Shown: piece after piece, positions 1 through 64,000 of the stretch | How the letters are laid out: every line of letters begins with the position of its first letter | Numbering within the stretch: position 1 is the first letter of the stretch | Sequence record: AP018399.1 | DNA length: 64,000 nt | Strand: one strand, 5' to 3' | Program-made: the position numbers and the translations under genes | Notes under the pieces: model-generated | What the model saw: the letters and a program-made list of their open reading frames with translations, nothing else | Database searches by the model: none | Told to the model about the DNA's origin: nothing

Positions 1-449
1 GCCTTGAGGCGAGCTTCGTCTTCGGCCAGAGGAAGTTCCTTGACCAGCACCAGCTTGTTGGAGACGATGTTCGGGATGAGCTTGTCCGGCCAGTGGTATT
101 CCCACACGCCACGGTAGTAGCGGGCACCACGCGGAATGCGGCATTCGTAGATAGCAATGCGGCTTTCCGGGCGCTCGCCGTAGAAGTATTCGTGGCGACG
201 CTCACGGTTCAGTTCGTTGATGGCATCGGACAGATGGACGAACGAGTGCAGGCCATATGTCACGTCACCGGCATAGTCGGTGTCGATGATTGAATGCTGC
301 ATTTCGCCGATAGTATACGGATGTTCGCGATGAACACTGAAACAAATGTTCGGGTCGCGCTTGGACTTCTTCATGACCTTGTAGACTGTCTTGCCGGTAA
401 TGGACCAACGTGGAATCTTCTGCCACGGGTAAAGGAACTTCATGCACAT
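1..449 (-). CDS. hypothetical phage protein (runs off left edge), same family as 35664..36101
   Basis: Hand translation MCMKFLYPW..VYKV..GLHSF..ECRIPRGARYY..IVSNKL, open to position 1; shared motifs with the 35664 ORF. Confidence 0.75.
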   Translation of the reverse strand, partial: MCMKFLYPWQKIPRWSITGKTVYKVMKKSKRDPNICFSVHREHPYTIGEMQHSIIDTDYAGDVTYGLHSFVHLSDAINELNRERRHEYFYGERPESRIAIYECRIPRGARYYRGVWEYHWPDKLIPNIVSNKLVLVKELPLAEDEARLK

Positions 450-483
450 ATTGAATACCTAAATTATGGAGACAAGTATACTA

Positions 484-990
484 TCAACCGAACAGTTTTT
501 CAAGCAGTCGGAACCACCAACCCTTGATGCCCTTGTACAGTTCGGCCTCTTCGACCTTCTTACGGGCCACGATTTCCGATGGGGTGATATCGCCGACGTG
601 GTAGAACTCAAGTTCTTTCGGGTCGAAGGCAATCTTTTCCTTGCCGGTGGTCATTGCTTGAAGCACGAGGTTCATCAAGGAAATGACCTTTTCCTTTTCC
701 ATGTCTTCATAGTCAACGTATTCGTGCTGGGCCAGATAGTCGAAGATGGCCTTCTGTTCCTTGTTGCCGTAGCTGCGGCCTTCCAAGTCTTCGATGCGGA
801 CGACAACACCAATCAGACGGTCGGAATGGAACCATTCCCATTCATTGATTGTGTTGTTGAGGAAATCAATGTGGTCTTGGATGGCCTTACGTTCTTCCTT
901 GGCCTTCTTTTCAGCAGCCATGCGCTTGGTTTCGTCGCGGAGCAAGTCAACGTCAACGGAACCGTCTTCTTTAAAAATTGGAGTGGTCAT
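484..990 (-). CDS. hypothetical protein
   Basis: 168-aa ORF in a tightly packed minus-strand run. Confidence 0.75.
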   Translation of the reverse strand: MTTPIFKEDGSVDVDLLRDETKRMAAEKKAKEERKAIQDHIDFLNNTINEWEWFHSDRLIGVVVRIEDLEGRSYGNKEQKAIFDYLAQHEYVDYEDMEKEKVISLMNLVLQAMTTGKEKIAFDPKELEFYHVGDITPSEIVARKKVEEAELYKGIKGWWFRLLEKLFG

Positions 991-1001
991 TGGTTTTTAG
1001 G

Positions 1002-1325
1002 TTAGTGAGCAAAGGTTAGAGCGAAATGCGCAGTTAGCGCACCCATGATTACGACATGAAGCATGATTAGATTGAGGCCGATAGTGACCCATCTAACCCA
1101 TTCGATAGTGCGGAGTTTGGTAATGTACCAGAAGAATGCCAGTGCTGCCAGCTTGATGAGTACGAATCCCGCATTACCGGTGTATTCGAAAGCTAGGCGC
1201 ATCAACGGATTGGCTTCTACATCAAGACCACCAACGTTGACGAAAATCAGGGTGAAAATTATATCTAGAATCCAGAGGACAGCCAGTGAAACTCTCAGTC
1301 TGTCCATCGTTAGCCACTTAAACAT
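1002..1325 (-). CDS. DUF5658-like membrane protein
   Basis: Hydrophobic helices with LD..FT and EANPLM motifs. Confidence 0.7.
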   Translation of the reverse strand: MFKWLTMDRLRVSLAVLWILDIIFTLIFVNVGGLDVEANPLMRLAFEYTGNAGFVLIKLAALAFFWYITKLRTIEWVRWVTIGLNLIMLHVVIMGALTAHFALTFAH

Positions 1326-1381
1326 TAAAGCCCTCTATAATTGACACGTAGTATCAACCATAGAGGGCTTATTGTCAAGGC

Positions 1382-1699
1382 TTATTTGCTGCTGTCAAAT
1401 GTTTTGACTTTCTCGCCGTAGAGTTCGTGGAAGATTGGACGAGTATAATTTCGCTCTTCATCCACACTGATAGCACCACGGGCTGCTAGAACACCTTGCA
1501 CGAATCCCAACCAGCGGTGCATCTTGTCGGATGGATAGGTGTGGCCGAACCGGATGGCCTCGCTGCACAGGTCAATGATGCTCTGCCAATCACACTTAGG
1601 TTGTGGATTGGTTTCATCGGGCTGTTCGAAGGCGATTTCCTGATAGCGAGTGAACAATCGTCTTAGGACGGCTGCTTCTTCTGGGGTTGGTAGGTTCAT
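1382..1699 (-). CDS. hypothetical protein
   Basis: Start MNLPT overlaps the upstream stop (ATGA coupling). Confidence 0.7.
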   Translation of the reverse strand: MNLPTPEEAAVLRRLFTRYQEIAFEQPDETNPQPKCDWQSIIDLCSEAIRFGHTYPSDKMHRWLGFVQGVLAARGAISVDEERNYTRPIFHELYGEKVKTFDSSK

Positions 1700-2151
1700 A
1701 GCTCTTCGTCCGTTAGCTTGTGCCACAGCTTGGTTATCCATGAACGTGGCTTTGCATCACGCTCTGCACGTTCGGCAAGCTTGCGCTTACGCTCTTCTGC
1801 CTGTCGGGCGTCTTCTGCGGCCACGGCTTCTCGGTCGTACATGATGAATCGACCGTTCTGATAGACGAGATAGGGAGTTTCTAGGAAGCGAATGACATTC
1901 TTGACGATGGTTTCCTTGGCATCAGGACCGATATAACGCCAATTAATGCAATGGAATTCATTCAATATGTCGTAAGGCTGCTTTAGGTAATCCGAATCAT
2001 CACCCCACAAATCTGCGTGCGCGTCGGTAATGTCGCAAATGCTGAACCAATCATGGAGTTTATCGCTCCACGACTTGTTTAATTCATGTGCAATTTTGCG
2101 TACTCTGACTTTATGCGACGCCAAATGGTGTTGTGGAATAATTCGGGTCAC
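1696..2151 (-). CDS. hypothetical protein
   Basis: 151-aa ORF coupled to neighbours. Confidence 0.7.
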   Translation of the reverse strand: MTRIIPQHHLASHKVRVRKIAHELNKSWSDKLHDWFSICDITDAHADLWGDDSDYLKQPYDILNEFHCINWRYIGPDAKETIVKNVIRFLETPYLVYQNGRFIMYDREAVAAEDARQAEERKRKLAERAERDAKPRSWITKLWHKLTDEEL

Positions 2152-2390
2152 TTTACCATCACCTGATAATAGGTATTTCCAATCTTTTTGCGGACACGAC
2201 CACGCAAACGCCAGCCATTTTTCAGGCGGTCATTGACATAGGTTGAAAGATTATGAAATTCCCCATAAACGATAGCAAATTCCGTAATTTTTCCCGGAAT
2301 TGTAGGGAATGGCTGTGATGTTGGTCGTTCTGATTGTGTCGGTGGTGGATTTCTTCCCGGAGGAAGTGATTTTTCTTCGTACTCAGCCAT
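2148..2390 (-). CDS. DUF1737-like small protein
   Basis: L...VN..L.NGW.L.G pattern. Confidence 0.5.
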   Translation of the reverse strand: MAEYEEKSLPPGRNPPPTQSERPTSQPFPTIPGKITEFAIVYGEFHNLSTYVNDRLKNGWRLRGRVRKKIGNTYYQVMVK

Positions 2391-2392
2391 AA

Positions 2393-2584
2393 TTAATCCT
2401 TTGCGGGAATAATTGTGCTTGGGTCCGGAGCAACCCAACGGGTCATCAGGACCATTAGGTCACCACCAACGGCAACAGGACCGCCCATAGGCTTCCAACC
2501 ATCATCCATATGACGCTGAATATTTTCAGTTAGGTTATAAGCCTCACTATAGTGCTGCTTAAGGTACGTACACTCAAAACTCAT
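2393..2584 (-). CDS. DUF1737-like small protein
   Basis: DGWKPMGGPVAV pattern; tandem with the previous ORF. Confidence 0.5.
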   Translation of the reverse strand: MSFECTYLKQHYSEAYNLTENIQRHMDDGWKPMGGPVAVGGDLMVLMTRWVAPDPSTIIPAKD

Positions 2585-2800
2585 TTAATTATTTCTCTCG
2601 TGATATGCTGGGTCGTAGCTACCATATGCCCAATAAGCAACGGATTCTCCGCACCAGACACAAATTACTTCGTATTCCATGACACCCCATTCGGAAACTA
2701 CACGGTCATTATTGACAAACCATGAGCCACCGCAGCATTGACATGCTTTTGGAGTACCGTCTTCTTCGTAAAATGCTGACATGCTACGATAATAGCACAA
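2585..2800 (-). CDS. small Cys-rich (zinc-ribbon-like) protein
   Basis: CQCCG and CVWCG pairs. Confidence 0.6.
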   Translation of the reverse strand: MCYYRSMSAFYEEDGTPKACQCCGGSWFVNNDRVVSEWGVMEYEVICVWCGESVAYWAYGSYDPAYHERNN

Positions 2801-2805
2801 TTAAC

Positions 2806-3030
2806 TTACGAAGCAAATAGCCTTTTACGCACAGGCCACAAACCAATGCCCAAAAGTGCCAGTGCGCCAAGCACAATTAGGGAATATCCCCACTGTCCAT
2901 GCTCACGCCACATGAGATATGCGTACAAACCATGCAGGAAAAATCCTGCAAATGCCAGCGGAATTGCGAAAAGGAATACGCTGGATGGATTCTTCTTCCA
3001 ATTAAATAGGGTGCTTAGTGCTGATTTCAT
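2806..3030 (-). CDS. small membrane protein
   Basis: Two hydrophobic segments. Confidence 0.6.
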   Translation of the reverse strand: MKSALSTLFNWKKNPSSVFLFAIPLAFAGFFLHGLYAYLMWREHGQWGYSLIVLGALALLGIGLWPVRKRLFAS

Positions 3031-3057
3031 TTTAATTCTCCAAAAGAAACAGCCCGA

Positions 3058-4116
3058 TTACTCAGGCTGTTCCAGTAGCGCGATGCGATGAGCCTTGATG
3101 GCTTCTGCGATGGCCGGACCTTTCAATGTGGCCTGTTGTTCCGGGGTCAGTGATGCAAAACTAACGTGCCGCGTCTTCTCAAACGCATCCACGAAGAACT
3201 GAAAGTATTTCAGTGCATCCGTCTTCCGAAAATCCTCCACCAATTCCTCAAACAAATCGGCTTGGCGGTAGGCGTCGATTGCGTACAGACTATCCACTGC
3301 CGTAGGCTGGGGAACGTCTGGTCGGAACAGGTTGCGGTACATTTTGGCGAACTTCCGCCATTCCGTACTCACATTCAGGCGAGTTTCAAAGGCATCAGCA
3401 TCTTTCATGTGCTTGCTGATGCTGGCGTACTTGAACTTGGCCGATACATGCGGGAATCGAACCAACACGAAATCAACCTTGTCATGAACGGCAGCAACTT
3501 CCGGCAGAACTTCTTCCAGAGCATTGCACAACTTCAAAGTATCGAAGAACAGCTTCGGATGAGGTTCACCCAACGCCTTCTCCAATTCCTTCAAGACACG
3601 CTCGCGAGTCAGATGCTTCAATTCGCCCTCTGCGGCCATCTTACGGGCGAACAGCACCGTGTCGGTATGCACCAACCACTCAGGGCCGAAACGGGCGTGG
3701 AAACGCGCCAGACGCAGCACACGCACCGGGTCATCAGCGAACGCAGGCGACACATGACGCAGCACCTTGTTCTTCATGTCTTCCTGACCACCGAACGGGT
3801 CAACCACGAAGTTGCCGCTCATAGCCATAGCGTTGACAGTCAGGTCACGACGCATCAGGTCGTCCTCCAACTTCACATCAGCACTATGGTCCGTCACGAA
3901 GCCGTTGTAGCCATGACCACTCTTGCGCTCTGTACGAGCCAGAGCATGTTCCACACCGTCCTTGTCCAGAAATACCGGGAAGTCAGCACCAACCTGCTGG
4001 AAACCAGCGGCCAGCATTGCTTCGGGCGTGGAACCAACGACAACGAAGTCCACGTCCTTTGGTTCCAGCCCCATCAATTTGTCTCGGACGGCACCACCGA
4101 CCATGAACTTCTGCAT
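3058..4116 (-). CDS. cca: CCA-adding tRNA nucleotidyltransferase (class II)
   Basis: VGGAVRD, DVDFVV, VGADFPVF, EDDLMRRDLTVNAM, DPFGG, FADDPVRVLRLARF, ERVLKE; GGAG RBS before MQKF. Confidence 0.95.
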   Translation of the reverse strand: MQKFMVGGAVRDKLMGLEPKDVDFVVVGSTPEAMLAAGFQQVGADFPVFLDKDGVEHALARTERKSGHGYNGFVTDHSADVKLEDDLMRRDLTVNAMAMSGNFVVDPFGGQEDMKNKVLRHVSPAFADDPVRVLRLARFHARFGPEWLVHTDTVLFARKMAAEGELKHLTRERVLKELEKALGEPHPKLFFDTLKLCNALEEVLPEVAAVHDKVDFVLVRFPHVSAKFKYASISKHMKDADAFETRLNVSTEWRKFAKMYRNLFRPDVPQPTAVDSLYAIDAYRQADLFEELVEDFRKTDALKYFQFFVDAFEKTRHVSFASLTPEQQATLKGPAIAEAIKAHRIALLEQPE

Positions 4117-4168
4117 TGTCTTACTCCATTTGTTTGAAGCCATTATTATAGCATGGCTTCACCAAATG

Positions 4169-4630
4169 TCAAGCCTTAGATTTGCGGAAACGATTCAACA
4201 ACTTAGCAATTAGCTTGCTTACGATTGAGGGTTCCTTGGTCATCATCTTTTCGGGAGCCGCAACCTCGGTAGTTTTCAGGTCAATGAACTTTTCCGTTTC
4301 GCGGTCGTAACCAATACGCGAGTTATTCAAGTATGCAATGACCACAGCCGCCAAACCTTCACGGCTAATTTCGGTAATCTGCGACCAGTTTTTGCAATGA
4401 AATACACACAGGTAATTATATTCCGTGCCTGAATGGGTCCATGCCTTACCCAATGCGGATGCAACGGACGTTACATCACAAATACTAAAATATCCGCGAT
4501 ATCCATAGCGGGTCTTTTCGCCCCACATATTGTTTAGGCGACGGATTGCTTCACTAATGGCACCCTCATAAGAAACGCGCTTCATTTCGGCGTAATTTAG
4601 AACGCCATTGTCAAAAATATTATGTTTCAC
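4169..4630 (-). CDS. hypothetical protein
   Basis: 153-aa ORF. Confidence 0.7.
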   Translation of the reverse strand: MKHNIFDNGVLNYAEMKRVSYEGAISEAIRRLNNMWGEKTRYGYRGYFSICDVTSVASALGKAWTHSGTEYNYLCVFHCKNWSQITEISREGLAAVVIAYLNNSRIGYDRETEKFIDLKTTEVAAPEKMMTKEPSIVSKLIAKLLNRFRKSKA

Positions 4631-4632
4631 AA

Positions 4633-5169
4633 TTATTTCTTTCCTTCAAATTTTTCTTTGAGTTTTTCGTACAATTCGCGCTCTTCGGCTTCCTTGCGGG
4701 CCTTCCTTTCAGCGGCTTTCTTTCTAGACTTGGCTTTAGCTACTTTGTCCGCTTCCTTTTCCAAAATCTTGGCGTCAGCGAGAGCATCCAACAAATCCCA
4801 TTTGATAACACGAAAAGGAATTATCCAATCAATTTCAGCCGGGTCATCATAATAGCGAGAGCCAACGCTCAAATATGGTTCACCCATTCCATCAAGGGTT
4901 ATGTCGATGCCCAAATCATTGCAAATTTTCACGAAATCATCCCCACTCTCAACAAACTTACTAAGTGGAAATACATCCCCATTTTCTTCAAAACGGAATC
5001 GTATGAAAAATGCATTGTCAGTCGGGTCTTCAATATTGAAGCGTTCGTAACGGATGGTCAACATGCTATAATTAAACATCTGTTTACGAATAATAGCAGT
5101 GTTGAACTGCCGATGCATTTCATTAAGAACTTCCGTCTCGTTTTTGAAAATATTGCTTTTCTTTGCCAT
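4633..5169 (-). CDS. hypothetical protein
   Basis: 178-aa ORF with charged C-terminus. Confidence 0.7.
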   Translation of the reverse strand: MAKKSNIFKNETEVLNEMHRQFNTAIIRKQMFNYSMLTIRYERFNIEDPTDNAFFIRFRFEENGDVFPLSKFVESGDDFVKICNDLGIDITLDGMGEPYLSVGSRYYDDPAEIDWIIPFRVIKWDLLDALADAKILEKEADKVAKAKSRKKAAERKARKEAEERELYEKLKEKFEGKK

Positions 5170-5237
5170 AGTTAAACCTCTAAGGCCACAACTATAGCAT
5201 CTTGACCGCTCATCTGCAACCGTGTACTATAACAACC

Positions 5238-5636
5238 ATGAGTGAACCTACCATCGTAATTCCTGCCGATTTCTCACCAATCGAACCGTTAGACGTATTG
5301 CACGGCACCTTTCCGAAGGAACAAGTCGAGAATGTCTATAATTTCGATGAGAATCCTCTATACATCAGTATGTTAGAGGAAGCGGGGTTTAAAGTCGAGG
5401 TCGGTCACGCAATCACAAAATTATACGGAATACTTCTTCCGCTGTATGAGTTCGAACAGTGGGATTCCACAACGCGAACCGATTACTTGGATAGAATATT
5501 CATCCGACCCATCATCGAAAAGCACCAAGACAAACGTATCTTGCTGCATCGTTTGATTGTCACGAAAGAATATGATTGGAAACAATACCCGATGGTAGAC
5601 AAACACTATGCCTACCTATACATGGAACTGAAATGA
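5238..5636 (+). CDS. hypothetical protein
   Basis: Follows a divergent promoter region; coupled to the next ORF. Confidence 0.7.
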   Translation: MSEPTIVIPADFSPIEPLDVLHGTFPKEQVENVYNFDENPLYISMLEEAGFKVEVGHAITKLYGILLPLYEFEQWDSTTRTDYLDRIFIRPIIEKHQDKRILLHRLIVTKEYDWKQYPMVDKHYAYLYMELK

Positions 5637-6253
5637 GCGAAGAACAAGTACCCAAAGTCCCCAACGTCGTCACAATTGACCTTGACGATATCACCTACAC
5701 CATCAACGACAAAGAATACGTCGATGAAGGTGCTGCTCTAGGCGTTATGCTCGCCAGCAATCAGCTTTTCTACAACCAGAAAATCTACGTCAATTGTAGC
5801 GACGTGTTTGCATGGGGCTGTTCTGACGCCGAAGACTACGTGGATGACCAACTCCTGACGCTATTCAAGATGTTCAACAAGGACCGTTCATGGGGAACCG
5901 CCATGTGGTGCATGATTCAGCGCAAGGAACGTCCACAGAAGCCCGTGGAAGACGCTATCCGTAAGGAAGGCATCTGGGACTTCGACGCTTTCATTGCCGA
6001 ACATGGCCTGCGTGCAAACGTTTACGATGGCACCAGCATGATTGCAGCACGTCGCAAGTTCGAACTTGCCAATGCATGGCTTGTCGAACAGGGACAAGAG
6101 CCTGTCGAATTCGAAGTAGGTTGGTGGAAGCACGCTTGGACACCATTTGAGAAGGCAAATCCGGGCTGGTACAACGACGAATACAAGGAAGAAGTCAAGC
6201 GCCGCTGCAATGAATGGTATCTCGCCAACGGCTGGGAGTTCCTTGCCAAATGA
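5633..6253 (+). CDS. hypothetical protein
   Basis: 206-aa ORF, ATGA overlaps at both ends. Confidence 0.75.
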   Translation: MSEEQVPKVPNVVTIDLDDITYTINDKEYVDEGAALGVMLASNQLFYNQKIYVNCSDVFAWGCSDAEDYVDDQLLTLFKMFNKDRSWGTAMWCMIQRKERPQKPVEDAIRKEGIWDFDAFIAEHGLRANVYDGTSMIAARRKFELANAWLVEQGQEPVEFEVGWWKHAWTPFEKANPGWYNDEYKEEVKRRCNEWYLANGWEFLAK

Positions 6254-6474
6254 GCGACCGCGAAATTTCAATTAAAATCAAGACAATACGAGTTGGTTGG
6301 GTGCGTGAAACCGTCCACCGTCGCGGTAAGAAGTTCGTCTATGGTTACTGGCGTAAGCCTCGCAAGCTAGCGGCTGGTTGGACTATTGAGCCGGTGCAGG
6401 ACATTGAGTGCTATCACAGCATTGATGCCGAACAAGAGCTTGCAGCAATTCTTATGGCGGAAATCCTGAAATGA
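6250..6474 (+). CDS. hypothetical protein
   Basis: ATGA-coupled. Confidence 0.6.
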   Translation: MSDREISIKIKTIRVGWVRETVHRRGKKFVYGYWRKPRKLAAGWTIEPVQDIECYHSIDAEQELAAILMAEILK

Positions 6475-6674
6475 TTCTCCCTGACCCTGCCTTCATCCCG
6501 CCAAAGTGCAAGCGCTGCGACGGGACCGGCTATGAGCCAGACCTAGACCTGTATGCCAATTCTGCCGAACCTGACCCGGTAGCCTGTCACCATTGTCTAG
6601 GCAATGGCGTCTTACACGCAGTAGCAGAATACAGTGACAGCGGCAAGCTAATCGGATACAATTACCCGTCATGA
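6471..6674 (+). CDS. small protein with DnaJ-type CxxCxGxG zinc motifs
   Basis: CKRCDGTG and CHHCLGNG. Confidence 0.6.
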   Translation: MILPDPAFIPPKCKRCDGTGYEPDLDLYANSAEPDPVACHHCLGNGVLHAVAEYSDSGKLIGYNYPS

Positions 6675-6994
6675 GCTTTACTAAATGTCCAATCTGTAGC
6701 AACCCATTCAAGAGCGATGCTTGTCCGCATTCCTATGGACAGGCAGAAGAACGCAAGAAACGCAACGAAGACGACAAGCGACTACAAAAGCTGGTCAAGA
6801 AAATCGTTGAAGAAGCACTCAAGGAACGTGGCCTATGACTAACAGTACCCATATCTTCGCGTGGTTTCCTCGCAAGGTCATCACCGAAACACTCGACAGC
6901 ATTCCTACTAAATTCGAATACCGATGGCTTGAAGTGGTAGAGAAGGTCAAGAACAGCGCAGGCCACACGGTCTACTTCGCATTGGATTGCTTCC

Positions 6995-7330
6995 ATGACT
7001 GAGTTGGTCTGGAAACCGCTATACCCGAATTCCGGGACGTACCTCTATGCCTATGCAGATGTGATGGGCAACAAGGTGGCGTATTATGTACATACATTGT
7101 CTGATACCCACCCTATTGAGGAATACCGCCATCGTTGGACTGCGGATGTAAACGGCTGCACGCTGTTTGAATACCGACCAGCATTGACCCCCATCTTTCA
7201 TGACTCTCTGGAAGATGCCAAGGCCGCGTGTGAACGTGACCTTGTACGCCTGCGTGAACGCTGGCAGGCCATGCTTGAACGTGCCAAGGAAGACCCGAAC
7301 CAGTTTATATCATTCGCCAATCTATCATGA
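6995..7330 (+). CDS. hypothetical protein
   Basis: 111-aa ORF, coupled. Confidence 0.65.
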   Translation: MTELVWKPLYPNSGTYLYAYADVMGNKVAYYVHTLSDTHPIEEYRHRWTADVNGCTLFEYRPALTPIFHDSLEDAKAACERDLVRLRERWQAMLERAKEDPNQFISFANLS

Positions 7331-7528
7331 ACATCAAAGACCTACCCACTGACCAAGAAATCTTCTACGAACTCGGTGAAATCCCCGGAACCACCAACAT
7401 CATCCACTACCAAGGACAAGTCAAGTACATCCATTACAACATTCCAGACGACCATCTGAATGCGTCCGTAGCAGAAATCAGCAGGCTATACTTTAGCTCA
7501 TAGCCAATAGCACTTCCTAAGTAAGAGC

Positions 7529-7870
7529 ATGAACACCACGGCTCTTACCAAGAAAGACTTCAAGCTTCTCTGGTCACAACTCAAAGCCTCCGCAGCAAAA
7601 CGCGGAATCCCATTTGAACTGACCCCAACCGACATTGATGAAATCGGAATCCCCATCACTTGTCCAATCCTAGGCATCCCTCTGTACTTCCACAGGGAAA
7701 AGGTGCAAGACAATTCCATCAGCTTCGACCGCATCGACTCTACCAAGGGTTATTCACTTGATAACGTCATCGTCGTGTCCTATAGAGCCAATAGACTCAA
7801 GTCCGACGCCTCTCTAGACGAACTACGTAGAATCGCTGACTTCTATGACGCCGCTAAACTCAAGCCATAA
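7529..7870 (+). CDS. phage HNH-type endonuclease-like protein
   Basis: CPILGIPL..SFDRIDSTKGY..NVIVVSYRANRLKSD. Confidence 0.7.
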   Translation: MNTTALTKKDFKLLWSQLKASAAKRGIPFELTPTDIDEIGIPITCPILGIPLYFHREKVQDNSISFDRIDSTKGYSLDNVIVVSYRANRLKSDASLDELRRIADFYDAAKLKP

Positions 7871-7906
7871 ACGAAGAATGGAAGGTCCGTCACCAGACCT
7901 TCCATT

Positions 7907-8329
7907 CTAAGGTACGAAGTACCGAATCTTATCTTCTGCCCGCCTCAACCAATCTTGTCGTTCTTCCAACAACATTGTCAGAACAGTGTTACCAGACAGT
8001 ATTTCATGTCTCATCCACTGAATGTCTTCCTTCAAATGTAATATGGTCCGACGATGAGCAATCTGGTCACTCGTCCAACGATACACATACTTCTCATATG
8101 GGTACGTATTCTTAGGACGACTATCAAACATGAAATACTCGCCTTCCTTCAACGACAACAACTTCTGGTCAGCTTTAACACGACAAAGCTTGGTTTCGCT
8201 ACAACGCATATCAGCTAACTCCAACGGATAACTTAATCCCCATTGGTCCCACCGACCACGACGCTTCATCAAAACGCTATAAAGAGCATTCGCTGAACAG
8301 TCAGGTGGCCTAACGACGATTCCTGTCAT
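7907..8329 (-). CDS. hypothetical protein
   Basis: Minus ORF ending at a bidirectional hairpin (about 7873-7905). Confidence 0.6.
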   Translation of the reverse strand: MTGIVVRPPDCSANALYSVLMKRRGRWDQWGLSYPLELADMRCSETKLCRVKADQKLLSLKEGEYFMFDSRPKNTYPYEKYVYRWTSDQIAHRRTILHLKEDIQWMRHEILSGNTVLTMLLEERQDWLRRAEDKIRYFVP

Positions 8330-8726
8330 ACGCTGCATTCAACTCATCAATAATCACTTCATCATCCACCCGCAACTGCTGCCAGATTAAGTCCGGAACG
8401 TAATGACCCTTGTCCGCTTCCGGCTTGGCATCATACTTAATCTCAATTGCAATCTTCACAACCTTGCCATCATCCACACCATCCAAGTACACATTGTAGT
8501 TGACACACCCATTGTCTCCAATGTATGCCTCAAACTTGTTGTAATTGTCTAGGTCAGCCTCATAGCCGTTGTCGTCAAGAAGCCCTTGAGCAAATTGACG
8601 AACCGTAGCTATGATTTCTTTGTTTGGGGGCATAAAAGGTTCCAGAGGATAAAAATTTTGCCAAAAAATTTCTGTGAAGGCAATTATAGAAGATTGTGTT
8701 CCCATTGTCCAGCCATTGTAGGCCAA
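8310..8726 (-). CDS. hypothetical protein
   Basis: 138-aa ORF with TAG stop. Confidence 0.6.
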   Translation of the reverse strand: MAYNGWTMGTQSSIIAFTEIFWQNFYPLEPFMPPNKEIIATVRQFAQGLLDDNGYEADLDNYNKFEAYIGDNGCVNYNVYLDGVDDGKVVKIAIEIKYDAKPEADKGHYVPDLIWQQLRVDDEVIIDELNAAYDRNRR

Positions 8727-8886
8727 ACTTGTTTCAGGGTCAGTAGAATTTTTTTGGAAATTTTTTAAAAAGTCGGTTCGTTAGTTCGTCGCCCGAGCCA
8801 TCGGGGTAGGGTGCTTTTATTTTCAAATAAAAAGTAACTCATTTAATTCCCAAACTTGTTTTGGGTATAGGCTTGTGGTATACTGG

Positions 8887-9120
8887 TCAGTCATCCTCAG
8901 TATCTTCGTCGTCCTCTTCCTCGCTGTCATCCTCTGCATCAGCAGCAGCGTCGAACATACCTTCGATGCGTGCAGTACGCTCGGCATTGATACGCTCACG
9001 CTCTGCATCGCTCAGGGCATCCCATGCCTGTTGTTCCTTGGCAAGCTCAGCCTGTGCCTGTGCAGCACGCTCCTGCTCTACCTCATTGAACATATCGTCA
9101 AGGCTCATGGTCTTACGCAT
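8887..9120 (-). CDS. small acidic protein
   Basis: Own promoter; D/E-rich tail. Confidence 0.7.
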   Translation of the reverse strand: MRKTMSLDDMFNEVEQERAAQAQAELAKEQQAWDALSDAERERINAERTARIEGMFDAAADAEDDSEEEDDEDTEDD

Positions 9121-9175
9121 TGCGTGTATCTCTATTGAGTTAGTGTGTACAGCATAGCACTACTAACTTATAATG

Positions 9176-9544
9176 TCAAGCGGCTTCCCTATCTTCCCAC
9201 GCCTGCCTGTCGTTGTACTCCATCAGGTCATACTCATTGCGGATGCCGTTACGCTCTGCCCATTCGGTGAGGCCGAGGGAGGCGATACGCTCACGGAAGG
9301 CAGCGTCACGGGCCTCGTCTGCTGCGATGGATGCATCCACGTCATAGGCGAGGGAAGAGAACATGCTGACCCACTGCTCAGCGGTGTAGGTGTTGCCATA
9401 GACCCAGCGGGCCTTGATACCGTGGGCATCCTTGTAGTGTTCGCAGTAGGAGTCGAACAGGTCGGCGGTGTCGCCCGAGTTGACGGCGTTGGTGATGTTG
9501 GCGATGACTGCTTCGGTGATGGAGGGGTGCAGGTTCATGGTCAT
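9176..9544 (-). CDS. hypothetical protein
   Basis: Own promoter, GC3-rich codons. Confidence 0.75.
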   Translation of the reverse strand: MTMNLHPSITEAVIANITNAVNSGDTADLFDSYCEHYKDAHGIKARWVYGNTYTAEQWVSMFSSLAYDVDASIAADEARDAAFRERIASLGLTEWAERNGIRNEYDLMEYNDRQAWEDREAA

Positions 9545-9623
9545 CGCCTTGCGTAGTTGGTATGTGTGTAGAATACAAAAGGGGCTGACAAATGTCAACC
9601 CCTAATGTATGTTGGTTGTGGTG

Positions 9624-10013
9624 TTACAGGGTGACCACGATGTAGGGCAGGCCACCGGGGAAGGCTCCCCACATGGGCCGGGGCAGGACGGGCTTGGCGA
9701 GGCCGAGGGCTTGGCCCAGCATGAAGAGGCCATCCGCGTCGCGTTGTTCGCCGTACTGCGTGCCGTCCTTGGTGACGACCATGTTCAGCATGGACATGCC
9801 ACCGCCCTTGTCGTGCATGAAGTCGTCGGCGAGTTGGCCGAGCATGGAGCGAACGTCTTCCCGGTGGGATTCCAGTCGGCCCGGATGGAAACCGACTTGC
9901 ATCATGACGCCTTGGGCGGCGACGTAATCGGTCGGGGGTCCGTTGGCGACTTCCTCGTCCTTGAACAGACAGTCATGGATGACGGACTTGATGTTGGCAG
10001 CGGTGAGTTCCAT
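9624..10013 (-). CDS. conserved-type phage hypothetical protein
   Basis: 129-aa ORF, strong codon bias, GGFHP/GGGMS-like motifs. Confidence 0.75.
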   Translation of the reverse strand: MELTAANIKSVIHDCLFKDEEVANGPPTDYVAAQGVMMQVGFHPGRLESHREDVRSMLGQLADDFMHDKGGGMSMLNMVVTKDGTQYGEQRDADGLFMLGQALGLAKPVLPRPMWGAFPGGLPYIVVTL

Positions 10014-10021
10014 GTGGTTCC

Positions 10022-10204
10022 TTAGTTCGGGAAGATGATGGCCTTGAGTTCCGCCTGCGTGTTGGCGTAGCCCATGAGTTGGTAGCCGTTCGGAATCTTG
10101 TTGTCCTTGCGACGGTTGCGGATGGGGAAGCCGGTATGCGTGGCACCGTTGGAGCGGATGACCATGTACTTGGCCTGACGGTTGGTGTGTGCGGCGAGGG
10201 CCAT
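10022..10204 (-). CDS. hypothetical protein
   Basis: Own promoter at 10233-10260. Confidence 0.65.
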   Translation of the reverse strand: MALAAHTNRQAKYMVIRSNGATHTGFPIRNRRKDNKIPNGYQLMGYANTQAELKAIIFPN

Positions 10205-10263
10205 GCTTGCGCTTCCTTGTGAGTGTGCGTTTATTATAGCGGCTTAACTTGGAATGTCAAGCT

Positions 10264-10647
10264 TTAATCGCTACCATTATCCATGCCGAGTAGTACCATT
10301 GTCAGTCGGGATTCATCGCCGCCATGATGGCGCAGGAATTCCACATGGAATCCGAATACGTTGTCCCGGTCGGGCTGGACGCTCTGCACCATTTCACGGG
10401 TGCCTGCATCTACGGGGAGCTTGCCACGGTTGCGCAGGTAGATGGCATGACCGGCACAACGCGGAGAGGATTCGATTTGCTCTTGCCAATCCGGCTGCTC
10501 ATAGTCGATGAAGATATGGCAGGGCATCCGGGGAGCGAATTCCGCTTGTGAGAGGAATTCCAGCGTTGTGCTGTTGCCGAGGTAGCCCGGAGCGCTTGTG
10601 CGACGCCACGGGCATTGTGCGCAGGGTGTGGTGTGCTGCTTGCACAT
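10264..10647 (-). CDS. DUF6283-like Cys/His protein
   Basis: PCAQCPWRR, MPCH, CAG motifs. Confidence 0.6.
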   Translation of the reverse strand: MCKQHTTPCAQCPWRRTSAPGYLGNSTTLEFLSQAEFAPRMPCHIFIDYEQPDWQEQIESSPRCAGHAIYLRNRGKLPVDAGTREMVQSVQPDRDNVFGFHVEFLRHHGGDESRLTMVLLGMDNGSD

Positions 10648-10649
10648 GG

Positions 10650-10841
10650 TTACAACCCTTCCACTGCTTCACGGGGAATGACGATGGGGTCTTCGGTTCC
10701 GGTGTAGGACAGGACGATGTGGGCATCCGTGACGTATTCGGACACGTCCTCATTACCGATGTACGGAATGAGGATATCGCCGGGATTCAGGCCGAGTTGT
10801 TCGGCGACGGGATGGTCGGTAACGACGTAGCGACGGGCCAT
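10650..10841 (-). CDS. hypothetical protein
   Basis: Small ORF in operon. Confidence 0.55.
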   Translation of the reverse strand: MARRYVVTDHPVAEQLGLNPGDILIPYIGNEDVSEYVTDAHIVLSYTGTEDPIVIPREAVEGL

Positions 10842-10988
10842 TACAGTTCCACCACTTCCAGCACCCACGGGCGCTCATCGGCGGGCAGGGAGTTGATGGC
10901 CTCTTCCTTGGAATTGGCGTTGACGTTGTGCTGACCGCCTGCGACGATGATGAGGTAATTCTTCATTGTCATTCCCTGCTGTTGGTTG

Positions 10989-11273
10989 GTGTGTTTATTA
11001 TAGGCGATTGAGTTGGATTGTCAAGCTTTAGATGATGAGATTTACCAGAGACAGGGAAACGAGGGCCGTATATGCGCAAATCCAGTTGATTCGGCCGTTT
11101 CGTTCCTCTTCGGAAAAATTGCCGGTGATGAGGGTGAGAATACGCTTCATGGTCATGGCCGAGAAGACCACAAACATGATGGTAGAGAAGAGGGTGAAAA
11201 GCCCGGTAATCATGGGTATTATTCGCCGATGTAGTGTGTTTATTATAGGCGATTGAGTTGGATTGTCAAGCTT
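10989..11273. repeat. 40-bp exact direct repeat (promoter) flanking one small gene
   Basis: GTGTGTTTATTATAGGCGATTGAGTTGGATTGTCAAGCTT at 10989-11028 and 11234-11273. Confidence 0.95.
11028..11213 (-). CDS. small membrane protein
   Basis: MITGLF..., two hydrophobic segments, between the repeats. Confidence 0.6.
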   Translation of the reverse strand: MITGLFTLFSTIMFVVFSAMTMKRILTLITGNFSEEERNGRINWICAYTALVSLSLVNLII

Positions 11274-11655
11274 CCAAATCGAAATAGATTTCGTCATCAT
11301 CGCCGCGATAGATGCGACCAGCATAGCGACCGGCGTTGCATCCTTCCTCATATTCCTTCCACCATGCCTCATCCGGATTGCTGGGCATGTCGCATTCCCG
11401 CATGTCACCGGCAATCCATTGCAGGATGAGGGCATCCACCATTGCATCGGTGTAGTCTGCGATTTCTTCCGCCGTGTAGTCGGAAGAATTGATGATGAAA
11501 TGTTCCTTGTCCTGTCGGGCGATTTCGGGCAGCAGGTTGGTCGCATCGGCCACCGCCTGACACCACGTAATCTGACCAGCGCTCAGACCGAGTTCGGCTT
11601 GGCTGGCCGAGTAGGAGCGGGGATTGATGGCAGCGACCAGCTTCGTGATGTTCAT
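11266..11655 (-). CDS. hypothetical protein
   Basis: Own promoter. Confidence 0.7.
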   Translation of the reverse strand: MNITKLVAAINPRSYSASQAELGLSAGQITWCQAVADATNLLPEIARQDKEHFIINSSDYTAEEIADYTDAMVDALILQWIAGDMRECDMPSNPDEAWWKEYEEGCNAGRYAGRIYRGDDDEIYFDLEA

Positions 11656-11693
11656 GGCTTGATGCCCTTGTGTGGTGTGTTTATTATACACAC

Positions 11694-11981
11694 TTAGATG
11701 GCAGATGCAACATGCTTGCGCAGCAGTTCCGCGATTTCCACGGCCATTGCATCCGGCTCTTCGCTGTTCTCTTCGCGAAGGTCATTGATGTGGTCATAGA
11801 AGCTCAGCAGAATGCAGACCATCGTGTGATGCACGTTGACGGTCGCGCCATAGCCATTATTGAAGCCCCGGTACAGGGTATAGATGATATCGCGGGAACG
11901 ATTCGACCAGAACTTGGTGTGCGTATCCTCATAGATGCGCTCGGCCTGCTCATAGGTGAATTCGATGGTGTAGATGTTCAT
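11694..11981 (-). CDS. hypothetical protein
   Basis: Own promoter. Confidence 0.7.
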   Translation of the reverse strand: MNIYTIEFTYEQAERIYEDTHTKFWSNRSRDIIYTLYRGFNNGYGATVNVHHTMVCILLSFYDHINDLREENSEEPDAMAVEIAELLRKHVASAI

Positions 11982-12039
11982 CGTATGGTTCCCTTGTATG
12001 TGGGTGTCATTATACACAAATAAATTAAGCCGTCAAGTG

Positions 12040-12083
12040 TTGACATTATAATTTAGTTGCTGTAAAATGGATGGCAGGCCGGG
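12040..12083 (+). repeat. conserved promoter element copy 1
   Basis: TTGACA-N17-TAAAAT-GGATGGCAGGCCGGG. Confidence 0.85.
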
Positions 12084-12132
12084 ACTACAGCGCGCGGACA
12101 AAAAGAAAGGGAGCCAATCGGCCCCCTTCCTG

Positions 12133-12369
12133 TTACACTGCCCCGATGTACTTGGGGGCGGGTTCCATGTTGTGGAATCCCAGCTTGATGATGGTATGCT
12201 CTTTGTACTTGATGAAGTGGAAGATGAAGAACAGGCGGAAACAGATATCGCCTTCATCATCCACATTCCACTTGAAAAGCATGTGCGGAATGTGGTAGCG
12301 ATTCCACGCCCACCAGTATTGCAGTTTGATGCGGGCCTTGTACCACAGCGCGCGAATCTTCCAGCGCAT
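12133..12369 (-). CDS. hypothetical protein
   Basis: MRWKIRALW..., follows the 12371 ORF. Confidence 0.55.
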   Translation of the reverse strand: MRWKIRALWYKARIKLQYWWAWNRYHIPHMLFKWNVDDEGDICFRLFFIFHFIKYKEHTIIKLGFHNMEPAPKYIGAV

Positions 12370-12370
12370 G

Positions 12371-13045
12371 TTAGACCCCCATCGCTTCGCGGACTTCGGC
12401 GGGCAGCAGGGCGAAGCGTTCGGCGTTGATTGCATTGTAATCGTAACCGTCTTCCTTCGTGTCCATCCAATGCAGCATCCACATGAAGGGAGTTTTCGGC
12501 CACTTCTTGACGAATTCGCCGGTTTCCTTCATCCGGGTCAGCTTGTACACGAACGCTTCGCGGATATCGTAGTCGCCGACGAACGTGTAATCGCCGCGTT
12601 CGCCTTCGCAGCCACCGGAACAGCCGGACGGGTAGACGTTGTTTTGGTCGTTCGCCTTCCATGCGAAATAGACCTTGCCCATGTTCAGCGACGTGGTGCG
12701 GTAGGTTTCCATCGTCAGCAGGGCCGACAGTTCCGGATTCCAGTAGATGCGCTTTTCCTCGTCGCTCGGCTCTTCCGTATCGTCCCACGGATTGCCCTTG
12801 AACGCGACGGTTGCCAGCAGTTGGAAGCCCTGAGCCTCCACGATGGCGACAGCCTCGGCGAAGGTGATGTTGTAGTGCGTATCACGGGCAGCGCTGAGAG
12901 CATTGCGCTTGAGTTCGTTGTGACGCATGGCGAGAGCGAGGCCCAGCAGGTTGCTTTCCTCGGTCCGACGCTCGCCGGTCAGGCGTTCGGCCACGTCGAT
13001 GGGGTCGAAGTCGAGGATGGTTTCCAGCGTGCTATTCTGCGGCAT
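12371..13045 (-). CDS. hypothetical protein
   Basis: 224 aa, own promoter, strong codon bias. Confidence 0.85.
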   Translation of the reverse strand: MPQNSTLETILDFDPIDVAERLTGERRTEESNLLGLALAMRHNELKRNALSAARDTHYNITFAEAVAIVEAQGFQLLATVAFKGNPWDDTEEPSDEEKRIYWNPELSALLTMETYRTTSLNMGKVYFAWKANDQNNVYPSGCSGGCEGERGDYTFVGDYDIREAFVYKLTRMKETGEFVKKWPKTPFMWMLHWMDTKEDGYDYNAINAERFALLPAEVREAMGV

Positions 13046-13097
13046 TTGCCTTGTCCCGTGTGAGTGTGTGATGATTATACCGAATTAACTTGAAATG

Positions 13098-13499
13098 TCA
13101 ATCGGTCAAATCAAAATATTTCGACGTGTTGATGGTGTGCGTCTTCTTGTCGGCGTACACTGCATTGCGCAGGCCGAAATAGTAGTTGTGGAACTTCTCG
13201 TTTTGGTCGTCGCTCATGCGGTCGGTGTACTGGTTCCAATACCAGTTGACCAGCAGACAGGTGAAGGCAGCGGAGACGGTCAGGCGGTCGGCCGTCACGT
13301 CGTTGTAAGCTGCGCTCATGGTCAGTTCATCGCCATCGCACGGCAGCAGCAGGATGGTCAGGCCGTCGATGTTGGCGGTGCCCCACTGTCCACCGTTGAA
13401 GTCGCGGACCTTCTTGCGAGCCACAGCCTGAGCGTAGGCATCGAAGTGGAAGCCCTGAATCGGGTCCAGACCGAATTGCTTGATGAAGTCGATATCCAT
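13098..13499 (-). CDS. ArdB/KlcA-family antirestriction-like protein
   Basis: FNGGQW, LLLP, N..T...LTV.AA, YYFGLRN, terminal D resemble the ArdB/KlcA pattern; 133 aa. Confidence 0.6.
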   Translation of the reverse strand: MDIDFIKQFGLDPIQGFHFDAYAQAVARKKVRDFNGGQWGTANIDGLTILLLPCDGDELTMSAAYNDVTADRLTVSAAFTCLLVNWYWNQYTDRMSDDQNEKFHNYYFGLRNAVYADKKTHTINTSKYFDLTD

Positions 13500-13551
13500 G
13501 ACTGCCTCACTTCGTTGATGTGTGGTTATAATACCACACTTAAATTATATG

Positions 13552-13950
13552 TCAAGCCTCTTCGCGGAAAAGAATTCGCAGCGCGCGGGATAGCCAAAAG
13601 CCACCGACTGCGCTAGCCTTCTCCCGGTTGAACATGACTTGTCCATCCCGGAACGTCACCACGTCGTCATCCTCGCCCGTTTCGTAGGCCACGACGTAGA
13701 AGCCTGCCCGGTCAGCCTCACGGGGAAAGCGGCAGAATGAGGCCATCATTTCAAGCGAATTCCACGCGAAGACGAATTCACGGCACCACAGGCGATTGTT
13801 TACCGTCTGGTAATCGTGCGATGCGTGACCCTTGCGGGCCAATTCGGTGGGTTCCTCATGGGCCATGATGTTGTGCGAAATGCTCGGGCACTTGGAACGG
13901 CCGGTCAGCGGACCCAATCCATCCCTGTCTTCCAGTCGATAAACGAGCAT
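13552..13950 (-). CDS. hypothetical protein
   Basis: VYRLED..GLGP start; own promoter. Confidence 0.7.
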   Translation of the reverse strand: MLVYRLEDRDGLGPLTGRSKCPSISHNIMAHEEPTELARKGHASHDYQTVNNRLWCREFVFAWNSLEMMASFCRFPREADRAGFYVVAYETGEDDDVVTFRDGQVMFNREKASAVGGFWLSRALRILFREEA

Positions 13951-14016
13951 TGCATTTCCCCGTGAGTATGTGTTAAGTATACACGAAAGAAATTGAATGT
14001 CAACAATAATTTAGAC

Positions 14017-14060
14017 TTGACAGGGTTATAATTTAGGTGTAAAATGGATGGCAGGCCGGG
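14017..14060 (+). repeat. conserved promoter element copy 2
   Basis: TTGACA-N17-TAAAAT-GGATGGCAGGCCGGG. Confidence 0.85.
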
Positions 14061-14099
14061 GATGTGTATCCCATGAGAAACATTGTAAACAATAAGCAA

Positions 14100-14130
14100 C
14101 AAAAAGCCCCGACTTTCGCCGGGGCTTTTC
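14100..14130. terminator. bidirectional intrinsic terminator
   Basis: AAAAAGCCCCG-ACTTTCGC-CGGGGCTTTT. Confidence 0.8.
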
Positions 14131-14142
14131 GTGTGGTAGGGT

Positions 14143-14442
14143 TCAGGAAACCGTCTTGAGGGATTCGCGCTTGTCGATGTATCCCTTTTCGACCAGCGTA
14201 TCGAACAGGGCGCAAAGGCCGTTGTTGCGATTCTTGACGGTCATGCGACCGGGGATGTTCTGGCGAACCTGACGGTCTTGGAAGATGATGGTTTCGAAGC
14301 TGCGGACCGAACCGTCTTCACGACGCTCCACCTTGCCTTCCACGGCCATCGCGTAACCCGGACGGCCATCCGGCTTGTGGGTGTAGAGATTCCAGTGGTA
14401 GCCTTCCTGCGTGGACGGAATGTACTGGCTGTCGCTGCTCAT
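14143..14442 (-). CDS. hypothetical protein
   Basis: Own promoter. Confidence 0.7.
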   Translation of the reverse strand: MSSDSQYIPSTQEGYHWNLYTHKPDGRPGYAMAVEGKVERREDGSVRSFETIIFQDRQVRQNIPGRMTVKNRNNGLCALFDTLVEKGYIDKRESLKTVS

Positions 14443-14489
14443 CTTGTGGCCCTTGTTGGTTGGTGTGAGTTGATTATACACCTATTGTT

Positions 14490-14834
14490 TTAATTTGCAA
14501 TAGGCAATTCACCAGCCGCTTCATCCTGTCGCCACTTGGGCACCGGGACATTCTGCATTGCTTCCATGACACCACCTTCCGCACTCTTGGCTGCGGTGAT
14601 AGCATCGTGATACAGACGCTTGCCGAGGAAGTGATAGCCGTTCAGGGCTTCCGGCATGTTCTTGGTGAGTTCGTTCACGGCGAACCACATGCGGGAATTG
14701 AAATTGTCTTCCGTGAATTCGGCCTTGATGCCTTCACCGATTGCGCGGAAGATGGCGTCACGTTCGGCCGCATGGAAATGGCTCATGTGGTTGCGGATGT
14801 AGCGAGCGACCCACCAGCGAATCAGACGACGCAT
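14490..14834 (-). CDS. hypothetical protein
   Basis: MRRLIRWW start after the upstream stop. Confidence 0.65.
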   Translation of the reverse strand: MRRLIRWWVARYIRNHMSHFHAAERDAIFRAIGEGIKAEFTEDNFNSRMWFAVNELTKNMPEALNGYHFLGKRLYHDAITAAKSAEGGVMEAMQNVPVPKWRQDEAAGELPIAN

Positions 14835-14835
14835 G

Positions 14836-15039
14836 TTAGCGGCCCTTGAATGAGTTGTGTTCGGCGACGATGGTTTCCGCCAGTGCCAGCCCGTAGACGG
14901 TTGCCACAACGTCCGCTTCCGTGTCACCGTTGGGCGTGCCGTTGTCGATGCGAATCGTCCAGTTGCCATGTGCATCGGGACATTCGTCCACAATCCACTT
15001 CTTCTTGATGCGGTTGAGTTCGCTGTCGAGCTTGTTCAT
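14836..15039 (-). CDS. hypothetical protein
   Basis: Own promoter. Confidence 0.65.
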   Translation of the reverse strand: MNKLDSELNRIKKKWIVDECPDAHGNWTIRIDNGTPNGDTEADVVATVYGLALAETIVAEHNSFKGR

Positions 15040-15090
15040 GGTGGCGATTCCGTTGAGTGTGTAATAATTATACACACTCAAATGAAATTG

Positions 15091-15309
15091 TCAACCCTTC
15101 TTTTTATTTTCGTCTCGGGCTTGACGGAAGCCGCGCAGCTTGTCAAGCTTGCGCCACACGTCCCGCTGCACCAGCTTGTATTCTGGGGCGTTCAGGGCGT
15201 CGAGGCGCTGGCTCAGGTCTTCGTAGTAGCTCAGCAGTAGATTGAGGTTCGCATCACTCAATGCGTCCCCATTGTCCAGCGCTTCGTTAGCCGCTCGCAG
15301 TTTGTTCAT
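15091..15309 (-). CDS. hypothetical protein
   Basis: 72-aa ORF. Confidence 0.6.
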   Translation of the reverse strand: MNKLRAANEALDNGDALSDANLNLLLSYYEDLSQRLDALNAPEYKLVQRDVWRKLDKLRGFRQARDENKKKG

Positions 15310-15510
15310 GCGATGCGGCCTTCATAGGGATTGCCCGCCTTCCACGATTCCGGCGAACAGGTATCGGAATGGCGGGACGTGTGGTTGGTCCAGTAGACCT
15401 TGCCATCTTCCACCTTGACCAGCGTGTACGTCGAGCCACGCCACTTGACTTCGTTCGGGAGATTTTCGCTCACGGCCTTGCCTCTTTGATGATGTGTTTA
15501 TTATAACACG

Positions 15511-15804
15511 TCAAAAGTATTTGTCAATATCCTGTTGCATCTTGACAATGCCAACGGGATTGGCAGAATGGACACGGACCACAGCCGGAACGGTCGCACC
15601 TTCCAGCTTGCGCATGATGATGTATTGCAGCACGTCCCAGCCCGTCATTTCCTTGTTTCCGTAGAATGACGCGATATCGTGGTCTAGCGAAACTTCATCG
15701 TATTCGCCAGAGTCGAGCATGACGATGGCTTGATGAAAGTTGCGGGCCACGTCCCAGCCTTCGGGGCATGGCCGCAAATCATCCACGTACAGCCTGCGGC
15801 TCAT
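15511..15804 (-). CDS. cyclic-phosphate-processing receiver-domain-like protein
   Basis: LYVDDLRPCP.GW..AR, SLDHDI, VHSANPVG..M. Confidence 0.75.
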   Translation of the reverse strand: MSRRLYVDDLRPCPEGWDVARNFHQAIVMLDSGEYDEVSLDHDIASFYGNKEMTGWDVLQYIIMRKLEGATVPAVVRVHSANPVGIVKMQQDIDKYF

Positions 15805-15998
15805 TCGACTTTGCCCGTGCCGTGGCAGTAGGTGCAACGCTCTTCGTAGTTTTCCACTTTGGTAGACGGGAAATAACCCATCCCCAGCGCGGCACCCATG
15901 ATGACGCCCATCGCCATATCCGGGACAACACGGGTTTGCGTGCGGGTGCCCTTGCCGTAGCAGAAACTACAATTGCGCTTCTCTTTCTTGTCGCTCAT
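15801..15998 (-). CDS. small protein with CxxCxGxG zinc motifs
   Basis: CSFCYGKG, CTYCHGTG. Confidence 0.6.
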   Translation of the reverse strand: MSDKKEKRNCSFCYGKGTRTQTRVVPDMAMGVIMGAALGMGYFPSTKVENYEERCTYCHGTGKVE

Positions 15999-16324
15999 TA
16001 CAGCTTTTCCTTGAGTTGACGCATGATTTCCAGCGAATCATTGCGGTACAGCTTCATCGTGTGGTGAATGTCTTCCACGTCCAGCACGATGTAAAATGAA
16101 TCATCGTTGTGGTCTTCATCCCAATCAGCCACAGCGAAGTTTTCACGCGGGAAGATGATGATTGAATCATTGTCTTCACCGACGTAGAAAATGATTTGGT
16201 CGGTTGCGTCGGAATAGCCAACGCTCTCCACCAGCGTTGCACCGTTGACGATGATGGTCACGGAAGCGAGTAGCAGGGCAATCGCTCGGCCGGATTCGAT
16301 GGGGTTTGCAGGCTGGAAAGGCAT
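15998..16324 (-). CDS. hypothetical protein
   Basis: 108-aa ORF. Confidence 0.65.
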   Translation of the reverse strand: MPFQPANPIESGRAIALLLASVTIIVNGATLVESVGYSDATDQIIFYVGEDNDSIIIFPRENFAVADWDEDHNDDSFYIVLDVEDIHHTMKLYRNDSLEIMRQLKEKL

Positions 16325-16354
16325 TGTATGTTCCTTAGTTGAGAAAGGCCGGGA

Positions 16355-16468
16355 TTACTCCCAGCCCTTCTTTGCGTGCTTCTCTTTGCGCTTGTAGTCG
16401 TTCTTACGGTCGCGATGGGTAGCGGCCTTGTTGAACTTGTGGGCGTTCTTGGCGACCGGGTTGTTCAT
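16355..16468 (-). CDS. small basic DUF7230-like protein
   Basis: MNNPVAKNAHKFNKAATHRDRK..Y.RK.KH. Confidence 0.6.
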   Translation of the reverse strand: MNNPVAKNAHKFNKAATHRDRKNDYKRKEKHAKKGWE

Positions 16469-16527
16469 AGCACTAGCTCCGTAGTTGATGTGTGCTAGTA
16501 TACTTATAATTTTCCCGGTGTCAAGCG

Positions 16528-16922
16528 TTATTTGTTCGCTTCGATGATTTTTTCTGCGAACTCCACGACTTCCCACATGGCATTGCGAACTTCACCGTAT
16601 CCGGCAGAATGCCCATCATCGTATGCCTTGGAATAGCAGGCATTGAACGTGGCATCATTCAGATGGGAATGCTCGCCGCGCAGCTTTTCCTTCCAGATGC
16701 CTTCCAGCACGGAACGCTGATGGCGGTAGATGCGTTCGGCGTCCGCGTAGGCCACCATATCGCGCTCATGGGCTTCCAGTGCATCGGCATGGGCACGGAA
16801 GTCGGCCGGGTCTTGTCGCGGCCCAGCGTGGAAATGCTCGGCTTCTGCGGACGGCTCGGGTAGGGCAGTTCACGCAGGGCGGTTTCGATTTCGGCGAACG
16901 TGTTGTCGGTCGTGATGTTCAT
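16528..16922 (-). pseudogene. frameshifted hypothetical gene (about 131 aa if joined)
   Basis: Frame switches near 16806-16811 from ..GRDKT to ADFRAHADALEAHERDMVAY.. Confidence 0.6.
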
Positions 16923-16952
16923 GTGTTTATTATAGTCCCTTATCTTGAAATG

Positions 16953-17183
16953 TCAAGTGGGTTGACGTTCTTTCATGCGCTGTTGGATGATGCGCAAGCG
17001 CTGCTCTTCGGCCGTGGTCGGCGGCAGATGGTCGCGGTAGCTCTTGACCACTTCGTCAACGTGCCACGACGAAATCATGCCCTTGTCGTCCAGCTTATCG
17101 CCGTGTGCGAACTGCACGAAAGCTTCGAAGCTTTCCGGTTCCAGCAGACGGGATTCCGCGACTTTCTTGAGGTCGTGCCACAT
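16953..17183 (-). CDS. hypothetical protein
   Basis: MWHDLKK start. Confidence 0.6.
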   Translation of the reverse strand: MWHDLKKVAESRLLEPESFEAFVQFAHGDKLDDKGMISSWHVDEVVKSYRDHLPPTTAEEQRLRIIQQRMKERQPT

Positions 17184-17415
17184 GATTACTTCCCTCCGAT
17201 GAGGAACAGGGCCAGCGAACCGAGGAACCACAGCGCGGCGATGGTGGCGATGCTGTTGAACTTCGGACGGTACCAGTTGTTCTTGTAGGCTTCGACCAGC
17301 GTCAGGATGATGAGGACGATGCTGATGAGGTTCCAGAGAATCATGCGGGCCGTTCCGTAGTGGGTATGTGTGTAGAATATAGGGGTTAACTTCTCTTGTC
17401 AACCCCTATTTTCAA

Positions 17416-17681
17416 TTAAAATCCCTTCGACCAATCCTCAACGCCCAAGATTTCGAACAGGCGTTCGCGGGTGACCACTTCGATAGCCTTCATATCGCGT
17501 TCGGCCATGATTCGATTGGCCTGCCGGACCGCACCATGCATGGTCGTGTAGGCAAAGTTTTTGCGCAGGTAGGCCGCATCGAAGTCACGGGTGAAGTATC
17601 CCGGCTTATGTGATTCGCGGGCTTGCGCATCCACACATTGAACATGGGGGCATTCGGGTCAATGATGTAGAACGTGTCCAT
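17416..17681 (-). pseudogene. probably frameshifted hypothetical gene
   Basis: MDTFYIIDP..RKPANH switches near 17605-17612 to KPGYFTRDF.. Confidence 0.5.
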
Positions 17682-18201
17682 TTCGGCACCGAGTTGGAGT
17701 ATGTGTGTAAGCATACGCCATCCAATCCCGGTTGTCAAGTGCTTTACACAAATAAAAACGCCGACTAGGATTGCGCTAGTCGGCGGTGAATCTCTCAAAA
17801 CCCCTATTTCGGCAACAATCGGGGGCCGGGGTGTGCATCCCCTCTCAAATCCCTTCACGTTGAATGTATGCACCATTCAACCTATAGAAGCGCCGTCCGC
17901 TCTTCCGGGTTCACTGTCACGGCTCCGCAACGTCCCGACTTCTCTAGGGATACATTCCCTACTGTTTCGACATGCAATAAGGTCATAACTCCCTATCGTC
18001 TCACATGCCAGCGTCAGGCTTGAACAGTTGTCAATCTTTTAAATTAGTCAAAAGTTTAAGCGTCTCAAGATGAAATTAGGTCATGGTATTAGAAGGCACT
18101 ACCCTCCTTTTCACTATTTAATTTATCAGTTCACTTAGGGCCGGACTGGTTACCGGGAGAGATTGCAGGTTATCATACCTGCATCATTTGTCAAGCGGTT
18201 T

Positions 18202-18435
18202 TTACTGCTTGAAACCGTAAGCAATGAAACCGCCACGGGTGTCGCCGTCAATCTTGTCCGTGCCCACCTTGTAGGAGCGGCCAAAGATATCGAACAGTTC
18301 CGTTTCCGGGGCCAGCGTGGCAAGCTCTTCCGGAGTGATGAGGGACAGTTCGGTCCCTTCGGCCAGCACCGGTTCCCGGTCTTCGTTACCCCACTTGAAC
18401 GTCGGGTGGTTGACAGTCCACTTTGCGCGATTCAT
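18202..18435 (-). CDS. hypothetical protein
   Basis: Own promoter. Confidence 0.7.
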   Translation of the reverse strand: MNRAKWTVNHPTFKWGNEDREPVLAEGTELSLITPEELATLAPETELFDIFGRSYKVGTDKIDGDTRGGFIAYGFKQ

Positions 18436-18483
18436 TGCATATCCTTGTGTTGGTGGTTTATTATACCACGTCGAAACGGATTG

Positions 18484-18804
18484 TCAACGTCGTCCGGCAA
18501 ATGCCATTGCACGCATTGACCGCTCATCGCTCGCCCGGTTCCAATACCGGTCCTTGCAGTTGTTCCGCCCCTTGTTCGAACAGAACGCTTGCTGATACGA
18601 TTTCTTCTTGAACGTGTTGCCACAGCCCGGACACTTGCATTCGCTGCCGGTCTTGGTTGCCTTGGCGACTTCGTACAGGTTCAGGCTTCGCAGCTTGGCG
18701 ATTTCACGGGCTTTGCGTTCCCGCTCTTCCTCTTCGGCTGTCCACCCGTCTTCCAGTAGGTCAGACAGGTATTCACCTTCGCTGATTTCGTTCGGGTCAT
18801 GCAT
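18484..18804 (-). CDS. hypothetical protein with Cys cluster
   Basis: CKCPGCG..F.KK..QQAFCS..CKD.YWN. Confidence 0.7.
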   Translation of the reverse strand: MHDPNEISEGEYLSDLLEDGWTAEEEERERKAREIAKLRSLNLYEVAKATKTGSECKCPGCGNTFKKKSYQQAFCSNKGRNNCKDRYWNRASDERSMRAMAFAGRR

Positions 18805-18982
18805 TAGCGGTACTGCCTCCGGCGTAGTTCCTCGTCCAGTGCCGCCCGCCATTCCCAGCCGTAGAAGTCGCCGGTTTCGTCGCCACGGGAGAATGCGTCT
18901 TCCTTTGCCAGCTTGGCATCGGTCCATCGCCGCATGTTCTTTGCAACGCGACGGCGGTACTGCTTGCGGTCTTCGTGTGCCA

Positions 18983-19219
18983 TTAGTCGGTTTCTTCGTT
19001 GGGGTAATCGAAAAACGTACCATCATTTCCGATGGCAATAAGTTCGCTTTTCAGCGATTCATCGGGGACAAGTTCCGACAATACGGTGTCCACCGACCCA
19101 CGAATCATGTTCCCCGTGTCACACTCATCCAGAATATCCAAGAGAGTGTAATTTTCCAGCTTGTCGTCGTCGGTATGATACACGACGAATTGCAGAACGC
19201 TCTTACGCACATTACTCAT
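18983..19219 (-). CDS. hypothetical protein
   Basis: MSNVRKSV start. Confidence 0.6.
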   Translation of the reverse strand: MSNVRKSVLQFVVYHTDDDKLENYTLLDILDECDTGNMIRGSVDTVLSELVPDESLKSELIAIGNDGTFFDYPNEETD

Positions 19220-19410
19220 ACTTCTTCCTCCATTTCTTCCAGTTCTTCGGAGTCCATGTGGCAGTCGAGGCCGCACGCACGGCAACGCAGATGGGTGGTG
19301 TTGCCCAGAGTGCCCAGCAGGGTGAAGTTGTAGCTGCCGCAACCGTCGCACTGCATCGTCTTGACTCCTGATTGATTGTGTGTGAATTATAGCTCAGGTC
19401 TGGGTGGCTG

Positions 19411-20019
19411 TCAAGTCCAGCCCATCGACTTGATGAACTCGGCTTGGCGTGCTTCCGCTTCCTTACGCTTCTTGCGTTGCGCATTGAGGAAACGATTATA
19501 CTTCTGTTTCATACCCTTGACGATAGCAGCAGCATCGTGGCGAATGCTGACAGCCGTTTCCACGTCGTTGATGGTGTTGGCATAGTCGCAGCGGTGGTCC
19601 AGAGACAACGCATAGCGAACGGAATGGAACGGGATTTCGATTTTGAAAAACGCCGTGATTGCCTTGAGAACTTCCAGCGCAGTTGTACCGGACGAAATGA
19701 AGTCGTCGCAGATAATCCACACGGGCTTACGGTCGCCGAGGATGATGCGGGAATGTTCGATAGAGCTACCGTGGCTCTTTTCGTTCTTCTTGCGAACGTA
19801 CACCGTGCCAAAATCCACGGTATCGGTCTTGGTGATGAACATGCTGATAGCAGTCGCAGCAGTCGTGCCCGACATGCCACGATAAACGAGAATGGGGAAC
19901 TTGCCGTCTGCAATGAGAGCGTCAACTTCCTTGGCGATTGTCCGGCCCCATTCCGCCATGTAGTGCGGATTCATGGAGCTACCATAGTGACTCTTGCGGT
20001 TTTCGTTCAGTCGGCTCAT
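19411..20019 (-). CDS. phosphoribosyltransferase-like protein
   Basis: PRPP-loop motif WIICDDFISSGTT; RGMSG; VYVRKKNEKSHG. Confidence 0.75.
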   Translation of the reverse strand: MSRLNENRKSHYGSSMNPHYMAEWGRTIAKEVDALIADGKFPILVYRGMSGTTAATAISMFITKTDTVDFGTVYVRKKNEKSHGSSIEHSRIILGDRKPVWIICDDFISSGTTALEVLKAITAFFKIEIPFHSVRYALSLDHRCDYANTINDVETAVSIRHDAAAIVKGMKQKYNRFLNAQRKKRKEAEARQAEFIKSMGWT

Positions 20020-20119
20020 GTGTGTAGCATACCACTATAATTTACAATGTCAACACTTATTTTCTAGCTTTTTGCACTATGGACATTTCGCAAATAGCCG
20101 ATTTTTCGTCGCGTGGTTC

Positions 20120-20163
20120 CCCGGCCTCCCAGCCATTTTATTATAATTAAGTTCTCTTGTCAA
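20120..20163 (-). repeat. conserved promoter element copy 3 (variant GGCTGGGAGGCCGGG)
   Basis: TTGACA-N17-TAAAAT-GGCTGGGAGGCCGGG on minus strand. Confidence 0.8.
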
Positions 20164-20164
20164 C

Positions 20165-20206
20165 TATTGCAGACAAAGAAAAGCCCGGATATGCTCCGGG
20201 CTTTCC
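20165..20206. terminator. terminator block, 42-bp identical copy at 26200-26241
   Basis: TATTGCAGACAAAGAAAAGCCCGGATATGCTCCGGGCTTTCC. Confidence 0.85.
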
Positions 20207-20230
20207 GCATTCCCCGTTGTGGGGGTTGGG

Positions 20231-20506
20231 TTACTTGCGGGCGATGGAGAAGGCGAACCCGCCCACGTTGCCCGACACGTCCCCGGCCGTCTTCGGCAGC
20301 TTGACGCCACCGGCCAGCTTGGCAGCGCTGCGCACGCGGTCGGCGTTGATGCGGGCGGTGGTCTTCGGCGAGCGGTACAGGCCAGCACGGACCGGCTTGG
20401 CGATGCTGTCGGCGAAGGCGGCGACGCCAGCCTTGACGATGTTCTTGGCGGCTTCGAAGCTCGTGGTGTCGGTGGACTGGCCGTTGACGGTGACGTTGTA
20501 GGACAT
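20231..20506 (-). CDS. small Ala/Lys-rich basic protein
   Basis: Strong codon bias. Confidence 0.7.
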   Translation of the reverse strand: MSYNVTVNGQSTDTTSFEAAKNIVKAGVAAFADSIAKPVRAGLYRSPKTTARINADRVRSAAKLAGGVKLPKTAGDVSGNVGGFAFSIARK

Positions 20507-20686
20507 TGGCTTGATTCCTTGTGTTTGGAGTTGGTTTTGGTGGTGTGGGTTGTGCGTTACAGCACTTCGAAATCGTCGTCGTTGCCGTACATCACGGCGT
20601 CGAGGTCCGCCATGTCTTCGGCGTAGCGTTGGGCGTCGTAAGCGGAGAAATCGAACTCGTCCATTTGTTGCCTCGGTGTTGTTGGT

Positions 20687-21064
20687 TGGTATGGGTGCTA
20701 CTATACACCCTTAAATTATATTGTCAACACTTTTTTCAAATTATTTTTCTGCTTGCATGTCGCACCAGCTACCGTCAAGCGTTTTCGACGGCTTCCAGCT
20801 TCACCGTTACACCATCCTTGGTAAACACCATCGGACGGCCCGCCATCACGTTGAGTAGAATCAGGTCAACGCGGGAATCTTCCATGCCACGGCGCAGCAG
20901 CTTTTCCGCTTCATCCTTGGGGAGAACGACAACCGGCTTGCCGTAAGTGGAAAACTTGATATTCATGATGATTCCCTGTGGTATGGGTGCTACTATACCC
21001 CCTTAAATTATATTGTCAACACCTTTTTTCAAATTATTTTTCCGCTTGCATGTCGCACCAGCTA
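20687..21064. repeat. about 85-bp near-identical direct repeat flanking one gene
   Basis: 20687-20771 vs 20979-21064; contains promoter plus the 3' end of gene 21034..21258. Confidence 0.9.
20775..20966 (-). CDS. hypothetical protein
   Basis: Between the repeats, own promoter. Confidence 0.65.
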   Translation of the reverse strand: MNIKFSTYGKPVVVLPKDEAEKLLRRGMEDSRVDLILLNVMAGRPMVFTKDGVTVKLEAVENA

Positions 21065-21258
21065 ATGGCATCTTCCACGCTGGCAGCGTCATAGACCACG
21101 TTAGCCGGTTCACCAGCGAACACGACCACGCTGGGGCTGGAATAGATGGCGGTCATGCTGATGATGTAGCCGCGATACTGGAAGCCTGCACCAGCGGCCA
21201 CATGGTTGCCTTGTGCATCCATGATGCCAAAGCGCTTGGAATTGAGGTTGTCGCTCAT
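21034..21258 (-). CDS. hypothetical protein
   Basis: MSDNLNS start. Confidence 0.6.
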   Translation of the reverse strand: MSDNLNSKRFGIMDAQGNHVAAGAGFQYRGYIISMTAIYSSPSVVVFAGEPANVVYDAASVEDAISWCDMQAEK

Positions 21259-21265
21259 GGGCATA

Positions 21266-21550
21266 TCAGTAGTCTCCCGAATCGTACATGCCGTAATCTT
21301 CATCGGTTCCGAAGCCAGCGGACGCCAGTGCATAGCCGTCATCGGAATCGTCGCAGTCGATATCGTCGCAGTCGATATCTTCCTCACCTTCATCCTCATC
21401 GGACTCCGGATGCGGGACCGGCTCGCCAGTGTAAAACGGATTGGCGACCCACGTATCGGAATCATGCAACAGCCACGCCAGATGCGGGCACTCGCGGCCA
21501 ACGTTGCGGGCGAACTCGTTCAGAGCATCATTGTTGGTTGCGTAGGTCAT
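21266..21550 (-). CDS. acidic protein
   Basis: NPFY.G.P.PHPE and ALASAGFGTDEDYG motifs. Confidence 0.75.
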   Translation of the reverse strand: MTYATNNDALNEFARNVGRECPHLAWLLHDSDTWVANPFYTGEPVPHPESDEDEGEEDIDCDDIDCDDSDDGYALASAGFGTDEDYGMYDSGDY

Positions 21551-21609
21551 CGTTATGCTCCGTTGATTTGTGTGGTCATTATACACAAACAAATTCAACA
21601 TGCAAGGGG

Positions 21610-21653
21610 TTGACGTGACCTAAATTATAGTGTAAAATGGATGGCAGGCCGGG
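21610..21653 (+). repeat. conserved promoter element copy 4
   Basis: TTGACG-N17-TAAAAT-GGATGGCAGGCCGGG. Confidence 0.85.
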
Positions 21654-21711
21654 ACAGTATGCGGGGCCAACAAAAAGCCCGGATTGCTCCGGGCTTTCGA
21701 TTCTGCTAGGG

Positions 21712-22218
21712 TCAGCGGTATTCGTTGGGGTACTTGGCGAGGATGGCGTACAGGCTGGCGAATTGGGCCGGAATCAGCACGGAATTGATGCGTTCCCATT
21801 CGGCCGGATTCTTGAGCAATTCCGCATCCGGGTTGGTGGTGAAGTGCGAGCCGCCCAGATGGTACAGGTCGGCAGTCTTGCGCAGCGTGTAGATGGTCTG
21901 CACAATCTCGCAGAACTTCCACAGGTCGCGGTCGTCGGTGATGGTCAGCGTATCGCCGAAATGCAGTTTGAGTTGGTCATACAGATTCTTATTCTGCATT
22001 TCCTTATTCTGCCAGTCCATGACGTGCAGGCTGTCCAGATGGTAATGGCAATCGCGATTGCCGAGGTAGCCGAAGCCCCAATACCAGTTGCAATCGAACG
22101 ACGGGCGACGGAACAGGATGCCACGGCCATGCACGGAACCGAGACGGAAGTTTGCCGGGAACGCCGCAACCTTGGCATTCAGGTCATTGGAGAAGGCGTT
22201 AGGCTGGGTCCGCATCAT
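21712..22218 (-). CDS. phage hypothetical protein
   Basis: FDCNWYWGFGYL motif. Confidence 0.75.
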   Translation of the reverse strand: MMRTQPNAFSNDLNAKVAAFPANFRLGSVHGRGILFRRPSFDCNWYWGFGYLGNRDCHYHLDSLHVMDWQNKEMQNKNLYDQLKLHFGDTLTITDDRDLWKFCEIVQTIYTLRKTADLYHLGGSHFTTNPDAELLKNPAEWERINSVLIPAQFASLYAILAKYPNEYR

Positions 22219-22274
22219 CTTAATCCGTTGTGGTGTGTGGTCATTATACACACTTAAAAGAAATACGCAACTAC

Positions 22275-22318
22275 TTGCGCAAAAGAAAATTATAGTGTAA
22301 AATGGATGGCAGGCCGGG
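22275..22318 (+). repeat. conserved promoter element copy 5
   Basis: TTGCGC-N17-TAAAAT-GGATGGCAGGCCGGG. Confidence 0.8.
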
Positions 22319-22369
22319 AGAGTATGCGGGGCCAAAGAAAAGGAGCCTTGCGGCCCCTTCGCTTTTTAG

Positions 22370-22585
22370 TTAGATTGCCCATTCCAGTGCGGCATGGAGG
22401 CATTCTTTCGGCGTCCCGCACTTGATGGTGCGAATGCAGCGATTGGTGATGCTGCTGTATTCGTCCAGACCGGTGTAACCGTTGCGGCCTTGGGCTTCCA
22501 GATAGGTGACCTTCCCGCGTTCCTTGGCGACTTCGTTGATGCCCTTGAGGTCATTCCGGAGGTCTTCGCGCATGTAACGGGCCAT
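22370..22585 (-). CDS. hypothetical protein
   Basis: Own promoter. Confidence 0.7.
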   Translation of the reverse strand: MARYMREDLRNDLKGINEVAKERGKVTYLEAQGRNGYTGLDEYSSITNRCIRTIKCGTPKECLHAALEWAI

Positions 22586-22705
22586 TTCGTTCTCGCCTAT
22601 CGTGTTGGTGTGTGGGTCATTATACACACTTAAAAGAAATGTGCAATACCCAAATACAAAAAAATCCCCCTATTTCTAGGGGGATTCTTGTGGTACCCTT
22701 GGCGG

Positions 22706-23449
22706 TTAGCCGTTCAGGATATCGGCCGGGATGCTCGCCACGTCTTCCGGCAGGTAGGACTTGCGGGCGACGATGAGGCGTTCGAAGTTGCCTTCCTTGA
22801 GGCTCAGAAACTTGAGGCCCACGGAGCGCTTGTTCAGCGCCTTGGAAATGGCGTTCGACATGAGGACCGGAGCGCCCGACTTGACGACCTTGTATTCGCC
22901 CGGTTCGCGCACGTTGCGGTTCAGTTCCAGACAGGCGACCATGATGCTCGCCACGGTCGGCAGGCCATCGGTCAGCACCGGCTGCATGATGCCTTCGACC
23001 TTTTCCGTCACGAAATGGACCTTGATGCCATCGGCGACGCGGGCATAGCAGCGGTCATGGCCCTGACGGTGGGCGTCGCTGCGGTCGCCGGTCAGCGTGG
23101 TATTCATGCTGTCCACTTCCTTCGCCTTGCGGGTGTTGAAGATGGTCAGCAGTTCGGTTTCCGGGAGCTTCGACAGAACCGGGTCGGCGTCGATGAATTC
23201 CTTCACGTCGCTGAAACGCAGGTCCGACAGAGCGGCCATCTTGCGCTTGTACAGGTTTTCGACGCTGAAACGGGTGATGAGTTGCGCATCGTACACGGTC
23301 GGCTTCACGCGGTCGCTGGTGGCGACGTAGCCGTACACGGTGGCGATACCGCCCTGACGGGCAACGCTCAGGCTTTCCAGCGCTTCGGCCTGTTCGGCAG
23401 TGGCGCGGAACTTCTGGCCGTTCAGGTCGGTGAGAATCAGGTGGGTCAT
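22706..23449 (-). CDS. hypothetical protein
   Basis: 247 aa, own promoter, strong codon bias. Confidence 0.85.
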   Translation of the reverse strand: MTHLILTDLNGQKFRATAEQAEALESLSVARQGGIATVYGYVATSDRVKPTVYDAQLITRFSVENLYKRKMAALSDLRFSDVKEFIDADPVLSKLPETELLTIFNTRKAKEVDSMNTTLTGDRSDAHRQGHDRCYARVADGIKVHFVTEKVEGIMQPVLTDGLPTVASIMVACLELNRNVREPGEYKVVKSGAPVLMSNAISKALNKRSVGLKFLSLKEGNFERLIVARKSYLPEDVASIPADILNG

Positions 23450-23525
23450 TGCCGTTCCTTGTTGGTTGGTATGGGTGAATTATACACGACCCGTCGAGGT
23501 TGTCAACAGGTTTTTTCAATTTATT

Positions 23526-23726
23526 TTAGTGGAAGTGTGCCCGGATTTGCTTTTCGGCCTGATACAATGTCCAGCACAGACGGCCGTTCACTTCGACATA
23601 GTTGCAGTCGCTACGGGCGAAATGACGTTCACACATACGCATCGCGTAGTCCGGGCCAATCATGTTGGCGGGGTCATACGAACGGGTGCGGGTGTGGCGG
23701 ACGATGGTGACGGGTTGCGTAGCCAT
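23526..23726 (-). CDS. hypothetical protein
   Basis: Own promoter. Confidence 0.6.
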   Translation of the reverse strand: MATQPVTIVRHTRTRSYDPANMIGPDYAMRMCERHFARSDCNYVEVNGRLCWTLYQAEKQIRAHFH

Positions 23727-23787
23727 TTCATTTCCTCGCCTTAACTTATGTGTCCATTATACACACTTAAATTATTTGTGCAAGGGG

Positions 23788-23830
23788 TTGACAAAAGAAA
23801 ATTATAGTGTAAAATGGATGGCAGGCCGGG
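23788..23830 (+). repeat. conserved promoter element copy 6
   Basis: TTGACA-N16-TAAAAT-GGATGGCAGGCCGGG. Confidence 0.85.
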
Positions 23831-23966
23831 ACTATAGCCCGGACAGAATGAAACCCCAGCCTTGCGACCGGGGTTTCGGAAAGGATTCGCCGTCTGTCCA
23901 GTTATTTCGCTGGCGGGTTCAACCTGTAGACATAATGCCACAGGTTGTTATACTTGTCAAGCGATT

Positions 23967-24299
23967 TTAGCGCTTGATGTACAGGCCGGAACCGTACAGG
24001 TCGCACGGCTTGCCATTGCCCACGTCGAGGCCATCATTCCAGATGGAACCGCGCTTGCCCTTGGCGGGCTTCTTCCAGCCATCGGCCTTGAGAATGTCGC
24101 CATTGCTCAGGTCGATGAAGCAATAGACCATGCGCTGCGAATCCTGATTCACGATGCGAGCGAATTTCTGGCCGTATTCCACTTCGAACGTGCCCTTGAA
24201 CGGCAGGTAGCCGCGATTCGGCAGTTCCAGCATGTAATACTTTTGCAGTTCCCCCACGAACAGGGTAATGCGGTCTTCGATGCCAGCTTGACGTGCCAT
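23967..24299 (-). CDS. conserved T4-superfamily-type small protein
   Basis: G.K.ARIV..MVYCFID..NGDILKA..WKKPAK..RG.I. Confidence 0.75.
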   Translation of the reverse strand: MARQAGIEDRITLFVGELQKYYMLELPNRGYLPFKGTFEVEYGQKFARIVNQDSQRMVYCFIDLSNGDILKADGWKKPAKGKRGSIWNDGLDVGNGKPCDLYGSGLYIKR

Positions 24300-24360
24300 T
24301 GCGTAGCTCCCTTGTGTATGCGACTAGTATACTGACTTAAATTGCAATGTCAAGTATAAT

Positions 24361-24726
24361 TTAGTCGATTCGCGTTTCCACGTTGCAGGGGATGCCACGT
24401 TCCCGCAGTTCAGCAGCGAAGGCATTGAGGCAACGGGCACGATAGTCCATGCTCTGCCACATGCCATCGGCCTTGACCATATCGGCCGACATGCTGAAAT
24501 AGTAATGCTTCCGGTAGTCATCCCAGCGCCAGTTATGCGCTTTCAGCACGTTGGCGAGGCGATGATTCTTGCGAATCTTGATGCAGGCCCACGCGAAGCC
24601 GCAGGGATACCAATGCGGCTCGGCAATCAGCGATTGCTCATTGAGCTTCACCATGCCCGCGCTGATTGCCAGCAGCAGGGCTTCATTGGTAACGGTAACG
24701 TACTGGTCGGGCTTCTTGCCGGTCAT
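24361..24726 (-). CDS. hypothetical protein
   Basis: CGFAW..AFA..L...GI...V.TRID pattern. Confidence 0.7.
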   Translation of the reverse strand: MTGKKPDQYVTVTNEALLLAISAGMVKLNEQSLIAEPHWYPCGFAWACIKIRKNHRLANVLKAHNWRWDDYRKHYYFSMSADMVKADGMWQSMDYRARCLNAFAAELRERGIPCNVETRID

Positions 24727-24790
24727 GTTGGCGATTCCGCTTGAGTGTGTGGTCATTATACACACTTAAAAGAAATGTGCAAGCTTTATT

Positions 24791-25306
24791 TTAGCCAATC
24801 GTGCGACGCTGGCCCGTCCAGTCATTGCGATTGAATACCTGTCCCGAACGGTTGCGGATGCCCGCGATGCTGCAACGTTGCATGGCCGCATGATGCTTCG
24901 GACCGGCCCACGTTTCGGCCCCGTTCGCATTGCGGTACAGATATTCATTCTTGACACGGCCACGCTTGACCGTGATACCGTATTGCGAACAACGGGTGCC
25001 GGTGCCGCCCAGCGAGCGATGAATCGCCTTCCAGATGCGGTCATGGCCCGAACGCCCACGCAACGCATAGTCAACCATGTGCGCAATTTCATGCGACACA
25101 GTATTGCGGAATTCTTCCGGAACCTGCGAAGCGTTATGGGTATTGAACTGTACTTCCCAGCTACCTTGCTTCGCCCAGCCATTCATGCGGCCCTTCGCGA
25201 AGAATGACACCTTCGGAACGGGACGGGCAGCGTAAGCCGGATACAGGGCACGGGCCTTCGCATCGTACTCGTGGAAATAACCCATGATGGTGGCTTCGAT
25301 GCTCAT
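24791..25306 (-). CDS. SprT-like zinc metalloprotein
   Basis: TVSHEIAH..H..IWK..H..LGG...RC. Confidence 0.85.
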   Translation of the reverse strand: MSIEATIMGYFHEYDAKARALYPAYAARPVPKVSFFAKGRMNGWAKQGSWEVQFNTHNASQVPEEFRNTVSHEIAHMVDYALRGRSGHDRIWKAIHRSLGGTGTRCSQYGITVKRGRVKNEYLYRNANGAETWAGPKHHAAMQRCSIAGIRNRSGQVFNRNDWTGQRRTIG

Positions 25307-25366
25307 TGTCTGTTTCCTGTTTGTGTGTGCCCATTATACACACTTAAATTATTAGTGCAACCCCTT

Positions 25367-25618
25367 TTACCAATCTTTTTCATTGATGATAATGGGACGG
25401 CTGTCGGAAAACTCCGGAAGGCGGGACAGGCTGATTTTCAGCGTTTCATGGTCCACGCTACCGGCTTCCCATGTGACCACGCGGGGCTGATTCGCCCAAC
25501 CCATGTAACGGGATTCGCGGATGCGCTTTGCGCCAAGCTGGCGCAGCATGGATTTGTACATTTCCGCGTCATACGGGAATGCATCGAATTGGGAAGACTG
25601 GTGCAGGTATTCACGCAT
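25367..25618 (-). CDS. hypothetical protein
   Basis: Own promoter. Confidence 0.6.
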   Translation of the reverse strand: MREYLHQSSQFDAFPYDAEMYKSMLRQLGAKRIRESRYMGWANQPRVVTWEAGSVDHETLKISLSRLPEFSDSRPIIINEKDW

Positions 25619-25697
25619 GACGGTATTCCCTTGGGGTGTGTGACCATTATACACAAACAAATGAGGGTGTCAACTACAAATTTCAATCTTTTTAGGC

Positions 25698-25740
25698 TTG
25701 ACATTCCTATAATTTAGTGTAAAATGGATGGCAGGCCGGG
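25698..25740 (+). repeat. conserved promoter element copy 7
   Basis: TTGACA-N16-TAAAAT-GGATGGCAGGCCGGG. Confidence 0.85.
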
Positions 25741-25782
25741 GATATAGCGAGGCAAAAAGAAAGGGGCCGTAGCCCCTTTCCC

Positions 25783-26049
25783 TTAGCGGATGATGGTGGA
25801 CTCACAGGTCGGGGAGTTGGTAGCATCCGGGGCCGGCTGCACCACGTCCGGATTGGCCCGGACCATCCAACCCATGCGGCCCATCTTGAGGCCACGGGCG
25901 ACCACTTCGCCGCAGTCGCGGACGATGACGGTATCACCATCGGCCTCGACCGAGTAACCGGCCTTCTTCATGCTCTTCTTGAAGCCGGTCATCCACGTAT
26001 TCGGGGCGAAGCGGGCGACGGTCTTGAAGTGGGCTTCGTTCTGGCGCAT
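25783..26049 (-). CDS. hypothetical protein
   Basis: Own promoter. Confidence 0.7.
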   Translation of the reverse strand: MRQNEAHFKTVARFAPNTWMTGFKKSMKKAGYSVEADGDTVIVRDCGEVVARGLKMGRMGWMVRANPDVVQPAPDATNSPTCESTIIR

Positions 26050-26155
26050 CGGTGTGTCTCCGTGGTTGATGTGTGTACTATACTCCCTTAAATTTATTTG
26101 TCAACACCTTTTTTCAAATATTTTTAGGGGTTGACAGGATTCGGTGGGCTAGTCT

Positions 26156-26198
26156 CCCGGCCTGCCATCCATTTTACACTTATAATTTAGAAAGTCAA
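26156..26198 (-). repeat. conserved promoter element copy 8
   Basis: TTGACT-N16-TAAAAT-GGATGGCAGGCCGGG on minus strand. Confidence 0.85.
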
Positions 26199-26244
26199 GT
26201 ATTGCAGACAAAGAAAAGCCCGGATATGCTCCGGGCTTTCCTGT

Positions 26245-26496
26245 TTACATTGCTCGGCGGCTGATTGCATCGCCGGTGAAGGCTTCCCACACGTCATACG
26301 GCATGGAAAGGCGGATAACCCCTTCACCATCGAAAACGTGTACCTGTCCGTCATCGTCCATTTCGGCGATGAATTCGTCAGCTTGGGCGAGGATGGTCAC
26401 CCCATCGGACCGACTGCAATCGCATTCGGCCATCGGGTGTATACGGCGAGAACAGCCGTCGTCGCAGGCACGGTCAGGGCGTTCGGGCATTGGCAT
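26245..26496 (-). CDS. hypothetical protein
   Basis: 83-aa ORF. Confidence 0.55.
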   Translation of the reverse strand: MPMPERPDRACDDGCSRRIHPMAECDCSRSDGVTILAQADEFIAEMDDDGQVHVFDGEGVIRLSMPYDVWEAFTGDAISRRAM

Positions 26497-26502
26497 TCTC
26501 CA

Positions 26503-26667
26503 TTAGGTTCGGGTCCACGTCATGTACTGGCGTTCGGTGATTTCGCCATTCTTGTGGAGGGAATCGGTCCAGTCATTGAACGCGGTGTCCAGCGTCGCAC
26601 GACCTTGGTCCGGGAGCTTCGGGGCGATTTCGTCTTTGAAGAACTTGCGGGCTTCACGAAGGGTCAT
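26503..26667 (-). CDS. small phage protein
   Basis: AFNDWTDSLHKNGEITERQY..W. Confidence 0.7.
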   Translation of the reverse strand: MTLREARKFFKDEIAPKLPDQGRATLDTAFNDWTDSLHKNGEITERQYMTWTRT

Positions 26668-26726
26668 GGCGGCGTTCCGTTGTGGTATGGGTGCCATTAT
26701 ACTCAATTAAATTGAGTTGTCAACAC

Positions 26727-27134
26727 CTAGTTTTTGTTCGGTGGGAAGGTATAATGCCGCTTTGACACAGGCGAACCGCAATGCTTGCAGCGCCCGTGCA
26801 TGATGTAGTAGCGTTCGGTTAGTTGATTCGTGAAACGGTTTGTGCTTTCCCAGCCGTCACCCTGTACCCAGCGGTCAACCTCATGCACGTCGCTTTTGCA
26901 ACGCATGGTGATGGCCTCGACCTTGGCCCGTGCGATGGTCACTTCACGTTGCGTTTCCGCTTCGATTGCCTTCGCATTGGCCTCGGCGGCTTTCGTCTGA
27001 GCCGCTAGGATTTGGATATCTTGACGGCGTGCGATGTAGCAATGCACGATGGTCCAGAGAGGGCCGAAAATGCCCTTGAATTGACGTGTGGCGCTCACAT
27101 GGGTGAACACCACGTCGATTGGTTCCTGACTCAT
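26727..27134 (-). CDS. hypothetical protein
   Basis: MSQEPID start; TAG stop. Confidence 0.65.
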   Translation of the reverse strand: MSQEPIDVVFTHVSATRQFKGIFGPLWTIVHCYIARRQDIQILAAQTKAAEANAKAIEAETQREVTIARAKVEAITMRCKSDVHEVDRWVQGDGWESTNRFTNQLTERYYIMHGRCKHCGSPVSKRHYTFPPNKN

Positions 27135-27361
27135 GCCGCAGCCTTTTCCTCGCTGTAGAAGTCTTCCGGGCTGTAATCGCTGGTAACGCCATCGGTCCAG
27201 AACAGGCCAACATAGTTGGGATTCCGCGACCACGGCTGCCACGCGATGTACCACTGGCCGTACAGGTCAACCCCGACGACATAGCCCGCATTCTTCCAAT
27301 GCACCTTGCGGCCAGCCTTCACGGCTTCCTGAATCTCGGCGAGGGTATTGAACTGAGCCAT
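27131..27361 (-). CDS. hypothetical protein
   Basis: EI..AV..G.KVHWKN.GY.V motif. Confidence 0.7.
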   Translation of the reverse strand: MAQFNTLAEIQEAVKAGRKVHWKNAGYVVGVDLYGQWYIAWQPWSRNPNYVGLFWTDGVTSDYSPEDFYSEEKAAA

Positions 27362-27531
27362 TTGCGTGTCCCGTGTTGGTATGGGTGTAGAATATCACAC
27401 TTGAATTATATGTCAACCCCTTGCCTTAAAATAATTCATGGGTATAATGCTTGGCGCAAAAGAAAAGCCCCCAGCATTGCTAGGGGCTTTTCACACCACG
27501 GGTTAGGGCACCACCCCTAACCCCACCATGC

Positions 27532-27789
27532 TTAGCGGCGGTTGACGACCATCGCCGGGTTGTGCAGCGGGATGCGGTAGATGACCGGAGCCGGACCGCG
27601 CTTGCCTTCCGGACGCTCGGCGACACCGACTTCCGTCGCGAGGCCGAGACGGGCCAGCGTGGACAGGTCGGGCTGCTTGACGCGCTTGCCGTTGATGCTC
27701 AGACGCGAGTCCTTGCCACGGCCGATGATATCGGCGACGGTACCCTCGATGTAGTCCGGGGTCTGGTTGAAAGTGGTCTTGTTTGCCAT
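27532..27789 (-). CDS. small basic, possibly DNA-binding protein
   Basis: GKRGPAPVIYRI; own promoter. Confidence 0.7.
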   Translation of the reverse strand: MANKTTFNQTPDYIEGTVADIIGRGKDSRLSINGKRVKQPDLSTLARLGLATEVGVAERPEGKRGPAPVIYRIPLHNPAMVVNRR

Positions 27790-27885
27790 GTTCGTTTTCC
27801 TCAGAGTGGATTTGATTTGAAGGGTTTGTTTCTACAACGTGGATAGTCTATCTAACTTATAACAGCTTGTCAACTACTTTCTTGA

Positions 27886-27908
27886 AATAAGTCCTAACGC
27901 AAGCGTTA
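27886..27908 (+). repeat. AATAAGTCC-TAACGC-NN-GCGTTA dyad motif, copy 1 of 3
   Basis: Also at 31746-31768 and 35605-35627. Confidence 0.8.
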
Positions 27909-28092
27909 AGACAGGTACGGCAGGACGGCACCCACGAAAGCGGTAGCGTCCGGGGTAGCGGTGAAGTGGTTCACCAGCTTGATGACAGCCCATGCCAGCA
28001 GCGCAAGGCCACCGATGGACACCAGCAGGCCGACGATGAAGGCCAGCAGCCACAGCTTGCCGAAATGCTTGAAGATGAATTCCATGTTTGCC

Positions 28093-28434
28093 TCAGTAGA
28101 GAGTGGTATACTGCTTGTCGGACTTGGGGAACATCACAACGGACAGGATGGGGAAGTCCAGCTTGTCATTGGGCTTCACAACCTTGCCATTGAAACGAAT
28201 TGCACCCTGCTCAATGAAACGTCGCAGAGTCGAATTGGATGCGGCCTTCTTCTCGGCCACGTCCCAGAAACCTTCCTTGCCCAGCCCCAGAAGCCATTCA
28301 TAGGCCGTCTTGTTGGGGATGAAGGCATCGGATACACGACACCAGTTGCGGACCAGCTTGAACTTCACGAGGGGCAAATCCTCATGGATTTCAAGGACTT
28401 CGATGGTATGGCCGTTGAGTTCGATGCTTTCCAT
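28093..28434 (-). CDS. S4-like RNA-binding domain protein
   Basis: SNSTLRRFIEQGAIRFNGKVVKPNDKL matches the S4 pattern. Confidence 0.6.
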   Translation of the reverse strand: MESIELNGHTIEVLEIHEDLPLVKFKLVRNWCRVSDAFIPNKTAYEWLLGLGKEGFWDVAEKKAASNSTLRRFIEQGAIRFNGKVVKPNDKLDFPILSVVMFPKSDKQYTTLY

Positions 28435-28658
28435 GTGCTAAATTATACACACTTAAGTTGTGGTGTCAACTACTTCCGTATAAAGCCAGTTCTTCGGGTC
28501 CATACGATTCCAGCGCGCGAGTTCGGCGAGGAAGATGCCCCGATGGGCGCATTCGATTTCACGAATCCATGAACGATTCGTGGGGATATGCTTGGCCCTA
28601 TACTTGTACTTGGTCGGGATGACCGGAGGATTCTTCCACCATGCGTCCATTGAAACCC

Positions 28659-28967
28659 TCAGACATTGGTCATCTTCACGAATGTTGCGACGGCCGCGAT
28701 TGCACCCGCATACAGGCACAGGTATTGGCCGAAATGGTTGCGAAGGTCGCTCCACATGCGAGCCAGAGGACCACGCTTCTCCGCATTGTAGGAGCGGTAG
28801 ACGGAGCGGACGAAGTTGCCGGTGAAATACGACTGCACCTTGGCGACCAGCACGACCACCACGACGGCGACCACAGCCGACACCATGATGGGGAACAGCA
28901 CGTTGCTGTTGTACAACTGGTATTCCAGCGGGTTGCGGTAGACGATGAATTCCTGCGGCTGGCTCAC
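28659..28967 (-). CDS. membrane protein
   Basis: Two hydrophobic segments. Confidence 0.65.
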   Translation of the reverse strand: MSQPQEFIVYRNPLEYQLYNSNVLFPIMVSAVVAVVVVVLVAKVQSYFTGNFVRSVYRSYNAEKRGPLARMWSDLRNHFGQYLCLYAGAIAAVATFVKMTNV

Positions 28968-29033
28968 GTTGTCAGTCTCAGTTAGTGGAATGAGATATAA
29001 TTTACCTCATTCCACATAGGTTGTCAAGCGGTT

Positions 29034-29246
29034 TTATCGCTTGGATTTGCGCTTTGCAATGCGGGCCTTTGCACGCTGGGCACGGGCTGCGTTATGCTTG
29101 CCGGTACGGGTCCGCGACCACTGGCTGAATAGCTGCTGCATACGCAACTGGTTCAGGTAGTCATCCGCTGCCTTCTGTAGCTCAGCGCTGTCGATTTCTT
29201 TGCCTTCGGCGGTCAGGTCGGTTACGAGTTCGTCACTGGTTTGCAT
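29034..29246 (-). CDS. small protein with basic tail
   Basis: 70-aa ORF. Confidence 0.6.
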   Translation of the reverse strand: MQTSDELVTDLTAEGKEIDSAELQKAADDYLNQLRMQQLFSQWSRTRTGKHNAARAQRAKARIAKRKSKR

Positions 29247-29354
29247 TTGTTATCCTAAGTTAGACGGCTAGGATAGCAAATAGATGACTCAAGTTCAATA
29301 CTTGACTTTGAGTGTAGAAGATGAGATAAATACGGTATATCCCGGAATCTCATC

Positions 29355-29762
29355 ATGCTACTAGAAGACCTACGCCCACAAGTAAGACGCGACCAGTCCG
29401 CAGAACGCCTATACCATCGTGAAAAGGGCTTCCCGCAGGACGTGAACCTACCTCGCGGCTTCTCCCCGGTTGTTCGCCTACGCTACGGCGGACACGCTCG
29501 ACAGGAAGCAATGGCTGACCGCTATGGCAATTTGAAGCTGCCTGATGCAATCGACGTGCGTAAGGGTGATATCTTTGAGATTGGTGTCACCGGGAACACC
29601 GTCACCAAGATGGCAGTTCGTATGCCATACAATGACAAAATCGACTTGGTTGTGGTCTTCATGCCCGCTGATGGCTTCGTAAAGACCGTGTGGGCGAACA
29701 CCAAGGGCGACACCCACAAGACCCTAGACCTATCGAAGTACGCTGACCCGAAGCGCCATTAA
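29355..29762 (+). CDS. hypothetical protein, possible BECR-fold RNase-like
   Basis: Lone plus-strand gene; GHARQEAMADRY and VKTVWAN..D.HKTLD.SKY. Confidence 0.65.
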   Translation: MLLEDLRPQVRRDQSAERLYHREKGFPQDVNLPRGFSPVVRLRYGGHARQEAMADRYGNLKLPDAIDVRKGDIFEIGVTGNTVTKMAVRMPYNDKIDLVVVFMPADGFVKTVWANTKGDTHKTLDLSKYADPKRH

Positions 29763-30061
29763 ACCTCTTTGTTGGCGATTCGGGCCAACTGACCCGCATA
29801 CTTGACCATCTTCTTGCGGATGAGCGCAATCTGACGCGGCGACAGGAAGCCGTTGGTGCGCTTGTACTGGTTGACCAAATCGGTCAGGATGTTGGCGTCA
29901 ACGCCATTGAAACCGATACCATTCTGCTCTTTCGTGGTTTCGGTTGCCTTCTCTTCTTCCGTCTGGCGAGCATGGATTGCCAGCAGGCCACGGACCAGCC
30001 ACTTGTCGTCCGATTCCAGCTTGGCCTTGACTTCTTCCTTCGTCCACTTCTTGTCGGTCAT
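29759..30061 (-). CDS. conserved-type phage hypothetical protein
   Basis: RQT.EE.....T...NGIGF...DA..L....Q..LSP.Q. Confidence 0.8.
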   Translation of the reverse strand: MTDKKWTKEEVKAKLESDDKWLVRGLLAIHARQTEEEKATETTKEQNGIGFNGVDANILTDLVNQYKRTNGFLSPRQIALIRKKMVKYAGQLARIANKEV

Positions 30062-30538
30062 GGCTTTGACTCCCGGTGTGTGGGAGTCATTATACACTTA
30101 TAATTTCGACCGTCAAGCCCTTATTGCTTGAATTTTCGCAATTCGGGCAGAAGTTTTTCCAGATATTCGGCCACGGCTTTGGCTTCGTAGTAGTCTTCAC
30201 GATAGCTCGGGCCACAGTCATCATAGTGGCCGAACATGGATAGACTACTCTGGGCAGACTTGAGGTTTTGCCTCGCCTTGCCCAATTCGTCTTCCATCAC
30301 GCGGATGACGCTACCGTTTCGCGCCCGCTGCTCCTTGTCGCTCACAGTAGCGCCAGCCAGCCCAGCGACTTGACCGCGTGATAGGTCAGCAGGCTTCCGA
30401 GAATGAAGGGGATGGCCTTGAAGAACACGGCGCTCTTGAAGTTCGACGTGTGCATCAGACACAGGCTCAGCAGGTACAGACCCGCAATCAGGATGATGTA
30501 GGGCATTACGTTGCTCCGTTGAATGAGCCGTCAATGTA

Positions 30539-30922
30539 CTAAATTATATTACGTCTGTCAACAGGTGGACCGACTAATTTACACAAATAGTCGATAAGTC
30601 TTTGAGTGTAAAAGAATTCCGTCAAATCTATTGACGTGCCGCCCTTGATGTGCGACCATAGTTCAGCGAATCGGTGTACTTCTTCACGGGTAGGAAGGTC
30701 GCTGTCCTTCTTCCGGTTGCATTTGGCACATGATAGAACCATGTTGCCGGTTAGCGTGTTACCCCATGAACGGGGGAAGAAATGGTCACGGGTGTAACCG
30801 TGTGGATTCTTCTTGTCGTGGCCTACGGGGTCCAGCTTCTTGCTGCAATAGAAACATGCGTATTGTTGCAAGTTCAGCATAAGGGAATATGAGAACTGCG
30901 GTCGTGTATTGGGAGTCATCAC
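30539..30922 (-). CDS. HNH endonuclease-like protein
   Basis: CFYC..TRDHFFPRSWG..N.VLSCAKCNRKK. Confidence 0.85.
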   Translation of the reverse strand: MMTPNTRPQFSYSLMLNLQQYACFYCSKKLDPVGHDKKNPHGYTRDHFFPRSWGNTLTGNMVLSCAKCNRKKDSDLPTREEVHRFAELWSHIKGGTSIDLTEFFYTQRLIDYLCKLVGPPVDRRNII

Positions 30923-30929
30923 CCAATAT

Positions 30930-31217
30930 TTATTTGACTTTTCCCAGCCCTTGCAATGCCAGCCACGACGTATAGAAATAGCCGTAAACGTCCGGAACAG
31001 CGAGGCTTCCCACGAAATACTGAACCAATGGAAGCTTGCCGTTGCTGTCCTTGTATAGCTCTTTACACCACGTTGACCATTCCTGCATTACCTCGACAGG
31101 CAATTGCTCAGTCAGCGGCTTGAACTGAATGAATAGATGGTATGGGATTTGTACTGGAATAACAAGTACGGGCTGCATCTTCGTTCCTTTGATGATGCCA
31201 CTATATCCAATGGACAA
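30930..31217 (-). CDS. hypothetical protein
   Basis: Downstream of promoter element copy 9. Confidence 0.5.
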   Translation of the reverse strand: MSIGYSGIIKGTKMQPVLVIPVQIPYHLFIQFKPLTEQLPVEVMQEWSTWCKELYKDSNGKLPLVQYFVGSLAVPDVYGYFYTSWLALQGLGKVK

Positions 31218-31252
31218 CCTCGTGTCAAGCGTGTATTGTGGCCGCTCAGTTC

Positions 31253-31296
31253 CCCGGCCTCCCAGCCATTTTACACTATAATTTAGAAGCTGTCAA
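31253..31296 (-). repeat. conserved promoter element copy 9 (variant)
   Basis: TTGACA-N17-TAAAAT-GGCTGGGAGGCCGGG on minus strand. Confidence 0.8.
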
Positions 31297-31353
31297 CACT
31301 TGCAATTAAATTAATTCGTGATATGATGGCGTTATCTTCACTGGTCAAAACGT

Positions 31354-31803
31354 ATGGCTATCACCATCGTTTCATATCAGCGGTTCGCCGACATGCCACG
31401 CGCATTGCATAGTGCGTGCTGTATCATGGGCGACCATAGCGGGCACATGCGCAGGCTCGCGGAGAACCTGTATCTACGGAACGGGGAGCCACACTTCACC
31501 CTGCGGGAAGCGCTGGTGATGTACGACGGTGGCGAGGTAGTCGGCTGGGCTGCACTGTACGATGAATGGGGACTAGACCACCCGTGTGCCAGCGTGTGGA
31601 TATGGCCTCACATGAGGGGACAGGGCTACGGCTCTCGACTCATGAAGGACATGCACGAACGTTGGCACAAAGCCAAGCCGGAAGTATTCAATTCAGTTGT
31701 GAAGGTATGGCGTGAACTGGATGAGGGCAGGGCCACCCCTACTCAAATAAGTCCTAACGCAAGCGTTACTATGGTACCCCTATATACAGGGTATGCTAGT
31801 TAA
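31354..31803 (+). CDS. GNAT-family acetyltransferase-like protein
   Basis: VWIWPHMRGQGYGSRLM acetyl-CoA motif. Confidence 0.75.
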   Translation: MAITIVSYQRFADMPRALHSACCIMGDHSGHMRRLAENLYLRNGEPHFTLREALVMYDGGEVVGWAALYDEWGLDHPCASVWIWPHMRGQGYGSRLMKDMHERWHKAKPEVFNSVVKVWRELDEGRATPTQISPNASVTMVPLYTGYAS

Positions 31804-32044
31804 AGTCGCCATCATCCCACCCAACAAAGATTACATTGTACTGCGTCAACAGGACGGACAAGAAGGTCGGTTCCCTCGTCAGTTCGCAAGGCATGTTTCA
31901 ACTAACGATATCTGTTTGATGACAGAGTATCGCGGTCGTCCTCAACTCAAATTGTTGACAGATGACGATGAAGTCGTTATAATGAATACCACGCAACGGT
32001 TCGGGCCACCGCCTAAACCACCTGAACCGATTCCAACTCCTTGA
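31793..32044 (+). CDS. hypothetical protein
   Basis: Overlaps upstream stop. Confidence 0.55.
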   Translation: MLVKVAIIPPNKDYIVLRQQDGQEGRFPRQFARHVSTNDICLMTEYRGRPQLKLLTDDDEVVIMNTTQRFGPPPKPPEPIPTP

Positions 32045-32051
32045 GGGATAT

Positions 32052-32573
32052 ATGAAAAAGCTTCTCCTGTTCACCTTGCTGACCCTGTTCAGCTTCGCAG
32101 CCTCGGCTCAGTCCTATTCAGGCCGTGGCGTCACCACGTCTACCTACCCCGTCTTCGACCGCGTGTACGAGCCTGCAACGCAGGTATGCCGCGAGGTCGT
32201 GGTGGACTCGGGCTACAACGCTGGTGGCGCTGCTGTCGGTGCTGTGGTCGGCTACGTGCTGGGCCGTGAAATCGACCGCGACTCCCGCAGCTACTACGGT
32301 GGCTATTACGGTGGGCGTGGCTACGGCCATCGTGGCGGCTACTACAATGACCGCCGTGGGTATTACGGTGGCGTGTACGAAAGCCGTGTGGGCCGCTACG
32401 GCGGTGCTGTGGCCGGTGCTGTCATCGGTGGCAATGCTGGCCGCTCGGCTGGTGTGACGACGGTGTGTGAGGAACAGCGCAACGGCTATGCCCGTGAAGT
32501 GCTGGTCGGCTACCGCATCGTGACCCGCTATCCGGATGGCACCACCCGCGAACGCTTCGAACCGACCCGTTGA
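32052..32573 (+). CDS. exported glycine-zipper (YcfJ-like) protein
   Basis: Signal peptide; GAAVGAVVG and GAVAGAVIG; GYRIVTRY. Confidence 0.75.
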   Translation: MKKLLLFTLLTLFSFAASAQSYSGRGVTTSTYPVFDRVYEPATQVCREVVVDSGYNAGGAAVGAVVGYVLGREIDRDSRSYYGGYYGGRGYGHRGGYYNDRRGYYGGVYESRVGRYGGAVAGAVIGGNAGRSAGVTTVCEEQRNGYAREVLVGYRIVTRYPDGTTRERFEPTR

Positions 32574-32621
32574 CAGATTAAAGTTCAATAGCTATACTAA
32601 TCTCTCAACACTAGGAATCCC

Positions 32622-32870
32622 ATGAAGCGTATCCTCCTGCTCGCCGTTCTGGCCCTGTCCCTCACTGGCTGCTACAACGGCAACGATGCCCGCAAGGCGC
32701 TGGAAGCCCAAGGCTTTACCGATATCGAAATCACCGGCCATTCGTGGTTCGCGTGCAGCGAAGACGACACGTATTCTACGGGATTCGTCGCTACCAATCC
32801 GCAGGGCAAGCGAGTCAAGGGCACTGTCTGCTCTGGCTTCCTGTTCAAGAACGCTACCATTCGCTGGTAA
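32622..32870 (+). CDS. small lipoprotein
   Basis: Lipobox LTGC; GF..I..TG..WF.CS.DD...GF.A..G.VCSG. Confidence 0.8.
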   Translation: MKRILLLAVLALSLTGCYNGNDARKALEAQGFTDIEITGHSWFACSEDDTYSTGFVATNPQGKRVKGTVCSGFLFKNATIRW

Positions 32871-33106
32871 TGGCCTGCGACTGCGAGACGTGCAAGTATT
32901 TGGCCGAGTTTCAGACTCGGCTTAATGCTATTCCGGAAGAACACCGGGCATTCTTCGATGACCTGATGCAGCGTTATGAAGGCGCTTGCACTGACCGGGA
33001 TGTGAATGCGTCCATTCTAGACGGGTCATGGCCGTCCGCAAAAGGCTACATTGAACATGCCGCACAAACTTTAGGGTTCAAGTTGGTCCCTATTGACAAG
33101 GCGTGA
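32870..33106 (+). CDS. hypothetical protein
   Basis: TAATG-coupled; LDGSWP motif. Confidence 0.6.
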   Translation: MACDCETCKYLAEFQTRLNAIPEEHRAFFDDLMQRYEGACTDRDVNASILDGSWPSAKGYIEHAAQTLGFKLVPIDKA

Positions 33107-33145
33107 AGATGTGTTAACATATTGGTCTAAACATTTAGGCCCAAT

Positions 33146-33499
33146 ATGACACCGCAAGAAGCCGCACAAGAAGAAGTCCCGAGCAATGTGATTTACATGG
33201 CCGAATTCCTCATGAGACGCAGGAATCAGGCTGTCACCGAAGCCAATGCCATGTTCGCAAAGGCTCAAAAGCTCTCCAAGAACCCCGACCCACGTCAAGA
33301 CCCGTTCGCTGGCGTCCTGATGAAGAAGGTTGATGCACTCGCCGAAAAGGCGGAAGCCCTTGAGAAACATATCAAGTTCATCGTTCGCGGTGGACGTGGG
33401 TCCATGATTCCGTCTCCGGGTTACAGCACGGCATACGGCCAGCCTTCGCCGCCCCCTCCGGTGAACATTAGCGTGACATTTCCCGCCCCTATCAAGTAA
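33146..33499 (+). CDS. hypothetical protein
   Basis: Own promoter. Confidence 0.65.
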   Translation: MTPQEAAQEEVPSNVIYMAEFLMRRRNQAVTEANAMFAKAQKLSKNPDPRQDPFAGVLMKKVDALAEKAEALEKHIKFIVRGGRGSMIPSPGYSTAYGQPSPPPPVNISVTFPAPIK

Positions 33500-33616
33500 A
33501 AAACTTACTCATTCAGCCAGAAATTTGACGTTTCTGGCTGAATTTGTTATTGACAAGCTTTAAAGAACTGGTATATACTTTGTCTGTAGTACCACAAAAC
33601 CACTGAGGACACTCCG

Positions 33617-33982
33617 ATGAATGAAACTGATTTGGTCAATGCTGACCTGCACGACGAAGCCGATGGAATTGGCGAAAGTGCGGCAGTAGTGGCCGCTGCT
33701 CCGGTGGCTCCCGCTGCCGATGAAGTACAGACCCCGGCCGCTGCTGTCGTGACCGATGCCGTTACCAAGGCTCGCTCTGGCGCTGGTCGCAAGGTTGACA
33801 CCACTGGCACCACGGCTCTGGGAACCGCTCGCATCCTGTATGCAGCGAATCCGGGCTTGGGCACCAAGGAACTCCGCGCTCTGTTCGTGGAAAAGCTCGG
33901 CCCGAAGTTCGGCACCACCGAATCGGTTGCCCAGACCTACGTCAGTCTGGTGCGCAAGCCGAAGGCGAAGAAGGCCGCGTAA
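33617..33982 (+). CDS. Ala/Lys-rich protein
   Basis: Own promoter, biased codons. Confidence 0.7.
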   Translation: MNETDLVNADLHDEADGIGESAAVVAAAPVAPAADEVQTPAAAVVTDAVTKARSGAGRKVDTTGTTALGTARILYAANPGLGTKELRALFVEKLGPKFGTTESVAQTYVSLVRKPKAKKAA

Positions 33983-34109
33983 GCAATACAGCTTAAAGCA
34001 AATAAGATTGCGTGTCAATGACAAATTGGCACGCAATCTTTAAAAATTGTTGTTGACAATCCGTGATGATGTCTTATAATTAACGCATCGAATCACTAGG
34101 GAGTCACCA

Positions 34110-34862
34110 ATGAACAAGTCGCCGAAGCTTCTCTCTGTCGCCGCCGATGCAAAGACGGTGAAGGGTCAGAAGATGGGGTACCTCACTGGCGTTCTGTACC
34201 TCGCTCCCCATACCATTTCCGGCTATCAGGTGTGCCCGAAGGCGTCGGAAGGTTGCCGTCTGGCCTGCCTGTATACCGCTGGCCGTGGCATCTATACCAA
34301 TACGCAAAATGCCCGCATCGCCAAAACCAAGCGCTTCCATGAGGACCGCGACGGTTTCATGGCGCAGCTTGTCGATGAAGTGGAAGCGCTGATTCGCAAG
34401 GCAAAGCGTGAAAGCCTGATTCCCGTGGTCCGTCTCAATGGCACGTCTGATTTGCCGTGGGAGAAAATCAAGTGCAATCGTAACGGCGTCGCCTATGCGT
34501 CCATCATGGAAGCGTTCGCGGACGTGCAATTCTACGATTACACTAAGGTTCTGGGGCGTTCTAAGGCGCTTTCTCTGCCTAACTACTCGCTCACTTTCTC
34601 TCTGGCGGAAGACAATGACGCTGCTGCAATGAAGGCATTGCAGGAGGGTTTCAACGTCGCCGTTGTGATGAAGGTAGGCCGCAAAGAAGACAAGCCCGCG
34701 AATTGGGGCGGCTTTCCGGTAGTCAATGGCGATGAAACCGACTTGCGCTTTCTGGACCCGCAGGGCGGTCACATTGTCGGCCTGTTCCCCAAGGGCAAGG
34801 CCGGTAAGGATACGCTGGGATTCGTCCGGGCAAAGGATAGCGGCTTCGCAAGAGCCGCTTGA
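34110..34862 (+). CDS. Gp88-family protein
   Basis: NAKT.KG-like start, VCPKASEGCRLACL..AGRG, VRLNGTSD, FYDYTK, GDETDLRFLDP. Confidence 0.8.
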   Translation: MNKSPKLLSVAADAKTVKGQKMGYLTGVLYLAPHTISGYQVCPKASEGCRLACLYTAGRGIYTNTQNARIAKTKRFHEDRDGFMAQLVDEVEALIRKAKRESLIPVVRLNGTSDLPWEKIKCNRNGVAYASIMEAFADVQFYDYTKVLGRSKALSLPNYSLTFSLAEDNDAAAMKALQEGFNVAVVMKVGRKEDKPANWGGFPVVNGDETDLRFLDPQGGHIVGLFPKGKAGKDTLGFVRAKDSGFARAA

Positions 34863-34910
34863 TAATTACAAGTAGATAAGCTAAAGTCATCCTAGTAGAT
34901 ACATACTAGG

Positions 34911-35417
34911 ATGACCAGCAAGAATGTAAGCCGCCATACGATTGACGTAAAGACTTTCCGGGACAGACGCAAAAGCGACGTTCCGACTTTGCTCAATGCG
35001 GTTGAATTTTTTCTTGACGAATTACTAAAACGCTGTACAATAGCGTACAAGTTAAACATTAAAGTCACGCTCAAGAACGGACCCGTTAAGGGTGACGACA
35101 AGAGCCTGAATGATGGACTAGCTTGGGAACACGAATCCGGGACAGGGGTCAAGTGGTTTCATATCCACTTGAATGATAACGTTCCGTTCCTAGAACTGCT
35201 CTCCACTTTGGCTCATGAGACAGTCCATGTCGTGCAATTTGCGACTGGCAGACTTCGAATCGAAGATGAGGATTGGATTTGGGAAGGCAAGAACTACGGA
35301 CCAAAGCCCTATATTGGGAAAGAAGTTGACAATCAACTTCCGTGGGAGTATGATGCGTACTCCAAGGAACCTGAACTCGCTCGGAAATTCGTTAAACAAT
35401 ACTATTCCATCTGGTAA
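34911..35417 (+). CDS. HEXXH zinc-peptidase-like protein
   Basis: TLAHETVHVVQF..G.L; LPWEYDAY. Confidence 0.75.
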   Translation: MTSKNVSRHTIDVKTFRDRRKSDVPTLLNAVEFFLDELLKRCTIAYKLNIKVTLKNGPVKGDDKSLNDGLAWEHESGTGVKWFHIHLNDNVPFLELLSTLAHETVHVVQFATGRLRIEDEDWIWEGKNYGPKPYIGKEVDNQLPWEYDAYSKEPELARKFVKQYYSIW

Positions 35418-35426
35418 ACCCATCAA

Positions 35427-35606
35427 ATGAGCAACATTGCAAACCTTTCTCGTCAGATTGCCAAGCTCAGCGCCCAGCTTACGGACGCCAAGGCAAAGGG
35501 TGATATCGACCTCGCTGAACAGCTTGAGGACGAACTGAACGACCTTGAAGACCAGTTGGAAGACGAGGAAGAGGCCAACCGCGATGGCGGCTTTGGCTGG
35601 TCCTAA
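35427..35606 (+). CDS. small acidic coiled-coil protein
   Basis: Hand-translated 59 aa. Confidence 0.55.
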   Translation: MSNIANLSRQIAKLSAQLTDAKAKGDIDLAEQLEDELNDLEDQLEDEEEANRDGGFGWS

Positions 35607-35663
35607 TAAGTCCTAACGCTCGCGTTAACCCCTCCATTTCTCCTTTACAAACAAGGATTTACA

Positions 35664-36101
35664 ATGTGTCTTGATATTGACGTGCGGTATCACCCGAACT
35701 ACGGCAAGAAGGGTTCGGCGTTCATCGCCCAGCAGCCCATCCTCGTCTACAAGCGCCTGAACTGCGCTGACAAGACCGGTGGCAAGGCTCCCTATCAGGG
35801 AACCCGCTGGGACTTCGGTGTCGAGCAGCGTGTCCCCCGGTTCGGCTATTGGGGTCAGAACCGCCGCGAAATCGACGTGGGCCTCCATGCGTTCTTCACC
35901 AAGGACGCCAACCGTTGCTACGGTGACGTGTTCCCGGCTGTGATTCCGGCCGGTGCCCGCTTCTTCCTCGGCACGAATGGTGAAGTGGTTTCCACGGCTC
36001 TGACCGTGTACCGTACCCAGAAGGAAATGCTGGCCGCATTCGGTGCAAAGGCTGTCGGTCCGGCCATCAAGCGCCATACCCTGACCAAGCGGGCACGCTA
36101 A
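35664..36101 (+). CDS. hypothetical protein, paralogous family to the 1..449 ORF
   Basis: VYKR, GLHAF, AVIPAGARFFLG, VVS. Confidence 0.75.
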   Translation: MCLDIDVRYHPNYGKKGSAFIAQQPILVYKRLNCADKTGGKAPYQGTRWDFGVEQRVPRFGYWGQNRREIDVGLHAFFTKDANRCYGDVFPAVIPAGARFFLGTNGEVVSTALTVYRTQKEMLAAFGAKAVGPAIKRHTLTKRAR

Positions 36102-36682
36102 TGTTCGGTCCGGCCGTCTCCCCAACTCCGCTGCGCACCTTCAACACCGATGACGCTCTGGCCTTCGTGGAAGGCCGGGGTGTGGATGCCGCTGGTCGCA
36201 CCATCGAAGACTATTTCAAGTTCGATGCGGACAAGTGGGAAGAGTGCCACAACCATGTGCAGTGGGCGTTCCCCAGCCACATCATGTCGCGCTTCAATCT
36301 GGAAGCGCCCGTGGTGGACATGGAAGACTTCGCCAACCGGCTGACCGCACAGGGCCACATCAATATCAAGCGATTGATGGGCAACTACCTGACCTCGCTT
36401 GGCTGGTTCGAAGACAAGGGCGGCTGGCACGCTGACCTCAAGCACGAGCGTGCGGGACTGTGGCTGTCGCCGTACAACCACAACTATCAGCGCATTTCGC
36501 GACTGCTGAACCTGCTGTCGTGGATTGATTCCAATCTGGCAATCGAACTGCTGAACGAATTCCTGACCGTCGCACAGGAAGCTTCGAAGTGGGTGATGGA
36601 AGACCATTTCAAGCGTCCTATGGCTGTCATCAATGCCGAGACTGTGGTATACTGGTCTAAAGCCGCCATCGGAAAACTTTAA
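36101..36682 (+). CDS. OGFr (opioid growth factor receptor) conserved-domain protein
   Basis: WEECHNHVQWAFP, SRFN..AP, NHNYQRISRLL..L. Confidence 0.75.
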   Translation: MFGPAVSPTPLRTFNTDDALAFVEGRGVDAAGRTIEDYFKFDADKWEECHNHVQWAFPSHIMSRFNLEAPVVDMEDFANRLTAQGHINIKRLMGNYLTSLGWFEDKGGWHADLKHERAGLWLSPYNHNYQRISRLLNLLSWIDSNLAIELLNEFLTVAQEASKWVMEDHFKRPMAVINAETVVYWSKAAIGKL

Positions 36683-36683
36683 A

Positions 36684-36983
36684 ATGTTGCAGAAGACTAT
36701 CTCCGCTCTGTTCTCTGGCATGGAAACCCAACCGGTTGCCTTCAAGCCGTCCGAAGTGAATGATGCCTACCGCAAGGTGGACCGCATTCTGGACACGGCA
36801 TTCCTGCCGGAGCATGTGGACACTGCCGAACGCATGTTCACCAACCTGCTGAACCGCTTTGCGTTCAGTGCGGAACATCGCACGTCTCCGCTGGTGGTCG
36901 GAATGCAGGACCGTATCAATACCCGACGTGCGGAAGTCATCGCACAGTGGGAAGCAATGAATGGAACACGGGTGGCGGCATAA
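36684..36983 (+). CDS. hypothetical protein
   Basis: Operon-coupled. Confidence 0.6.
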   Translation: MLQKTISALFSGMETQPVAFKPSEVNDAYRKVDRILDTAFLPEHVDTAERMFTNLLNRFAFSAEHRTSPLVVGMQDRINTRRAEVIAQWEAMNGTRVAA

Positions 36984-37017
36984 GCCACCCAGCTTTACGT
37001 TGTACTAGGAAAATTAC

Positions 37018-37422
37018 TTGAATACCGAAATCAGTCTGGCCGACCGCAAGACGGCCCTAAATGAAAAGCTTGCGGGATTGCAGAACATCGCCATTGATGA
37101 GTCTGCCAACTTCAAGTTCATGAATCTGTTGCGCTCGCGGTTGACGGAAGAAGGTATCCCGTTGGAAGCTGCAACCCAAATCGTCGCCAATATCGACTAT
37201 GATATGTCGGCCGTCAATGAAGACGACGACTACATCGGTGACGTGGCTCTGGCCTATGCGGAGTTTGCAGCGCGCGTATACGACAAGCTCAAGGCTGGCA
37301 ACTGGCATCGTAACATGACGGACTCTGTTGTCCGCAAGTATTTCGCTCATTTCAAGATTACTCTTGATGTTCCGGAACGAAATCGTCAGTTGGCTCTTGA
37401 CTTTAACGGTCAAGGTGCTTAA
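37018..37422 (+). CDS. hypothetical protein
   Basis: 134-aa ORF. Confidence 0.65.
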   Translation: MNTEISLADRKTALNEKLAGLQNIAIDESANFKFMNLLRSRLTEEGIPLEAATQIVANIDYDMSAVNEDDDYIGDVALAYAEFAARVYDKLKAGNWHRNMTDSVVRKYFAHFKITLDVPERNRQLALDFNGQGA

Positions 37423-37431
37423 ACTATAAGC

Positions 37432-38070
37432 ATGAACCTCATTCCTGCCACTGTCACCGTTCCGGACTTCATCCTCAACAACGACCTGTTCCTGCGTGCG
37501 GCGAACTTCGCCCACAAGCACCATGATGCGGTCGGACAGAAGCGGGAAGGCTCTGGCGAACCCTACATCGTCCATCCGCTGGAAGTGGCCGGTCTGGCTC
37601 ACGCGATGGGCCATGAGTTCGACTATCCGAGCGAATGGATTGAAGTGGCTGTCGTCGCGGCGCTGCTGCACGACACCATCGAAGACACCAAATGCACCTA
37701 CAACGAAATCGAAGCTGAGTTCGGGGCTGTCGTTCGCGACACCGTGTTCTGGCTGACGGACGTGGTGGAGAAGGCCAAGGGCAATCGCCGGGTGCGCAAG
37801 GAACTGGAACGTGTGCGTCTCATGGCTGCACCGGGCCGGGTCAAGTTCATCAAGTGCTGCGATATCATCGCCAATGCCCGCTGCATCCTCAAGGACAAGC
37901 CGGGTTCGGCTCAGTTGTTCCTCACCGAGAAGATGAGCGTGCTGGATACGTTCGTCCACTACAACCGGATGCACAAGGGCACCGATAACATCGGCAAGTT
38001 GGATAAACAAATGCTTGCCAAGTGCCGTGCGGTTCTGGTAGAATTCATGGACACTATCAGCAAGCCCTAA
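37432..38070 (+). CDS. stand-alone HD-domain hydrolase, RelA/SpoT (Mesh1-like) type
   Basis: AANFAHKHH..Q.R..SGEPYIVHP.EVA; AALLHDTIEDT; IKCCDII.N. Confidence 0.85.
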   Translation: MNLIPATVTVPDFILNNDLFLRAANFAHKHHDAVGQKREGSGEPYIVHPLEVAGLAHAMGHEFDYPSEWIEVAVVAALLHDTIEDTKCTYNEIEAEFGAVVRDTVFWLTDVVEKAKGNRRVRKELERVRLMAAPGRVKFIKCCDIIANARCILKDKPGSAQLFLTEKMSVLDTFVHYNRMHKGTDNIGKLDKQMLAKCRAVLVEFMDTISKP

Positions 38071-38075
38071 AGGCC

Positions 38076-38729
38076 ATGACCAACATTCCGCTGTCTCAGG
38101 AACTTCTCGACTCGCAGACCGCATTGGATGCACTGCGGGCCGAGTACCGAATCATCCATGACAAGCTGATTCCGGCTGCTACGGCTCATCGGGAACTGTT
38201 TGCCAAGTTCGCTCTGGAAGCCTTCGAAGCTGCCGAGGACAAGCTGGCACACATCCTGTCGCCGCAGTTCTATGACGTGAGCGTGGACCATCTACGGGCT
38301 ACCGATGCGTTCCTGTGGGACCGCTACGGGGCACGTACCAGCGGTCACAACTCGCTGACCTATCAGCGTCTTCCGCAGTTGACGTTCTACAAGAACAGCG
38401 ACGGGGCACACAACGCGAAGATGGTGCGTCTGATTGAAGATGCACTGCCGCACATGCTGCCGTTCACTGCGGACATGAAGGACCACTACGGCCGGGAAAT
38501 CGACTCGCAGTTGCACGGCTTCTGCCTGTTCGGGACTCTGGAAAGTGGCCTGTCGGAACATGCCCGCATCAGTCTGTACGTTTCGCACGAGAAGAAGGTT
38601 CTGGTGTCGGCCACTCGCTATTCGCGTACTACGTACACGAAGGTGATGGAATTCGATGAAGGTATTGACTACTTCATTGAAAACCACTACTATGAGGACT
38701 TGTCGCAGCACGAACGCGACGATGACTAA
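38076..38729 (+). CDS. hypothetical protein
   Basis: 217-aa ORF. Confidence 0.75.
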   Translation: MTNIPLSQELLDSQTALDALRAEYRIIHDKLIPAATAHRELFAKFALEAFEAAEDKLAHILSPQFYDVSVDHLRATDAFLWDRYGARTSGHNSLTYQRLPQLTFYKNSDGAHNAKMVRLIEDALPHMLPFTADMKDHYGREIDSQLHGFCLFGTLESGLSEHARISLYVSHEKKVLVSATRYSRTTYTKVMEFDEGIDYFIENHYYEDLSQHERDDD

Positions 38730-38742
38730 ATAAAGACCTAAT

Positions 38743-38832
38743 GGAAGCGTGGCCGAGTGGTTTAAGGCAACGGTCTTGAAAACCGTCGGCCCCGGAAGGG
38801 GTCCGTGAGTTCGAATCTCACCGCTTCCGCCA
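38743..38832 (+). tRNA. tRNA-Ser(TGA)
   Basis: Class II cloverleaf, CCA encoded. Confidence 0.95.
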
Positions 38833-38839
38833 AATTCAA

Positions 38840-39064
38840 ATGAGCAAACGACTACAAAAGAAGATTGCCAAGAAGGGTACCGAGAATATCAAGCATCTTG
38901 GTAAGCGGTACAAAGAAATGCGTGCAATGTTCTTCGCAATGGAAGAACACCGCAATGAACTGGTTGGGAAAGAATGGGTAGCCCTCAAGCGAGCCATGAA
39001 GGCCGAGAAACAAGTAGAGAAATTGAAGAAACAACTACTTGACAACGGCATCCAACCAGAGTAA
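38840..39064 (+). CDS. hypothetical protein
   Basis: 74-aa basic ORF between tRNAs. Confidence 0.6.
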   Translation: MSKRLQKKIAKKGTENIKHLGKRYKEMRAMFFAMEEHRNELVGKEWVALKRAMKAEKQVEKLKKQLLDNGIQPE

Positions 39065-39076
39065 TATACACAAATC

Positions 39077-39185
39077 GGGAATGTAGCTCAGAGGACAGAG
39101 CGCAGGGCGAGGAAGGGACTGGTTTTCCACCAGTAAACCCATCCAATCTCAGAAGTCAGTGGTTCGAATCCATTCATTCCCACCA
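39077..39185 (+). ncRNA. tRNA-like RNA with about 33-nt expansion of the anticodon arm
   Basis: GGGAATG/CATTCCC-A-CCA, normal D and T arms, 40-nt hairpin in place of the loop. Confidence 0.8.
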
Positions 39186-39357
39186 TTTTCGCAACACAAT
39201 TGCACAGACACTAAATACCGTTATGAACAAACCATATTACAAACGATATTACGCCAAAGCCTAACAGGGCCGTATACGTTTGTGTGCGGTTCTGCAACGG
39301 AACCGTAGTACAGTGGTTATCTGATTCATAAATTCCCCTTAGTTTTACAAACAATTT

Positions 39358-39446
39358 GGACTCGTTCCCATAGCTGGCCGAATGGAGCGGACTCTTAATC
39401 CGACAGCGAAAGCTCATCGTAGGTTCGAATCCTACCGGGTCCACCA
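39358..39446 (+). tRNA. tRNA-Lys(CTT) with long variable arm
   Basis: Loop CTCTTAA; V-arm AGC-GAAA-GCT-CATC. Confidence 0.85.
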
Positions 39447-39486
39447 AATTTTACGCACTGGCGCTTGCGCCGTGTGACACGTCTAA

Positions 39487-39563
39487 GGGACGGTAGCTCA
39501 ACGGTCTAGAGCAATCGGCTTTTAACCGATAGGTTGTGGGTTCGAATCCCACCCGTCTCACCA
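39487..39563 (+). tRNA. tRNA-Lys(TTT)
   Basis: Canonical cloverleaf. Confidence 0.95.
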
Positions 39564-39568
39564 ACAAC

Positions 39569-39655
39569 GGATAGGTATGCAAGCGGTCAACGCAATCGGA
39601 TTGTAAATCCGCCGCCTTAAGGGCTTCGAAGGTTCGAATCCTTCTCTATCCACCA
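39569..39655 (+). tRNA. tRNA-Tyr(GTA)
   Basis: Class II cloverleaf. Confidence 0.95.
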
Positions 39656-39659
39656 ATTT

Positions 39660-39731
39660 GGGCTTCACAATCTATAGTGAGAACGCCGTAACTCGGCGCA
39701 GTCGGCGACTAGGTATCGCCAAAGTCCACCA
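39660..39731 (+). ncRNA. tRNA-like RNA with G3:U70/A73 acceptor and 5-nt anticodon loop
   Basis: Four stems plus ACCA; non-canonical T loop. Confidence 0.6.
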
Positions 39732-39736
39732 TCTTC

Positions 39737-39836
39737 GTCAACTAGTAGCTTAATAGGAAAGCGGCCGGGAGCGCCCGGTAATAGCACGAAACCCTTGTGG
39801 GTTAGCGATGTGGGCTGCGATACCCACCTAGTTGAC
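39737..39836 (+). ncRNA. tRNA-shaped RNA without CCA
   Basis: GTCAACTAG/CTAGTTGAC closing stem with four internal hairpins. Confidence 0.55.
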
Positions 39837-39909
39837 AATCTCTTCATCTTCCCCTACAATTTGCCTCGTTGTTTTAACCCTTTCATTTTAACCAACCAAG
39901 GAAATTACT

Positions 39910-40821
39910 TTGAAGAAGATTTTTACCCTGCTGTTTGCGTCCATCATGGCCCTGAGCCTGTCGGCCTGTCGTGGTGAACTGGTGGAAGTCCCGCCTGCCC
40001 ACGTCGGCAAAATCATGACCAAGGACGGCTACCGCGAAGGCGTCATCGGTACCTCCAAGTTCCGCCTCGACGTGTGCTACAACTACTGCGACAAGCTGGT
40101 TCTGCTGCCGGTCGCTGACCAAGCGAACATCGAAACCCTCGACATTTTCATGCCGCAGGACAAGCTCAAGCTCAAGGTCACCATCCGCACCAACCTGACC
40201 ATCACCGACAAGAAGCAGATGGACTCGCTGTTCAACAGCGTTGCTCCTACCGAGTCGGAAGAGAGCCAGAAGGTTGCCCGCATCGGCCGCGATATCGTCT
40301 ACAAGACCTATGCGCAGCAGATTATCCAGACCGAAGCTCGCGAATACCTGAGCCAGTTCACCATCGCCGAAGTCGCAAGTTCGATGGAGAAGGTGAATGC
40401 TGACCTGTCGGCCCGTCTGTCGAAGGCCATCAAGGAACGCACCCCGTTCAACGTTCGCTACGTCGGCATCACTGGTATCGAATACCCGGCCATCATCACC
40501 GAAGCGCAGGAAAATGCTGCGAAGCGTCGTGAAATGATTGAGCAGGAAAATGCGCAGAAGCAGGTTGACCAAGTGAAGCTGGAACGCCAGTTGAACGAAG
40601 CTCAGTTGCAGCGCAAGATTGACGTGGAAAAGGCGGAAGCCGATGCCGAAGCTGACCGCATTCGTGCCGTCGCTGCCAACAACCCGGCCGTCATCAAGCT
40701 GCGTGAACTGGAAAATGAGCGTGCATGGATTGACGCTTGGAAGGCTGGTGGTTCGCAAGTCCCAAGCGTCGTGACCGGTGAGCAGGGCAGTAACTTCCTG
40801 ATGCAGATGCCGAAGAAGTAA
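39910..40821 (+). CDS. SPFH/band-7 domain lipoprotein
   Basis: Lipobox LSAC; VPPAHVGKIM; coiled-coil; typical SPFH layout. Confidence 0.85.
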   Translation: MKKIFTLLFASIMALSLSACRGELVEVPPAHVGKIMTKDGYREGVIGTSKFRLDVCYNYCDKLVLLPVADQANIETLDIFMPQDKLKLKVTIRTNLTITDKKQMDSLFNSVAPTESEESQKVARIGRDIVYKTYAQQIIQTEAREYLSQFTIAEVASSMEKVNADLSARLSKAIKERTPFNVRYVGITGIEYPAIITEAQENAAKRREMIEQENAQKQVDQVKLERQLNEAQLQRKIDVEKAEADAEADRIRAVAANNPAVIKLRELENERAWIDAWKAGGSQVPSVVTGEQGSNFLMQMPKK

Positions 40822-40825
40822 TCCC

Positions 40826-40870
40826 GCACAGGGGAATGCAGAAAAGGGAGCCGAAAGGTTCCCTTTTTTG
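40826..40870 (+). terminator. intrinsic terminator
   Basis: AAAAGGGAGCC-GAAA-GGTTCCCTTTTTT. Confidence 0.75.
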
Positions 40871-40928
40871 TTGACACAAGTTCTACATCTGGTATAATTC
40901 CCTCATCATCAACGGAGAAGTTCAACAC

Positions 40929-41348
40929 ATGGTTCTGTTCCTCAATTACCTGCCGTACCTCATCATCGCTCTGGGTCTGTTCCTCTGCTACCGTGCCAGC
41001 GTCAAGCACAAGGGCACCGACAAGGTTGGCAAGAGAATCGTCCTCTGGCTGGCCCTGACCATCGTCGCTCTCATCGCCCTGCGTGCAGTGAGCAATGGAT
41101 ATCTCGGCAAGGCTGTCGGTGCGAAGCTGGAAACCCCGACCGTGGAAGAACTGGCTACCGAAGCCGAAGAAGCCGCCCCCATCAAGGACGTGCTGCGCAA
41201 GCCTGACCGAACGGCCGAAGAGTCCGACAAGCACTTCGCTGCTCTGACCGACTGGCGAGCCGACAAGGCAGCGCGGGAGAACCCGCCGAAGCCGGAACCG
41301 GAAGCCACTACGGAAACGCAGGAACTTCCACTCCCCGCCAAGCAGTAA
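40929..41348 (+). CDS. membrane protein
   Basis: Two N-terminal TM segments. Confidence 0.7.
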   Translation: MVLFLNYLPYLIIALGLFLCYRASVKHKGTDKVGKRIVLWLALTIVALIALRAVSNGYLGKAVGAKLETPTVEELATEAEEAAPIKDVLRKPDRTAEESDKHFAALTDWRADKAARENPPKPEPEATTETQELPLPAKQ

Positions 41349-41432
41349 AAATGAAGAGTCAAGTATCGAAAGGTACTTGACTCTTTCATTATGAACGGTT
41401 ATAATTTCGGCCTACTCCAACGGAACACCGAA

Positions 41433-43094
41433 ATGACCGACCAGATTGACGACACCGCCGAACGCATCAAGAAGCTGCTGATTTCGTTGGTGGAAAGGCT
41501 CGGCCCGGATGCTGACCCGGATATGGTCGCCGAGATTCAGATGATGCGTGCGGCCGACATTATCAAGTCGCACCTGACCGATATCACCAAGGCCCGTACC
41601 ATCGTGCTGACTGGCGATACGTCGCACCTGTCGGTTCGCAGCATCATCCAGCGCCTTGCGGATATCGACAAGCCGAAGCGGTACGACTTCCAAGACGACA
41701 ACGTTCACGAACAGGAATTCCTGCGTGGCCTGCTGCATTGCGTCCCCAGCTACATCATGCGTGGCGACGTGACCAAGGAACAGGTCATGAATGCCATCGA
41801 CGGCAAGGAATGGCTGGAACTGCCGGAAGGTCGTGAGTACAAGTGCTACGACTGTGCCCAGCCGCTCAAGGTGGCGTTCAAGGGCAATGAAGTCCGTATC
41901 ACTGCCGAGAAGGTGTGCGAACACAATCACACGTTCACCATCGAAGTGGATTTCCCCACGGGTGAAGTCGTGTTCGATGACTGGCCGGCTCGTTTCTCGG
42001 AAGCCCGTGATGCTGGTTTCATCACCGAAACCGATGATGGCGAATCCATCAACTACCTCAAGGGCCAGCGTCAGAGTACGGACAACTATGCCAGTCAGCA
42101 GATTGTCCATCACAGCGTCGGCAACACCTGTCCCACGTTCTTTGTGAACAAGGAAACGGGTGCCATCCAGATTGGTAGCCGCTGGGATGATGAGCAGGAC
42201 GAACACGTCACTCCGGAAGGCATGGAGGATGTTGGTTCCTTCTGCACGGACCTGTGGTGGGTGACCATGCTCGACCGCAAGTTCTACGACACCATCGTGG
42301 GCAAGCTGCCGCAGCAGAAGTCGAAGAAGTATTACGACAAGGAACTGCACATCGCGCACATTCCTCCGGGCCGCTATCGCTTTACCTGCTATGGCCGCAC
42401 GGAAGAAGACATGGATATGTTCATGACCGGTGAACGTATCGGCGATGCCAGCGATTTCATGCCGCCGTTCGACGTGCTGGCTTCGAAGCGTCTCATGACT
42501 CTGGACGAAGCCACGTTCAAGTACCTGTCGATGTGGGGTAAGCCGCGAGGCAATCCGCTGTCCGCTCGTTTCCGCTTCCTCGACTACGTGTTCAACACCA
42601 TCGGCAATGGCCTGCGTTCGAAGGGCGAACTGTTCAACGCTTACAGCATCGCCAATGATGCCGTGGGTGATGTGATTCCGCCTTCGGATGACCCGCTGGA
42701 CAAGAAGAATCCCTATCCGAATTTCAAGAAAGAATACAGCACCATCTACAGCGTACCGCTGAAAGACATGCCTACGGATTGGCTGGAAGGCGTCTTGTGG
42801 TATTACGAAGAATGCAAGACCTACTTCGAAAATGGTGCGGAGGGCTATAGCTATGCCTACCCGTCAAAGCAAAACCGGGACGACGAACTCGCCAAGCACT
42901 TCGAAAAGTATCGCAAGGACGGACAAAGCGAAGAAGAATACTTCGCTGCGGTGTCCAAAGCATACGAATGTGAATTCCGGGGTGACATTCCGGATTTCCA
43001 AACCCGACGCTGGGAAAAGGAAAAGGCTCGCATCCTTGCTTTCATCAGCGACACCATGAAGTACATCAAGGAAGAGCTTGACACGCGAGGTTGA
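41433..43094 (+). CDS. large hypothetical protein (553 aa)
   Basis: Long ORF, strong codon bias; CYDC, VGNTCP, CTDLWW. Confidence 0.85.
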   Translation: MTDQIDDTAERIKKLLISLVERLGPDADPDMVAEIQMMRAADIIKSHLTDITKARTIVLTGDTSHLSVRSIIQRLADIDKPKRYDFQDDNVHEQEFLRGLLHCVPSYIMRGDVTKEQVMNAIDGKEWLELPEGREYKCYDCAQPLKVAFKGNEVRITAEKVCEHNHTFTIEVDFPTGEVVFDDWPARFSEARDAGFITETDDGESINYLKGQRQSTDNYASQQIVHHSVGNTCPTFFVNKETGAIQIGSRWDDEQDEHVTPEGMEDVGSFCTDLWWVTMLDRKFYDTIVGKLPQQKSKKYYDKELHIAHIPPGRYRFTCYGRTEEDMDMFMTGERIGDASDFMPPFDVLASKRLMTLDEATFKYLSMWGKPRGNPLSARFRFLDYVFNTIGNGLRSKGELFNAYSIANDAVGDVIPPSDDPLDKKNPYPNFKKEYSTIYSVPLKDMPTDWLEGVLWYYEECKTYFENGAEGYSYAYPSKQNRDDELAKHFEKYRKDGQSEEEYFAAVSKAYECEFRGDIPDFQTRRWEKEKARILAFISDTMKYIKEELDTRG

Positions 43095-43111
43095 TGGGTT
43101 ATAATAAACCC

Positions 43112-43468
43112 ATGACCTACACCGTCCAATACGCAGACAAGAGTCGGCTTCCGACTCTTGTCGCTGCCTACCAACTGGTTGACCAAGCTCTCAAGGGCTT
43201 GGCAATCACGAAGGATTGCGCGGTTACGCTCAATCGCTTCTACTACGACAATGAATTCTTCCTCTTCAACTTCTCCGTGACGTTGAAGGGGACCAAGCCC
43301 TGCATGTACCTGCTTTCCATCCCCAATGACAGTGCGATGGGCATGATGGGCTGGACTATCCGCAGCAACAAGTGGAATGGTCAGCGGGAGCCAATCGACT
43401 CGCCTGCGTTGTCATTCGGCCACTTCATCCGCAAGACGGACCACGACAAGAACAAGAAGAAGAAATGA
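43112..43468 (+). CDS. hypothetical protein
   Basis: Own promoter. Confidence 0.65.
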   Translation: MTYTVQYADKSRLPTLVAAYQLVDQALKGLAITKDCAVTLNRFYYDNEFFLFNFSVTLKGTKPCMYLLSIPNDSAMGMMGWTIRSNKWNGQREPIDSPALSFGHFIRKTDHDKNKKKK

Positions 43469-43707
43469 ACATCAACGAATACAAGAAGCGCAAGTTCCGT
43501 GAACTCAAGGCCAAGAAGAAGGCATTCGGCTTCGAACTATCGGTGCATGACCCGGCTTCCATCATCGCTGCCGCCAAGGCAATCGAAATGGCCGAATGGA
43601 TGGACAAGGGCGTTCTGGTCGAATTCAAGACCGATTACAACGCGCGTGAACTGAAAATCTATACCGATAACCCGGCTTTGGCTGGTGAAATGCGTCTTCT
43701 GTGTTGA
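43465..43707 (+). CDS. hypothetical protein
   Basis: ATGA-coupled. Confidence 0.6.
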   Translation: MNINEYKKRKFRELKAKKKAFGFELSVHDPASIIAAAKAIEMAEWMDKGVLVEFKTDYNARELKIYTDNPALAGEMRLLC

Positions 43708-43739
43708 CAAATCATTGCCAGTATGATTAAATACTGGTA

Positions 43740-43934
43740 ATGACAAACGAAAAAGACATAGCTACAAGGGTAGCTGAAAAAGAAGCTGAGATTGAACGTT
43801 ACAAAGAAATCCTCCACCGGTACCTAACCGGACCCTCACGAACCACTCGCTGGTACAACAACGGCAAGGTTCATCTGGAAGAGCTAGAAGCAGAACTAGC
43901 TGAACTCAAAAAAGAACTTGACTCTCCAAGTTAA
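43740..43934 (+). CDS. small coiled-coil protein
   Basis: 64 aa. Confidence 0.55.
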   Translation: MTNEKDIATRVAEKEAEIERYKEILHRYLTGPSRTTRWYNNGKVHLEELEAELAELKKELDSPS

Positions 43935-43974
43935 TCTGCTATAATTACCCAATCTTCCCAACAGGAACACTTCA

Positions 43975-44286
43975 ATGCCTTGCAGTGATGGTGGTGTGGC
44001 GTATCCCCCGAGCAAAGAAGAACTGGCCGAGCGCGCTTTCATCAAGCGTGCCCCCGGTATGCTCTGCTCGGCCTGTCGTGCGCTGGAATCGTTCGGCTAC
44101 GACTTCGACCTGAACCCGGAACTCGCCGACTGGTGGGCCAAGCACAAGGCCGAAGATGCCGAGCGTGAGCGCAAGGAACACGCCAAGCGACTGGAACTGG
44201 AACAGGTGAACGAAATCATCAAGAAGCCGTTCAAGAACCTGACGGCCGAAGAAAAGCGTCTGCTCAAGAAGCACAACTACCTCTAA
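43975..44286 (+). CDS. phage hypothetical protein
   Basis: MPCSDGG..LCSAC..WW..HK..D.R. Confidence 0.8.
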   Translation: MPCSDGGVAYPPSKEELAERAFIKRAPGMLCSACRALESFGYDFDLNPELADWWAKHKAEDAERERKEHAKRLELEQVNEIIKKPFKNLTAEEKRLLKKHNYL

Positions 44287-44295
44287 GGAACCAAC

Positions 44296-44835
44296 ATGAA
44301 ATACATTCTCCTGATTCTCGCTCTGATGTTCTCGGCTCCGGTCTTCGCACAGCAGACCGAACAGCGCACTCCGAGCGAACAACTGAACGCTGAAATCGCT
44401 CAGATGAGCGATGCACAGAAGGCCGAAGCTCTCAAGGCCATCCATGCCGGTCAGTCCGATACTGCGGCCAAGGCTCGCGAGTGGATTGATATCGGCAATG
44501 GCCTCGGTGCTGGTCTGGCCGCTACCGCTGAAAAGCTGGGCGTGGTTGCCAACGACTTCGCCAAGTCTCCGGTCGGCAAGCTGGCAATGGTTCTCATCAT
44601 CTGGAATTACATGGGTGATGACCTGTTGGGCGTCATCATCGGCTTCCCGATGCTGTTCCTCGGTGGCCTGATGTTCGTCTACCAGATGCGCAAGACCTAT
44701 GGCATCTACAACGAAAAGGGCAAGTTCATTCAGTACGACGTGGTTGCTCTGAATGACAGCCGTTGTGGCCCCGGTGTGTTCATGAGCATCGTGTTCGTCA
44801 TCTACACCATTGTGTCGATTGTCGTCATCTGCTAA
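44296..44835 (+). CDS. membrane protein with signal peptide
   Basis: SP plus multiple TM segments. Confidence 0.8.
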   Translation: MKYILLILALMFSAPVFAQQTEQRTPSEQLNAEIAQMSDAQKAEALKAIHAGQSDTAAKAREWIDIGNGLGAGLAATAEKLGVVANDFAKSPVGKLAMVLIIWNYMGDDLLGVIIGFPMLFLGGLMFVYQMRKTYGIYNEKGKFIQYDVVALNDSRCGPGVFMSIVFVIYTIVSIVVIC

Positions 44836-44841
44836 GATAAC

Positions 44842-44917
44842 GGCCCGTTAGCTCAGCGGTCAGAGCAAGAGCCTCTAAAACTCCGGGTCGTGGGTTCGAA
44901 TCCCACACGGGCCACCA
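44842..44917 (+). tRNA. tRNA with CTA anticodon (amber suppressor), copy 1
   Basis: Loop CT-CTA-AA; acceptor GGCCCGT/ACGGGCC, A73. Confidence 0.85.
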
Positions 44918-44924
44918 ATCAAAT

Positions 44925-45000
44925 GCTTTCGTAGCTCAGCGGTCAGAGCAAGAGCCTCTAAAACTCCGGGTCGTGGGTTCGAATCCCACCGAAAGCGCCA
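44925..45000 (+). tRNA. tRNA with CTA anticodon (amber suppressor), copy 2
   Basis: Same body; acceptor GCTTTCG/CGAAAGC, G73. Confidence 0.85.
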
Positions 45001-45040
45001 AGTTGTTGACAAACTCCCATCACTAAATTATACTTGTGCC

Positions 45041-45355
45041 ATGAACGAAATCATCCAGAAGATGTTCCCCACTGGCACTCTCAATGGCCGTGGTGGTACC
45101 GAAGTGAACGGTCTGACCAAGGGCACGGTTCCGGCTGGTACCATTCTCAAGAGTGGACAGGACAAGTTCGACAACAAGGGCCGTCGTGAATTCTACGCGG
45201 TCGAACTGGATGGGCATGTCGCGTACCTGCGAGTGTGCGAAGCATATCCGGGTAGTGGCTATGACGAATTCGCGGTTATACATCGCGTCGTCAAAGCCGA
45301 AGAGACGGAAGAAGTGAATGAAATTCTCAACACCGTTTCTCGTATGACCAGCTAA
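45041..45355 (+). CDS. hypothetical protein
   Basis: Own promoter. Confidence 0.7.
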   Translation: MNEIIQKMFPTGTLNGRGGTEVNGLTKGTVPAGTILKSGQDKFDNKGRREFYAVELDGHVAYLRVCEAYPGSGYDEFAVIHRVVKAEETEEVNEILNTVSRMTS

Positions 45356-45362
45356 AAAGTAG

Positions 45363-45452
45363 TTGACAAGTTCGATTTTTGTAGTAAAGTATCAATCTCG
45401 GTGACGGCATAGAGGCCACTCACTGGTTCTTTAACAACTTGAGCGGAAACAA
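45363..45452 (+). promoter_or_regulatory. promoter plus rrn-like boxA leader
   Basis: TTGACA-N16-TAAAGT; hairpin; CACTGGTTCTTTAACAACTT. Confidence 0.6.
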
Positions 45453-45453
45453 G

Positions 45454-45646
45454 TTCATAGACTGAACATGCCTCGGTAGGTCAGTATGGTGGCAACACCA
45501 TCTGGGGATGAGGACATGCTAGGAACCAATATGCTTTGGATACGCAGTGGTCGTTCACTAGCCACGACTACGGTATACGCTATCAGCACACAATATGCAT
45601 TGAATGTGCGGCGATTTGAAAGCTAGAGGCGTGTTCAATCTATGAA
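45454..45646 (+). ncRNA. 193-nt structured ncRNA candidate
   Basis: 19-bp terminal helix TTCATAGA-C-TGAACATGCC / GGCGTGTTCA-A-TCTATGAA; GCAA tetraloop hairpin inside. Confidence 0.6.
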
Positions 45647-45650
45647 TTTT

Positions 45651-45775
45651 TGGTAGGTAAGCAAGTGGGCAACGTAAGACGGCAATGGTGTAGGTATCCG
45701 TGAGGTATCAGAGTACGGTTGAGTCTCCCAGAAACCGTTTCAACTTCGTGAGTTCGAATCTCACCCTACCAGCCA
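45651..45775 (+). ncRNA. 125-nt tRNA-like RNA with expanded core
   Basis: TGGTAGG/CCTACCA-G-CCA; T arm GTGAG-TTCGAAT-CTCAC. Confidence 0.75.
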
Positions 45776-45782
45776 ATTCTAT

Positions 45783-45847
45783 GCACAGGTTACTTGGAAG
45801 CATCCGGTTGCGCACCGTGATGGGTGGTTCGATACCACTTCTGTGCC
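45783..45847 (+). ncRNA. truncated tRNA-like RNA
   Basis: GCACAGG/TCTGTGC, T arm with TTCGATA, reduced D arm, no CCA. Confidence 0.5.
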
Positions 45848-45861
45848 GCGATTCGTATAGT

Positions 45862-46008
45862 ATTCTGATGGCGAAATAGGTAGACGCGGGGGTCTAGGCC
45901 AATATGGAGAAGGGAGCTAAACATTCCCTCTGCTGCTCATGGTCGGAAACTGCTGTGAAAGCGTTGCAGCAAAACGCTGACCGTGTGGGTTCGACTCCCA
46001 CTCAGAAA
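45862..46008 (+). ncRNA. Leu-type tRNA scaffold with large insertion
   Basis: D arm TGGCGAAATAGGTAGACGC, T arm GTGGG-TTCGACT-CCCAC, TTCTGA/TCAGAA. Confidence 0.6.
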
Positions 46009-46009
46009 T

Positions 46010-46430
46010 TACTATATAACAGTATGGTCGTAATCCCTTTAAAATGAAGGGCGTTCGGACGCGGGTTCGATTCCCGCCACGTCCACCACATGCATCTTAT
46101 AGCCAGAACTGAATCTGGTAAGAGGTAGTCAGCCACATTGAACCTTTCAGTAGAGCGCTGACCTAAGTCGCATGTAGTAACCCGCTTTAGGGTGCAAGTG
46201 ATGGGCGTGCCAAGGTTTCGACGGGCGAAGATAGTGGAGAAGGCGACTAGCCAGAGTAGGCTCTAAAACTAAAACCTAAAGTAACTGCCAACGCAAATAC
46301 TTTCGATTACGCACTAGCTGCCTAATCCCAAGCACATCCAGCACTTGGTCACCGAACGCTGGGCAATAGCAGTCCTTGGACTGTCTATTGTGAAACATCT
46401 TCTGGTTCAGCCAGCCTAGGCAAAAGACGC
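46010..46430 (+). ncRNA. ssrA: tmRNA, two-piece circularly permuted; tag (A)ANANTFDYALAA
   Basis: 3' acceptor piece ends CACGTCC-A-CCA at 46088; 5' piece GGGCGTG..TTTCGACGGG starts 46203; G3:U70; tag ORF 46287-46325; outer ends approximate. Confidence 0.9.
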
Positions 46431-46989
46431 ATGGCGGTATGGCACTCCGCATACAGAGGGTGTATTCACAATATGCAGTTCGTTATTGAGAGGAAATGTA
46501 GGTTCGATTCCTACGGTCGCCGCAGACCCCACTATGCTGGTCTGTGAAAAACAGTCGATATGGGTTAATATGGAAAACGCCTCTCATCTTTCAAATAGGA
46601 GTTGACAATGAGCATTGTTTTTGCTACTATGTCGGCTTCTGTAACAAGCTACGCCCTTGAGTAAGACAGTCAGGGAGTAAGCTCTTAATGTGAGCATGGT
46701 CGCCCCCACCTTTTGATAGGCTAGCCGGGGAGAGGTTCGAATCCTCTAAGCACCGTTAGGCTGAGACGAAAGGACTACGTTGCGAAGCATTGCACGCCAA
46801 TTCCGGAAACGGCTGGTAGTGTTAGCATCCGACTACAAGGGCACCAAATTAGGTGTTGACAAACGAAGAAAGTATGGTAATATGTACTTCTTCACCGGTA
46901 ACCACTGACGATTGGCCCACCGCAAAAGGGCCGAAACAGAGAGACACAAGCGAGTTTACCTCCTTCCTCGCCGTCTCCTGTCTGGTTTG

Positions 46990-47785
46990 ACAACTTGAGT
47001 GCGGAAACAATCTCAAGGTGGAATAGCGTACAGTGATGTGCGTAAAGTGTGGCCCGCTCAGGCTGCGCACCATGCAAATGGCTCCATCAAACAAGCACCG
47101 ACTCCGGGGCACGCCAAAAGTGTGTCACGGCCCTTGTGAAGAACCACGAGGGAACTTGGAAAAGGTGCCCGACAAGCTAGTCTTGGGACAACTGAGACAG
47201 TTTCCACCCGCAAAGTGGATTAGGGATGCAACACGGATACCAAGCACTAGTCAAGGTGTAGAACATAAGCATGAGGCTGCAACCAAGTGCGATGTTCAGT
47301 GAAGTGGGACTGTTTAACAGGCAGAACCGCATATACAATCCGAGTAGCCGCAAGCGAAAGGATACAGGGGCGTGTTGTATTTGGTACTTCAAAAGGGTAT
47401 CGAGCAACGGCAACACACGTCCTGAGCAACAAAACAACTTCATAGGTTAATGAAATTAATTAAACGCAAAGTTGTTGCCGGTGCATGATGAAAGTGACGT
47501 AATGCTTGACACGCAAGTGAATCAAGCCATTCCGAGGCTCGCAAGGCAGAGGGGTGTTGTGGGAAAGTCGCACGTTTGGGGTCGAACCCTTTACTGCTCG
47601 CAAGGCAGGCGGTAGACAGAACCATGAATAGTCATGCACGACAGTGGAAATGCCACCACTTTAATCTAGGCCGTCATGGTTGCTACTCACATGAGTGAGT
47701 GGATAACGGTAGAAACTTCGCTCGCAAGCGGAGTATAATGACCGGAAAGGTAACCAATCAATGCTGTAATCTCAGGCAGGCTTTT
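46990..47785 (+). ncRNA. about 800-nt giant structured ncRNA, GOLLD-like candidate
   Basis: No credible ORF; many GCAA/GAAA-capped hairpins; own promoter; embedded in the tRNA cluster. Confidence 0.55.
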
Positions 47786-47847
47786 CCAATAAATTCAAGA
47801 CCTTGCAGCTTTAAGCGCAATCACACTAAATAGATTTACATTTCTAT

Positions 47848-47933
47848 GCGGGTGTGGCCGAGTGGTCGATGGCACTAGTCTTCCAAACTAGACTCAGAAA
47901 TGGGCGCGAGTTCGAATCTCGCCACCCGCTCCA
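47848..47933 (+). tRNA. tRNA-Gly(TCC) with long variable arm
   Basis: GCG/CGC-U73 acceptor; V-arm CTCA-GAAA-TGGG. Confidence 0.85.
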
Positions 47934-48058
47934 AATTCAAAGAATTCAAGACAGATGTACACTGGACTGAATCGTCATTAGCGCCCAAGGGTGCAGAGAG
48001 TTCCGCTAGTATCTCGCTGCAACGACGTTAATGAATGTTCGACTAGCTCCAAATTTGA

Positions 48059-48137
48059 CGCGCGGTACAATCAATATCGGCAGATGGGCACCCTCATAAG
48101 GTGTCGGTTGGGAGTTCAAGTCTCCCCTGCGCTACCA
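48059..48137 (+). tRNA. tRNA-Met(CAT), initiator-like acceptor
   Basis: C1xU72 mismatch; anticodon stem GCACC/GGTGT. Confidence 0.75.
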
Positions 48138-48238
48138 AACCCGGATAGGGTAGCTCCCTATCCTTCGTAGGTGTGACCGGCTCTCATGAGGCTTGTCGGT
48201 TCTTGACTGAGCAACCTACAACCAATTCGTAGTACAAT

Positions 48239-48323
48239 GGGCGTGTGGCGGAATTGGCAGACGCACTAGATTTAGGTTCTAGCGCCGCAAGGCGTGTGGG
48301 TTCGACTCCCACCTAGCCCACCA
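48239..48323 (+). tRNA. tRNA-Leu(TAG)
   Basis: Class II cloverleaf; two acceptor mismatches. Confidence 0.9.
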
Positions 48324-48499
48324 AACGTCGGTCGGTACCTTAAGCAAGTACCGCCAAGTTATCAGTGATTTGCCTAGTTTAAGCTGATGGCTCGCCGTGA
48401 AACAGTCGGATATTAAAACGGGTAGGGTGTCGCCGATAGACTAGTGAATCAGCTTGCTAAGGGCTGGGAATCGAAACTGCTACTTAGCTTCCATTCTAT

Positions 48500-48574
48500 G
48501 GAGCATTCGTCTATCGGTTAGGACGCTAGACTTTCACTCTGGAAAGAGGGGTTCGACTCCCCTATGCTCTACCA
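48500..48574 (+). tRNA. tRNA-Glu(TTC)
   Basis: Canonical cloverleaf. Confidence 0.95.
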
Positions 48575-48578
48575 ACAC

Positions 48579-48609
48579 AGAAGCCCGCCTAGTGCGGGCT
48601 TTTCTTTTT
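48579..48609 (+). terminator. intrinsic terminator
   Basis: AGAAGCCCGC-CTAGT-GCGGGCTTTTCTTTTT. Confidence 0.85.
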
Positions 48610-48640
48610 GCTATATAATAATTGGAACATAGGATTTCAA

Positions 48641-49006
48641 ATGGAATTATCCCCAATCCACCAATTATTGATTCTGGGAACGCTGACGCTCATCGCCGTA
48701 GTCTCGGTGGTTTCGCTCGCCTATCAGATGTACTTCCTGCCCAAGAAGCGCAAAGCCTTCCTCATTAAAGAAATGGGACATTGCTTGCTGACTCGTGAGC
48801 AAATTTACGGTGCGGAACTCATCAACCACTGCCGAACCATCCTGCATAATATCGACATACATTGCAGTATGAGAGAAGGATTCAAGATGGTCTACACATA
48901 CGGCAAGTATGAGATAGGCGTCAACTGGTATCCTGTCAATGGATTGTTTGAGTTCACCTTCCCGGTCAAGTACGAAACGATTGCGAAAATTTACTATCCG
49001 ACTTGA
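48641..49006 (+). CDS. membrane-anchored hypothetical protein
   Basis: N-terminal TM. Confidence 0.65.
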   Translation: MELSPIHQLLILGTLTLIAVVSVVSLAYQMYFLPKKRKAFLIKEMGHCLLTREQIYGAELINHCRTILHNIDIHCSMREGFKMVYTYGKYEIGVNWYPVNGLFEFTFPVKYETIAKIYYPT

Positions 49007-49056
49007 CAAACGAAGTTGATGGGTCTATAATTCTCATCATCAAGTCAGGACACACA

Positions 49057-49335
49057 ATGACCACTTACAACGAAGAGTCGAGAGCGAAGATTTACGAGCA
49101 GTATCCGCAGAAGCCCCGTGAGCAGAAGCGCATCGGTGGCCTCATCGAAAACTGGTCGCTGGTTCCGTTCAATGGCGATGACAAGAAGCTGGTCATCGTG
49201 GGGTCGCTGAGTGGCGACAACTATTGGGACAAAGGCCCAATCCGTACTTCGCTCATCATGAGCATCAATGAAGATGAGACTGAGGCCGAAACCCTCAATA
49301 CCATCTACAAGCTGGGCGTCAAGGCTTCGGCCTAA
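49057..49335 (+). CDS. conserved-type phage hypothetical protein
   Basis: IENW..G..G.D..IRTS.I..ETLNTIYKLG. Confidence 0.75.
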   Translation: MTTYNEESRAKIYEQYPQKPREQKRIGGLIENWSLVPFNGDDKKLVIVGSLSGDNYWDKGPIRTSLIMSINEDETEAETLNTIYKLGVKASA

Positions 49336-49403
49336 CGCCTAGGGTGGGGAGAGTCACTTTTCGCAGGTTATGGCTCCCCACAAGAATGAAATCTGCCAGT
49401 TTA

Positions 49404-49625
49404 CCGCCCCAAGCTCGTGCTGTGGCATGGTCACCGTATTTGACCGGTCTACCACTACAGCCGGACCGACACACTAGGACAACTCTCACTAATCCTAGGT
49501 AAAGCGGTCGCCCTGTGAGAAGGGAAAGGATGTACCGACAAGTAGCGGCTCCCTCGTGGAGTTTCATGGTTGCGAAGCCATGATACTAATGAAGCGCGAA
49601 ATCAGGTACAGCCCGAGCTAGGTGG
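49404..49625 (+). ncRNA. about 220-nt structured ncRNA candidate
   Basis: Closing helices CCGCC..AGCTCG-T-GCTGT / ACAGC-C-CGAGCT..GGTGG with several internal hairpins. Confidence 0.45.
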
Positions 49626-49679
49626 CTTGCATTTGACCTTCTGGTTTGTTATAATCAAGACCAATCCAGAGGTACCGAC

Positions 49680-50408
49680 ATGAAAATCACATCAACGTGG
49701 CTCCTTACATCCGCTGCCCAAGTCGTCATCACGATTGCTGTGGGCGCGTTCATGCTGGTCAATGCCGCAGTGATTGGCTTCTATGTCATTGAAGGATATG
49801 GGAATTATCAGAAGAAGGAATCTGCGGACGTAATCCTCACCGGTCGCGTTCACACGTTCTCGTCTCTGGAATTCACCACGAATCCGGCCGGTACCATGCG
49901 TACCTGCGTCGGGGTGACCGCTAGCAACGGTCGGATGGTGGTTCGCGAACTCGGTGATTGGGAAGGAAACCTTCCGGCCGGTGACTTCTGTGGGCAGCTT
50001 TTCAGCGCCAGCAACCTCACCAACTGGAAGCATATGGCACCAACATCCAACGGCACCAGTGTGCTTGAGAAGGTGTTGTGGTCCATTGCTTTCTTCGTCG
50101 TGTTCATGAGTGGTGCGTATCTGGTGGCGTCGATTCCTGCCAATCTGGTGGCTATCGCATTGCCGGGACTGGCTCCGATTGCCAAGTTGATGGCGTTGGC
50201 GTTCACGCTTCCTGTGCTGCTGTTCTGGGCAGTGTTCGTCACCAGTGCATGGCAGTACCATCCGTCGTATTGGAAGTCGCCTGACGGCTATGTGGTCGAG
50301 ACTGAGAAGGTCTTCATCACGCGAGACAAGCGAGTGTTCACCGCTCCGGAAACGTTGTTCGGATGGACCTCAAGCAATACGATGCAAGAACGAAAGGTGT
50401 TCGAATGA
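49680..50408 (+). CDS. multi-pass membrane protein
   Basis: Three TM segments. Confidence 0.75.
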   Translation: MKITSTWLLTSAAQVVITIAVGAFMLVNAAVIGFYVIEGYGNYQKKESADVILTGRVHTFSSLEFTTNPAGTMRTCVGVTASNGRMVVRELGDWEGNLPAGDFCGQLFSASNLTNWKHMAPTSNGTSVLEKVLWSIAFFVVFMSGAYLVASIPANLVAIALPGLAPIAKLMALAFTLPVLLFWAVFVTSAWQYHPSYWKSPDGYVVETEKVFITRDKRVFTAPETLFGWTSSNTMQERKVFE

Positions 50409-50608
50409 GTTTCTTCAAGTGGTATGACCGGCATCCGAAGAATCGGTTCTGGTTCACCATCGGTGTCATCGCATTCGTCCTGATTCCTCCTGTAGTGACA
50501 TGGACGGCTCCGAAATCACTGACGTGGATTGCGATTCTGCTGAATGCTGGCATTGCAGTGCTGCATATGCATAACTGGATGAAGTTGAAGCGTGGTTCCA
50601 AGTCGTAG
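50405..50608 (+). CDS. small membrane protein
   Basis: Two TM segments; TAG stop. Confidence 0.65.
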   Translation: MSFFKWYDRHPKNRFWFTIGVIAFVLIPPVVTWTAPKSLTWIAILLNAGIAVLHMHNWMKLKRGSKS

Positions 50609-50993
50609 AGAACAGCGCTTCTACAAGAAGGCCAGAGAAGCAAGCAGTCGTTCAAATCACTACAAGGCCAAGATTGGTGCGGTAATTGTCACAGGGAACT
50701 ATGTCCTTTCAGAAGGGTGCAGCCGTGAGAAGAGCCATACAAGACAACACCGGTACGACCGTAGGATGAAGTACCACGGTGGTCAGTCGAAGCTTCATGC
50801 TGAGATTGACGCCCTTGTGTCATCTGGCCGTGTCGATTTGACTGGTGCCGAAATCTACATCTACAGGGAAGACAAGAAGGGTAATCTTGCCAACTGTAGA
50901 CCTTGCGTTAGTTGTACACAGGCGTTGAAGGACGCTGGTGTGCGTCACATCTACTACACCCACAAAGAGGGGTTTGCTTATGAGCAGTTCTGA
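50592..50993 (+). CDS. cytidine/dCMP deaminase-family protein
   Basis: KIGAVIV, LHAEIDAL, CRPCVSC..AL...G.R.IYY. Confidence 0.85.
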   Translation: MVPSRREQRFYKKAREASSRSNHYKAKIGAVIVTGNYVLSEGCSREKSHTRQHRYDRRMKYHGGQSKLHAEIDALVSSGRVDLTGAEIYIYREDKKGNLANCRPCVSCTQALKDAGVRHIYYTHKEGFAYEQF

Positions 50994-51155
50994 TGCAGCG
51001 TTCCGTGAGAAGTTCATGAAGTTGATGCAATCACGGAAAGAAATGTCGCCGGAACAGTTGACAAGCGAAGATGAGTTCGATAATATGGTCGAACTTGGTG
51101 ATGCAACTGAGTGATTTCACTCTAATTGCAACCACACTAAATAGTTTTACAATAT

Positions 51156-51232
51156 CCGGGTGTAGCGCAGTCTGGTAGCGCACTTGCTTTGGGAGCATGG
51201 GGTCGCAGGTTCGAATCCTGCCGTCCGGACCA
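51156..51232 (+). tRNA. tRNA-Pro(TGG)
   Basis: Canonical cloverleaf. Confidence 0.95.
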
Positions 51233-51243
51233 AATTCATAGTT

Positions 51244-51320
51244 CAGGGTGTAGCGCAGTCTGGTAGCGTGGCCGGTTTGGAGCCGGGCGGTCGTAGGTTC
51301 AAATCCTACCATCCTGACCA
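51244..51320 (+). tRNA. tRNA-Pro(TGG), second copy
   Basis: Canonical cloverleaf, different stems. Confidence 0.9.
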
Positions 51321-51363
51321 AAATTAAGGTATGTGTACCGGAACTACACATATGACGAACAAT

Positions 51364-51454
51364 GCCACTTTGCCTGAGTCCGGTCGATAGGAACTGCCTT
51401 GTAAGCAGTCGGGATAATACCCCATCGCAGGTTCAAATCCTGTGGGTGGCACCA
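51364..51454 (+). tRNA. tRNA-Thr(TGT) with long variable arm
   Basis: Loop CT-TGT-AA; V-arm GGG-ATAATA-CCC-CATC. Confidence 0.85.
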
Positions 51455-51462
51455 AATTCTAC

Positions 51463-51539
51463 AGGTCGGTAGTTCCAACGGCTAGAACGATGGACTCCAA
51501 ATCCATGCGATGGGGGTTCGAATCCCTCCCGGCCTGCCA
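51463..51539 (+). tRNA. tRNA-Trp(CCA)
   Basis: Canonical, G73. Confidence 0.95.
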
Positions 51540-51546
51540 ATTTCTC

Positions 51547-51747
51547 ATGACGCTAAAGTTCTGGTTCAAATGGAATGCACAGAAGGTCGCTGACCAACTG
51601 AACGAGCAATATCGTCAGTATGAGGACAACTGCTTTCCGTGGGAAGTACAGCGACAAGGTATTCGGTACTTGATTTTAAAGAAGTACCATGCTAATGTAT
51701 CTGGAACGTACACAATAGCAGCATCAAAACGACATATAGGGGCGTAG
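51547..51747 (+). CDS. hypothetical protein
   Basis: Small ORF between tRNAs. Confidence 0.45.
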   Translation: MTLKFWFKWNAQKVADQLNEQYRQYEDNCFPWEVQRQGIRYLILKKYHANVSGTYTIAASKRHIGA

Positions 51748-51812
51748 TACAGCGGTTAGTGCGCTTGACTCTGACTCATGAAACGGTGGTTCGAATCCAT
51801 CCGCCCCTGCCA
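51738..51812 (+). tRNA. tRNA-Gln(CTG)
   Basis: Cloverleaf, G73. Confidence 0.9.
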
Positions 51813-51827
51813 ATTCGGATGACTACA

Positions 51828-52094
51828 ATGAAATTTGAAGTTTCCAAGCGTTTCACTATCTACGGTCTGAATGCACATGAACGAGAATTCATGTGTAATC
51901 TTCTCACCAAAGGCCAATACAACTGGTCCAATTGGGATAATGATACGTTCGCGGTCATCTTCCATGAAGGTTCGTTGCATACCATCCCCGAAGATGATGT
52001 GGTGAAGTTCCTGAACATTCTTGACCATCGTCGGAAGGTTCATATATACTTCGAATACACTGGCGACGGACGCTTCAACATCATCGTCAAGTAA
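51828..52094 (+). CDS. hypothetical protein
   Basis: 88-aa ORF. Confidence 0.6.
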   Translation: MKFEVSKRFTIYGLNAHEREFMCNLLTKGQYNWSNWDNDTFAVIFHEGSLHTIPEDDVVKFLNILDHRRKVHIYFEYTGDGRFNIIVK

Positions 52095-52098
52095 CAAT

Positions 52099-52174
52099 AG
52101 GGGTTTAGCCAAGTGGTTAAGGCATGGGCCTTTGACTCCCAGACCGGTAGGTTCGATTCCTCCAACCCCTGCCA
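52099..52174 (+). tRNA. tRNA-Gln(TTG)
   Basis: Cloverleaf, G73. Confidence 0.9.
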
Positions 52175-52214
52175 AACCAGTTGACAAATGAACTTGATGG
52201 GTTATAATTAATCC

Positions 52215-52421
52215 ATGAACATACATTCGTTGACCCATGCAGTATCGGTGACCAGCACCAAGGCGGATTGTCTGGACTTCCTTGGCCTTGACCACTCCAC
52301 GCGGAACTTCCGGCTCATGTCGGATGCCATCAAGAAGCACGGCATCGACACCAGCCACTTCGTAGGAATCAAGGCTTCGGAGTACGTGGCACGCTTCAAA
52401 CCAGTTGACAATCAGTTTTAA
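52215..52421 (+). CDS. hypothetical protein
   Basis: Resembles the N-terminal part of phage HNH proteins (IKKHGIDTSHF); own promoter. Confidence 0.55.
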   Translation: MNIHSLTHAVSVTSTKADCLDFLGLDHSTRNFRLMSDAIKKHGIDTSHFVGIKASEYVARFKPVDNQF

Positions 52422-52650
52422 TCTGGTAAGATAACATCATCACATCGGGTAAGCCCTTCACTGACCAGTGAGTCCGAGGAAGGGAGAGAAAGCAGGCCGG
52501 GTTGTTGGGGGCGCTGCCGAAAAGAGGGAGAGACAGTGGCACGAATGAAGCAAATGCATCTGGATATCATCGAAAGCCAAGAGGCTGACGAGGAAGGTAT
52601 CATCAATGCGGTGCCAACTCCGGTTCCGTCTCCCGCACGGGAGGTCGCAA

Positions 52651-52899
52651 ATGCCGAAGTATCTCCTGATTGATTCCACTTCGGTTTTCATTCCGGGCGA
52701 CGAGCGTTCACGCACGAATCCCGGTCACGGATACCCCGAGCGGACGGAAACGTACCCGGTGTTGAAGTGGTTCGATACCGAGCAGCAAGTGCTGGAATAT
52801 CTGGAAACGTGGGGTCGTAACATCAAAGACCCGCAGATATGGGAACTCGCTGGTAAAGTCAAACTGGAAGTGAAGACTACCTTGTCACTTTCCAAGTAA
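52651..52899 (+). CDS. hypothetical protein
   Basis: IPGDERSRTNPGHGYP motif. Confidence 0.75.
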   Translation: MPKYLLIDSTSVFIPGDERSRTNPGHGYPERTETYPVLKWFDTEQQVLEYLETWGRNIKDPQIWELAGKVKLEVKTTLSLSK

Positions 52900-52905
52900 T
52901 ATTCC

Positions 52906-52992
52906 GGGCATGTGGCGGAATTGGTAGACGCGGCAGACTCAAAATCTGTTGGTAGAAATACCGTGTCGGTTCGATTCCGACCTTGCCCACCA
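52906..52992 (+). tRNA. tRNA-Leu(CAA)
   Basis: Class II cloverleaf. Confidence 0.95.
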
Positions 52993-53006
52993 AACAAGAG
53001 AACGCA

Positions 53007-53396
53007 ATGAAGATTTCCTTCCGTACTGCTGTCATGATTGCCATCGCTGTTGGTGTCGCGGGAAGCCTGCTTCTCCCCGTCAATGCGAAGGCTCAGGATG
53101 TTATCAGCCAGACCAACGCCACCATGATGGCGTTCCAGCCTGCGATGACTGCCGACACCAGTTCCAGCAAGCCCACAACGCCGCCTCCGGCCAAGCTGTA
53201 CCGTGAGCGCGTACCGGGTAAGCCGGAAGAAGGATTCGTTCCTGTGACGGCTCCGGTGAAGAAGAACTACCAGTACACGAGGGTGGACTATCCCTACGGT
53301 GAAGTTCTCATCTTCGAAGACTTCGTTCGTCGCAATGTGTGCTACATCACCATCAATAACGGTCGAATCTCGGAATCCTGTGTTCCCATGAAGTAA
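53007..53396 (+). CDS. exported hypothetical protein
   Basis: Signal peptide; C-terminal CY....ISC. Confidence 0.7.
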   Translation: MKISFRTAVMIAIAVGVAGSLLLPVNAKAQDVISQTNATMMAFQPAMTADTSSSKPTTPPPAKLYRERVPGKPEEGFVPVTAPVKKNYQYTRVDYPYGEVLIFEDFVRRNVCYITINNGRISESCVPMK

Positions 53397-53405
53397 GGAA
53401 AACAA

Positions 53406-53777
53406 ATGAAAACTGCACTAAAGGTTCTGGGTATTCTGGCTCTGGTTTTCTTCTTGCTGGTCGGCGGCTGCACTATGCTGGTCATGATGACACCAAAAAA
53501 GCCGGTTGTAGCCGAAGTAAAGAAGGATGCCATCGACCAAACTCGTGATATCGTGAATTTCACGTACAGTGCTGCCAAGCAGTGTGAAAAATACGGCGAT
53601 GGGTCTAGCTCATGTAGTCTGTTTAAGAACCAAACACGTAATCGGGTAATTCGTGATATCATCTATGCTCCGGCTGTTCCGGGTGAAGTGATGGCTGAAT
53701 TCAATAAGCGCGGATACTTCACCGAATATACCGAACAAATGTTGTATATTGAAGCTGTCGATAAACATCTTCGATAA
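53406..53777 (+). CDS. membrane-anchored protein
   Basis: N-terminal TM, LVGGC. Confidence 0.7.
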   Translation: MKTALKVLGILALVFFLLVGGCTMLVMMTPKKPVVAEVKKDAIDQTRDIVNFTYSAAKQCEKYGDGSSSCSLFKNQTRNRVIRDIIYAPAVPGEVMAEFNKRGYFTEYTEQMLYIEAVDKHLR

Positions 53778-53778
53778 C

Positions 53779-53853
53779 GGGCCGGTAGCATATGGGTAAA
53801 TGCGTCCGACTCATAATCGGTTGAGCAAGGTTCGATTCCTTGACGGCCCACCA
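53779..53853 (+). tRNA. tRNA(CAT), probably Ile2
   Basis: GGGCC acceptor, A73. Confidence 0.85.
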
Positions 53854-53871
53854 AACTAAATAGGTTTACAC

Positions 53872-53948
53872 GGTAATATAACTCAGCCCGGTAGAGTAGC
53901 GCCCTCATAAGGCGTTTGTCGCAGGTTCGAATCCCGCTATTACCACCA
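53872..53948 (+). tRNA. tRNA-Met(CAT), elongator-like
   Basis: Canonical cloverleaf. Confidence 0.9.
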
Positions 53949-53996
53949 AGATTTATCTTGACAGCCTCAAATGAGGCTGTTATAGTTTTAGAACAT

Positions 53997-54085
53997 GACG
54001 CGGTGCCGGAGTCTGGTTGAACGGGATGGACTGCAAATCCATAAGCGAAAGCTCATCACAGGTTCAAATCCTGTTCGCGTCTCCA
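53997..54085 (+). tRNA. tRNA-Cys(GCA) with long variable arm
   Basis: U73; V-arm AGC-GAAA-GCT-CATC. Confidence 0.85.
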
Positions 54086-54090
54086 AATAC

Positions 54091-54240
54091 GGGGTGTTAG
54101 GGAATTGGAAAACTCGCCGGAAGTAATCCGGTAGCTTGTGATAAGGTTGCAACCACCGAAATCGACTGCATTCTAGAACGTAGTCACTAGTAGGTATCAT
54201 GATAGCTTGACTTTGGTTCGAATCCAGAGACACCCCACCA
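54091..54240 (+). ncRNA. 150-nt tRNA-like RNA with giant branched variable region
   Basis: GGGGTGT/ACACCCC-A-CCA; 5-nt anticodon loop; about 80-nt insertion. Confidence 0.8.
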
Positions 54241-54261
54241 ATTCACAACAAAGGAAGTAAG

Positions 54262-54531
54262 ATGTTCGCTCTACTGAGAAAGAAGTTCGGCACTGCTGCT
54301 TTCGTGTTCCCGCTGATGGCGCTCATGGGCATCGTCTTCCATGTGGAGCCGAAGGATATCCTGCTGGGTTCCGTCCTGATGTACATCGTTACGCTCGCTC
54401 TGCTGATGCTGGACGACGTGTTCGTGTTTGAATTCGCGGACAATGGCGCGCTTCTGAGCGAGGAAGAGCTTGTCGAATTTGACAAGCTGGTTTCACCTGT
54501 ACAAGTTACAGTGGAAGTGCAATACAACTAA
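54262..54531 (+). CDS. membrane protein
   Basis: Two TM segments. Confidence 0.65.
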   Translation: MFALLRKKFGTAAFVFPLMALMGIVFHVEPKDILLGSVLMYIVTLALLMLDDVFVFEFADNGALLSEEELVEFDKLVSPVQVTVEVQYN

Positions 54532-54551
54532 ATAGCTTTACAAGGTGGGAT

Positions 54552-54761
54552 ATGAAGAAAATCAAGGGGTTGTTCGGGAAGTATCCCGTCGCTGCTAACT
54601 CTTCATCGTATTTCGCCGCAACATTCGTTGGAACCGGTGCAGTAGCTACCGTATTCAATCGACCGATAGAAGAAGCAATCTTCATATCAGTCATCATGGC
54701 CGTAACGGGCGGTGTAATTGGATGGGTAAAAACTGTTGACAAAGACGGTGAAAGCGAATAA
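54552..54761 (+). CDS. small membrane protein
   Basis: Two TM segments. Confidence 0.55.
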   Translation: MKKIKGLFGKYPVAANSSSYFAATFVGTGAVATVFNRPIEEAIFISVIMAVTGGVIGWVKTVDKDGESE

Positions 54762-54773
54762 GATACAAACTTC

Positions 54774-54862
54774 GGGTCGGTCGCATAGTGGCCGAGTGCA
54801 ACGGGCTGTTAACCCGTCGAGTTAATACTCCATCGCTGGTTCGAATCCAGCCCGGTCCGCCA
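54774..54862 (+). tRNA. tRNA-Asn(GTT) with long variable arm
   Basis: G73; V-arm GAGT-TAAT-ACTC-CATC; G3:U70. Confidence 0.85.
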
Positions 54863-55056
54863 AATTCACAAACGTTACAACCATACTAAATAGTTTTTAT
54901 GAACGCTATCCATATTGACAACCGAGCCGACCGATTTATCAGCATTATTGCTGATGATAGCGTCAGCGCGCGTGTGGATAGTTTTAGTGTTGTAGCAGTA
55001 GATTCAAGTAACAAGCAAGAGTAAGGCCAAGGAATCATTCTCGGTCTTACAGACAC

Positions 55057-55135
55057 GGGAATGTAGCTCAGTTTTTGGTAGAGCAGTAGCCTGAAAAGCT
55101 TCGTGTCGTAGGTTCGATTCCTATCATTCCCACCA
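55057..55135 (+). tRNA. tRNA-Phe(GAA)
   Basis: Canonical cloverleaf. Confidence 0.95.
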
Positions 55136-55168
55136 AATTTCGATGTGCGCAGCAATGCGTTCGTCAAC

Positions 55169-55242
55169 GGTGAGTTCGTTTAACGGTTAGGATTCCGGCC
55201 TGTCACGCCGGGGACACGGGTTCGATTCCCGTACTCACCGCC
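55169..55242 (+). tRNA. tRNA-Asp(GTC)
   Basis: Canonical, G73. Confidence 0.95.
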
Positions 55243-55248
55243 AATCTT

Positions 55249-55333
55249 TGGGGTCATGGTGTAAAAAAGCATTGCGCCCTGTCTGGGCGTAGATGATGGA
55301 GAGGTAGCGCTGCCTGCCCATCTGGCCCCGCCA
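55249..55333 (+). ncRNA. Asp(GTC) tRNA-like RNA with replaced T arm
   Basis: GGGGTCA/TGGCCCC-G-CCA; loop CT-GTC-TG; no TTCRA. Confidence 0.7.
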
Positions 55334-55403
55334 ATTTGAAGTAGGTGACAGCGGAAGGTTTTACTTGCCAAGGATGGCAATAGGTGTTAAGATTTACAAA
55401 TGA

Positions 55404-55479
55404 TGGACCGTAGCTCAGTTGGTAGAGCAAACGACCGATAATCGTTTGGTCGCTGGTTCAAATCCAGCCGGTCCAACCA
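55404..55479 (+). tRNA. tRNA-Ile(GAT)
   Basis: Cloverleaf; C at position 33. Confidence 0.9.
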
Positions 55480-55499
55480 AACAACCAGAAAGGACTTAA

Positions 55500-55910
55500 A
55501 TGAAAAAGATTCTTGCAGTTGCAGTGATGTTCATGGTAGCATTCAGCGCCGCAGCCGGTGACTTCGATACGAAGACCATCCAGCGCGATGACGGAAGCGT
55601 CCAGCATGTGATTCCAGTCACCGAGCAGACGTGCGACTTGCAGAACAAGTCCAATCTGGGCAATGCAGCCATCGGTGCTGGTGTCGGTTACGCAACCGGA
55701 CGTGTCATCAGTGGTCGCAGTCGCAACAGTGGCATGTGGGGTCTGGCAGGTGCAGCCGCAGGCGCACTCATCGGTGCCAACACGCAGAAGTCGCAGGAGT
55801 GCCGTTACAAGACGGTGTTGAAGGGCCACAAGGTCATCACCATCAGCAAGGACGGCAAGATGAAGGAAGATTTCGTTCCTTACGTCGGACCTGAGAAGGT
55901 TAAGCTGTAA
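55500..55910 (+). CDS. exported glycine-zipper protein
   Basis: Signal peptide; GAAIGAGVG, GLAGAAAGALIG. Confidence 0.75.
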   Translation: MKKILAVAVMFMVAFSAAAGDFDTKTIQRDDGSVQHVIPVTEQTCDLQNKSNLGNAAIGAGVGYATGRVISGRSRNSGMWGLAGAAAGALIGANTQKSQECRYKTVLKGHKVITISKDGKMKEDFVPYVGPEKVKL

Positions 55911-56191
55911 TGCGCAAGTTCGAAGTGATTACGAAGCCGACCAACACGGTCAAGCTCACTATCGCGAAAGACCGCGTTACCGTGAAGCTCCCGGAGTCAA
56001 TCACTCTGGTGAATGCCGAACGAATCGTGAAGTTCTTCAAGAAGGTGGCTGACAAGAATCCTTCGCCGGAATTCACGTTGCGCGGTAATGGTACACCGGA
56101 GAATGTCATGCGACACGGCATTGCGATGTACTCTGGGATTCGTCCCGGTCGTAAGCCGGTCAACGAAGGTTCGTACAAGTTTGAAGAGTAA
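55910..56191 (+). CDS. hypothetical protein
   Basis: TAATG-coupled. Confidence 0.65.
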   Translation: MRKFEVITKPTNTVKLTIAKDRVTVKLPESITLVNAERIVKFFKKVADKNPSPEFTLRGNGTPENVMRHGIAMYSGIRPGRKPVNEGSYKFEE

Positions 56192-56347
56192 GACGTTCTC
56201 GGACGTAAACCGAGTGGTGGAGGGCCGGGAAGCCGACCCCTAAAAGCAAGACGGCAACGACTAGACTGACCGCCGAAATATGCATAGAAGAGTCAAACTA
56301 GTGACAGCAAGAGAGAATGCACAGAATTCAATTGATTAGAGAGAACG

Positions 56348-56575
56348 ATGAAGATTTTTGCACGACCCAAGGCTTCAACCGCAGAGCGTAACAGCAAGAT
56401 GGGATTTTCCCAGCGTATGAGTCCGAGGTATGCGTATGAAATTGAGCGCGTCTTCGAAGATAAGGATGGAGTGAAGCGTGTTGCGCTGTCTGGTTACAGC
56501 AAGGCGCATACGATGAACTACACCGCCGAGGACTACACGTTCGAAGATGCCATCAAGCGTCCTGTCGTCGTCTAA
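56348..56575 (+). CDS. hypothetical protein
   Basis: 75-aa ORF. Confidence 0.6.
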   Translation: MKIFARPKASTAERNSKMGFSQRMSPRYAYEIERVFEDKDGVKRVALSGYSKAHTMNYTAEDYTFEDAIKRPVVV

Positions 56576-56584
56576 GCAATATAT

Positions 56585-56664
56585 ACGGGTGTAACCACCG
56601 TGCCTACGAAGCACGAGTAAGGTAATGGATGAAAATGCAGGTTCGACCCCTGTCGCCCGTGCCA
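56585..56664 (+). ncRNA. D-armless Arg(ACG) tRNA-like RNA
   Basis: ACGGGTG/CGCCCGT-G-CCA; 7-nt linker; CGTGC-CTACGAA-GCACG; 21-nt segment; T arm. Confidence 0.75.
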
Positions 56665-56738
56665 ACTTAAGAGGTAACTAAAATGAAAATGTATCAGGAG
56701 GCCAATCATGCTTTAGGTTAAAATAGGAGAACCTAATC

Positions 56739-57425
56739 ATGAAAGGCAAGACTGTAGAGACTGTTCCGTTCGCATTTCGTTTCTTTCTGGTGAATCGCTT
56801 CACCAAGGAACGTTTCGGACCCTTCGACAGCATTGAGGAAGCGAAGAGCTTCCGTTACGAGAAGTACCGCTGGCACTATTGGGCCACTGAACTCTACTCG
56901 GATGCGCTGCCGCTGGACCGTCGCGAACGTGAAAAGGTTTGGCTTGACAGCCTGCGCAGCAATGCAGAACGTCGCTACGAGCGTCCGTTTTGCATCGTGA
57001 CTCATCTGGGTGATGTTGTTCACCCGGACGAAATCAAAGCTGCCAGCGGTGGATACGTCTACCGTAACAACGGCTGGGAAGCACGCAACAAGAAGCGCAA
57101 CACCATCGAAGTTGGATTGGTGAAGCGCAAGGGTGATGGCAACAAGATTAAGAGCGATTGGGCGTACCGGCAATACTGGAACAACTACTCGCAGGAAATC
57201 GACTTCACCAACGATTCGTTCGGATACTTCCGTCGAATCAGTACCACGGCTGAGCATCGTGCTAACGCGGGATGCGATGCTGATTACGGCCAAGGCTTCG
57301 TTCGCGGTGCCCGTCGCGGTCACAATCTCCCGACCTCATGGGATGACGTGAACTGCGGTGCATACGGACTGAGTGCTTGTTGGAAGCATAACAGCAAGCG
57401 TCGTAAGCAGTGGAAGCCTAAGTAA
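56739..57425 (+). CDS. phage hypothetical protein
   Basis: FRRISTT.E..R..R...LPTSWDD..WK..SKRRKQWK. Confidence 0.8.
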   Translation: MKGKTVETVPFAFRFFLVNRFTKERFGPFDSIEEAKSFRYEKYRWHYWATELYSDALPLDRREREKVWLDSLRSNAERRYERPFCIVTHLGDVVHPDEIKAASGGYVYRNNGWEARNKKRNTIEVGLVKRKGDGNKIKSDWAYRQYWNNYSQEIDFTNDSFGYFRRISTTAEHRANAGCDADYGQGFVRGARRGHNLPTSWDDVNCGAYGLSACWKHNSKRRKQWKPK

Positions 57426-57430
57426 GATAC

Positions 57431-57506
57431 GGGGCCAAGGTGTTGACGGGTGGCATACTAGCTTTGCAAGCTTGGGGACTGGGTTCAATTCCCAGTGGCT
57501 CCACCA
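57431..57506 (+). tRNA. tRNA-Ala(TGC)
   Basis: G3:U70, A73. Confidence 0.95.
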
Positions 57507-57525
57507 AATTAAAACAAGTAGATAT

Positions 57526-57600
57526 GGGAAGTTAGCTCAGGGGTAGAGCGGCTCCCTTACAAGGAGCGGGTCGGGGGTTCGAAACCCTCACTTCCTACCA
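57526..57600 (+). tRNA. tRNA-Val(TAC)
   Basis: Canonical cloverleaf. Confidence 0.95.
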
Positions 57601-57612
57601 TATTACTACGAT

Positions 57613-57689
57613 GGGGACGGTAGCTCAACGGTTAGAGTGCTGCACTGTGAATGCGGTGATAGCGGGTTCGATTCCCCTCCGTCCCCCCA
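57613..57689 (+). tRNA. tRNA-His(GTG)
   Basis: G-1:C73. Confidence 0.95.
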
Positions 57690-57692
57690 AAC

Positions 57693-57784
57693 GGAAGCGT
57701 GTCCGAGTGGCTTATGGTAGCTCTTTGCTAAAGAGCCGACCCCTTAAACGGGGTCCGCAGGTTCGAATCCTGCCGCTTCCGCCA
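57693..57784 (+). tRNA. tRNA-Ser(GCT)
   Basis: Class II cloverleaf. Confidence 0.95.
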
Positions 57785-57842
57785 TATTCAGCATCATCAC
57801 CATCTTTACACGTCATCTTCATTGGTGTATAGTGACCTCATT

Positions 57843-58055
57843 ATGAAGGACTACCGAATCAAGATGGTGACCAAGGACGGGTGCCTAGTCCAGAACAGGG
57901 TAGGCAAACGCGACTTCTGGCTGCGCCCTGACGGCAAGCTTGACGAGCATTTCGCCCATATCAGCCTGACCTCTGATGCCCGTGAAAAGGGCGTGCGGCT
58001 TCTCTCTTACACCCATGACCAAGACGGCGTTCAGGCCGTAGTCGAGTGGCTTTGA
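57843..58055 (+). CDS. hypothetical protein
   Basis: 70-aa ORF. Confidence 0.55.
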   Translation: MKDYRIKMVTKDGCLVQNRVGKRDFWLRPDGKLDEHFAHISLTSDAREKGVRLLSYTHDQDGVQAVVEWL

Positions 58056-58116
58056 TACACTCCCGGCTGGTGCATTGTAGCACGACCGGCGTCAAGGTTC
58101 CATAAACAAATCATTC

Positions 58117-58193
58117 CCGTCTATAGCTCAACTGGACAGAGCAGTGGTGTTCTAGGCCATTGGTTGGGGGTTCGAATCCCTCTGGGCGGGCCA
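58117..58193 (+). tRNA. tRNA-Arg(TCT)
   Basis: Cloverleaf with several G:U pairs. Confidence 0.9.
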
Positions 58194-58380
58194 ATTTTGC
58201 CCATTCACGTCACTATACGGGCACGTATCTGACCTTCCGCGTCACCCTGAACGATAGCTAAACGTTACCTGTCCGATACCAGCCCCGATGTAAAAAACCT
58301 GTGGACGCCCCGTGGAGGATGTGTCAATATTGATACACGGTCGCAGCAGCACAACAGGCCGTATCACTCAGGGGTTATAA

Positions 58381-58623
58381 ATGGACGCGGGCGTCAGAGA
58401 ATTCGCAGTAGCACTACAGGAAGTCATCAAGCAAAACCGAGCGGCAACAGAAGTAGATACCGGGGACGAAGTAGCAGACGAAGCATTCGCTCATGGGGTC
58501 CAGACAGTTCTTTGCGACCTTGAACAAATGCTGAACGACTTGGGGCAAGGGTTCGACGTGTACCGTTCAGAGCGACCGTTCATCCCGTTGGGCTTCAAGA
58601 TACACGCTGTCGTAACTCATTGA
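58381..58623 (+). CDS. hypothetical protein
   Basis: 80-aa ORF. Confidence 0.55.
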   Translation: MDAGVREFAVALQEVIKQNRAATEVDTGDEVADEAFAHGVQTVLCDLEQMLNDLGQGFDVYRSERPFIPLGFKIHAVVTH

Positions 58624-58834
58624 TTCGGCAGTAGATTTTTCCTTAACTCCAAAACTATAAAGCACTTTCTTCGTGATTGAAGAAAGTGCTTGACTTCGTG
58701 TGTTCGTTTGCCTATAGTATTTCCAACGCGGCGGGAAATTGACGGCTGACCCCGACAACCGACCTAAGCGTTATCTCATCGGAGAGACTTAGACAACAAC
58801 TCACACACAACAGCAACTTTTGGAGTAACGCAAC

Positions 58835-59215
58835 ATGACACAGTATCAGTTCTCGGACCTCAACACGGACCGTACCGTCAGCAACATCCCGCCCAAGACC
58901 CGCACGGTCAAGAAGTCGCCGCTGGCGGCTCGGATGGAGAAGCTGAAAATCAATGAAGCCTTCGTCATCAACGACGCCCAGATGGCTTCTGTCGCCGCCA
59001 ATGTCTACGCAACCGCCAAGCGCATCGGCGTGAAGGTCACCCTTCGCCAGTTGCCGGAAGGCGTGGGCGTGTGGCGTGTCCGCAATACCAACGCCTCGCA
59101 GACCGACACCGAACGCAAGAACGAAACGCAGAACGGCGCACCCGCCAAGAAGCGTCTCGTGAAGGCCAACGCTGCACAGTCGCAGGGGCGAGGCCGTGGT
59201 CGTAAAGCGGCTTAA
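58835..59215 (+). CDS. small basic putative DNA-binding protein
   Basis: L.I.EAF..G.KV..R....GVGVWRV; GGAG RBS. Confidence 0.7.
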   Translation: MTQYQFSDLNTDRTVSNIPPKTRTVKKSPLAARMEKLKINEAFVINDAQMASVAANVYATAKRIGVKVTLRQLPEGVGVWRVRNTNASQTDTERKNETQNGAPAKKRLVKANAAQSQGRGRGRKAA

Positions 59216-59395
59216 CTCACAGACCAGCATCGCACCTTGCGATAGAAGAGTGGCCCGGTCTGACCACCGGGCTAACTCTAGGGTTACTACTTTTGGAGTG
59301 CGCCCATAGTACAGGTATGTGATGAGTCTGTCAAGGGGTAGTGCGAAGAAATTTCACTCTTGACAGTTATAGATGACGGCACTATAATTAGTGCC

Positions 59396-60010
59396 ATGAC
59401 CATCCATGACGAAATCATCAAGCTTCGGGACTCGGCCAGCAACAGCCTGCGTCGGGTGGAAAACTTCCCCAAGCTGACACCATACGGGTCCATATACACC
59501 GCCACGCTAGTCGCTGGCGGTATTGCCCTGTCCGAAGTCTTCAAGTTCAACCCGCACACCTACGCGGGTGAAGACATGGATGGCATCATCAAGCGTCTGG
59601 TCGAGCGGGCCGGACTGGTGGAAGGGACGCTGGGCTACGTCGAATGCACCGAAGGCGTGCTGGACTATCTGCTGGTCCCGTCTGAGGATGAGTCCTACCA
59701 GAAGAAGTTCTACAATGGCGTGTCCGCATCCCGCGACCGCAAGAACGTCACCATCCCCGGCACTGGCATTCGCTACACCGTGAAGAAGCCGGAAGCGAAG
59801 CGCAACGTCTACAGCGATTGGAAGACTCTGGACGCATCCGTCCTAGTGGTCATCAATGCCGTGGGCGAATGGAAAGACGAAAAGGCCGACGAAGAGAACA
59901 AGAAGAAGGTCGAAGACTGGCTTGTTTCTACGGCCGGTGACGTGACCAAGGCGCTGGAATATCTCACTGCACTGGACAAGTTGGTCGGGAAGGCTATGAC
60001 TCATAAATAA
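59396..60010 (+). CDS. hypothetical protein
   Basis: 204 aa, own promoter. Confidence 0.75.
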   Translation: MTIHDEIIKLRDSASNSLRRVENFPKLTPYGSIYTATLVAGGIALSEVFKFNPHTYAGEDMDGIIKRLVERAGLVEGTLGYVECTEGVLDYLLVPSEDESYQKKFYNGVSASRDRKNVTIPGTGIRYTVKKPEAKRNVYSDWKTLDASVLVVINAVGEWKDEKADEENKKKVEDWLVSTAGDVTKALEYLTALDKLVGKAMTHK

Positions 60011-60034
60011 GTTCATCAACCGAGCTTATTTGCA

Positions 60035-60397
60035 ATGAGACTAGACCTTTTCAACCCGTGGCGTGACCTAACAACTTGGTCAGGCTTGACTCTACAGTAC
60101 CAGACTTCCAAGAAGGGCGACACTTGGACTACCTACATTCGTGAGAAGGATAGCAAGCAGCCTATCACGTTTGGTATCTCACGCAATTCTAAGGAAGAGT
60201 CCCTACAGCGCGCGGACCAGAATCTTAAGCGAATTGGCATCGAAGGCGTTCAGAAGGCGATGGCTACCGGCCAGATGATTCGCCCTAACGAAGCGCTCCC
60301 CCAGCAGGAACCACGCAAGGAAATCGAATGGCGTGATGGAGCTAACCACCGCTTCAAGGCCCAGCGTGATATCGTTGACGGCAAACCTCAACGCTAA
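60035..60397 (+). CDS. hypothetical protein
   Basis: 120-aa ORF. Confidence 0.6.
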   Translation: MRLDLFNPWRDLTTWSGLTLQYQTSKKGDTWTTYIREKDSKQPITFGISRNSKEESLQRADQNLKRIGIEGVQKAMATGQMIRPNEALPQQEPRKEIEWRDGANHRFKAQRDIVDGKPQR

Positions 60398-60485
60398 TCT
60401 TCAAAAATAATCTTCTCAATCTATTGACAACGCCAAATGATGGGCTTATAATTTAGCCCATCCTATCCACTCATGGAGAAACAAT

Positions 60486-61085
60486 ATGACCCTCACCGGT
60501 CGTCTTGCTACCCTGATTGCTGCACTAGGCGTGTCAATCGTCGCTTTCAACCACTTCAACAAGCCCGAAGTCGTTGATATCTCTCACATCCAGCCTGTCG
60601 AAGTCCTTCCGGACCCCATTCCGGAAGCTGAAAGCGTGCTGGTTCAGCTTGACCAAGCCGAATTCGAATGTATGCGTGCCAATATGTACTATGAGGCCCG
60701 CAATCAGCGTTCGGATGAAGCCTACATCGCAGTTGGCTACACCGTTCTCAATCGCGTCGCTTCCAAGCGCTACCCTGACTCCATCTGCGGTGTCATTTCG
60801 CAGGCACGTCGCGATTCGAAGGGCAATCCCATCCGCCACAAGTGTCAGTTTTCGTGGTACTGCGATGGCAAGCCGGACGTTCCGAATCTGAACAATGTTT
60901 TGGAACGTCGTGCTTGGGAGCGTGCAACCGAACTTGCCGCACAAGTGATGCGGAATGAAGTTGACAATCCGATTGGAAACGCTACAATGTACCACGCTAC
61001 TTACGTCAACCCGCACTGGAAGCGTGCCTATCACAAGGTCGCGACCATCGAAACCCACATCTTCTACTCCCAAACCAAGGCTTAA
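60486..61085 (+). CDS. cell wall hydrolase (SleB / Hydrolase_2)
   Basis: CMRANMYYEARNQ, V.NRV....YP.SICGV, CQFSWYCDG, ATMYHATYV.P.W. Confidence 0.92.
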   Translation: MTLTGRLATLIAALGVSIVAFNHFNKPEVVDISHIQPVEVLPDPIPEAESVLVQLDQAEFECMRANMYYEARNQRSDEAYIAVGYTVLNRVASKRYPDSICGVISQARRDSKGNPIRHKCQFSWYCDGKPDVPNLNNVLERRAWERATELAAQVMRNEVDNPIGNATMYHATYVNPHWKRAYHKVATIETHIFYSQTKA

Positions 61086-61089
61086 TCAA

Positions 61090-61704
61090 ATGCTGACTCT
61101 GAATTTCGATACGTGGTTCATGCGCAAGTTCCTCAACTACAGCGGTCGCTACGCTGAACCGCCGAAGACCATCTGTGAACTCGGTCGCGTCATCCTCGGC
61201 ATGACCTTCCTGTGGCTGGTCGGTATCACTGTCGTGCTGGCTGTCGTGTCCCTGTACCTCACTGGCCTGTTCGGCGTGTTCTACGTGATGTTCACCGATA
61301 CCACGCTGGCCGAATTCTTCGACTTCGCCACGAAGGAAGCAACGTGGACCGGCATGGCTTGGCTGTTCTTCATTCTGGGCAACATCGCTCTGGCTGTGGC
61401 CGCTGGCATCTTCGGCTTCAAGTTCGCCAAGGAATACCGGGACGAAAAGCAACATGAACGTGCCCGCCTGAACTTCGAAAAGACTGGCGTGTGGGAAGTG
61501 CCGAAGGCTGCACCGTCGCCCATCAAGGAATTCTTCAAGGGTGTCTGGGCGCGATTCCACGACAAGACTTGCACGATGATTCAGTGGGAGAACGACCCGG
61601 CCACCCTGCGCCAGCGCGAGCGTGAAAAGGAAGAGCGCGAGTGGGAAGAGCGTCGTGCAAAGCTCATCGCTGAAACAATCTCTGATTCAGAAAACAACGC
61701 TTGA
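61090..61704 (+). CDS. membrane protein
   Basis: TIC.L motif plus TM segments. Confidence 0.75.
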   Translation: MLTLNFDTWFMRKFLNYSGRYAEPPKTICELGRVILGMTFLWLVGITVVLAVVSLYLTGLFGVFYVMFTDTTLAEFFDFATKEATWTGMAWLFFILGNIALAVAAGIFGFKFAKEYRDEKQHERARLNFEKTGVWEVPKAAPSPIKEFFKGVWARFHDKTCTMIQWENDPATLRQREREKEEREWEERRAKLIAETISDSENNA

Positions 61705-61768
61705 CATAGTAATCACATCGCTGTAATCTAACCTCACTTTCCAACCACTACCTCAAAGGTAAGCAATA

Positions 61769-62194
61769 ATGTCCCAGCCGGTTCGTTTCACCCACAACAC
61801 CCGCAACCCGCGTCTGCGCTACACCGTGGCGTACTCGTTCGAAAAGAATGCCGATGGCACCCTCGACGTGACCTACGGCATCGCACAGTGCCGCAAGGGC
61901 GACTCGTTCTCCCGTTCGGAAGGCCGCAAGATGGCCGAAGCCCGTCTCAACAAGGCTCGCAAGGGCAAGCAGGCTGCGGTGGTCGATGCCGAGTCCGGCG
62001 AAGCTCTGGTCCCGCTGTACGGCGTCCTGTCGGTGCAGGACCATGCTGGCCTGAGCGTCGGCAAGTTCGTCTCCGAGACGTTCGAAGCTGACCGCCAGAA
62101 GACGCTGGCCTACAACTCGCAGAACTCGCTGGGCGCAATCGCCGCTCAGGTGTTCGGCCCGTCGCTGTCGAAGGCTCTGGGTTTCAGCTTCTAA
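61769..62194 (+). CDS. phage hypothetical protein
   Basis: YGIAQC..GDSFSRSEGR..A..R. Confidence 0.75.
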   Translation: MSQPVRFTHNTRNPRLRYTVAYSFEKNADGTLDVTYGIAQCRKGDSFSRSEGRKMAEARLNKARKGKQAAVVDAESGEALVPLYGVLSVQDHAGLSVGKFVSETFEADRQKTLAYNSQNSLGAIAAQVFGPSLSKALGFSF

Positions 62195-62205
62195 GTAAAA
62201 AAGAA

Positions 62206-62250
62206 CCCGCGTTAGGTGTTTCGCCTCCTTGGCATCTAACGCGGGTTTCT
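62206..62250. terminator. terminator-like hairpin
   Basis: AAGAACCCGCGTTAG..CTAACGCGGGTTTCTT. Confidence 0.7.
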
Positions 62251-62290
62251 TCTTCTCAAGGGGTATTTGGTAACAAAACTGGAAACACAA

Positions 62291-62488
62291 ATGATTAACA
62301 AGAAGACCCTTTTCTTCACCCTCGTCTCTGACGGTACCCCGCACCAGTTCGAAGCTTTCAAGAGCATCATCTGCCCTTACGAAAAGAAGAAGAGATACCA
62401 GCTTGACGTGTATCGCGACATGGTGGCATTCCGCAACTCTCCCCGCGTCTACATCCTCGACAACACAGGCAATATCCTCCCGGTCTAA
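62291..62488 (+). CDS. hypothetical protein
   Basis: 65-aa ORF. Confidence 0.5.
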   Translation: MINKKTLFFTLVSDGTPHQFEAFKSIICPYEKKKRYQLDVYRDMVAFRNSPRVYILDNTGNILPV

Positions 62489-62519
62489 ATAAGACCACAC
62501 CGAATCTTAAGGGGGATAC

Positions 62520-62720
62520 ATGCTTTCGTTTCGTAACCAACTGCTACAGACCTTCGGCATCGAACGTGACTTCGCTGCCATCGTCAACTCTGACATTCAG
62601 ATTCAGCATTCCGACGAATGTGAACCGTTTGCAGAAATCGTGACTGATAAGGCCGGACACACAACCCTTAGAGTCGGGAGACTCCAACCTAACAGGGTGC
62701 CGGTCATCAAGATTCGGTAA
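62520..62720 (+). CDS. hypothetical protein
   Basis: GGGGA RBS; 66 aa. Confidence 0.5.
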   Translation: MLSFRNQLLQTFGIERDFAAIVNSDIQIQHSDECEPFAEIVTDKAGHTTLRVGRLQPNRVPVIKIR

Positions 62721-62721
62721 G

Positions 62722-63549
62722 TCAAATCTGGGATTGAACTAGGCGGTGGAATTCCTTCACCGCCTTTTTCCATTTCTGGGGATTCTTCTTAAAAACTGAC
62801 GCAAAGAACGGATAAGCCCCAGCGTTACGTCGCGGGTCAACTGCATCATAGAATGCCGATTGAATCTTCTCACGGTCTTTCACTCCACGAATCGAATTGA
62901 TAAAATCTGAGGCCGCTGTGGTAATCTGTGGTCCGAATTCTTCCTGACTGTTGTAGTACAGGTCTGAGTCTTCCTGACCAGCTAGACGTGCTGCGTTGGT
63001 ACCCGTCTGTGATGGGTGTAGCTTCCCTAGCGCAACGTCCTGAACCATGTGCTGCAACTCGTGGTCAACAATACCTTCAAGCGAGTGAAGCTGTTGTGGA
63101 ATCAAGTTAGGATTATAAACGGCTCGGTCAGGTTTCACCGACGCCACGTTGACATTGATAGCTGACGGGTCACCCTTCGACTTCTGGAAGTATTCGCCAT
63201 CGTTCGTATTACCTGCTGCTCGTGGACCAGCATAGAGCTTGAGTACGAAATCTTTTGTACGTATATTCTTTCTGTAGCGTTCCGGTAGCTCACTGGTACG
63301 GAATGCCACCTTGCCGCGTAGAGCCGGGTTGTTGCGGTCTAGGTTATGCAATTCAAAATCGCCGTACTTGGCTCGTGCATCCTGTAGAGCCTTTTCGAAC
63401 TCTGGACCCGGTTCCTCTCCGTCCACACGATACAAACGTGCTAGATGACTGAAATAGGCCGCTGCAACAATGCTCATGGCCTGTTGATACGTGGTAGGCG
63501 GAATCTGAATCTTGGACTCGGCTAGGAATTGGCGGAATGAAGTCTTCAT
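62722..63549 (-). CDS. HEXXH-containing protein, possibly virion-associated
   Basis: IVDHELQHMVQ; YYNS..EF; N-terminus MKTSFRQFLAE. Confidence 0.7.
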   Translation of the reverse strand: MKTSFRQFLAESKIQIPPTTYQQAMSIVAAAYFSHLARLYRVDGEEPGPEFEKALQDARAKYGDFELHNLDRNNPALRGKVAFRTSELPERYRKNIRTKDFVLKLYAGPRAAGNTNDGEYFQKSKGDPSAINVNVASVKPDRAVYNPNLIPQQLHSLEGIVDHELQHMVQDVALGKLHPSQTGTNAARLAGQEDSDLYYNSQEEFGPQITTAASDFINSIRGVKDREKIQSAFYDAVDPRRNAGAYPFFASVFKKNPQKWKKAVKEFHRLVQSQI

Positions 63550-63562
63550 CCCCATATTTATT

Positions 63563-63606
63563 CCCGGCCTGCCATCCATTTTACACTATAAATTATAAAG
63601 TGTCAA
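63563..63606 (-). repeat. conserved promoter element copy 10
   Basis: TTGACA-N17-TAAAAT-GGATGGCAGGCCGGG on minus strand, 14 nt before the 63549 start. Confidence 0.85.
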
Positions 63607-63660
63607 CAAAAAAATACCCCTTGCATTGAGGGATGCAAGGGGCTATAATTTACTTTCTTC

Positions 63661-64000
63661 TTACTTTGAAGCGATTGCAGTGAAGTAGCGGATTGGGTTC
63701 AGTAGCTTTCCGTCTCGTCTGATTTCGACGTGGACGTGAACGCCAGTGCTGATTCCCGTTCTACCAGCTTTTGCAATTTCCATACCTGCTGTCACAATGT
63801 CACCGGCCTTGACAAGCAAGCGTGAGTTGTGAGCTAGTAGCGTCGTATAACCATTCTCATGGTCAATCTCAACTACATTCCCGTATCCGTTTCGGACGCC
63901 TGAGAAGACGACACGACCGGCTGCGGGGGCCAGAACAGGTGTACCTAGCTTGGCGGCTAGGTCGATTCCGTCGTGATGACGAACTCGTCCCCTGACTGGA
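63661..64000 (-). CDS. M23-family peptidase (5' end outside window)
   Basis: Hand translation: HHDGIDLAA..GTPV.A.AAG.V..GYGN.V.IDH..L.AH..STGVHVHVE. Confidence 0.92.
   Translation of the reverse strand, partial: PVRGRVRHHDGIDLAAKLGTPVLAPAAGRVVFSGVRNGYGNVVEIDHENGYTTLLAHNSRLLVKAGDIVTAGMEIAKAGRTGISTGVHVHVEIRRDGKLLNPIRYFTAIASK

What the first reader, a model, noticed from the sequence alone, without database searches (positions are those of the whole stretch)
12040..63606. Ten-copy promoter element with a conserved 16-nt tail; six copies fire against the gene array into terminators
Seen: TTGACN-like-N16/17-TAAAAT-GG(A/C)TGG(C/G)AGGCCGGG at 12040, 14017, 21610, 22275, 23788, 25698 (+) and 20120, 26156, 31253, 63563 (-). 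The + copies sit back-to-back with a gene promoter and meet a GC hairpin 30-60 nt later, predicting short non-coding transcripts that start with about AGGCCGGG. The ordinary promoters of the array lack this tail. Inference: a distinct promoter class. Options are a family of tiny RNAs, RNA-polymerase sinks, binding sites for a phage regulator, or primer/origin or recombination sites.
Basis: partly seen in the sequence, partly recalled or inferred. Interest (0 to 1): 0.8.

Follow-up and report, generated by a model that had tools for sequence, protein, structure and literature searches.

The report
Tailed early-promoter module of phage XacN1
A 45-bp promoter-like element with an almost invariant G-rich tail occurs 12 times in each 66-kb terminal repeat of the Xanthomonas jumbo phage XacN1 and is kept in related phages. 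It marks an undescribed class of early promoter that sits at gene-cassette borders in either orientation.

Summary
All ten copies match at the stated coordinates, with none expected by chance. The window is Xanthomonas phage XacN1 (record 310001-374000) and covers most of the right 66-kb terminal repeat (DTR). The element ("S module": TTGACA, 16-17 nt, TAAAAT, GGATGGCAGGCCGGG) has 12 copies per DTR and none in the 253-kb unique region. It recurs in Xoo-sp13 (10 copies), in Stenotrophomonas phage RAS14 and in 15 metagenome contigs. At least six XacN1/Xoo-sp13 pairs lie at equivalent positions, and two pairs share a private tail variant, so single copies are under selection.

S sits at borders between gene cassettes in three arrangements:
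- Seven of 12 are back-to-back with a gene promoter and aimed at a hairpin.
- Four of 12 lie in tandem upstream of a gene promoter.
- One lies directly on a gene.

The hairpins are the minus-strand terminators of the neighbouring genes, and their T-runs in the S direction are weak.

Half of the tail lies upstream of any possible start site, so it is read as DNA. A 5' RNA hairpin, phage targets for an RNA seed and Rfam matches were not found. S cores are crossover points between relatives.

My best reading is a polymerase-loading promoter class that acts in cis at cassette borders, resembling PeSL cassettes. It is a new variant of a known kind. No transcript data exist.

The parts
12040..12083 (+). 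S module 1 (-35 to end of tail), antisense to the gene array; DTR position 3245-3288
14017..14060 (+). S module 2, antisense
20120..20163 (-). S module 3, sense; tail variant GGCTGGGAGGCCGGG; lies in tandem upstream of an ordinary promoter
21610..21653 (+). S module 4, antisense
22275..22318 (+). S module 5, antisense; weak -35 (TTGCGC)
23788..23830 (+). S module 6, antisense; orthologue in Xoo-sp13 at 14854; the same core is inverted relative to the ORF042 homologue in metagenome contigs L133 and L044
25698..25740 (+). S module 7, antisense
26156..26198 (-). S module 8, sense, in tandem upstream of an ordinary promoter; orthologue in Xoo-sp13 at 18497
31253..31296 (-). S module 9, sense, at the head of the leftward array (ORF063 to ORF001), in the divergent region; tail variant GGCTGGGAGGCCGGG; orthologue in Xoo-sp13 at 21225
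63563..63606 (-). S module 10, sense; drives ORF117 directly (ATG 7 nt after the tail); orthologue in Xoo-sp13 at 58459
12009..12036 (-). ordinary promoter P back-to-back with S1 (3 nt between the -35 boxes); serves ORF010
13976..14003 (-). ordinary promoter P back-to-back with S2 (13 nt between boxes); serves ORF014
21578..21605 (-). ordinary promoter P back-to-back with S4 (4 nt between boxes); serves ORF038
22243..22270 (-). ordinary promoter P back-to-back with S5 (4 nt between boxes); serves ORF039
23756..23783 (-). ordinary promoter P back-to-back with S6 (4 nt between boxes); serves ORF042
25646..25673 (-). ordinary promoter P back-to-back with S7 (24 nt between boxes); serves ORF046
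20026..20053 (-). ordinary promoter P in tandem, 66 nt after the tail of S3; serves ORF033
26077..26104 (-). ordinary promoter P in tandem, 51 nt after the tail of S8; serves ORF047
31200..31228 (-). ordinary promoter P in tandem, 24 nt after the tail of S9; serves ORF063
12104..12131 (-). terminator hairpin of ORF011 (T-run on the minus strand), met head-on by S1 transcripts
14102..14129 (-). terminator hairpin of ORF015, met by S2 transcripts
21674..21697 (.). hairpin with an A-run before and TTTC after, met by S4 transcripts; lies after the stop of ORF039
22342..22357 (.). hairpin met by S5 transcripts; lies after the stop of ORF040
23850..23877 (.). hairpin met by S6 transcripts; conserved, loop included, in Xoo-sp13
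25759..25780 (-). terminator hairpin of ORF047, met by S7 transcripts
20178..20205 (-). terminator hairpin of ORF034, about 14 nt upstream of the -35 of S3
26213..26240 (-). identical terminator hairpin about 14 nt upstream of the -35 of S8
63617..63642 (-). hairpin followed by a T-run, just upstream of the -35 of S10

Best explanation
The element is a separate, conserved sub-class of host sigma-70-type early promoter (the 'S module'). It is specific to the long terminal repeat of XacN1-like jumbo phages of Xanthomonas and Stenotrophomonas.

Shown:
- S has a near-consensus -35 and a 16-17-nt spacer.
- Its -10 is invariant as TAAAAT.
- A 15-nt tail follows. If transcription starts at the invariant A eight bases after the -10, the tail covers -7 to +8.
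- S lies at the border between one small-gene cassette and the next, in either orientation.
- It is kept at the same positions in related phages.
- It is a crossover point between relatives.

Inferred:
- The upstream half of the tail cannot be transcribed, yet it is as invariant as the rest. The tail has also hardly changed between phages of two host genera. It is therefore read as DNA during initiation by a very conserved partner.
- That partner is most likely the host RNA polymerase itself. From established knowledge, sigma region 1.2 and the core recognition element contact non-template bases. S has G at the second base after the -10, T at -4 and G at +2, followed by a GC-rich first hybrid.
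- This would give a tightly and lastingly bound polymerase.

Mechanism I commit to: S acts in cis at cassette borders as a polymerase-loading and insulating module. Pointed at the neighbour's terminator, it backs up termination by occupancy or convergent firing. This keeps read-through out of the next gene's promoter and releases RNAs of 50-80 nt or less as by-products. Placed in tandem, it restarts transcription just after the terminator.

Because S is a 45-bp near-identical repeat, it also serves as the joint for cassette shuffling, as PeSL cassettes do in T4-type phages.
For: - Exact copies, none expected by chance.
- Promoter geometry and contrast with about 70 ordinary promoters.
- Confined to the DTR, 12 copies per repeat, none in 253 kb of unique DNA.
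- Conservation profile over 39 distinct instances: all eight G of the first four G pairs 39/39, -10 at 38-39/39, and variation at four non-G positions apart from one change at the final G.
- Same layout in Xoo-sp13 (10 copies) and RAS14.
- Orthologous pairs keep private variants (GGATGGTAGG at the rIIA border, GGGAGG near the repeat's right end).
- Position between a terminator and a gene promoter in both orientations, with a clean split into 'hairpin next' or 'promoter next'.
- Three of the six hairpins are scored as minus-strand terminators and none as a plus-strand one.
- The same S core is inverted relative to the ORF042 homologue and joined to different flanks in L133 and L044.
- No support for RNA-level readings.
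Against: - No transcript, footprint or binding data exist, so the start site itself is inferred.
- Ordinary promoters of the array are also full consensus, so tight polymerase binding alone does not set S apart.
- Positions +3 to +8, and the weaker conservation up to +14, are not explained by known polymerase contacts.
- Two sense copies (S9 and S12) sit at array heads with no upstream terminator, and S10 drives a gene directly. 'Border insulator' therefore cannot be the whole story.
- The instances were collected by similarity to the 21-mer (4 mismatches or fewer), which inflates apparent conservation of the core.
Confidence: 0.45

Rival explanations
1. The tail, with the -10 and the proximal spacer, is the operator of a sequence-specific DNA-binding regulator, phage-encoded or host. 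The regulator switches this promoter class off or on at a set time. This would resemble the phage protein TF1, which binds sites in SPO1 early promoters (own knowledge).
For: The conserved block runs from about -12 to +14 and is centred on the start site, the usual place for a repressor. The middle of the -10 (AAA) is invariant beyond what polymerase needs. The class is confined to the early region. XacN1 annotates a small 'DNA-binding protein', ORF164.
Against: The tail has no dyad symmetry. It has hardly changed between phages whose other intergenic DNA is unalignable, which fits a slowly evolving host partner better than a phage protein. Switching off antisense copies that make only short RNAs has no obvious benefit. 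No candidate regulator was identified.
Confidence: 0.2
2. The seven antisense copies per repeat encode a family of RNAs of about 50-80 nt. These share an 8-14-nt 5' end (AGGCCGGGR..AUA) and a terminal hairpin, and they act in trans as seed-sharing regulators or as decoys for a host RNA-binding protein.
For: The geometry fits: promoter, conserved 5' end, A-rich stretch, hairpin, a few U. Copy number is kept in Xoo-sp13.
Against: - Three of the six hairpins are scored as the neighbours' minus-strand terminators, none scores as a plus-strand terminator, and their U-tracts in the S direction are weak.
- The A-rich stretch is simply the complement of the neighbour's T-run.
- The body between tail and hairpin differs between orthologues.
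- No 5' hairpin is supported: mean -4.65 against -4.05 kcal/mol in shuffles, p = 0.19.
- AGGCCGGG and its complement are not enriched outside S: 9 sites on both strands together against 9.7 expected.
- There is no Rfam match.
- Untranscribed tail bases are just as conserved.
- Five copies per repeat would put the same 5' end on mRNAs.
Confidence: 0.12
3. Firing of S exposes the G-rich non-template strand, which has four G-tracts with 2-nt loops. It then forms a G-quadruplex or R-loop that primes DNA synthesis or starts recombination in the repeat. The comparison, from own knowledge, is with the Neisseria pilE G4 and its cis small-RNA promoter, and with R-loop origins of T4.
For: Variation in the tail falls almost only on non-G positions: 7 variant types there against 1 at a G, where 60% would be expected at G (binomial about 0.01, post hoc). 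A two-layer quadruplex is predicted. S cores are crossover points. Such a function would not depend on orientation.
Against: The predicted quadruplex is marginal: -1.36 kcal/mol, and G4Hunter-like scores of 1.07-1.40. The loop bases T4, A8 and C12 are conserved although a quadruplex would not need them. The downstream DNA is GC-rich with a hairpin, not an easily unwound element. Any 45-bp repeat would act as a crossover point.
Confidence: 0.08
4. S has no function of its own. It is one promoter variant that spread through the plastic early region by recombination, and the tail is a hitch-hiking leftover.
For: The region is a mosaic of promoter-gene-terminator cassettes. S and ordinary promoters share spacer motifs, which suggests common descent.
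Against: Orthologous copies, antisense ones included, are kept at the same borders in Xoo-sp13 with private variants. The tail is unchanged in a Stenotrophomonas phage. Neighbouring intergenic DNA has diverged beyond alignment.
Confidence: 0.07

Closest known systems
PeSL cassettes (promoter-early stem-loops) of T4-type phages (PMC2839356, PMC4122927)
   Same: Both are repeated sigma-70-consensus early promoters joined to stem-loop terminators. Both are concentrated in plastic regions full of small ORFan genes, and both serve as points of exchange between related phages.
   Different: PeSL promoters face the downstream gene, and their stem-loop overlaps or adjoins the promoter. S carries an extra invariant 15-nt tail and a fixed TAAAAT. 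In 7 of 12 copies it points away from the gene at the neighbour's terminator, and it coexists with the ordinary PeSL-like promoters of the same array. Mini-circles were not tested.
Early-gene clusters in terminal redundancies: SPO1 host-takeover module (PMC10531801); T5 pre-early region (own knowledge)
   Same: Both have many small genes of unknown function packed into a long terminal repeat and driven by strong host-type promoters.
   Different: To my knowledge no tailed second promoter class, and no antisense copies at cassette borders, have been reported there. The XacN1 repeat is five times longer and also carries 28 tRNA genes.
Short convergent antisense RNAs of temperate phages (lambda OOP, P22 Sar; own knowledge)
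   Same: Both have a dedicated promoter that fires against a gene and ends at a nearby hairpin after some tens of nucleotides.
   Different: Those are single-copy RNAs that overlap the target's coding or ribosome-binding region. S RNAs would overlap little more than the neighbour's terminator. S is multi-copy with a shared 5' end, and it also occurs in sense orientation.
Extended promoter elements read by RNA polymerase on the non-template strand: discriminator with sigma region 1.2, and the core recognition element (own knowledge)
   Same: S has G at the second base after the -10, T at -4 and G at +2, relative to the presumed start. These are the positions such contacts use.
   Different: Those elements span about -6 to +2 and tolerate much variation. 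The S tail is invariant up to +8 and weakly conserved to +14.
Neisseria pilE G-quadruplex with its cis small-RNA promoter (own knowledge)
   Same: In both, a promoter whose firing would expose a G-tract-rich strand lies at a site where recombination is seen.
   Different: Here the tracts are only two G long and the predicted stability is marginal. No recombination function has been shown.

Membership tests
Sigma-70-type bacterial promoter | -35 hexamer close to TTGACA, spacer of 16-18 nt, -10 hexamer TAnnnT | tested here: met
   10-11 of 12 consensus positions in nine window copies, with spacer 16 or 17. The copy at 22275 has a weak -35.
Sigma-70-type bacterial promoter | Transcription starts 6-9 nt after the -10 in the host | not testable with these tools
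   No transcript data exist. The XacN1 paper does not treat promoters.
PeSL cassette (T4-type phages) | Repeated sigma-70-consensus promoter joined to a stable stem-loop in intergenic DNA | tested here: met
   a hairpin begins 17-41 nt after the tail (antisense copies) or lies about 14 nt before the -35 (sense copies S3, S8, S10).
PeSL cassette (T4-type phages) | Promoter faces and serves the downstream ORFan gene | tested here: not met
   7 of 12 copies per repeat point against the array. Four of the five sense copies have an ordinary promoter between S and the gene.
PeSL cassette (T4-type phages) | Lies at insertion, deletion or replacement joints between related phages | tested here: met
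   L133 and L044 carry the S6 core with the upstream flank of S12 or S3 and a different downstream sequence. No statistical test against S-free borders was done.
PeSL cassette (T4-type phages) | Recombination between copies yields mini-circles | not testable with these tools
   Needs physical DNA analysis.
Cis-antisense small RNA (OOP/Sar type) | Transcript overlaps the target's coding or ribosome-binding region | tested here: not met
   hairpins lie at or beyond the neighbour's stop codon. For example, hairpin 12104-12131 lies before the ORF011 stop at 12133.
Cis-antisense small RNA (OOP/Sar type) | Efficient intrinsic terminator in the direction of the small RNA | tested here: inconclusive
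   calls no plus-strand terminator at these hairpins. Two to four T follow the stem.
Seed-sharing trans-acting small RNAs | Conserved single-stranded seed with complementary targets | tested here: inconclusive
   The 5' end is conserved. Complements are not enriched in the phage. The host genome was not available.
Known RNA families (Rfam 15) | Match to a covariance model | tested here: not met
   no match at any S copy, even at E up to 1.
Processive antitermination sites (Q-type pause site, put-type RNA) | A -10-like pause element in the first transcribed bases, or two conserved stem-loops in the nascent RNA | tested here: not met
   positions +9 to +14 show only yATAr, without the final T; no conserved 5' structure.
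G-quadruplex-forming promoter-proximal element | Four G-tracts with short loops that form a stable quadruplex | tested here: inconclusive
   Four G2-3 tracts are invariant. The predicted energy is only -1.36 kcal/mol, and G4Hunter-like scores are 1.07-1.40.
T4-type R-loop origin (promoter plus downstream unwinding element) | Easily unwound, A+T-rich stretch after the promoter | tested here: not met
   a GC-rich tail, then a GC-rich hairpin.
Stringently controlled (rRNA-type) promoter | GC-rich discriminator with non-optimal contacts, such as C at the second base after the -10, and sub-optimal core elements (own knowledge) | tested here: not met
   The discriminator is GC-rich, but the second base after the -10 is G in 39 of 39 instances and the core is near consensus.

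The most novel reading that the evidence does not exclude
S modules are programmed, orientation-independent 'polymerase-triggered' DNA sites. Host polymerase is captured at a super-stable promoter, and firing extrudes the invariant G-tract strand as a quadruplex or R-loop. That structure starts recombination or DNA synthesis inside the 66-kb repeat. It would make S the engine of cassette shuffling, and perhaps of repeat homogenisation or replication start, in these jumbo phages. A still more remote variant is that the S RNA 5' end pairs with the 3' end of tRNA-Trp, to which it is perfectly complementary over 8 nt (12 nt at DNA level) in XacN1.
Probability: 0.1. Interest if true: 0.75.

Novelty: new variant of a known kind. 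Interest (0 to 1): 0.5.

Why it matters
Jumbo phages with very long terminal repeats are poorly understood at the level of gene control. The XacN1 paper does not mention promoters, and the tail sequence occurs in no searchable paper in a phage context.

A second, tailed class of host-type promoter kept at fixed cassette borders across phages of two host genera, often pointing the 'wrong' way, says two things. The early region is organised by more than simple promoter-gene-terminator units. A 15-nt signal around the start site is also under unusually strong selection.

If the signal is read by the host polymerase, it is a natural example of extended promoter recognition that could inform promoter design for Xanthomonadaceae. 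If it is read by a regulator or acts through its RNA, it is a handle on the early-to-middle switch of this phage group.

It also extends the PeSL picture of regulatory cassettes as joints of modular shuffling to a distant group of phages.

Tried and rejected
1. 5' hairpin in the S RNA. Folding the first 30 nt of 40 instances against shuffles of the variable part gave -4.65 against -4.05 kcal/mol, Wilcoxon p = 0.19. Rejected as a family feature.

2. Seed targets in the phage. AGGCCGGG occurs 21 times on both strands, 12 of them in S itself, with 9.7 expected. There is no excess.

3. Known RNA families. None match at S, at gathering level or at E up to 1.

4. tRNA link. The reverse complement of the tail equals the last 12 nt of XacN1's own tRNA-Trp (12 of 5000 shuffled tails do as well). 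However, Xoo-sp13's tail variant matches none of its tRNAs, and its tRNA-Trp ends differently. None of the chance hits in other genomes lies on a tRNA. I treat this as probable coincidence.

5. Collection scans with an 18-mer returned mostly single chance hits; 23 hits in viral contigs is about the number expected. Only contigs with the full promoter context were kept.

6. The same 21-mer in Firmicutes prophage-like contigs has no Rfam match. It is probably chance and was not pursued.

7. Coding. The ATG inside TAAAATGG opens plus-strand ORFs of unrelated lengths and lies upstream of the presumed start. Rejected.

8. A recombination-hotspot (Chi-like) reading and a restriction-site reading were considered from memory. 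I dropped them because copy orientation is mixed near both repeat ends and the Xoo-sp13 variant changes the site.

9. Transcription-driven DNA entry was considered, because plus copies point inward from the left end. It is disfavoured because a hairpin follows within 50 nt.

10. Flanking proteins have no Pfam hits apart from two below-cutoff phosphoribosyltransferase-domain matches (PF24390, PF00156) in ORF033.

Full report
WHAT THE WINDOW IS

The window is identical to Xanthomonas phage XacN1 (AP018399.1), record positions 310001-374000. This is a 384,670-bp jumbo myovirus with 66-kb direct terminal repeats (DTR; PMC5852040). The right repeat starts at record 318796, which is window 8796. Window positions 8796-64000 therefore equal DTR positions 1-55205 and are identical to the left repeat.

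By the deposited annotation, the repeat holds three blocks:
- a leftward array of 63 small, mostly ORFan genes (DTR 0.1-22.4 kb);
- a rightward array with 28 tRNA genes (22.6-53.9 kb);
- a second leftward array, ORF117-133, which includes rIIA and rIIB (53.9-65.4 kb).

THE OBSERVATION

The 21-mer TAAAATGGMTGGSAGGCCGGG matches exactly at the ten stated places, and no match occurred in 100 shuffles. Each copy has a -35-like hexamer 16-17 nt upstream. The -35 is weak only at 22275.

The window is crowded with consensus promoters. In 11800-31500 there are 56 against 15 +/- 4 in shuffles, and my own scan of the window found 88. All the others carry TATAAT-type -10 boxes followed by A/C-rich leaders. 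None has the tail.

GENOME-WIDE DISTRIBUTION

I scanned the whole record piece by piece, allowing up to 3 mismatches. This gave the ten copies plus two variants beyond the window:
- DTR 61639 (+), between rIIA and ORF124;
- DTR 65482 (-), about 390 bp from the right end of the repeat.

Nothing was found in the 253-kb unique region. All 12 copies lie in the two leftward arrays. Seven point against the genes and five point with them.

ANATOMY

Antisense copies are back-to-back with the ordinary promoter (P) of the gene on their left. The two -35 boxes are 3-4 nt apart in four cases, 13 nt in one and 24 nt in one. These copies face a GC-rich hairpin that begins 17-41 nt after the tail.

The terminator scan scores three of those six hairpins as terminators of the minus strand, that is, of the gene on the right, with long T-runs on that strand. 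It lists none of the six as a plus-strand terminator. In the S direction only 2-4 T follow the stem. The A-rich stretch in the putative S RNA is simply the complement of the neighbour's T-run.

Sense copies follow directly after a terminator hairpin in three cases: S3, S8 and S10. Four of them (S3, S8, S9, S12) have an ordinary promoter 24-66 nt downstream. S10 is followed by the ATG of ORF117 seven bases after the tail.

Over 40 distinct instances the split is clean: a hairpin comes next, or a promoter comes next, or, for the ORF117 copy and its relatives, the gene itself. The module therefore sits between one cassette's terminator and the next cassette's promoter, in either orientation.

RELATIVES

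Xoo-sp13 (MN047793.1) shares almost no DNA with XacN1 at megablast level except these elements. It has ten copies in the same layout within its first 72 kb, six antisense and four sense. Most carry one tail change (AGGACGGG).

From the flanking homology, at least six pairs are orthologous (XacN1/Xoo-sp13):
- 15015+/14854+
- 17361-/18497-
- 22458-/21225-
- 54768-/58459-
- 61639+/64819+
- 65482-/71134-

The last two pairs share private variants in both phages (GGATGGTAGG and GGGAGG). Single copies, antisense ones included, are therefore old and individually maintained. They are not recent spreads homogenised within a genome.

Stenotrophomonas phage RAS14 has an antisense copy with the same back-to-back promoter and hairpin, plus a second variant. 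Collection scans added 15 metagenome contigs that are 70-96% identical to parts of the XacN1 repeat and carry full S modules. The many other single hits are what chance predicts for an 18-mer.

CONSERVATION PROFILE

I profiled 39 distinct instances. They were found by similarity to the 21-mer, which is a caveat. The results are:
- The -10 is TAAAAT in 38-39 of 39.
- All G of the tail are invariant, apart from one exception at the last G.
- Change is seen at four non-G positions (A3, T4, C7, C11).
- The 12 bases before the -10 and positions +9 to +14 are moderately conserved.
- Beyond that there is no conservation.

With the start at the invariant A, eight bases after the -10, the tail spans -7 to +8. 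A start cannot lie closer than about six bases to the -10. The first five tail bases are therefore never transcribed, yet they are as invariant as the rest. This is the main argument that the tail is, at least in part, a DNA signal used at initiation.

RNA-LEVEL READINGS TESTED

- The 5' 30 nt fold no better than shuffles.
- Orthologous copies differ in the body between tail and hairpin, while the hairpin, the neighbour's terminator, is conserved.
- AGGCCGGG and its complement, counted on both strands, are not enriched outside S in the phage.
- No Rfam family matches.

A family of trans-acting tiny RNAs is therefore not excluded, but it has no positive support beyond geometry.

RECOMBINATION

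Contigs L133 and L044 carry the core of XacN1 copy S6, with the same spacer variant. In both, the core points toward the ORF042 homologue instead of away from it. Its upstream flank is that of S12 in L133 and that of S3 in L044. The two contigs share a downstream leader not seen in XacN1. The homology switches at the -35 and at the end of the tail, which is the signature of crossovers inside the repeat.

Other cassette replacements and deletions between L044, L090 or L125 and XacN1 also abut S copies. I did not test this statistically against S-free borders.

This is the behaviour described for PeSL cassettes of T4-type phages (PMC2839356; PMC4122927).

MECHANISM

Shown: a conserved, repeat-restricted, promoter-shaped module at cassette borders in both orientations, with a DNA-level constraint around the start site, and its use as a crossover point.

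Inferred: the partner that reads the tail is very conserved. The tail is unchanged between phages of two host genera while neighbouring non-coding DNA is unalignable. Three of its bases sit where host polymerase contacts the non-template strand, from established knowledge of sigma region 1.2 and the core recognition element: G at the second base after the -10, T at -4 and G at +2. I therefore favour a polymerase-intrinsic extended promoter that holds polymerase tightly. I read its border position as insulation and re-loading: backing up the neighbour's terminator when convergent, and restarting transcription when in tandem. The short RNAs would be by-products. Confidence is about 0.45.

Weak points are the unexplained +3 to +14 conservation, the array-head copies without an upstream terminator, and the complete lack of transcript data.

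Rivals are an operator for a timing regulator (0.2), tiny trans-acting RNAs (0.12), quadruplex or R-loop-based priming or recombination (0.08) and a neutral spread (0.07). The quadruplex idea rests on the striking restriction of variation to non-G positions. However, the predicted two-layer structure is marginal.

COMPARISON AND NOVELTY

As a kind, this is closest to PeSL-type early promoter and terminator cassettes, and to the early-gene modules of terminal redundancies such as SPO1 (PMC10531801). It differs in four ways:
- it has the invariant tail and a fixed -10;
- it is a second class alongside the ordinary promoters;
- it often points against the genes;
- copies are conserved at orthologous positions.

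It fails the PeSL feature 'promoter serves the downstream gene' in most copies, so I do not file it as a PeSL. It works like one as a recombination joint. Neither the XacN1 paper, the papers that mention Xoo-sp13 nor a full-text search for the tail describes it. Verdict: a real feature and a new variant of a known kind, of moderate interest.

Noticed in passing
window 8796 (record 318796): This is the left boundary of the right 66-kb terminal repeat. Window 1-8795 is the end of the unique region (ORF438-459). No S copy lies there.
   Followed up: partly
window 47365-47778 (+): A full-length GOLLD RNA (Rfam RF02032, 227 bits, gathering score 150) lies in a CDS-free stretch of the repeat, between the tmRNA gene and tRNA-Gly. 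It is not annotated in the record.
   Followed up: no
window 45972-46416 (+): A phage-encoded tmRNA gene (ARAGORN tag peptide ANANTFDYALAA; Rfam beta_tmRNA and permuted tmRNA models). It has no feature in the deposited annotation of this stretch.
   Followed up: no
window 44842-45000 (+): Two tandem tRNA genes with anticodon CTA (amber suppressors; 'tRNA-Sup' in the record).
   Followed up: no
window 39077-39182 and 48060-48132 (+): Two tRNA-model matches in Rfam (45.6 and 31.3 bits) that ARAGORN does not call. The first is 106 nt long, so it may be a tRNA with an insert.
   Followed up: no
window 51463-51539 (+) compared with every S tail: The last 12 nt of the phage tRNA-Trp gene (acceptor 3' strand, discriminator G, CCA) equal the reverse complement of the S tail's TGGCAGGCCGGG. 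Only 12 of 5000 shuffled tails match any of the 28 tRNAs as well. Xoo-sp13 shows no matching change in its tRNAs.
   Followed up: partly
L011, L028, L021, L027, L032 (IMG/VR) and L180 (Thalassobacillus sp.): Firmicutes prophage-like contigs carry the same 21-mer as Xoo-sp13, followed by CAGG. In four of the six contigs it lies just after the stop of a small regulator-like gene, and some have a -35-like box 17 nt upstream. It is probably chance, given the size of the collections. No Rfam match was found.
   Followed up: partly
window 8796-64000: The repeat holds an unusually dense set of full-consensus sigma-70 promoters, roughly one per small gene. Their leaders are A/C-rich and nearly G-free up to the ribosome-binding site. 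Many spacers share an AATTTAAGTG-like motif with the S spacer.
   Followed up: partly
window 19414-20019 (-), ORF033: A weak, below-cutoff match to phosphoribosyltransferase domains (PF00156, PF24390; E about 1e-3). The other nine S-flanking proteins have no Pfam match.
   Followed up: no
window 20178-20205 and 26213-26240 (-): Two identical 28-nt terminator hairpins with the same 14-nt trailer precede S3 and S8. The unit 'terminator plus S' has therefore been duplicated as a block.
   Followed up: partly

Follow-up and report, generated by a model that had tools for sequence, protein, structure and literature searches.

Two amber-suppressor-type tRNA genes differing at their acceptor ends are conserved as a pair near a tmRNA gene in the standard-code jumbo phage XacN1

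Phage suppressor tRNAs are usually treated only as tools of stop-codon recoding, and the question raised by the locus described here is what two such tRNAs might do in a phage that uses the standard genetic code. The window, the whole stretch of 64,000 nt that we analyzed, comes from the Xanthomonas jumbo phage XacN1 (AP018399.1:310001-374000) and spans the final 8.8 kb of the unique region and the greater part of the 65.9-kb direct terminal repeat on the right. A 3-kb segment including the two genes is 100% identical to XacN1, and the window was placed in the record by offset from it. The existence of two suppressor genes is known already: 'two suppressor tRNA genes' with anticodon CUA were published for XacN1 by Yoshikawa et al. 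in 2018 (PMC5852040), and both genes carry the GenBank label 'tRNA-Sup' in AP018399.1. These authors took the terminal repeat to act early, counted amber stops in 18 of 592 genes, and found that in-silico read-through of the amber-ended genes gave no similarity and no targets; the difference between the two tRNAs goes unmentioned in their paper (PMC5852040). Relative to the literature searched, the conserved pair, its XacN1-specific homogenization, and the link of the corresponding tRNA class to tmRNA appear to be new. XacN1 is a cultivable, standard-code phage in which a conserved amber-suppressor pair lies beside a phage tmRNA, and the two members of the pair differ only at the end that is read by aminoacyl-tRNA synthetases.

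ARAGORN, Rfam and alignment confirmed the arrangement described in the initial annotation, namely two 76-nt genes 7 nt apart (sup1 and sup2, Table 1) with bodies that are the same from position 8; the identity extends from position 8 to position 65. The loop CT-CTA-AA and the A27:C43 and C31:A39 mismatches noted there are likewise present in both genes, leaving only G28:C42, A29:U41 and G30:C40 paired in the anticodon stem. The described difference in acceptor and discriminator also stands. The 13 differences between sup1 and sup2 are confined to the acceptor and discriminator, which together make up 15 positions (chance approximately 7e-13), and 7 of 7 acceptor pairs are Watson-Crick in each gene; this difference is not noise. 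The Rfam tRNA model (RF00005) scores the two genes at 64.2 and 63.4 bits, compared to a gathering score of 29. Both have the cloverleaf, U8, G18, U33, T-loop TTCGA and 3' CCA of an elongator tRNA, as well as CUA at positions 34-36 of a 7-nt loop with U33 and a purine at 37, and both are genuine, well-formed tRNA genes of the amber-suppressor type. ARAGORN labels them tRNA-Pyl because of the anticodon alone. The pylT architecture comprises a long anticodon stem, a 3-nt variable loop, a small D-loop lacking G18G19, and an atypical T-loop; the label was rejected because sup1 and sup2 have a standard D-loop with GG, a 5-nt variable loop, the T-loop TTCGAAT, and a 3-bp anticodon stem. Neither pylS nor pylBCD was found among product names in the inspected parts of the AP018399.1 annotation.

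Table 1. Coordinates of features in the window
Feature	Position	Strand	Description
ORF459	8310..8633	-	TAG-terminated ORFan
ORF509	26727..27134	-	TAG-terminated ORFan
tRNA-Lys(CUU)	39358-39446		long extra arm
sigma70-like promoter	43918..43945	+	TTGACT-16-TATAAT, 11/12; upstream of ORF086-ORF087-sup1-sup2
ORF087	44296..44835	+	hydrophobic protein, directly upstream of sup1
sup1	44842..44917	+	tRNA(CUA), 76 nt, adjacent to ORF087; acceptor GGCCCGT/ACGGGCC, A73, encoded CCA; ARAGORN, Rfam
sup1-sup2 spacer	44918..44924	+	7 nt, ATCAAAT
sup2	44925..45000	+	tRNA(CUA), 76 nt; acceptor GCTTTCG/CGAAAGC, G73, encoded CCA; ARAGORN, Rfam
sigma70-like promoter	45006..45034	+	TTGACA-17-TATACT, 11/12; just after sup2, ahead of ORF088
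two-piece (permuted) tmRNA	45996..46416	+	tag ANANTFDYALAA, stop TAA; ~1 kb downstream of sup2; ARAGORN, Rfam
tRNA-Gly(UCC)	47848-47933		long extra arm
ORF551	50405..50608	+	small TAG-terminated ORFan; TAG inside overlapping start of next ORF (50592-50993)
tRNA-Thr(UGU)	51364-51454		long extra arm, 91 nt; 97.8% conserved in L275
tRNA-Cys(GCA)	53997-54085		long extra arm
tRNA-Asn(GUU)	54774-54862		long extra arm

According to E. coli identity rules, a CUA anticodon combined with A73 favors LysRS, and combined with G73 favors GlnRS or other readers of G73 such as TrpRS and AsnRS; the identity of laboratory tRNA(CUA) molecules often shifts to Gln or Lys depending upon discriminator and acceptor. 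The acceptor determinants for GlnRS (1:72, 2:71 and 3:70) are missing from sup2. Similarity of the shared body gives no isotype for either gene: it is 79% similar to the phage's own tRNA-Lys(UUU), and its best matches in E. coli genomes are prophage tRNA-Ile, tRNA-Asn and tRNA-Arg. In IMG/VR, the GCTTTCG...CGAAAGC-G end is carried by tRNA-Asn (11) and tRNA-Arg (4) genes with unknown hosts, a lead rather than an assignment. Discriminators of phage tRNA(CUA) genes in general are A73 (49), G73 (32) and U73 (14), and the discriminator varies even among apparent orthologues (A73 in phage Xoo-sp13, G73 in the IMG/VR locus L047), which could mean that it matters little. Charging by two different enzymes is probable, because discriminator and acceptor differ and both versions are conserved (see below). 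It is plausible, with the chances about even, that sup1 and sup2 place different residues at UAG. If two residues are inserted, the pair would represent a natural and deliberate dual decoding of one codon, and XacN1 would also provide an experimental handle on the role of suppressors in non-recoded phages.

Among sequencing runs, XacN1-related sequence was located in metagenomes only, public soil metagenomes among them, and in no transcriptome of an infection; a wastewater run labelled 'RNA' resembles DNA. Two soil contigs from two studies, X1 (7.6 kb) and X4 (7.1 kb), were compared to positions 43900-46500 of the window and are known through difference counts only. Both contain the two tRNAs and show approximately 85% identity over ORF086/087, and ORF088 is replaced in both. 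Compared to XacN1, their sup1 stretch has 7 substitutions and 2 indels (including A>G at 44870, a missing A at 44877, and an extra T after 44884), and their sup2 stretch has 0-1 change. The pair is adjacent in X4 as in XacN1, and 247 nt are inserted between the genes in X1. A farther relative came from a metagenome scan, the 43-kb L275 (JACCDJ010454453.1), of which L277 is a larger piece of the same contig. The gene order of L275 is that of XacN1: supA, supB, two-piece tmRNA, tRNA-Gly, Leu, Glu ... Pro, Pro, Thr, Trp, Gln, Gln, with an ORF087 homologue (58% amino acid and 66.8% DNA identity) upstream of supA. The supA acceptor and A73 are those of sup1 and the supB acceptor and G73 are those of sup2, at 15 of 15 positions each. 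supB is 97.4% identical to sup2, with 2 differences in the body, and the supA body shows the same 7 substitutions and 2 indels relative to sup1 as were counted in X1 and X4. Compensatory changes are found in supA at 29:41, 30:40 and 51:63, with 27:43 (U/U) and 31:39 (C/C) unpaired. The supA-supB gap is 652 nt and contains two ORFs, compared to the 7-nt spacer of XacN1. Directly after supB lies an HNH homing-type endonuclease gene (PF01844; L277:5669-5947, equivalent to L275 ~1345-1626) that takes the place of ORF088 in XacN1; what follows sup2 and what fills the inter-tRNA spacer differ in every relative seen, marking an insertion hot spot.

These comparisons indicate that the two acceptor types are old and were kept as a pair in XacN1, L275 and, judging by difference counts, X1/X4; 30 of 30 acceptor and discriminator positions are unchanged between XacN1 and L275 (neutral expectation approximately 6e-6) despite approximately 33% DNA divergence nearby. 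The region is a mosaic, its orthologous tRNAs being 66-100% identical between the two genomes, and together with the HNH gene this mosaicism could mean that the conservation of sup2 and of the acceptors reflects recent exchange and not purifying selection. The initial annotation had viewed the pair as identical bodies with swapped acceptor stems; this holds for the structure but not for the origin, the genes being apparent old paralogues whose bodies were homogenized only in XacN1, as judged against X1, X4 and L275. The identical bodies thus seem to be a derived state peculiar to XacN1, since the nearer X1/X4 and the farther L275 share the divergent sup1-type body. Gene conversion from sup2 to sup1 is the likely cause. 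The 3' end of the conversion tract would fall within positions 64-65, a location expected if the T and acceptor stems were under selection to stay intact. Exact scans of IMG/VR for the XacN1 body, the sup2 3' half and the sup1 5' half gave no matches, and of the 23 matches to paired C31/A39 loops separated by 65-90 nt, none is a tRNA(CUA) tandem; the IMG/VR loci L021 and L130 each have two tRNA(CUA) genes, with unrelated bodies.

The same data bear upon whether the pair is simply redundant, with body and anticodon, both shared, giving the two tRNAs the same amino acid and the acceptor differences lacking function. Such redundancy would agree with the acceptor stem being the most variable part among phage tRNA(CUA) genes of the same C31/A39 type, where double changes are found at 7 of 7 pairs, with the existence of near-identical bodies carrying unrelated acceptors (L043/L070 93%, L047 90%), and with the discriminator differences between apparent orthologues. 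We consider it unlikely, however, because both acceptors and discriminators remained unchanged between XacN1 and L275 next to DNA that diverged by a third, while the acceptor stems of the tRNA-Leu, Glu, Pro and Trp orthologues did change, and because the conversion tract in XacN1 left exactly the acceptor ends untouched.

The gene for a two-piece tmRNA found downstream of sup2 is unannotated in AP018399.1 and absent from the XacN1 paper. Its linkage to the suppressor pair is kept in L275 (tmRNA at 2512-2852, tag ANAETFDYALAA), such that the module proposed here, a C31/A39 tRNA(CUA) and a permuted tmRNA in the same orientation and no more than a few kb apart, is found in both genomes. The association extends to IMG/VR, where a permuted tmRNA is present in 16 of the 120 listed C31/A39 loci (among them L031, L033, L035, L041, L044, L076, L078, L092, L096, L115, L116 and L118) compared to 2 of 117 control loci (p = 9e-4); at other tRNA(CUA) loci the count is 3 of 101. 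In 17 of 17 tRNA(CUA)-tmRNA pairs the two genes lie on the same strand, mostly 0.1-1.3 kb apart, the tRNA frequently being the sole tRNA of the locus, and at least 11 different tags are represented. A two-piece tmRNA is also carried by the methylophage Melnitz, where it is permuted and lies behind early promoters as in XacN1, but the Melnitz paper (PMC9004378) reports no linkage of tmRNA to a suppressor tRNA. A review citing Ueda 2002 describes read-through by suppressor tRNAs as an established source of tmRNA substrates (PMC8012679). As another potential rescue factor, ORF295 was considered as an ArfB-type protein and rejected, since it corresponds to PTH2; ORF360 corresponds to YqeY. Pfam searches of ORF086, ORF087, ORF088 and the L275 inserts identified no families. 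The plus strand from 43900 to 48000 contains 9 near-consensus sigma70-type promoter-like sites, compared to 2.8 expected, located ahead of nearly every small gene or RNA, and this richness fits early transcription by the host polymerase.

The account that we judge on balance to be probable, if by no means secure, combines a pair with two charging identities, a gene conversion in XacN1, and a general, partial read-through of UAG coupled to tmRNA. According to this account, sup1 and sup2 would be co-transcribed with ORF086-087 from the sigma70-like promoter upstream, processed, and charged by host synthetases, probably by two different ones. In XacN1 only, the interior of sup1 (minimally positions 26-63) would have been overwritten from sup2 by conversion between the adjacent genes, with selection retaining only those tracts that spared both acceptor stems. 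The least certain step is the action itself, which would be a general and partial read-through of UAG during infection, mostly on host messages, with the phage tmRNA handling ribosomes that reach mRNA ends after read-through; the host-directed version is speculative. The cost of such read-through to XacN1 would be low because few of its own genes end in TAG.

A rather unlikely extension of the host-directed version is that the module makes UAG ambiguous on purpose by means of two suppressors, two host synthetases and a phage tmRNA, with XacN1 immune through its purge of TAG. Host or competitor messages ending in UAG would then be read through, the extended or non-stop products would be tagged and cleared by the phage tmRNA, and two identities would confer robustness across hosts or to loss of one charging route.

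The stop codons of XacN1 were analyzed in 309 kb, with positions 65001-310000 of the record joined to the window and genes called based on codon usage. XacN1 uses the standard code. The 358 called genes end in TAA (235), TGA (117) and TAG (6, or 1.7%), with TAG ending 2 of the 97 genes called in the window. This agrees with the initial annotation, in which most genes were seen to end in TAA or TGA, and the TAG stops that it listed at 8310, 26727 and 50606 are the annotated CDS ends of ORF459, ORF509 and ORF551. The scarcity of TAG is specific to stop positions because the trinucleotide TAG is commoner genome-wide than TAA (7040 and 5849, respectively). ORF coverage is 88.7% with code 11 and 90.3% with TAG as sense, a gain within that of the control in which TGA is sense (90.6%). 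When all TAG triplets in the 309 kb were screened for 50 or more coding-like codons on each side, 2 cases appeared, both off-frame inside ORF180 and ORF369, and no TAG stands in frame between coding segments; the same two-sided test yielded 13 TAA and 4 TGA cases that are ordinary same-frame neighbors. The genes for capsid, portal, terminase, sheath and baseplate, as well as a 3313-aa ORF, are intact. The relative L277 has the same suppressor pair, but TAG ends 9 of its 32 called genes (28%), compared to 2 of 97 in the equivalent XacN1 region (p = 5e-5), indicating that TAG avoidance is a trait of XacN1 and not tied to the pair. Stop preference has thus diverged sharply between the two despite the shared pair; for example, XacN1 ORF085 stops with TAA, and the L277 gene of the same length (64 aa) at the corresponding position stops with TAG. 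XacN1 is also the one with two sup2-type bodies, which may be relevant but, with just two genomes involved, is a remark only. On the short IMG/VR loci, a per-locus gain in coverage under code 15 was seen in 12 of 104 compared to 18 of 107 controls and so did not tell the two groups apart, and the pooled TAG share was 10.7% compared to 19.3% in controls, a difference confounded by GC.

TAG-recoded phages (crAss-like, Lak and other code-15 phages; Borges et al., Peters et al. PMC9523058) likewise encode a tRNA(CUA), for which, as for sup1 and sup2, charging by host enzymes and expression ahead of the late genes are presumed. In these phages the structural and lysis genes contain in-frame TAG and coding density is low under code 11, neither of which is found in XacN1, and XacN1 for its part has two suppressor genes with different acceptor ends. 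XacN1 might still represent an intermediate of TAG reassignment by codon capture, with stops purged, suppressors gained and in-frame TAG yet to come. The low share of TAG among stops, in our gene call and in the published one, at a time when the trinucleotide is not rare, would agree with this, as would the presence of two suppressor genes, and the order of events fits the proposal of Borges et al. (10.1101/2021.08.26.457843). We regard such an intermediate as quite unlikely, and the early stage of recoding offered by the initial annotation is not supported: in-frame TAG is absent and code 15 brings no gain, L277 uncouples the pair from the purge, the GC content of XacN1 is 52% whereas the proposed path relies on low GC, and the term 'intermediate' names no function.

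A tuned read-through of specific phage genes, also suggested there, is not supported either. Programmed read-through of a few TAG-ended phage genes, giving rise to two C-terminally extended isoforms, would be in keeping with the persistence of TAG in ORF145, 277, 434, 456, 459, 509 and 551, and the ORF551 equivalent in L277 is also TAG-terminated. It is very unlikely nonetheless, given that all of the TAG-ended genes are small ORFans, that the reading frame past their stops extends for only 2-42 codons and forms no in-frame joins, and that the published read-through search gave no database similarity for these extensions; no conserved coding extension past a stop was found in XacN1, and programmed read-through is not supported there. 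The conservation of the ORF551 stop is explained by its position inside the overlapping start of the next gene, the L277 counterpart of which matches the dCMP-deaminase Pfam family.

The weak anticodon stem of sup1 and sup2 was examined by comparison with other phage tRNAs. BLAST against phage records identified similar tRNA(CUA) genes in the tRNA arrays of the tRNA-rich jumbo phages Xoo-sp13, RAS14/CM1 (Stenotrophomonas), Phosso (Sinorhizobium), CBB (Pectobacterium) and GAP32 (Cronobacter). The loop CUCUAAA followed by A39 is invariant among these genes and those of XacN1, and the D and T arms are similar. Each of these phages has one tRNA(CUA), always with A73, whereas XacN1 has two, with A73 and G73. 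Positions 31 and 39 form a normal U:A pair in CBB, GAP32 and Phosso, whereas RAS14 and Xoo-sp13 share the C31/A39 of XacN1; in RAS14 the pairs 28:42 and 29:41 are altered on both sides. No tmRNA was found at the tRNA(CUA) loci of Xoo-sp13 and RAS14. The Xoo-sp13 gene (L002:2995-3070, corresponding to MN047793.1 36791-36866; acceptor GGCCTTG, A73) is an unannotated sup1 orthologue. A CUCUAAA-type loop around CUA is also found in the E. coli laboratory suppressors (supE, supF, su7 and the synthetic tRNA(CUA) series), and is a context known to favor suppression. The laboratory suppressors are single-base mutants of cellular tRNAs with a 5-bp anticodon stem, whereas the phage class is natural and conserved, with a stem of 3-4 bp.

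The C31/A39 arm is present in at least 120 IMG/VR contigs, with 106 tRNA(CUA) genes among the matches listed. Of 104 phage tRNA(CUA) genes sampled without bias, approximately 15 (~14%) have it, and 31:39 is otherwise U:A (54), A:U (21) or U:G (7). We analyzed covariation in 46 distinct sequences of the C31/A39 class, using 500 shuffles and slid controls. Cloverleaf cells are paired in 91.8% of cases compared to 71.1% when shuffled, and cloverleaf covariation is 0.595 compared to 0.185 (reached in 0 of 500 shuffles), with slid controls at 0.098 or below. The pairs 28:42, 29:41 and 30:40 are formed in every case, with 14, 14 and 1 double changes, respectively; 31:39 is paired in none, and 27:43 lacks pairing in 18 of 45. 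U33 and the A36-A37-A38 portion of the loop are invariant, and the whole loop CTCTAAA is the same in every relative compared. Since the three inner pairs are always formed and show double changes, the weak stem is a trait that a functional class of RNA has maintained and not a sign of decay, although three pairs might make sup1 and sup2 poor decoders. That they are non-decoders, whether decaying pseudogenes or tRNA-like decoys or processing signals, as the three Watson-Crick pairs and the lack of known targets could be taken to imply, is most improbable in light of the high Rfam scores, the encoded CCA, the invariant loop residues, and the compensatory changes that keep the three-pair stem in over 40 distinct sequences and in L275 supA. 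The conserved three-pair stem and the suppressor-tmRNA link represent testable leads for tRNA and ribosome-rescue biology.

Other RNAs were noted in the window. A full-length GOLLD RNA (RF02032; 227 bits compared to a gathering score of 150) lies unannotated at 47365-47778, between the tmRNA and tRNA-Gly; none was found in L275 at the gathering score. Two Rfam tRNA matches lack an ARAGORN call (39077-39182, 45.6 bits, 106 nt; and 48060-48132, 31.3 bits) and may be either the pseudogene of the XacN1 paper or insertion-bearing tRNAs. Five XacN1 tRNAs of 86-91 nt, those for Lys(CUU), Gly(UCC), Thr(UGU), Cys(GCA) and Asn(GUU), have a long extra arm (Table 1). In bacterial tRNAs a long extra arm is normally confined to Leu, Ser and Tyr.

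Follow-up and report, generated by a model that had tools for sequence, protein, structure and literature searches.

An rrn leader contains a boxB hairpin, boxA, and a boxC/leader-trailer helix, and the rrn antitermination complex comprises NusA, NusB, NusE/S10, NusG, SuhB, and S4 (PMC4807359, PMC10250234, PMC12360218). NusB/NusE reads 8 nt of boxA (PMC3177189), and the gamma-proteobacterial boxA consensus is GYTCTTTAANA (PMC5725501). In the nutL and nutR sites of phage lambda, boxA is followed by a spacer and boxB, and the sites work with the N protein (PMC2800207, PMC2724277). GOLLD (Rfam RF02032; a 14-mer nanocage by cryo-EM, PMC12286853) is present in the jumbo Xanthomonas phage XacN1, within a tRNA island, its typical setting in phages. 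Neither PMC12286853 nor the XacN1 genome paper addresses how GOLLD transcription is protected, and a candidate boxA leader upstream of the RNA is a new point.

We analyzed a 64,000-nucleotide stretch (the window; AP018399.1) of the 385-kb XacN1 genome, which has terminal-repeat copies. Site A in this window resembles an rrn leader in having a promoter-proximal hairpin, then boxA with the host core, then one arm (5') of an extended helix that may correspond to the leader-trailer helix and encloses a structured untranslated RNA, and in its predicted role of shielding untranslated transcription from Rho. Unlike an rrn leader, it belongs to a lytic jumbo phage, and the unit it heads contains tRNA-like RNAs, tmRNA, and GOLLD in place of rRNA. 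Two host elements have no counterpart in it, namely the first hairpin and a 13-nt spacer ahead of the helix strand. Its boxA differs from that of the host at position 9, and a covariance model of host leaders misses it. With lambda nut it would share the use of host NusB/S10 by a phage RNA signal via boxA, and it also has a hairpin after boxA. However, lambda boxA is a weakened variant that needs N on a fixed 15-nt boxB, whereas site A has the full consensus, a host-like hairpin upstream, and a variable hairpin downstream.

Like the chromosomal boxA elements outside rRNA operons, site A fits GYTCTTTAANA. The CRISPR boxA offers a further parallel, a long untranslated transcript that needs Nus factors to avoid Rho, although the CRISPR and suhB elements are chromosomal host loci and site A belongs to a phage. 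The suhB boxA promotes termination instead of preventing it. On balance, we lean toward the view that the phage has in site A a functional copy of the host rRNA-operon leader, which would load Nus factors for antitermination, and XacN1 probably borrows the host antitermination machinery through it.

The untranslated RNA operon and its candidate leader

The XacN1 operon, 3.2 kb long, contains a helix-enclosed small RNA, tRNA-like RNAs, a two-piece tmRNA, the giant GOLLD RNA, and three tRNAs (Table 1). The initial annotation had placed rrn-style leaders before two separate RNA units; a better picture is one long untranslated unit with a single leader (site A), GOLLD within it, and internal promoters. 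No open reading frame of at least 50 amino acids overlaps 45391-45450, and no terminator-like site was found on the + strand between P1 and 48579.

Table 1. Features of the XacN1 untranslated RNA operon (window coordinates)
Feature	Position	Strand	Basis or remark
Promoter P1, TTGACA-16-TAAAGT	45363..45390	+	A-rich run upstream; predicted start near 45397
Site A, candidate rrn-style leader	45399-45455	+	hairpin 1 + boxA + hairpin 2
Hairpin 1, boxB-like	45399..45425	+	predicted fold
boxA GTTCTTTAACAA	45426..45437	+	core positions 2-8, GUUCUUU, equal Xanthomonas rrn boxA
Hairpin 2, AACUUG / loop AGCGGAAA / CAAGUU	45436..45455	+	adjoins boxA
Long helix 5' arm, 24 bp, leader-trailer-like	45451..45474	+	88% complementary
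Long helix 3' arm	45626..45649	+	pairs with 45451..45474
Permuted two-piece tmRNA	45972..46416	+	within same untranslated operon
Internal promoter P2, TTGACA-17-TACTAT	46602..46630	+	sequence scan
Internal promoter P3, TTGACA-16-TAATAT	46856..46883	+	immediately before GOLLD
GOLLD 5' domain	46900..47364	+	alignment with CM1, X1, BUDD, and IMG/VR GOLLD loci
Site B	46983..47017	+	helix 3' strand 46983-46987, linker TGACAA, covarying hairpin
GOLLD 3' domain	47365..47778	+	Rfam RF02032, 227 bits, E 4e-63
Sole intrinsic terminator-like site after P1	48579..48603	+	likely operon end

TTGACA-N16 promoters precede sites A and B (P1 and P3), as initially annotated, and the quoted 20-mer (45421-45440) and 28-mer (46983-47010) are both present. 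The 16-bp spacer had been taken as an rrn-like mark. Of the window's 82 consensus sigma-70 promoters, about half have this spacing, and we rejected the spacer as ordinary among the early promoters of this phage; AGGTGTTGAC was also weighed as such a mark. P1 is kept in Xoo-sp13, CM1, and the metagenome relatives, and similarity in the relatives' contigs starts at its edge (45353-45359). One metagenome relative skips 46589-46649 and so lacks most of P2 and the motif behind it. A degenerate boxA-like run after P2 (46636-46647) was rejected because it has two mismatches and lies in this deleted stretch. P3 is kept in CM1. The RNA evidence comes from contigs of relatives; a metatranscriptome contig of one relative spans P3, with DNA carry-over possible.

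The boxA of site A lies 35 nt past the -10 element of P1, a sigma-70 promoter whose transcription start is predicted. Directly after hairpin 1, GTTCTTTAACA at 45426-45436 fits GYTCTTTAANA fully; it is the only match in the XacN1 genome, where it occurs in both terminal-repeat copies, and the single match in the window compares with 0.12 expected. The 7-nt core lies within 110 nt downstream of one of the 82 promoters, against ~1.2 expected, which is unsurprising alone. Another, relaxed boxA match in XacN1 falls inside the DNA polymerase gene and was rejected. The likeness to the E. coli rrn boxA context noted at the outset is borne out, the E. coli rrnB leader reading CACTGCTCTTTAACAATTT.

The predicted fold contains the hairpin that the initial annotation had placed upstream of the boxA-like run. 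It has a 6-bp outer stem, a 1-nt bulge, a GGC/GCC inner stem, a 6-nt loop ending in GAG, and an AC bulge. By fold prediction, its bracket pattern is identical to that of the X. euvesicatoria rrn leader hairpin, with two compensatory pairs differing in the outer stem. Both hairpins contain CGGC...GAGGCCAC, which among 94 distinct Xanthomonadales leaders is complete (with flanking C and AC) only in leaders of the Xanthomonas and S. maltophilia types. In the phage this hairpin directly adjoins boxA; in the host leader, 3 nt separate the two.

Downstream of boxA, the 3' strand of hairpin 2 overlaps the arm of the long helix. In the metagenome relatives the stem of hairpin 2 is kept and its loop is variable, and TTGAGCGG is invariant in three phage lineages. 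The long helix encloses a roughly 150-nt unnamed structured RNA and is maintained by compensatory changes in Xoo-sp13 and CM1. In the host, the part of the leader that follows boxA is complementary to the 3' flank of 16S, and the two form the leader-trailer helix; the 24-bp covarying helix of the phage occupies the same relative place. The boxC-like letters are AACTTGAGCGGA in the phage and AAYTTGTGCGGA in the host, a likeness possibly due to chance.

Comparison with host leaders and other phages

The site A leader is present in Xoo-sp13, CM1/RAS14, and three metagenome contigs, so that the conservation expected of the motif in relatives is found at this site. In all of these the leader is the best-conserved part of the unit: it is 56-57/57 identical in the metagenome relatives against ~70% over the next 83 nt, and in Xoo-sp13 and CM1 it has 46/57 identities while the downstream sequence is 61-67% identical. 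The consensus GYTCTTTAANA is matched perfectly by XacN1, CM1, X1, and the IMG/VR contig L177, and with one mismatch by Xoo-sp13. Further consensus matches in CM1 and X1 are without the promoter-hairpin context and were taken as chance. boxA is the only block invariant across the phage, host, and E. coli leaders. At its position 9 the phages have A or U, where the host has G.

A covariance model (R1) of hairpin and boxA, built from 57 Xanthomonadaceae host rrn leaders and run with filters off, missed site A at E<=10; it also missed the homologous Xoo-sp13 site. Letters fixed in hosts but changed in the phage carry most of the weight in this model, and we count the miss as evidence against an rrn-type leader. 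Local alignment of the host leader to the window placed site A first, narrowly (score 24 versus 23 and 22).

Hairpin-boxA leaders recur in other phages and on a viral contig. In X1/BUDD, a promoter and a hairpin unlike those of XacN1 are followed by GTTCTTTAAAAA; the tRNA/GOLLD cluster opens with a tRNA 17 nt further on. The viral contig L177 carries a promoter, a hairpin, and a boxA stretch ahead of its GOLLD unit, and the boxA stretch is 20/22 identical to the E. coli rrnB leader. A hairpin lies upstream of boxA in CM1, X1, and L177 as well, and boxA is all that the leaders of XacN1, X1/BUDD, and L177 have in common.

Scans of IMG/VR for the GOLLD 5' and 3' motifs together returned L177 and one other contig, L166. 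In the latter, no clear boxA heads the tRNA cluster, and the two boxA-pattern matches of the contig, neither near RNA genes, were discarded. A scan of IMG/VR for E. coli-type boxA brought up, besides L177, three lambdoid nut-like sites and a set of host rrn leaders, most of which lay at the end of a locus or close to it. The 37 contigs found with GAGGCCACT-N4-8-GTTCTTT were all judged to be chance matches, mostly apparently within coding sequence.

Site B is an internal part of GOLLD

GOLLD spans about 46900 to 47778 (~880 nt), with published domain sizes (PMC12286853) used for the 5' domain. This domain aligns with four other loci bearing Rfam GOLLD matches, and its helices (n = 3) are 89.5% paired overall, with 9/20 pairs changed on both sides. 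The initial annotation had site B precede the giant RNA. Instead, it lies ~95 nt past the predicted start, within the conserved 5' domain. Its TGGTT (46983-46987) pairs with AACCA (46900-46904) in a GOLLD helix; X1/BUDD differ there by a compensatory change and a close relative by a wobble change. The hairpin that follows (CTTGAG 46994-46999/CTCAAG 47012-47017) shows free covariation, and a close relative of XacN1 has an entirely different one. Site B is a structural element within the GOLLD 5' domain, neither a leader nor a boxA.

Aligned on GACA, GUCUGGUU of site B agrees with boxA at ~4/8 core positions, and site B contains no match to GYTCTTTAANA. At the place aligned to site B, X1/BUDD read TGGTCTAGCAAC, which is not boxA-like. 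The block shared by sites A and B, ACAACTTGAG(N0-2)CGGAAACAA, does occur twice in the window and in 0 of 100 shuffles; a distal complement of it, as in rRNA-like pairing, was sought and none was found. Only in XacN1 and CM1 does site B partly resemble site A. The earlier proposal, borrowing of the rrn antitermination signal for both units, is supported for unit A by its host-like architecture, its consensus, the relatives, X1/BUDD, and one other viral contig, which is stronger backing than the initial annotation could draw on. It is abandoned for unit B, which is GOLLD-internal, fails the 8-nt NusB/NusE core, and has a counterpart in X1/BUDD that is not boxA-like.

Alternative readings and possible role of the leader

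That A and B are both boxA leaders, with B reloading Nus factors on P3 transcripts before GOLLD, is highly improbable. Site B has 19-21 nt in common with site A, carries TTTGACA (the host version of the boxA 3' half), and lies downstream of a promoter with a 16-bp spacer, but the poor core fit, the covarying pairing of its TGGTT, and the X1/BUDD letters and freely covarying hairpin at this place all argue against such a role. Site A could itself be a lambda-type nut site, at which boxA and hairpin 2 would recruit a phage N-like protein together with host Nus factors, in place of an rrn-type complex alone. The order of boxA and hairpin is that of nut, hairpin 2 is kept in relatives with GAGCGG/GCGG constant in or near the loop, and IMG/VR holds lambdoid prophage contigs in which a consensus boxA is followed by a hairpin. 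We nevertheless consider this quite unlikely. Site A has a hairpin before boxA too, which is the rrn order, and this hairpin copies that of the host rrn leader; the loops of hairpin 2 measure 4, 8, and 10 nt, its stem varies, and Xoo-sp13 has a different hairpin, whereas boxB is a fixed 15 nt; X1 and L177 have no common downstream hairpin; and no N-like protein is known in XacN1.

It is also rather unlikely, in our estimation, that the boxA likeness is coincidental and that the conserved leader serves instead in 5' stabilization, as a processing signal, or as a protein-binding site of the downstream RNAs. The failure of the host-derived covariance model and the marginal alignment score are in keeping with coincidence, as are the extension of the conserved block past boxA into TTGAGCGG, which has no known Nus role, and the overlap of hairpin 2 with the long helix, which suggests a folding switch. 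Against it, site A is the only genome-wide match to a consensus set beforehand in the literature, leaders sharing only boxA head the noncoding RNA units of X1/BUDD and L177, and boxA is the sole block invariant across phage leaders and the rrn leaders of host and E. coli.

Under the preferred reading of site A as an rrn-type leader, host RNA polymerase would start at P1 (~45397) and transcribe hairpin 1 and then boxA, GUUCUUUAACAA. NusB/S10 with NusA, NusG, and SuhB would load on the site A RNA, and the Nus-loaded polymerase would become resistant to Rho and pausing. This resistance would protect the 3.2-kb ribosome-free stretch up to the terminator at 48579-48603. The 24-bp helix after boxA would act as the rRNA leader-trailer helix does and is a probable RNase III processing site. 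We infer the transcription start, Nus binding, antitermination, and processing at site A from sequence features.

More speculatively, the noncoding RNA islands of jumbo phages might be miniature rRNA operons in which a boxA leader recruits the rrn complex against Rho and the complex also serves as a co-transcriptional RNA chaperone. As a chaperone, it would aid folding and processing of the helix-enclosed small RNA, the two-piece tmRNA, and the 880-nt GOLLD nanocage RNA.

Rho should readily attack the GOLLD, tmRNA, and tRNA-like RNAs that jumbo phages make as long untranslated transcripts. Having a host-type boxA head the operon would be a concrete, testable answer to how such RNAs get made. 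It would tie GOLLD, an RNA still without a function, to the transcription and folding machinery of rRNA, and bacterial expression of GOLLD-class RNAs may need such a leader. Signals as short as a 12-nt boxA are missed in phage genomes by annotation pipelines. If the pattern seen in the XacN1 group, X1/BUDD, and L177 is general, boxA leaders would be a common, unannotated means by which lytic phages take over host elongation control.

The ncRNA operon and its promoters

XacN1 is a Xanthomonas citri jumbo phage with 66-kb terminal repeats that hold 56 tRNA genes according to the published genome paper, which makes no mention of promoters, tmRNA, or boxA. The queried stretch of the window was 100% identical at two places in AP018399.1. 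Rfam detected many tRNAs in the window as well as a permuted tmRNA and the giant phage RNA GOLLD (see table). No open reading frame of at least 50 amino acids was found over 45391-45450, and in view of the position of the first + strand terminator-like site, the predicted promoter P1 therefore heads ∼3.2 kb of untranslated DNA.

Features of the XacN1 ncRNA operon
Feature	Position	Strand	Remarks
Promoter	45006	+	consensus sigma-70
P1	45363	+	consensus sigma-70
Hairpin 1	45399-45425		5' of boxA
boxA (site A)	45426-45437
Hairpin 2	45436-45455
24-bp helix	45451-45474 with 45626-45649		encloses ∼150 nt
tRNA-like pieces	45650-45775, 45820-45850, 45880-46005, 46490-46525, 46700-46760		T-arm and acceptor-like ends, one with CCA end
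Permuted tmRNA	45972-46391		Rfam search of window
P2	46602	+	consensus sigma-70
P3	46856	+	consensus sigma-70
Site B	46983-47010
GOLLD 3' domain	47365-47778		Rfam, 227 bits
Terminator-like site	48579-48603	+	sole such site on this strand 3' of the four promoters

Both strands of the 64-kb window together carry 82 near-consensus sigma-70 promoters (TTGACA, 16-18 nt, TATAAT-like), a density that, at the level of sequence, suggests that the terminal-repeat region relies heavily on host RNA polymerase. The 16-bp spacer, which the initial annotation took as a special mark, is ordinary here, occurring in about half of the 82 by count of the listing. P3 (46856-46866) and its homologue in Stenotrophomonas phage CM1 have in common with Xanthomonadaceae rrn promoters (L099 and others) both AGGTGTTGAC and its 16-bp distance to the -10 element. 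A degenerate boxA-like run with two mismatches, CTTCTGTAACAA (46636-46647), is found at the predicted P2 start; one metagenome relative lacks 46589-46649 and with it the run and most of P2. A soil-metagenome relative carries other sequence in parts of the tmRNA spacer region (46090-46199 and 46328-46486), with 86 nt in place of 108 and 101 nt in place of 157. The tRNA-like pieces between the leader, tmRNA, and GOLLD received no tRNA call from ARAGORN or Rfam.

Site A and the host rrn leader

Site A (45399-45455), the hairpin and boxA leader, was compared with Xanthomonadales rrn leaders from public genomes, including that of X. euvesicatoria, which we take to be close to the phage host X. citri. 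The host leader comprises a promoter, a hairpin, a second hairpin with an invariant GGCGCTGAGGCC, the boxA GTTCTTTGACAGT, and a segment conserved across Xanthomonadales. This last segment pairs with the 16S 3' flank, to which it is complementary, in a leader-trailer helix. Hairpin 1 of site A folds with exactly the bracket pattern of the host second hairpin (outer stem, 1-nt bulge, GGC/GCC, 6-nt loop ending GAG, and AC bulge), with two pairs of the outer stem changed on both sides. Directly 3' lies the boxA GTTCTTTAACAA, identical to host rrn at core positions 2-8 (GUUCUUU). In the crystal structure NusB/NusE read eight nucleotides (PMC3177189). The gamma-proteobacterial functional boxA consensus GYTCTTTAANA (PMC5725501) has one match in the window, at site A, with 0.12 expected, and across the 385-kb XacN1 genome it is matched only at site A, once in each terminal repeat.

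The case for site A is not built on overall similarity to the host leader. A covariance model from 57 host leaders, run with filters off, gave no hit at site A at E ≤ 10. In a plain local alignment of host leader and window, site A ranked first, but with a score of only 24 against 23 and 22, and a 7-nt core close to a promoter is unsurprising alone. Its support comes from the longer consensus, position, hairpin architecture, conservation, and recurrence.

Site B within GOLLD

The initial annotation had claimed two rrn-style boxA leaders, with site B preceding GOLLD. The letters it quoted for both sites were found in place, the E. coli rrnB leader it quoted was correct, and the block common to sites A and B is present at two places in the window and absent from shuffled versions. 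The claim is supported for site A by host layout, published consensus, and relatives, but not for site B. Rfam detected GOLLD in XacN1, CM1, the Xanthomonas phages X1 and BUDD, and an IMG/VR locus (L166). In an alignment of these five loci, conservation begins at ∼46900, about 10 nt downstream of the predicted P3 start and upstream of site B, and continues via site B into the 3' domain. The region sizes of a cryo-EM construct (5' region 420 nt, 3' region 413 nt; PMC12286853) also place site B inside GOLLD.

Within site B, TGGTT (46983-46987) pairs with AACCA (46900-46904) in a helix that is 100% paired. One AU pair is GC in X1/BUDD, a double change, and a close metagenome relative has a C-to-U change that leaves a wobble pair. 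The hairpin carrying the common block has six of eight pairs changing on both sides, and the close relative has an unrelated stem with GAAA loop in its place. X1/BUDD have TGGTCTAGCAAC aligned to the boxA-like run, and site B agrees with the 8-nt boxA core at about half of its positions. This sequence evidence makes site B a structural component of GOLLD. The 20 nt in which it is identical to site A are a peculiarity of XacN1, found in part in CM1 as well, and may reflect exchange between the two hairpins or a shared binding partner.

Conservation, recurrence, and proposed function

Leaders homologous to site A were found in phage Xoo-sp13, Stenotrophomonas phages CM1 and RAS14, and three metagenome contigs, with GTTCTTTWACAAYTTGAGCGG unchanged throughout. 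The metagenome leaders are identical to XacN1 at 56-57 of 57 positions (∼70% over the following 83 nt). In metagenome relatives, similarity to XacN1 begins at 45353-45359, where P1 has its upstream border. The Xoo-sp13 and CM1 leaders are identical at 46 of 57 (61-67% downstream). Compensatory changes keep the 24-bp helix in Xoo-sp13 and CM1, and its place is where an rRNA leader-trailer helix would sit. The structured RNA that it closes (130-200 nt in these two phages) had no Rfam match at E ≤ 1. AAGTT belongs both to hairpin 2 and to the 5' strand of the long helix, so that the two structures are mutually exclusive, an overlap that may act as a co-transcriptional folding switch.

In X1 and BUDD (∼200 kb), the tRNA/GOLLD cluster opens with a promoter-like element, a different hairpin, and GTTCTTTAAAAA, the last lying 17 nt upstream of the first tRNA. 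Neither genome matches the 12-nt pattern GYTCTTTNAMAA anywhere else; X1 matches the published 11-nt consensus at one additional position, inside an open reading frame. The ∼40-nt X1 element (GGTTGTGTAGAAAACAG ... CAACATGAAG) is found twice, upstream of the tRNA cluster and upstream of GOLLD (L199:648-700, L127:1887-1945), and may represent a phage-specific promoter class. The 142-kb IMG/VR contig L177 has, at the head of a GOLLD unit (182 bits), TTGACG-17-TATATT, a hairpin, and then a boxA stretch identical to the E. coli rrnB leader at 20 of 22 positions. This GOLLD (L177:302-776, minus strand) has a tRNA inside its 3' domain (638-709) and a tRNA-like element upstream of its 5' domain. When all these phage leaders were aligned with the rrn leaders of the host and E. 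coli, no block except the boxA core was invariant. In three IMG/VR proviruses (L179, L188, and L189), a small gene is closely followed by the consensus boxA GCTCTTTAACAATTTAACAG and then a short hairpin, an arrangement that looks like lambdoid nut sites.

In the proposed mechanism, host polymerase would start at P1, and boxA is predicted to recruit NusB/S10 with the rest of the rrn-type complex, making transcription through the untranslated operon Rho-resistant. The long helix would direct processing, and P2 and P3 would provide extra starts without their own boxA. P3 lies within the stretch covered by a relative's metatranscriptome contig (46752-47050), which fits read-through from upstream, DNA carry-over being possible. 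Among known systems, rrn leaders, lambda nut sites, the suhB leader, and CRISPR-array leaders come closest. Our literature search found no paper on a boxA leader of a jumbo-phage ncRNA operon with GOLLD. Site A is a known kind of element in a new setting, the ncRNA operon of a lytic jumbo phage, GOLLD included.
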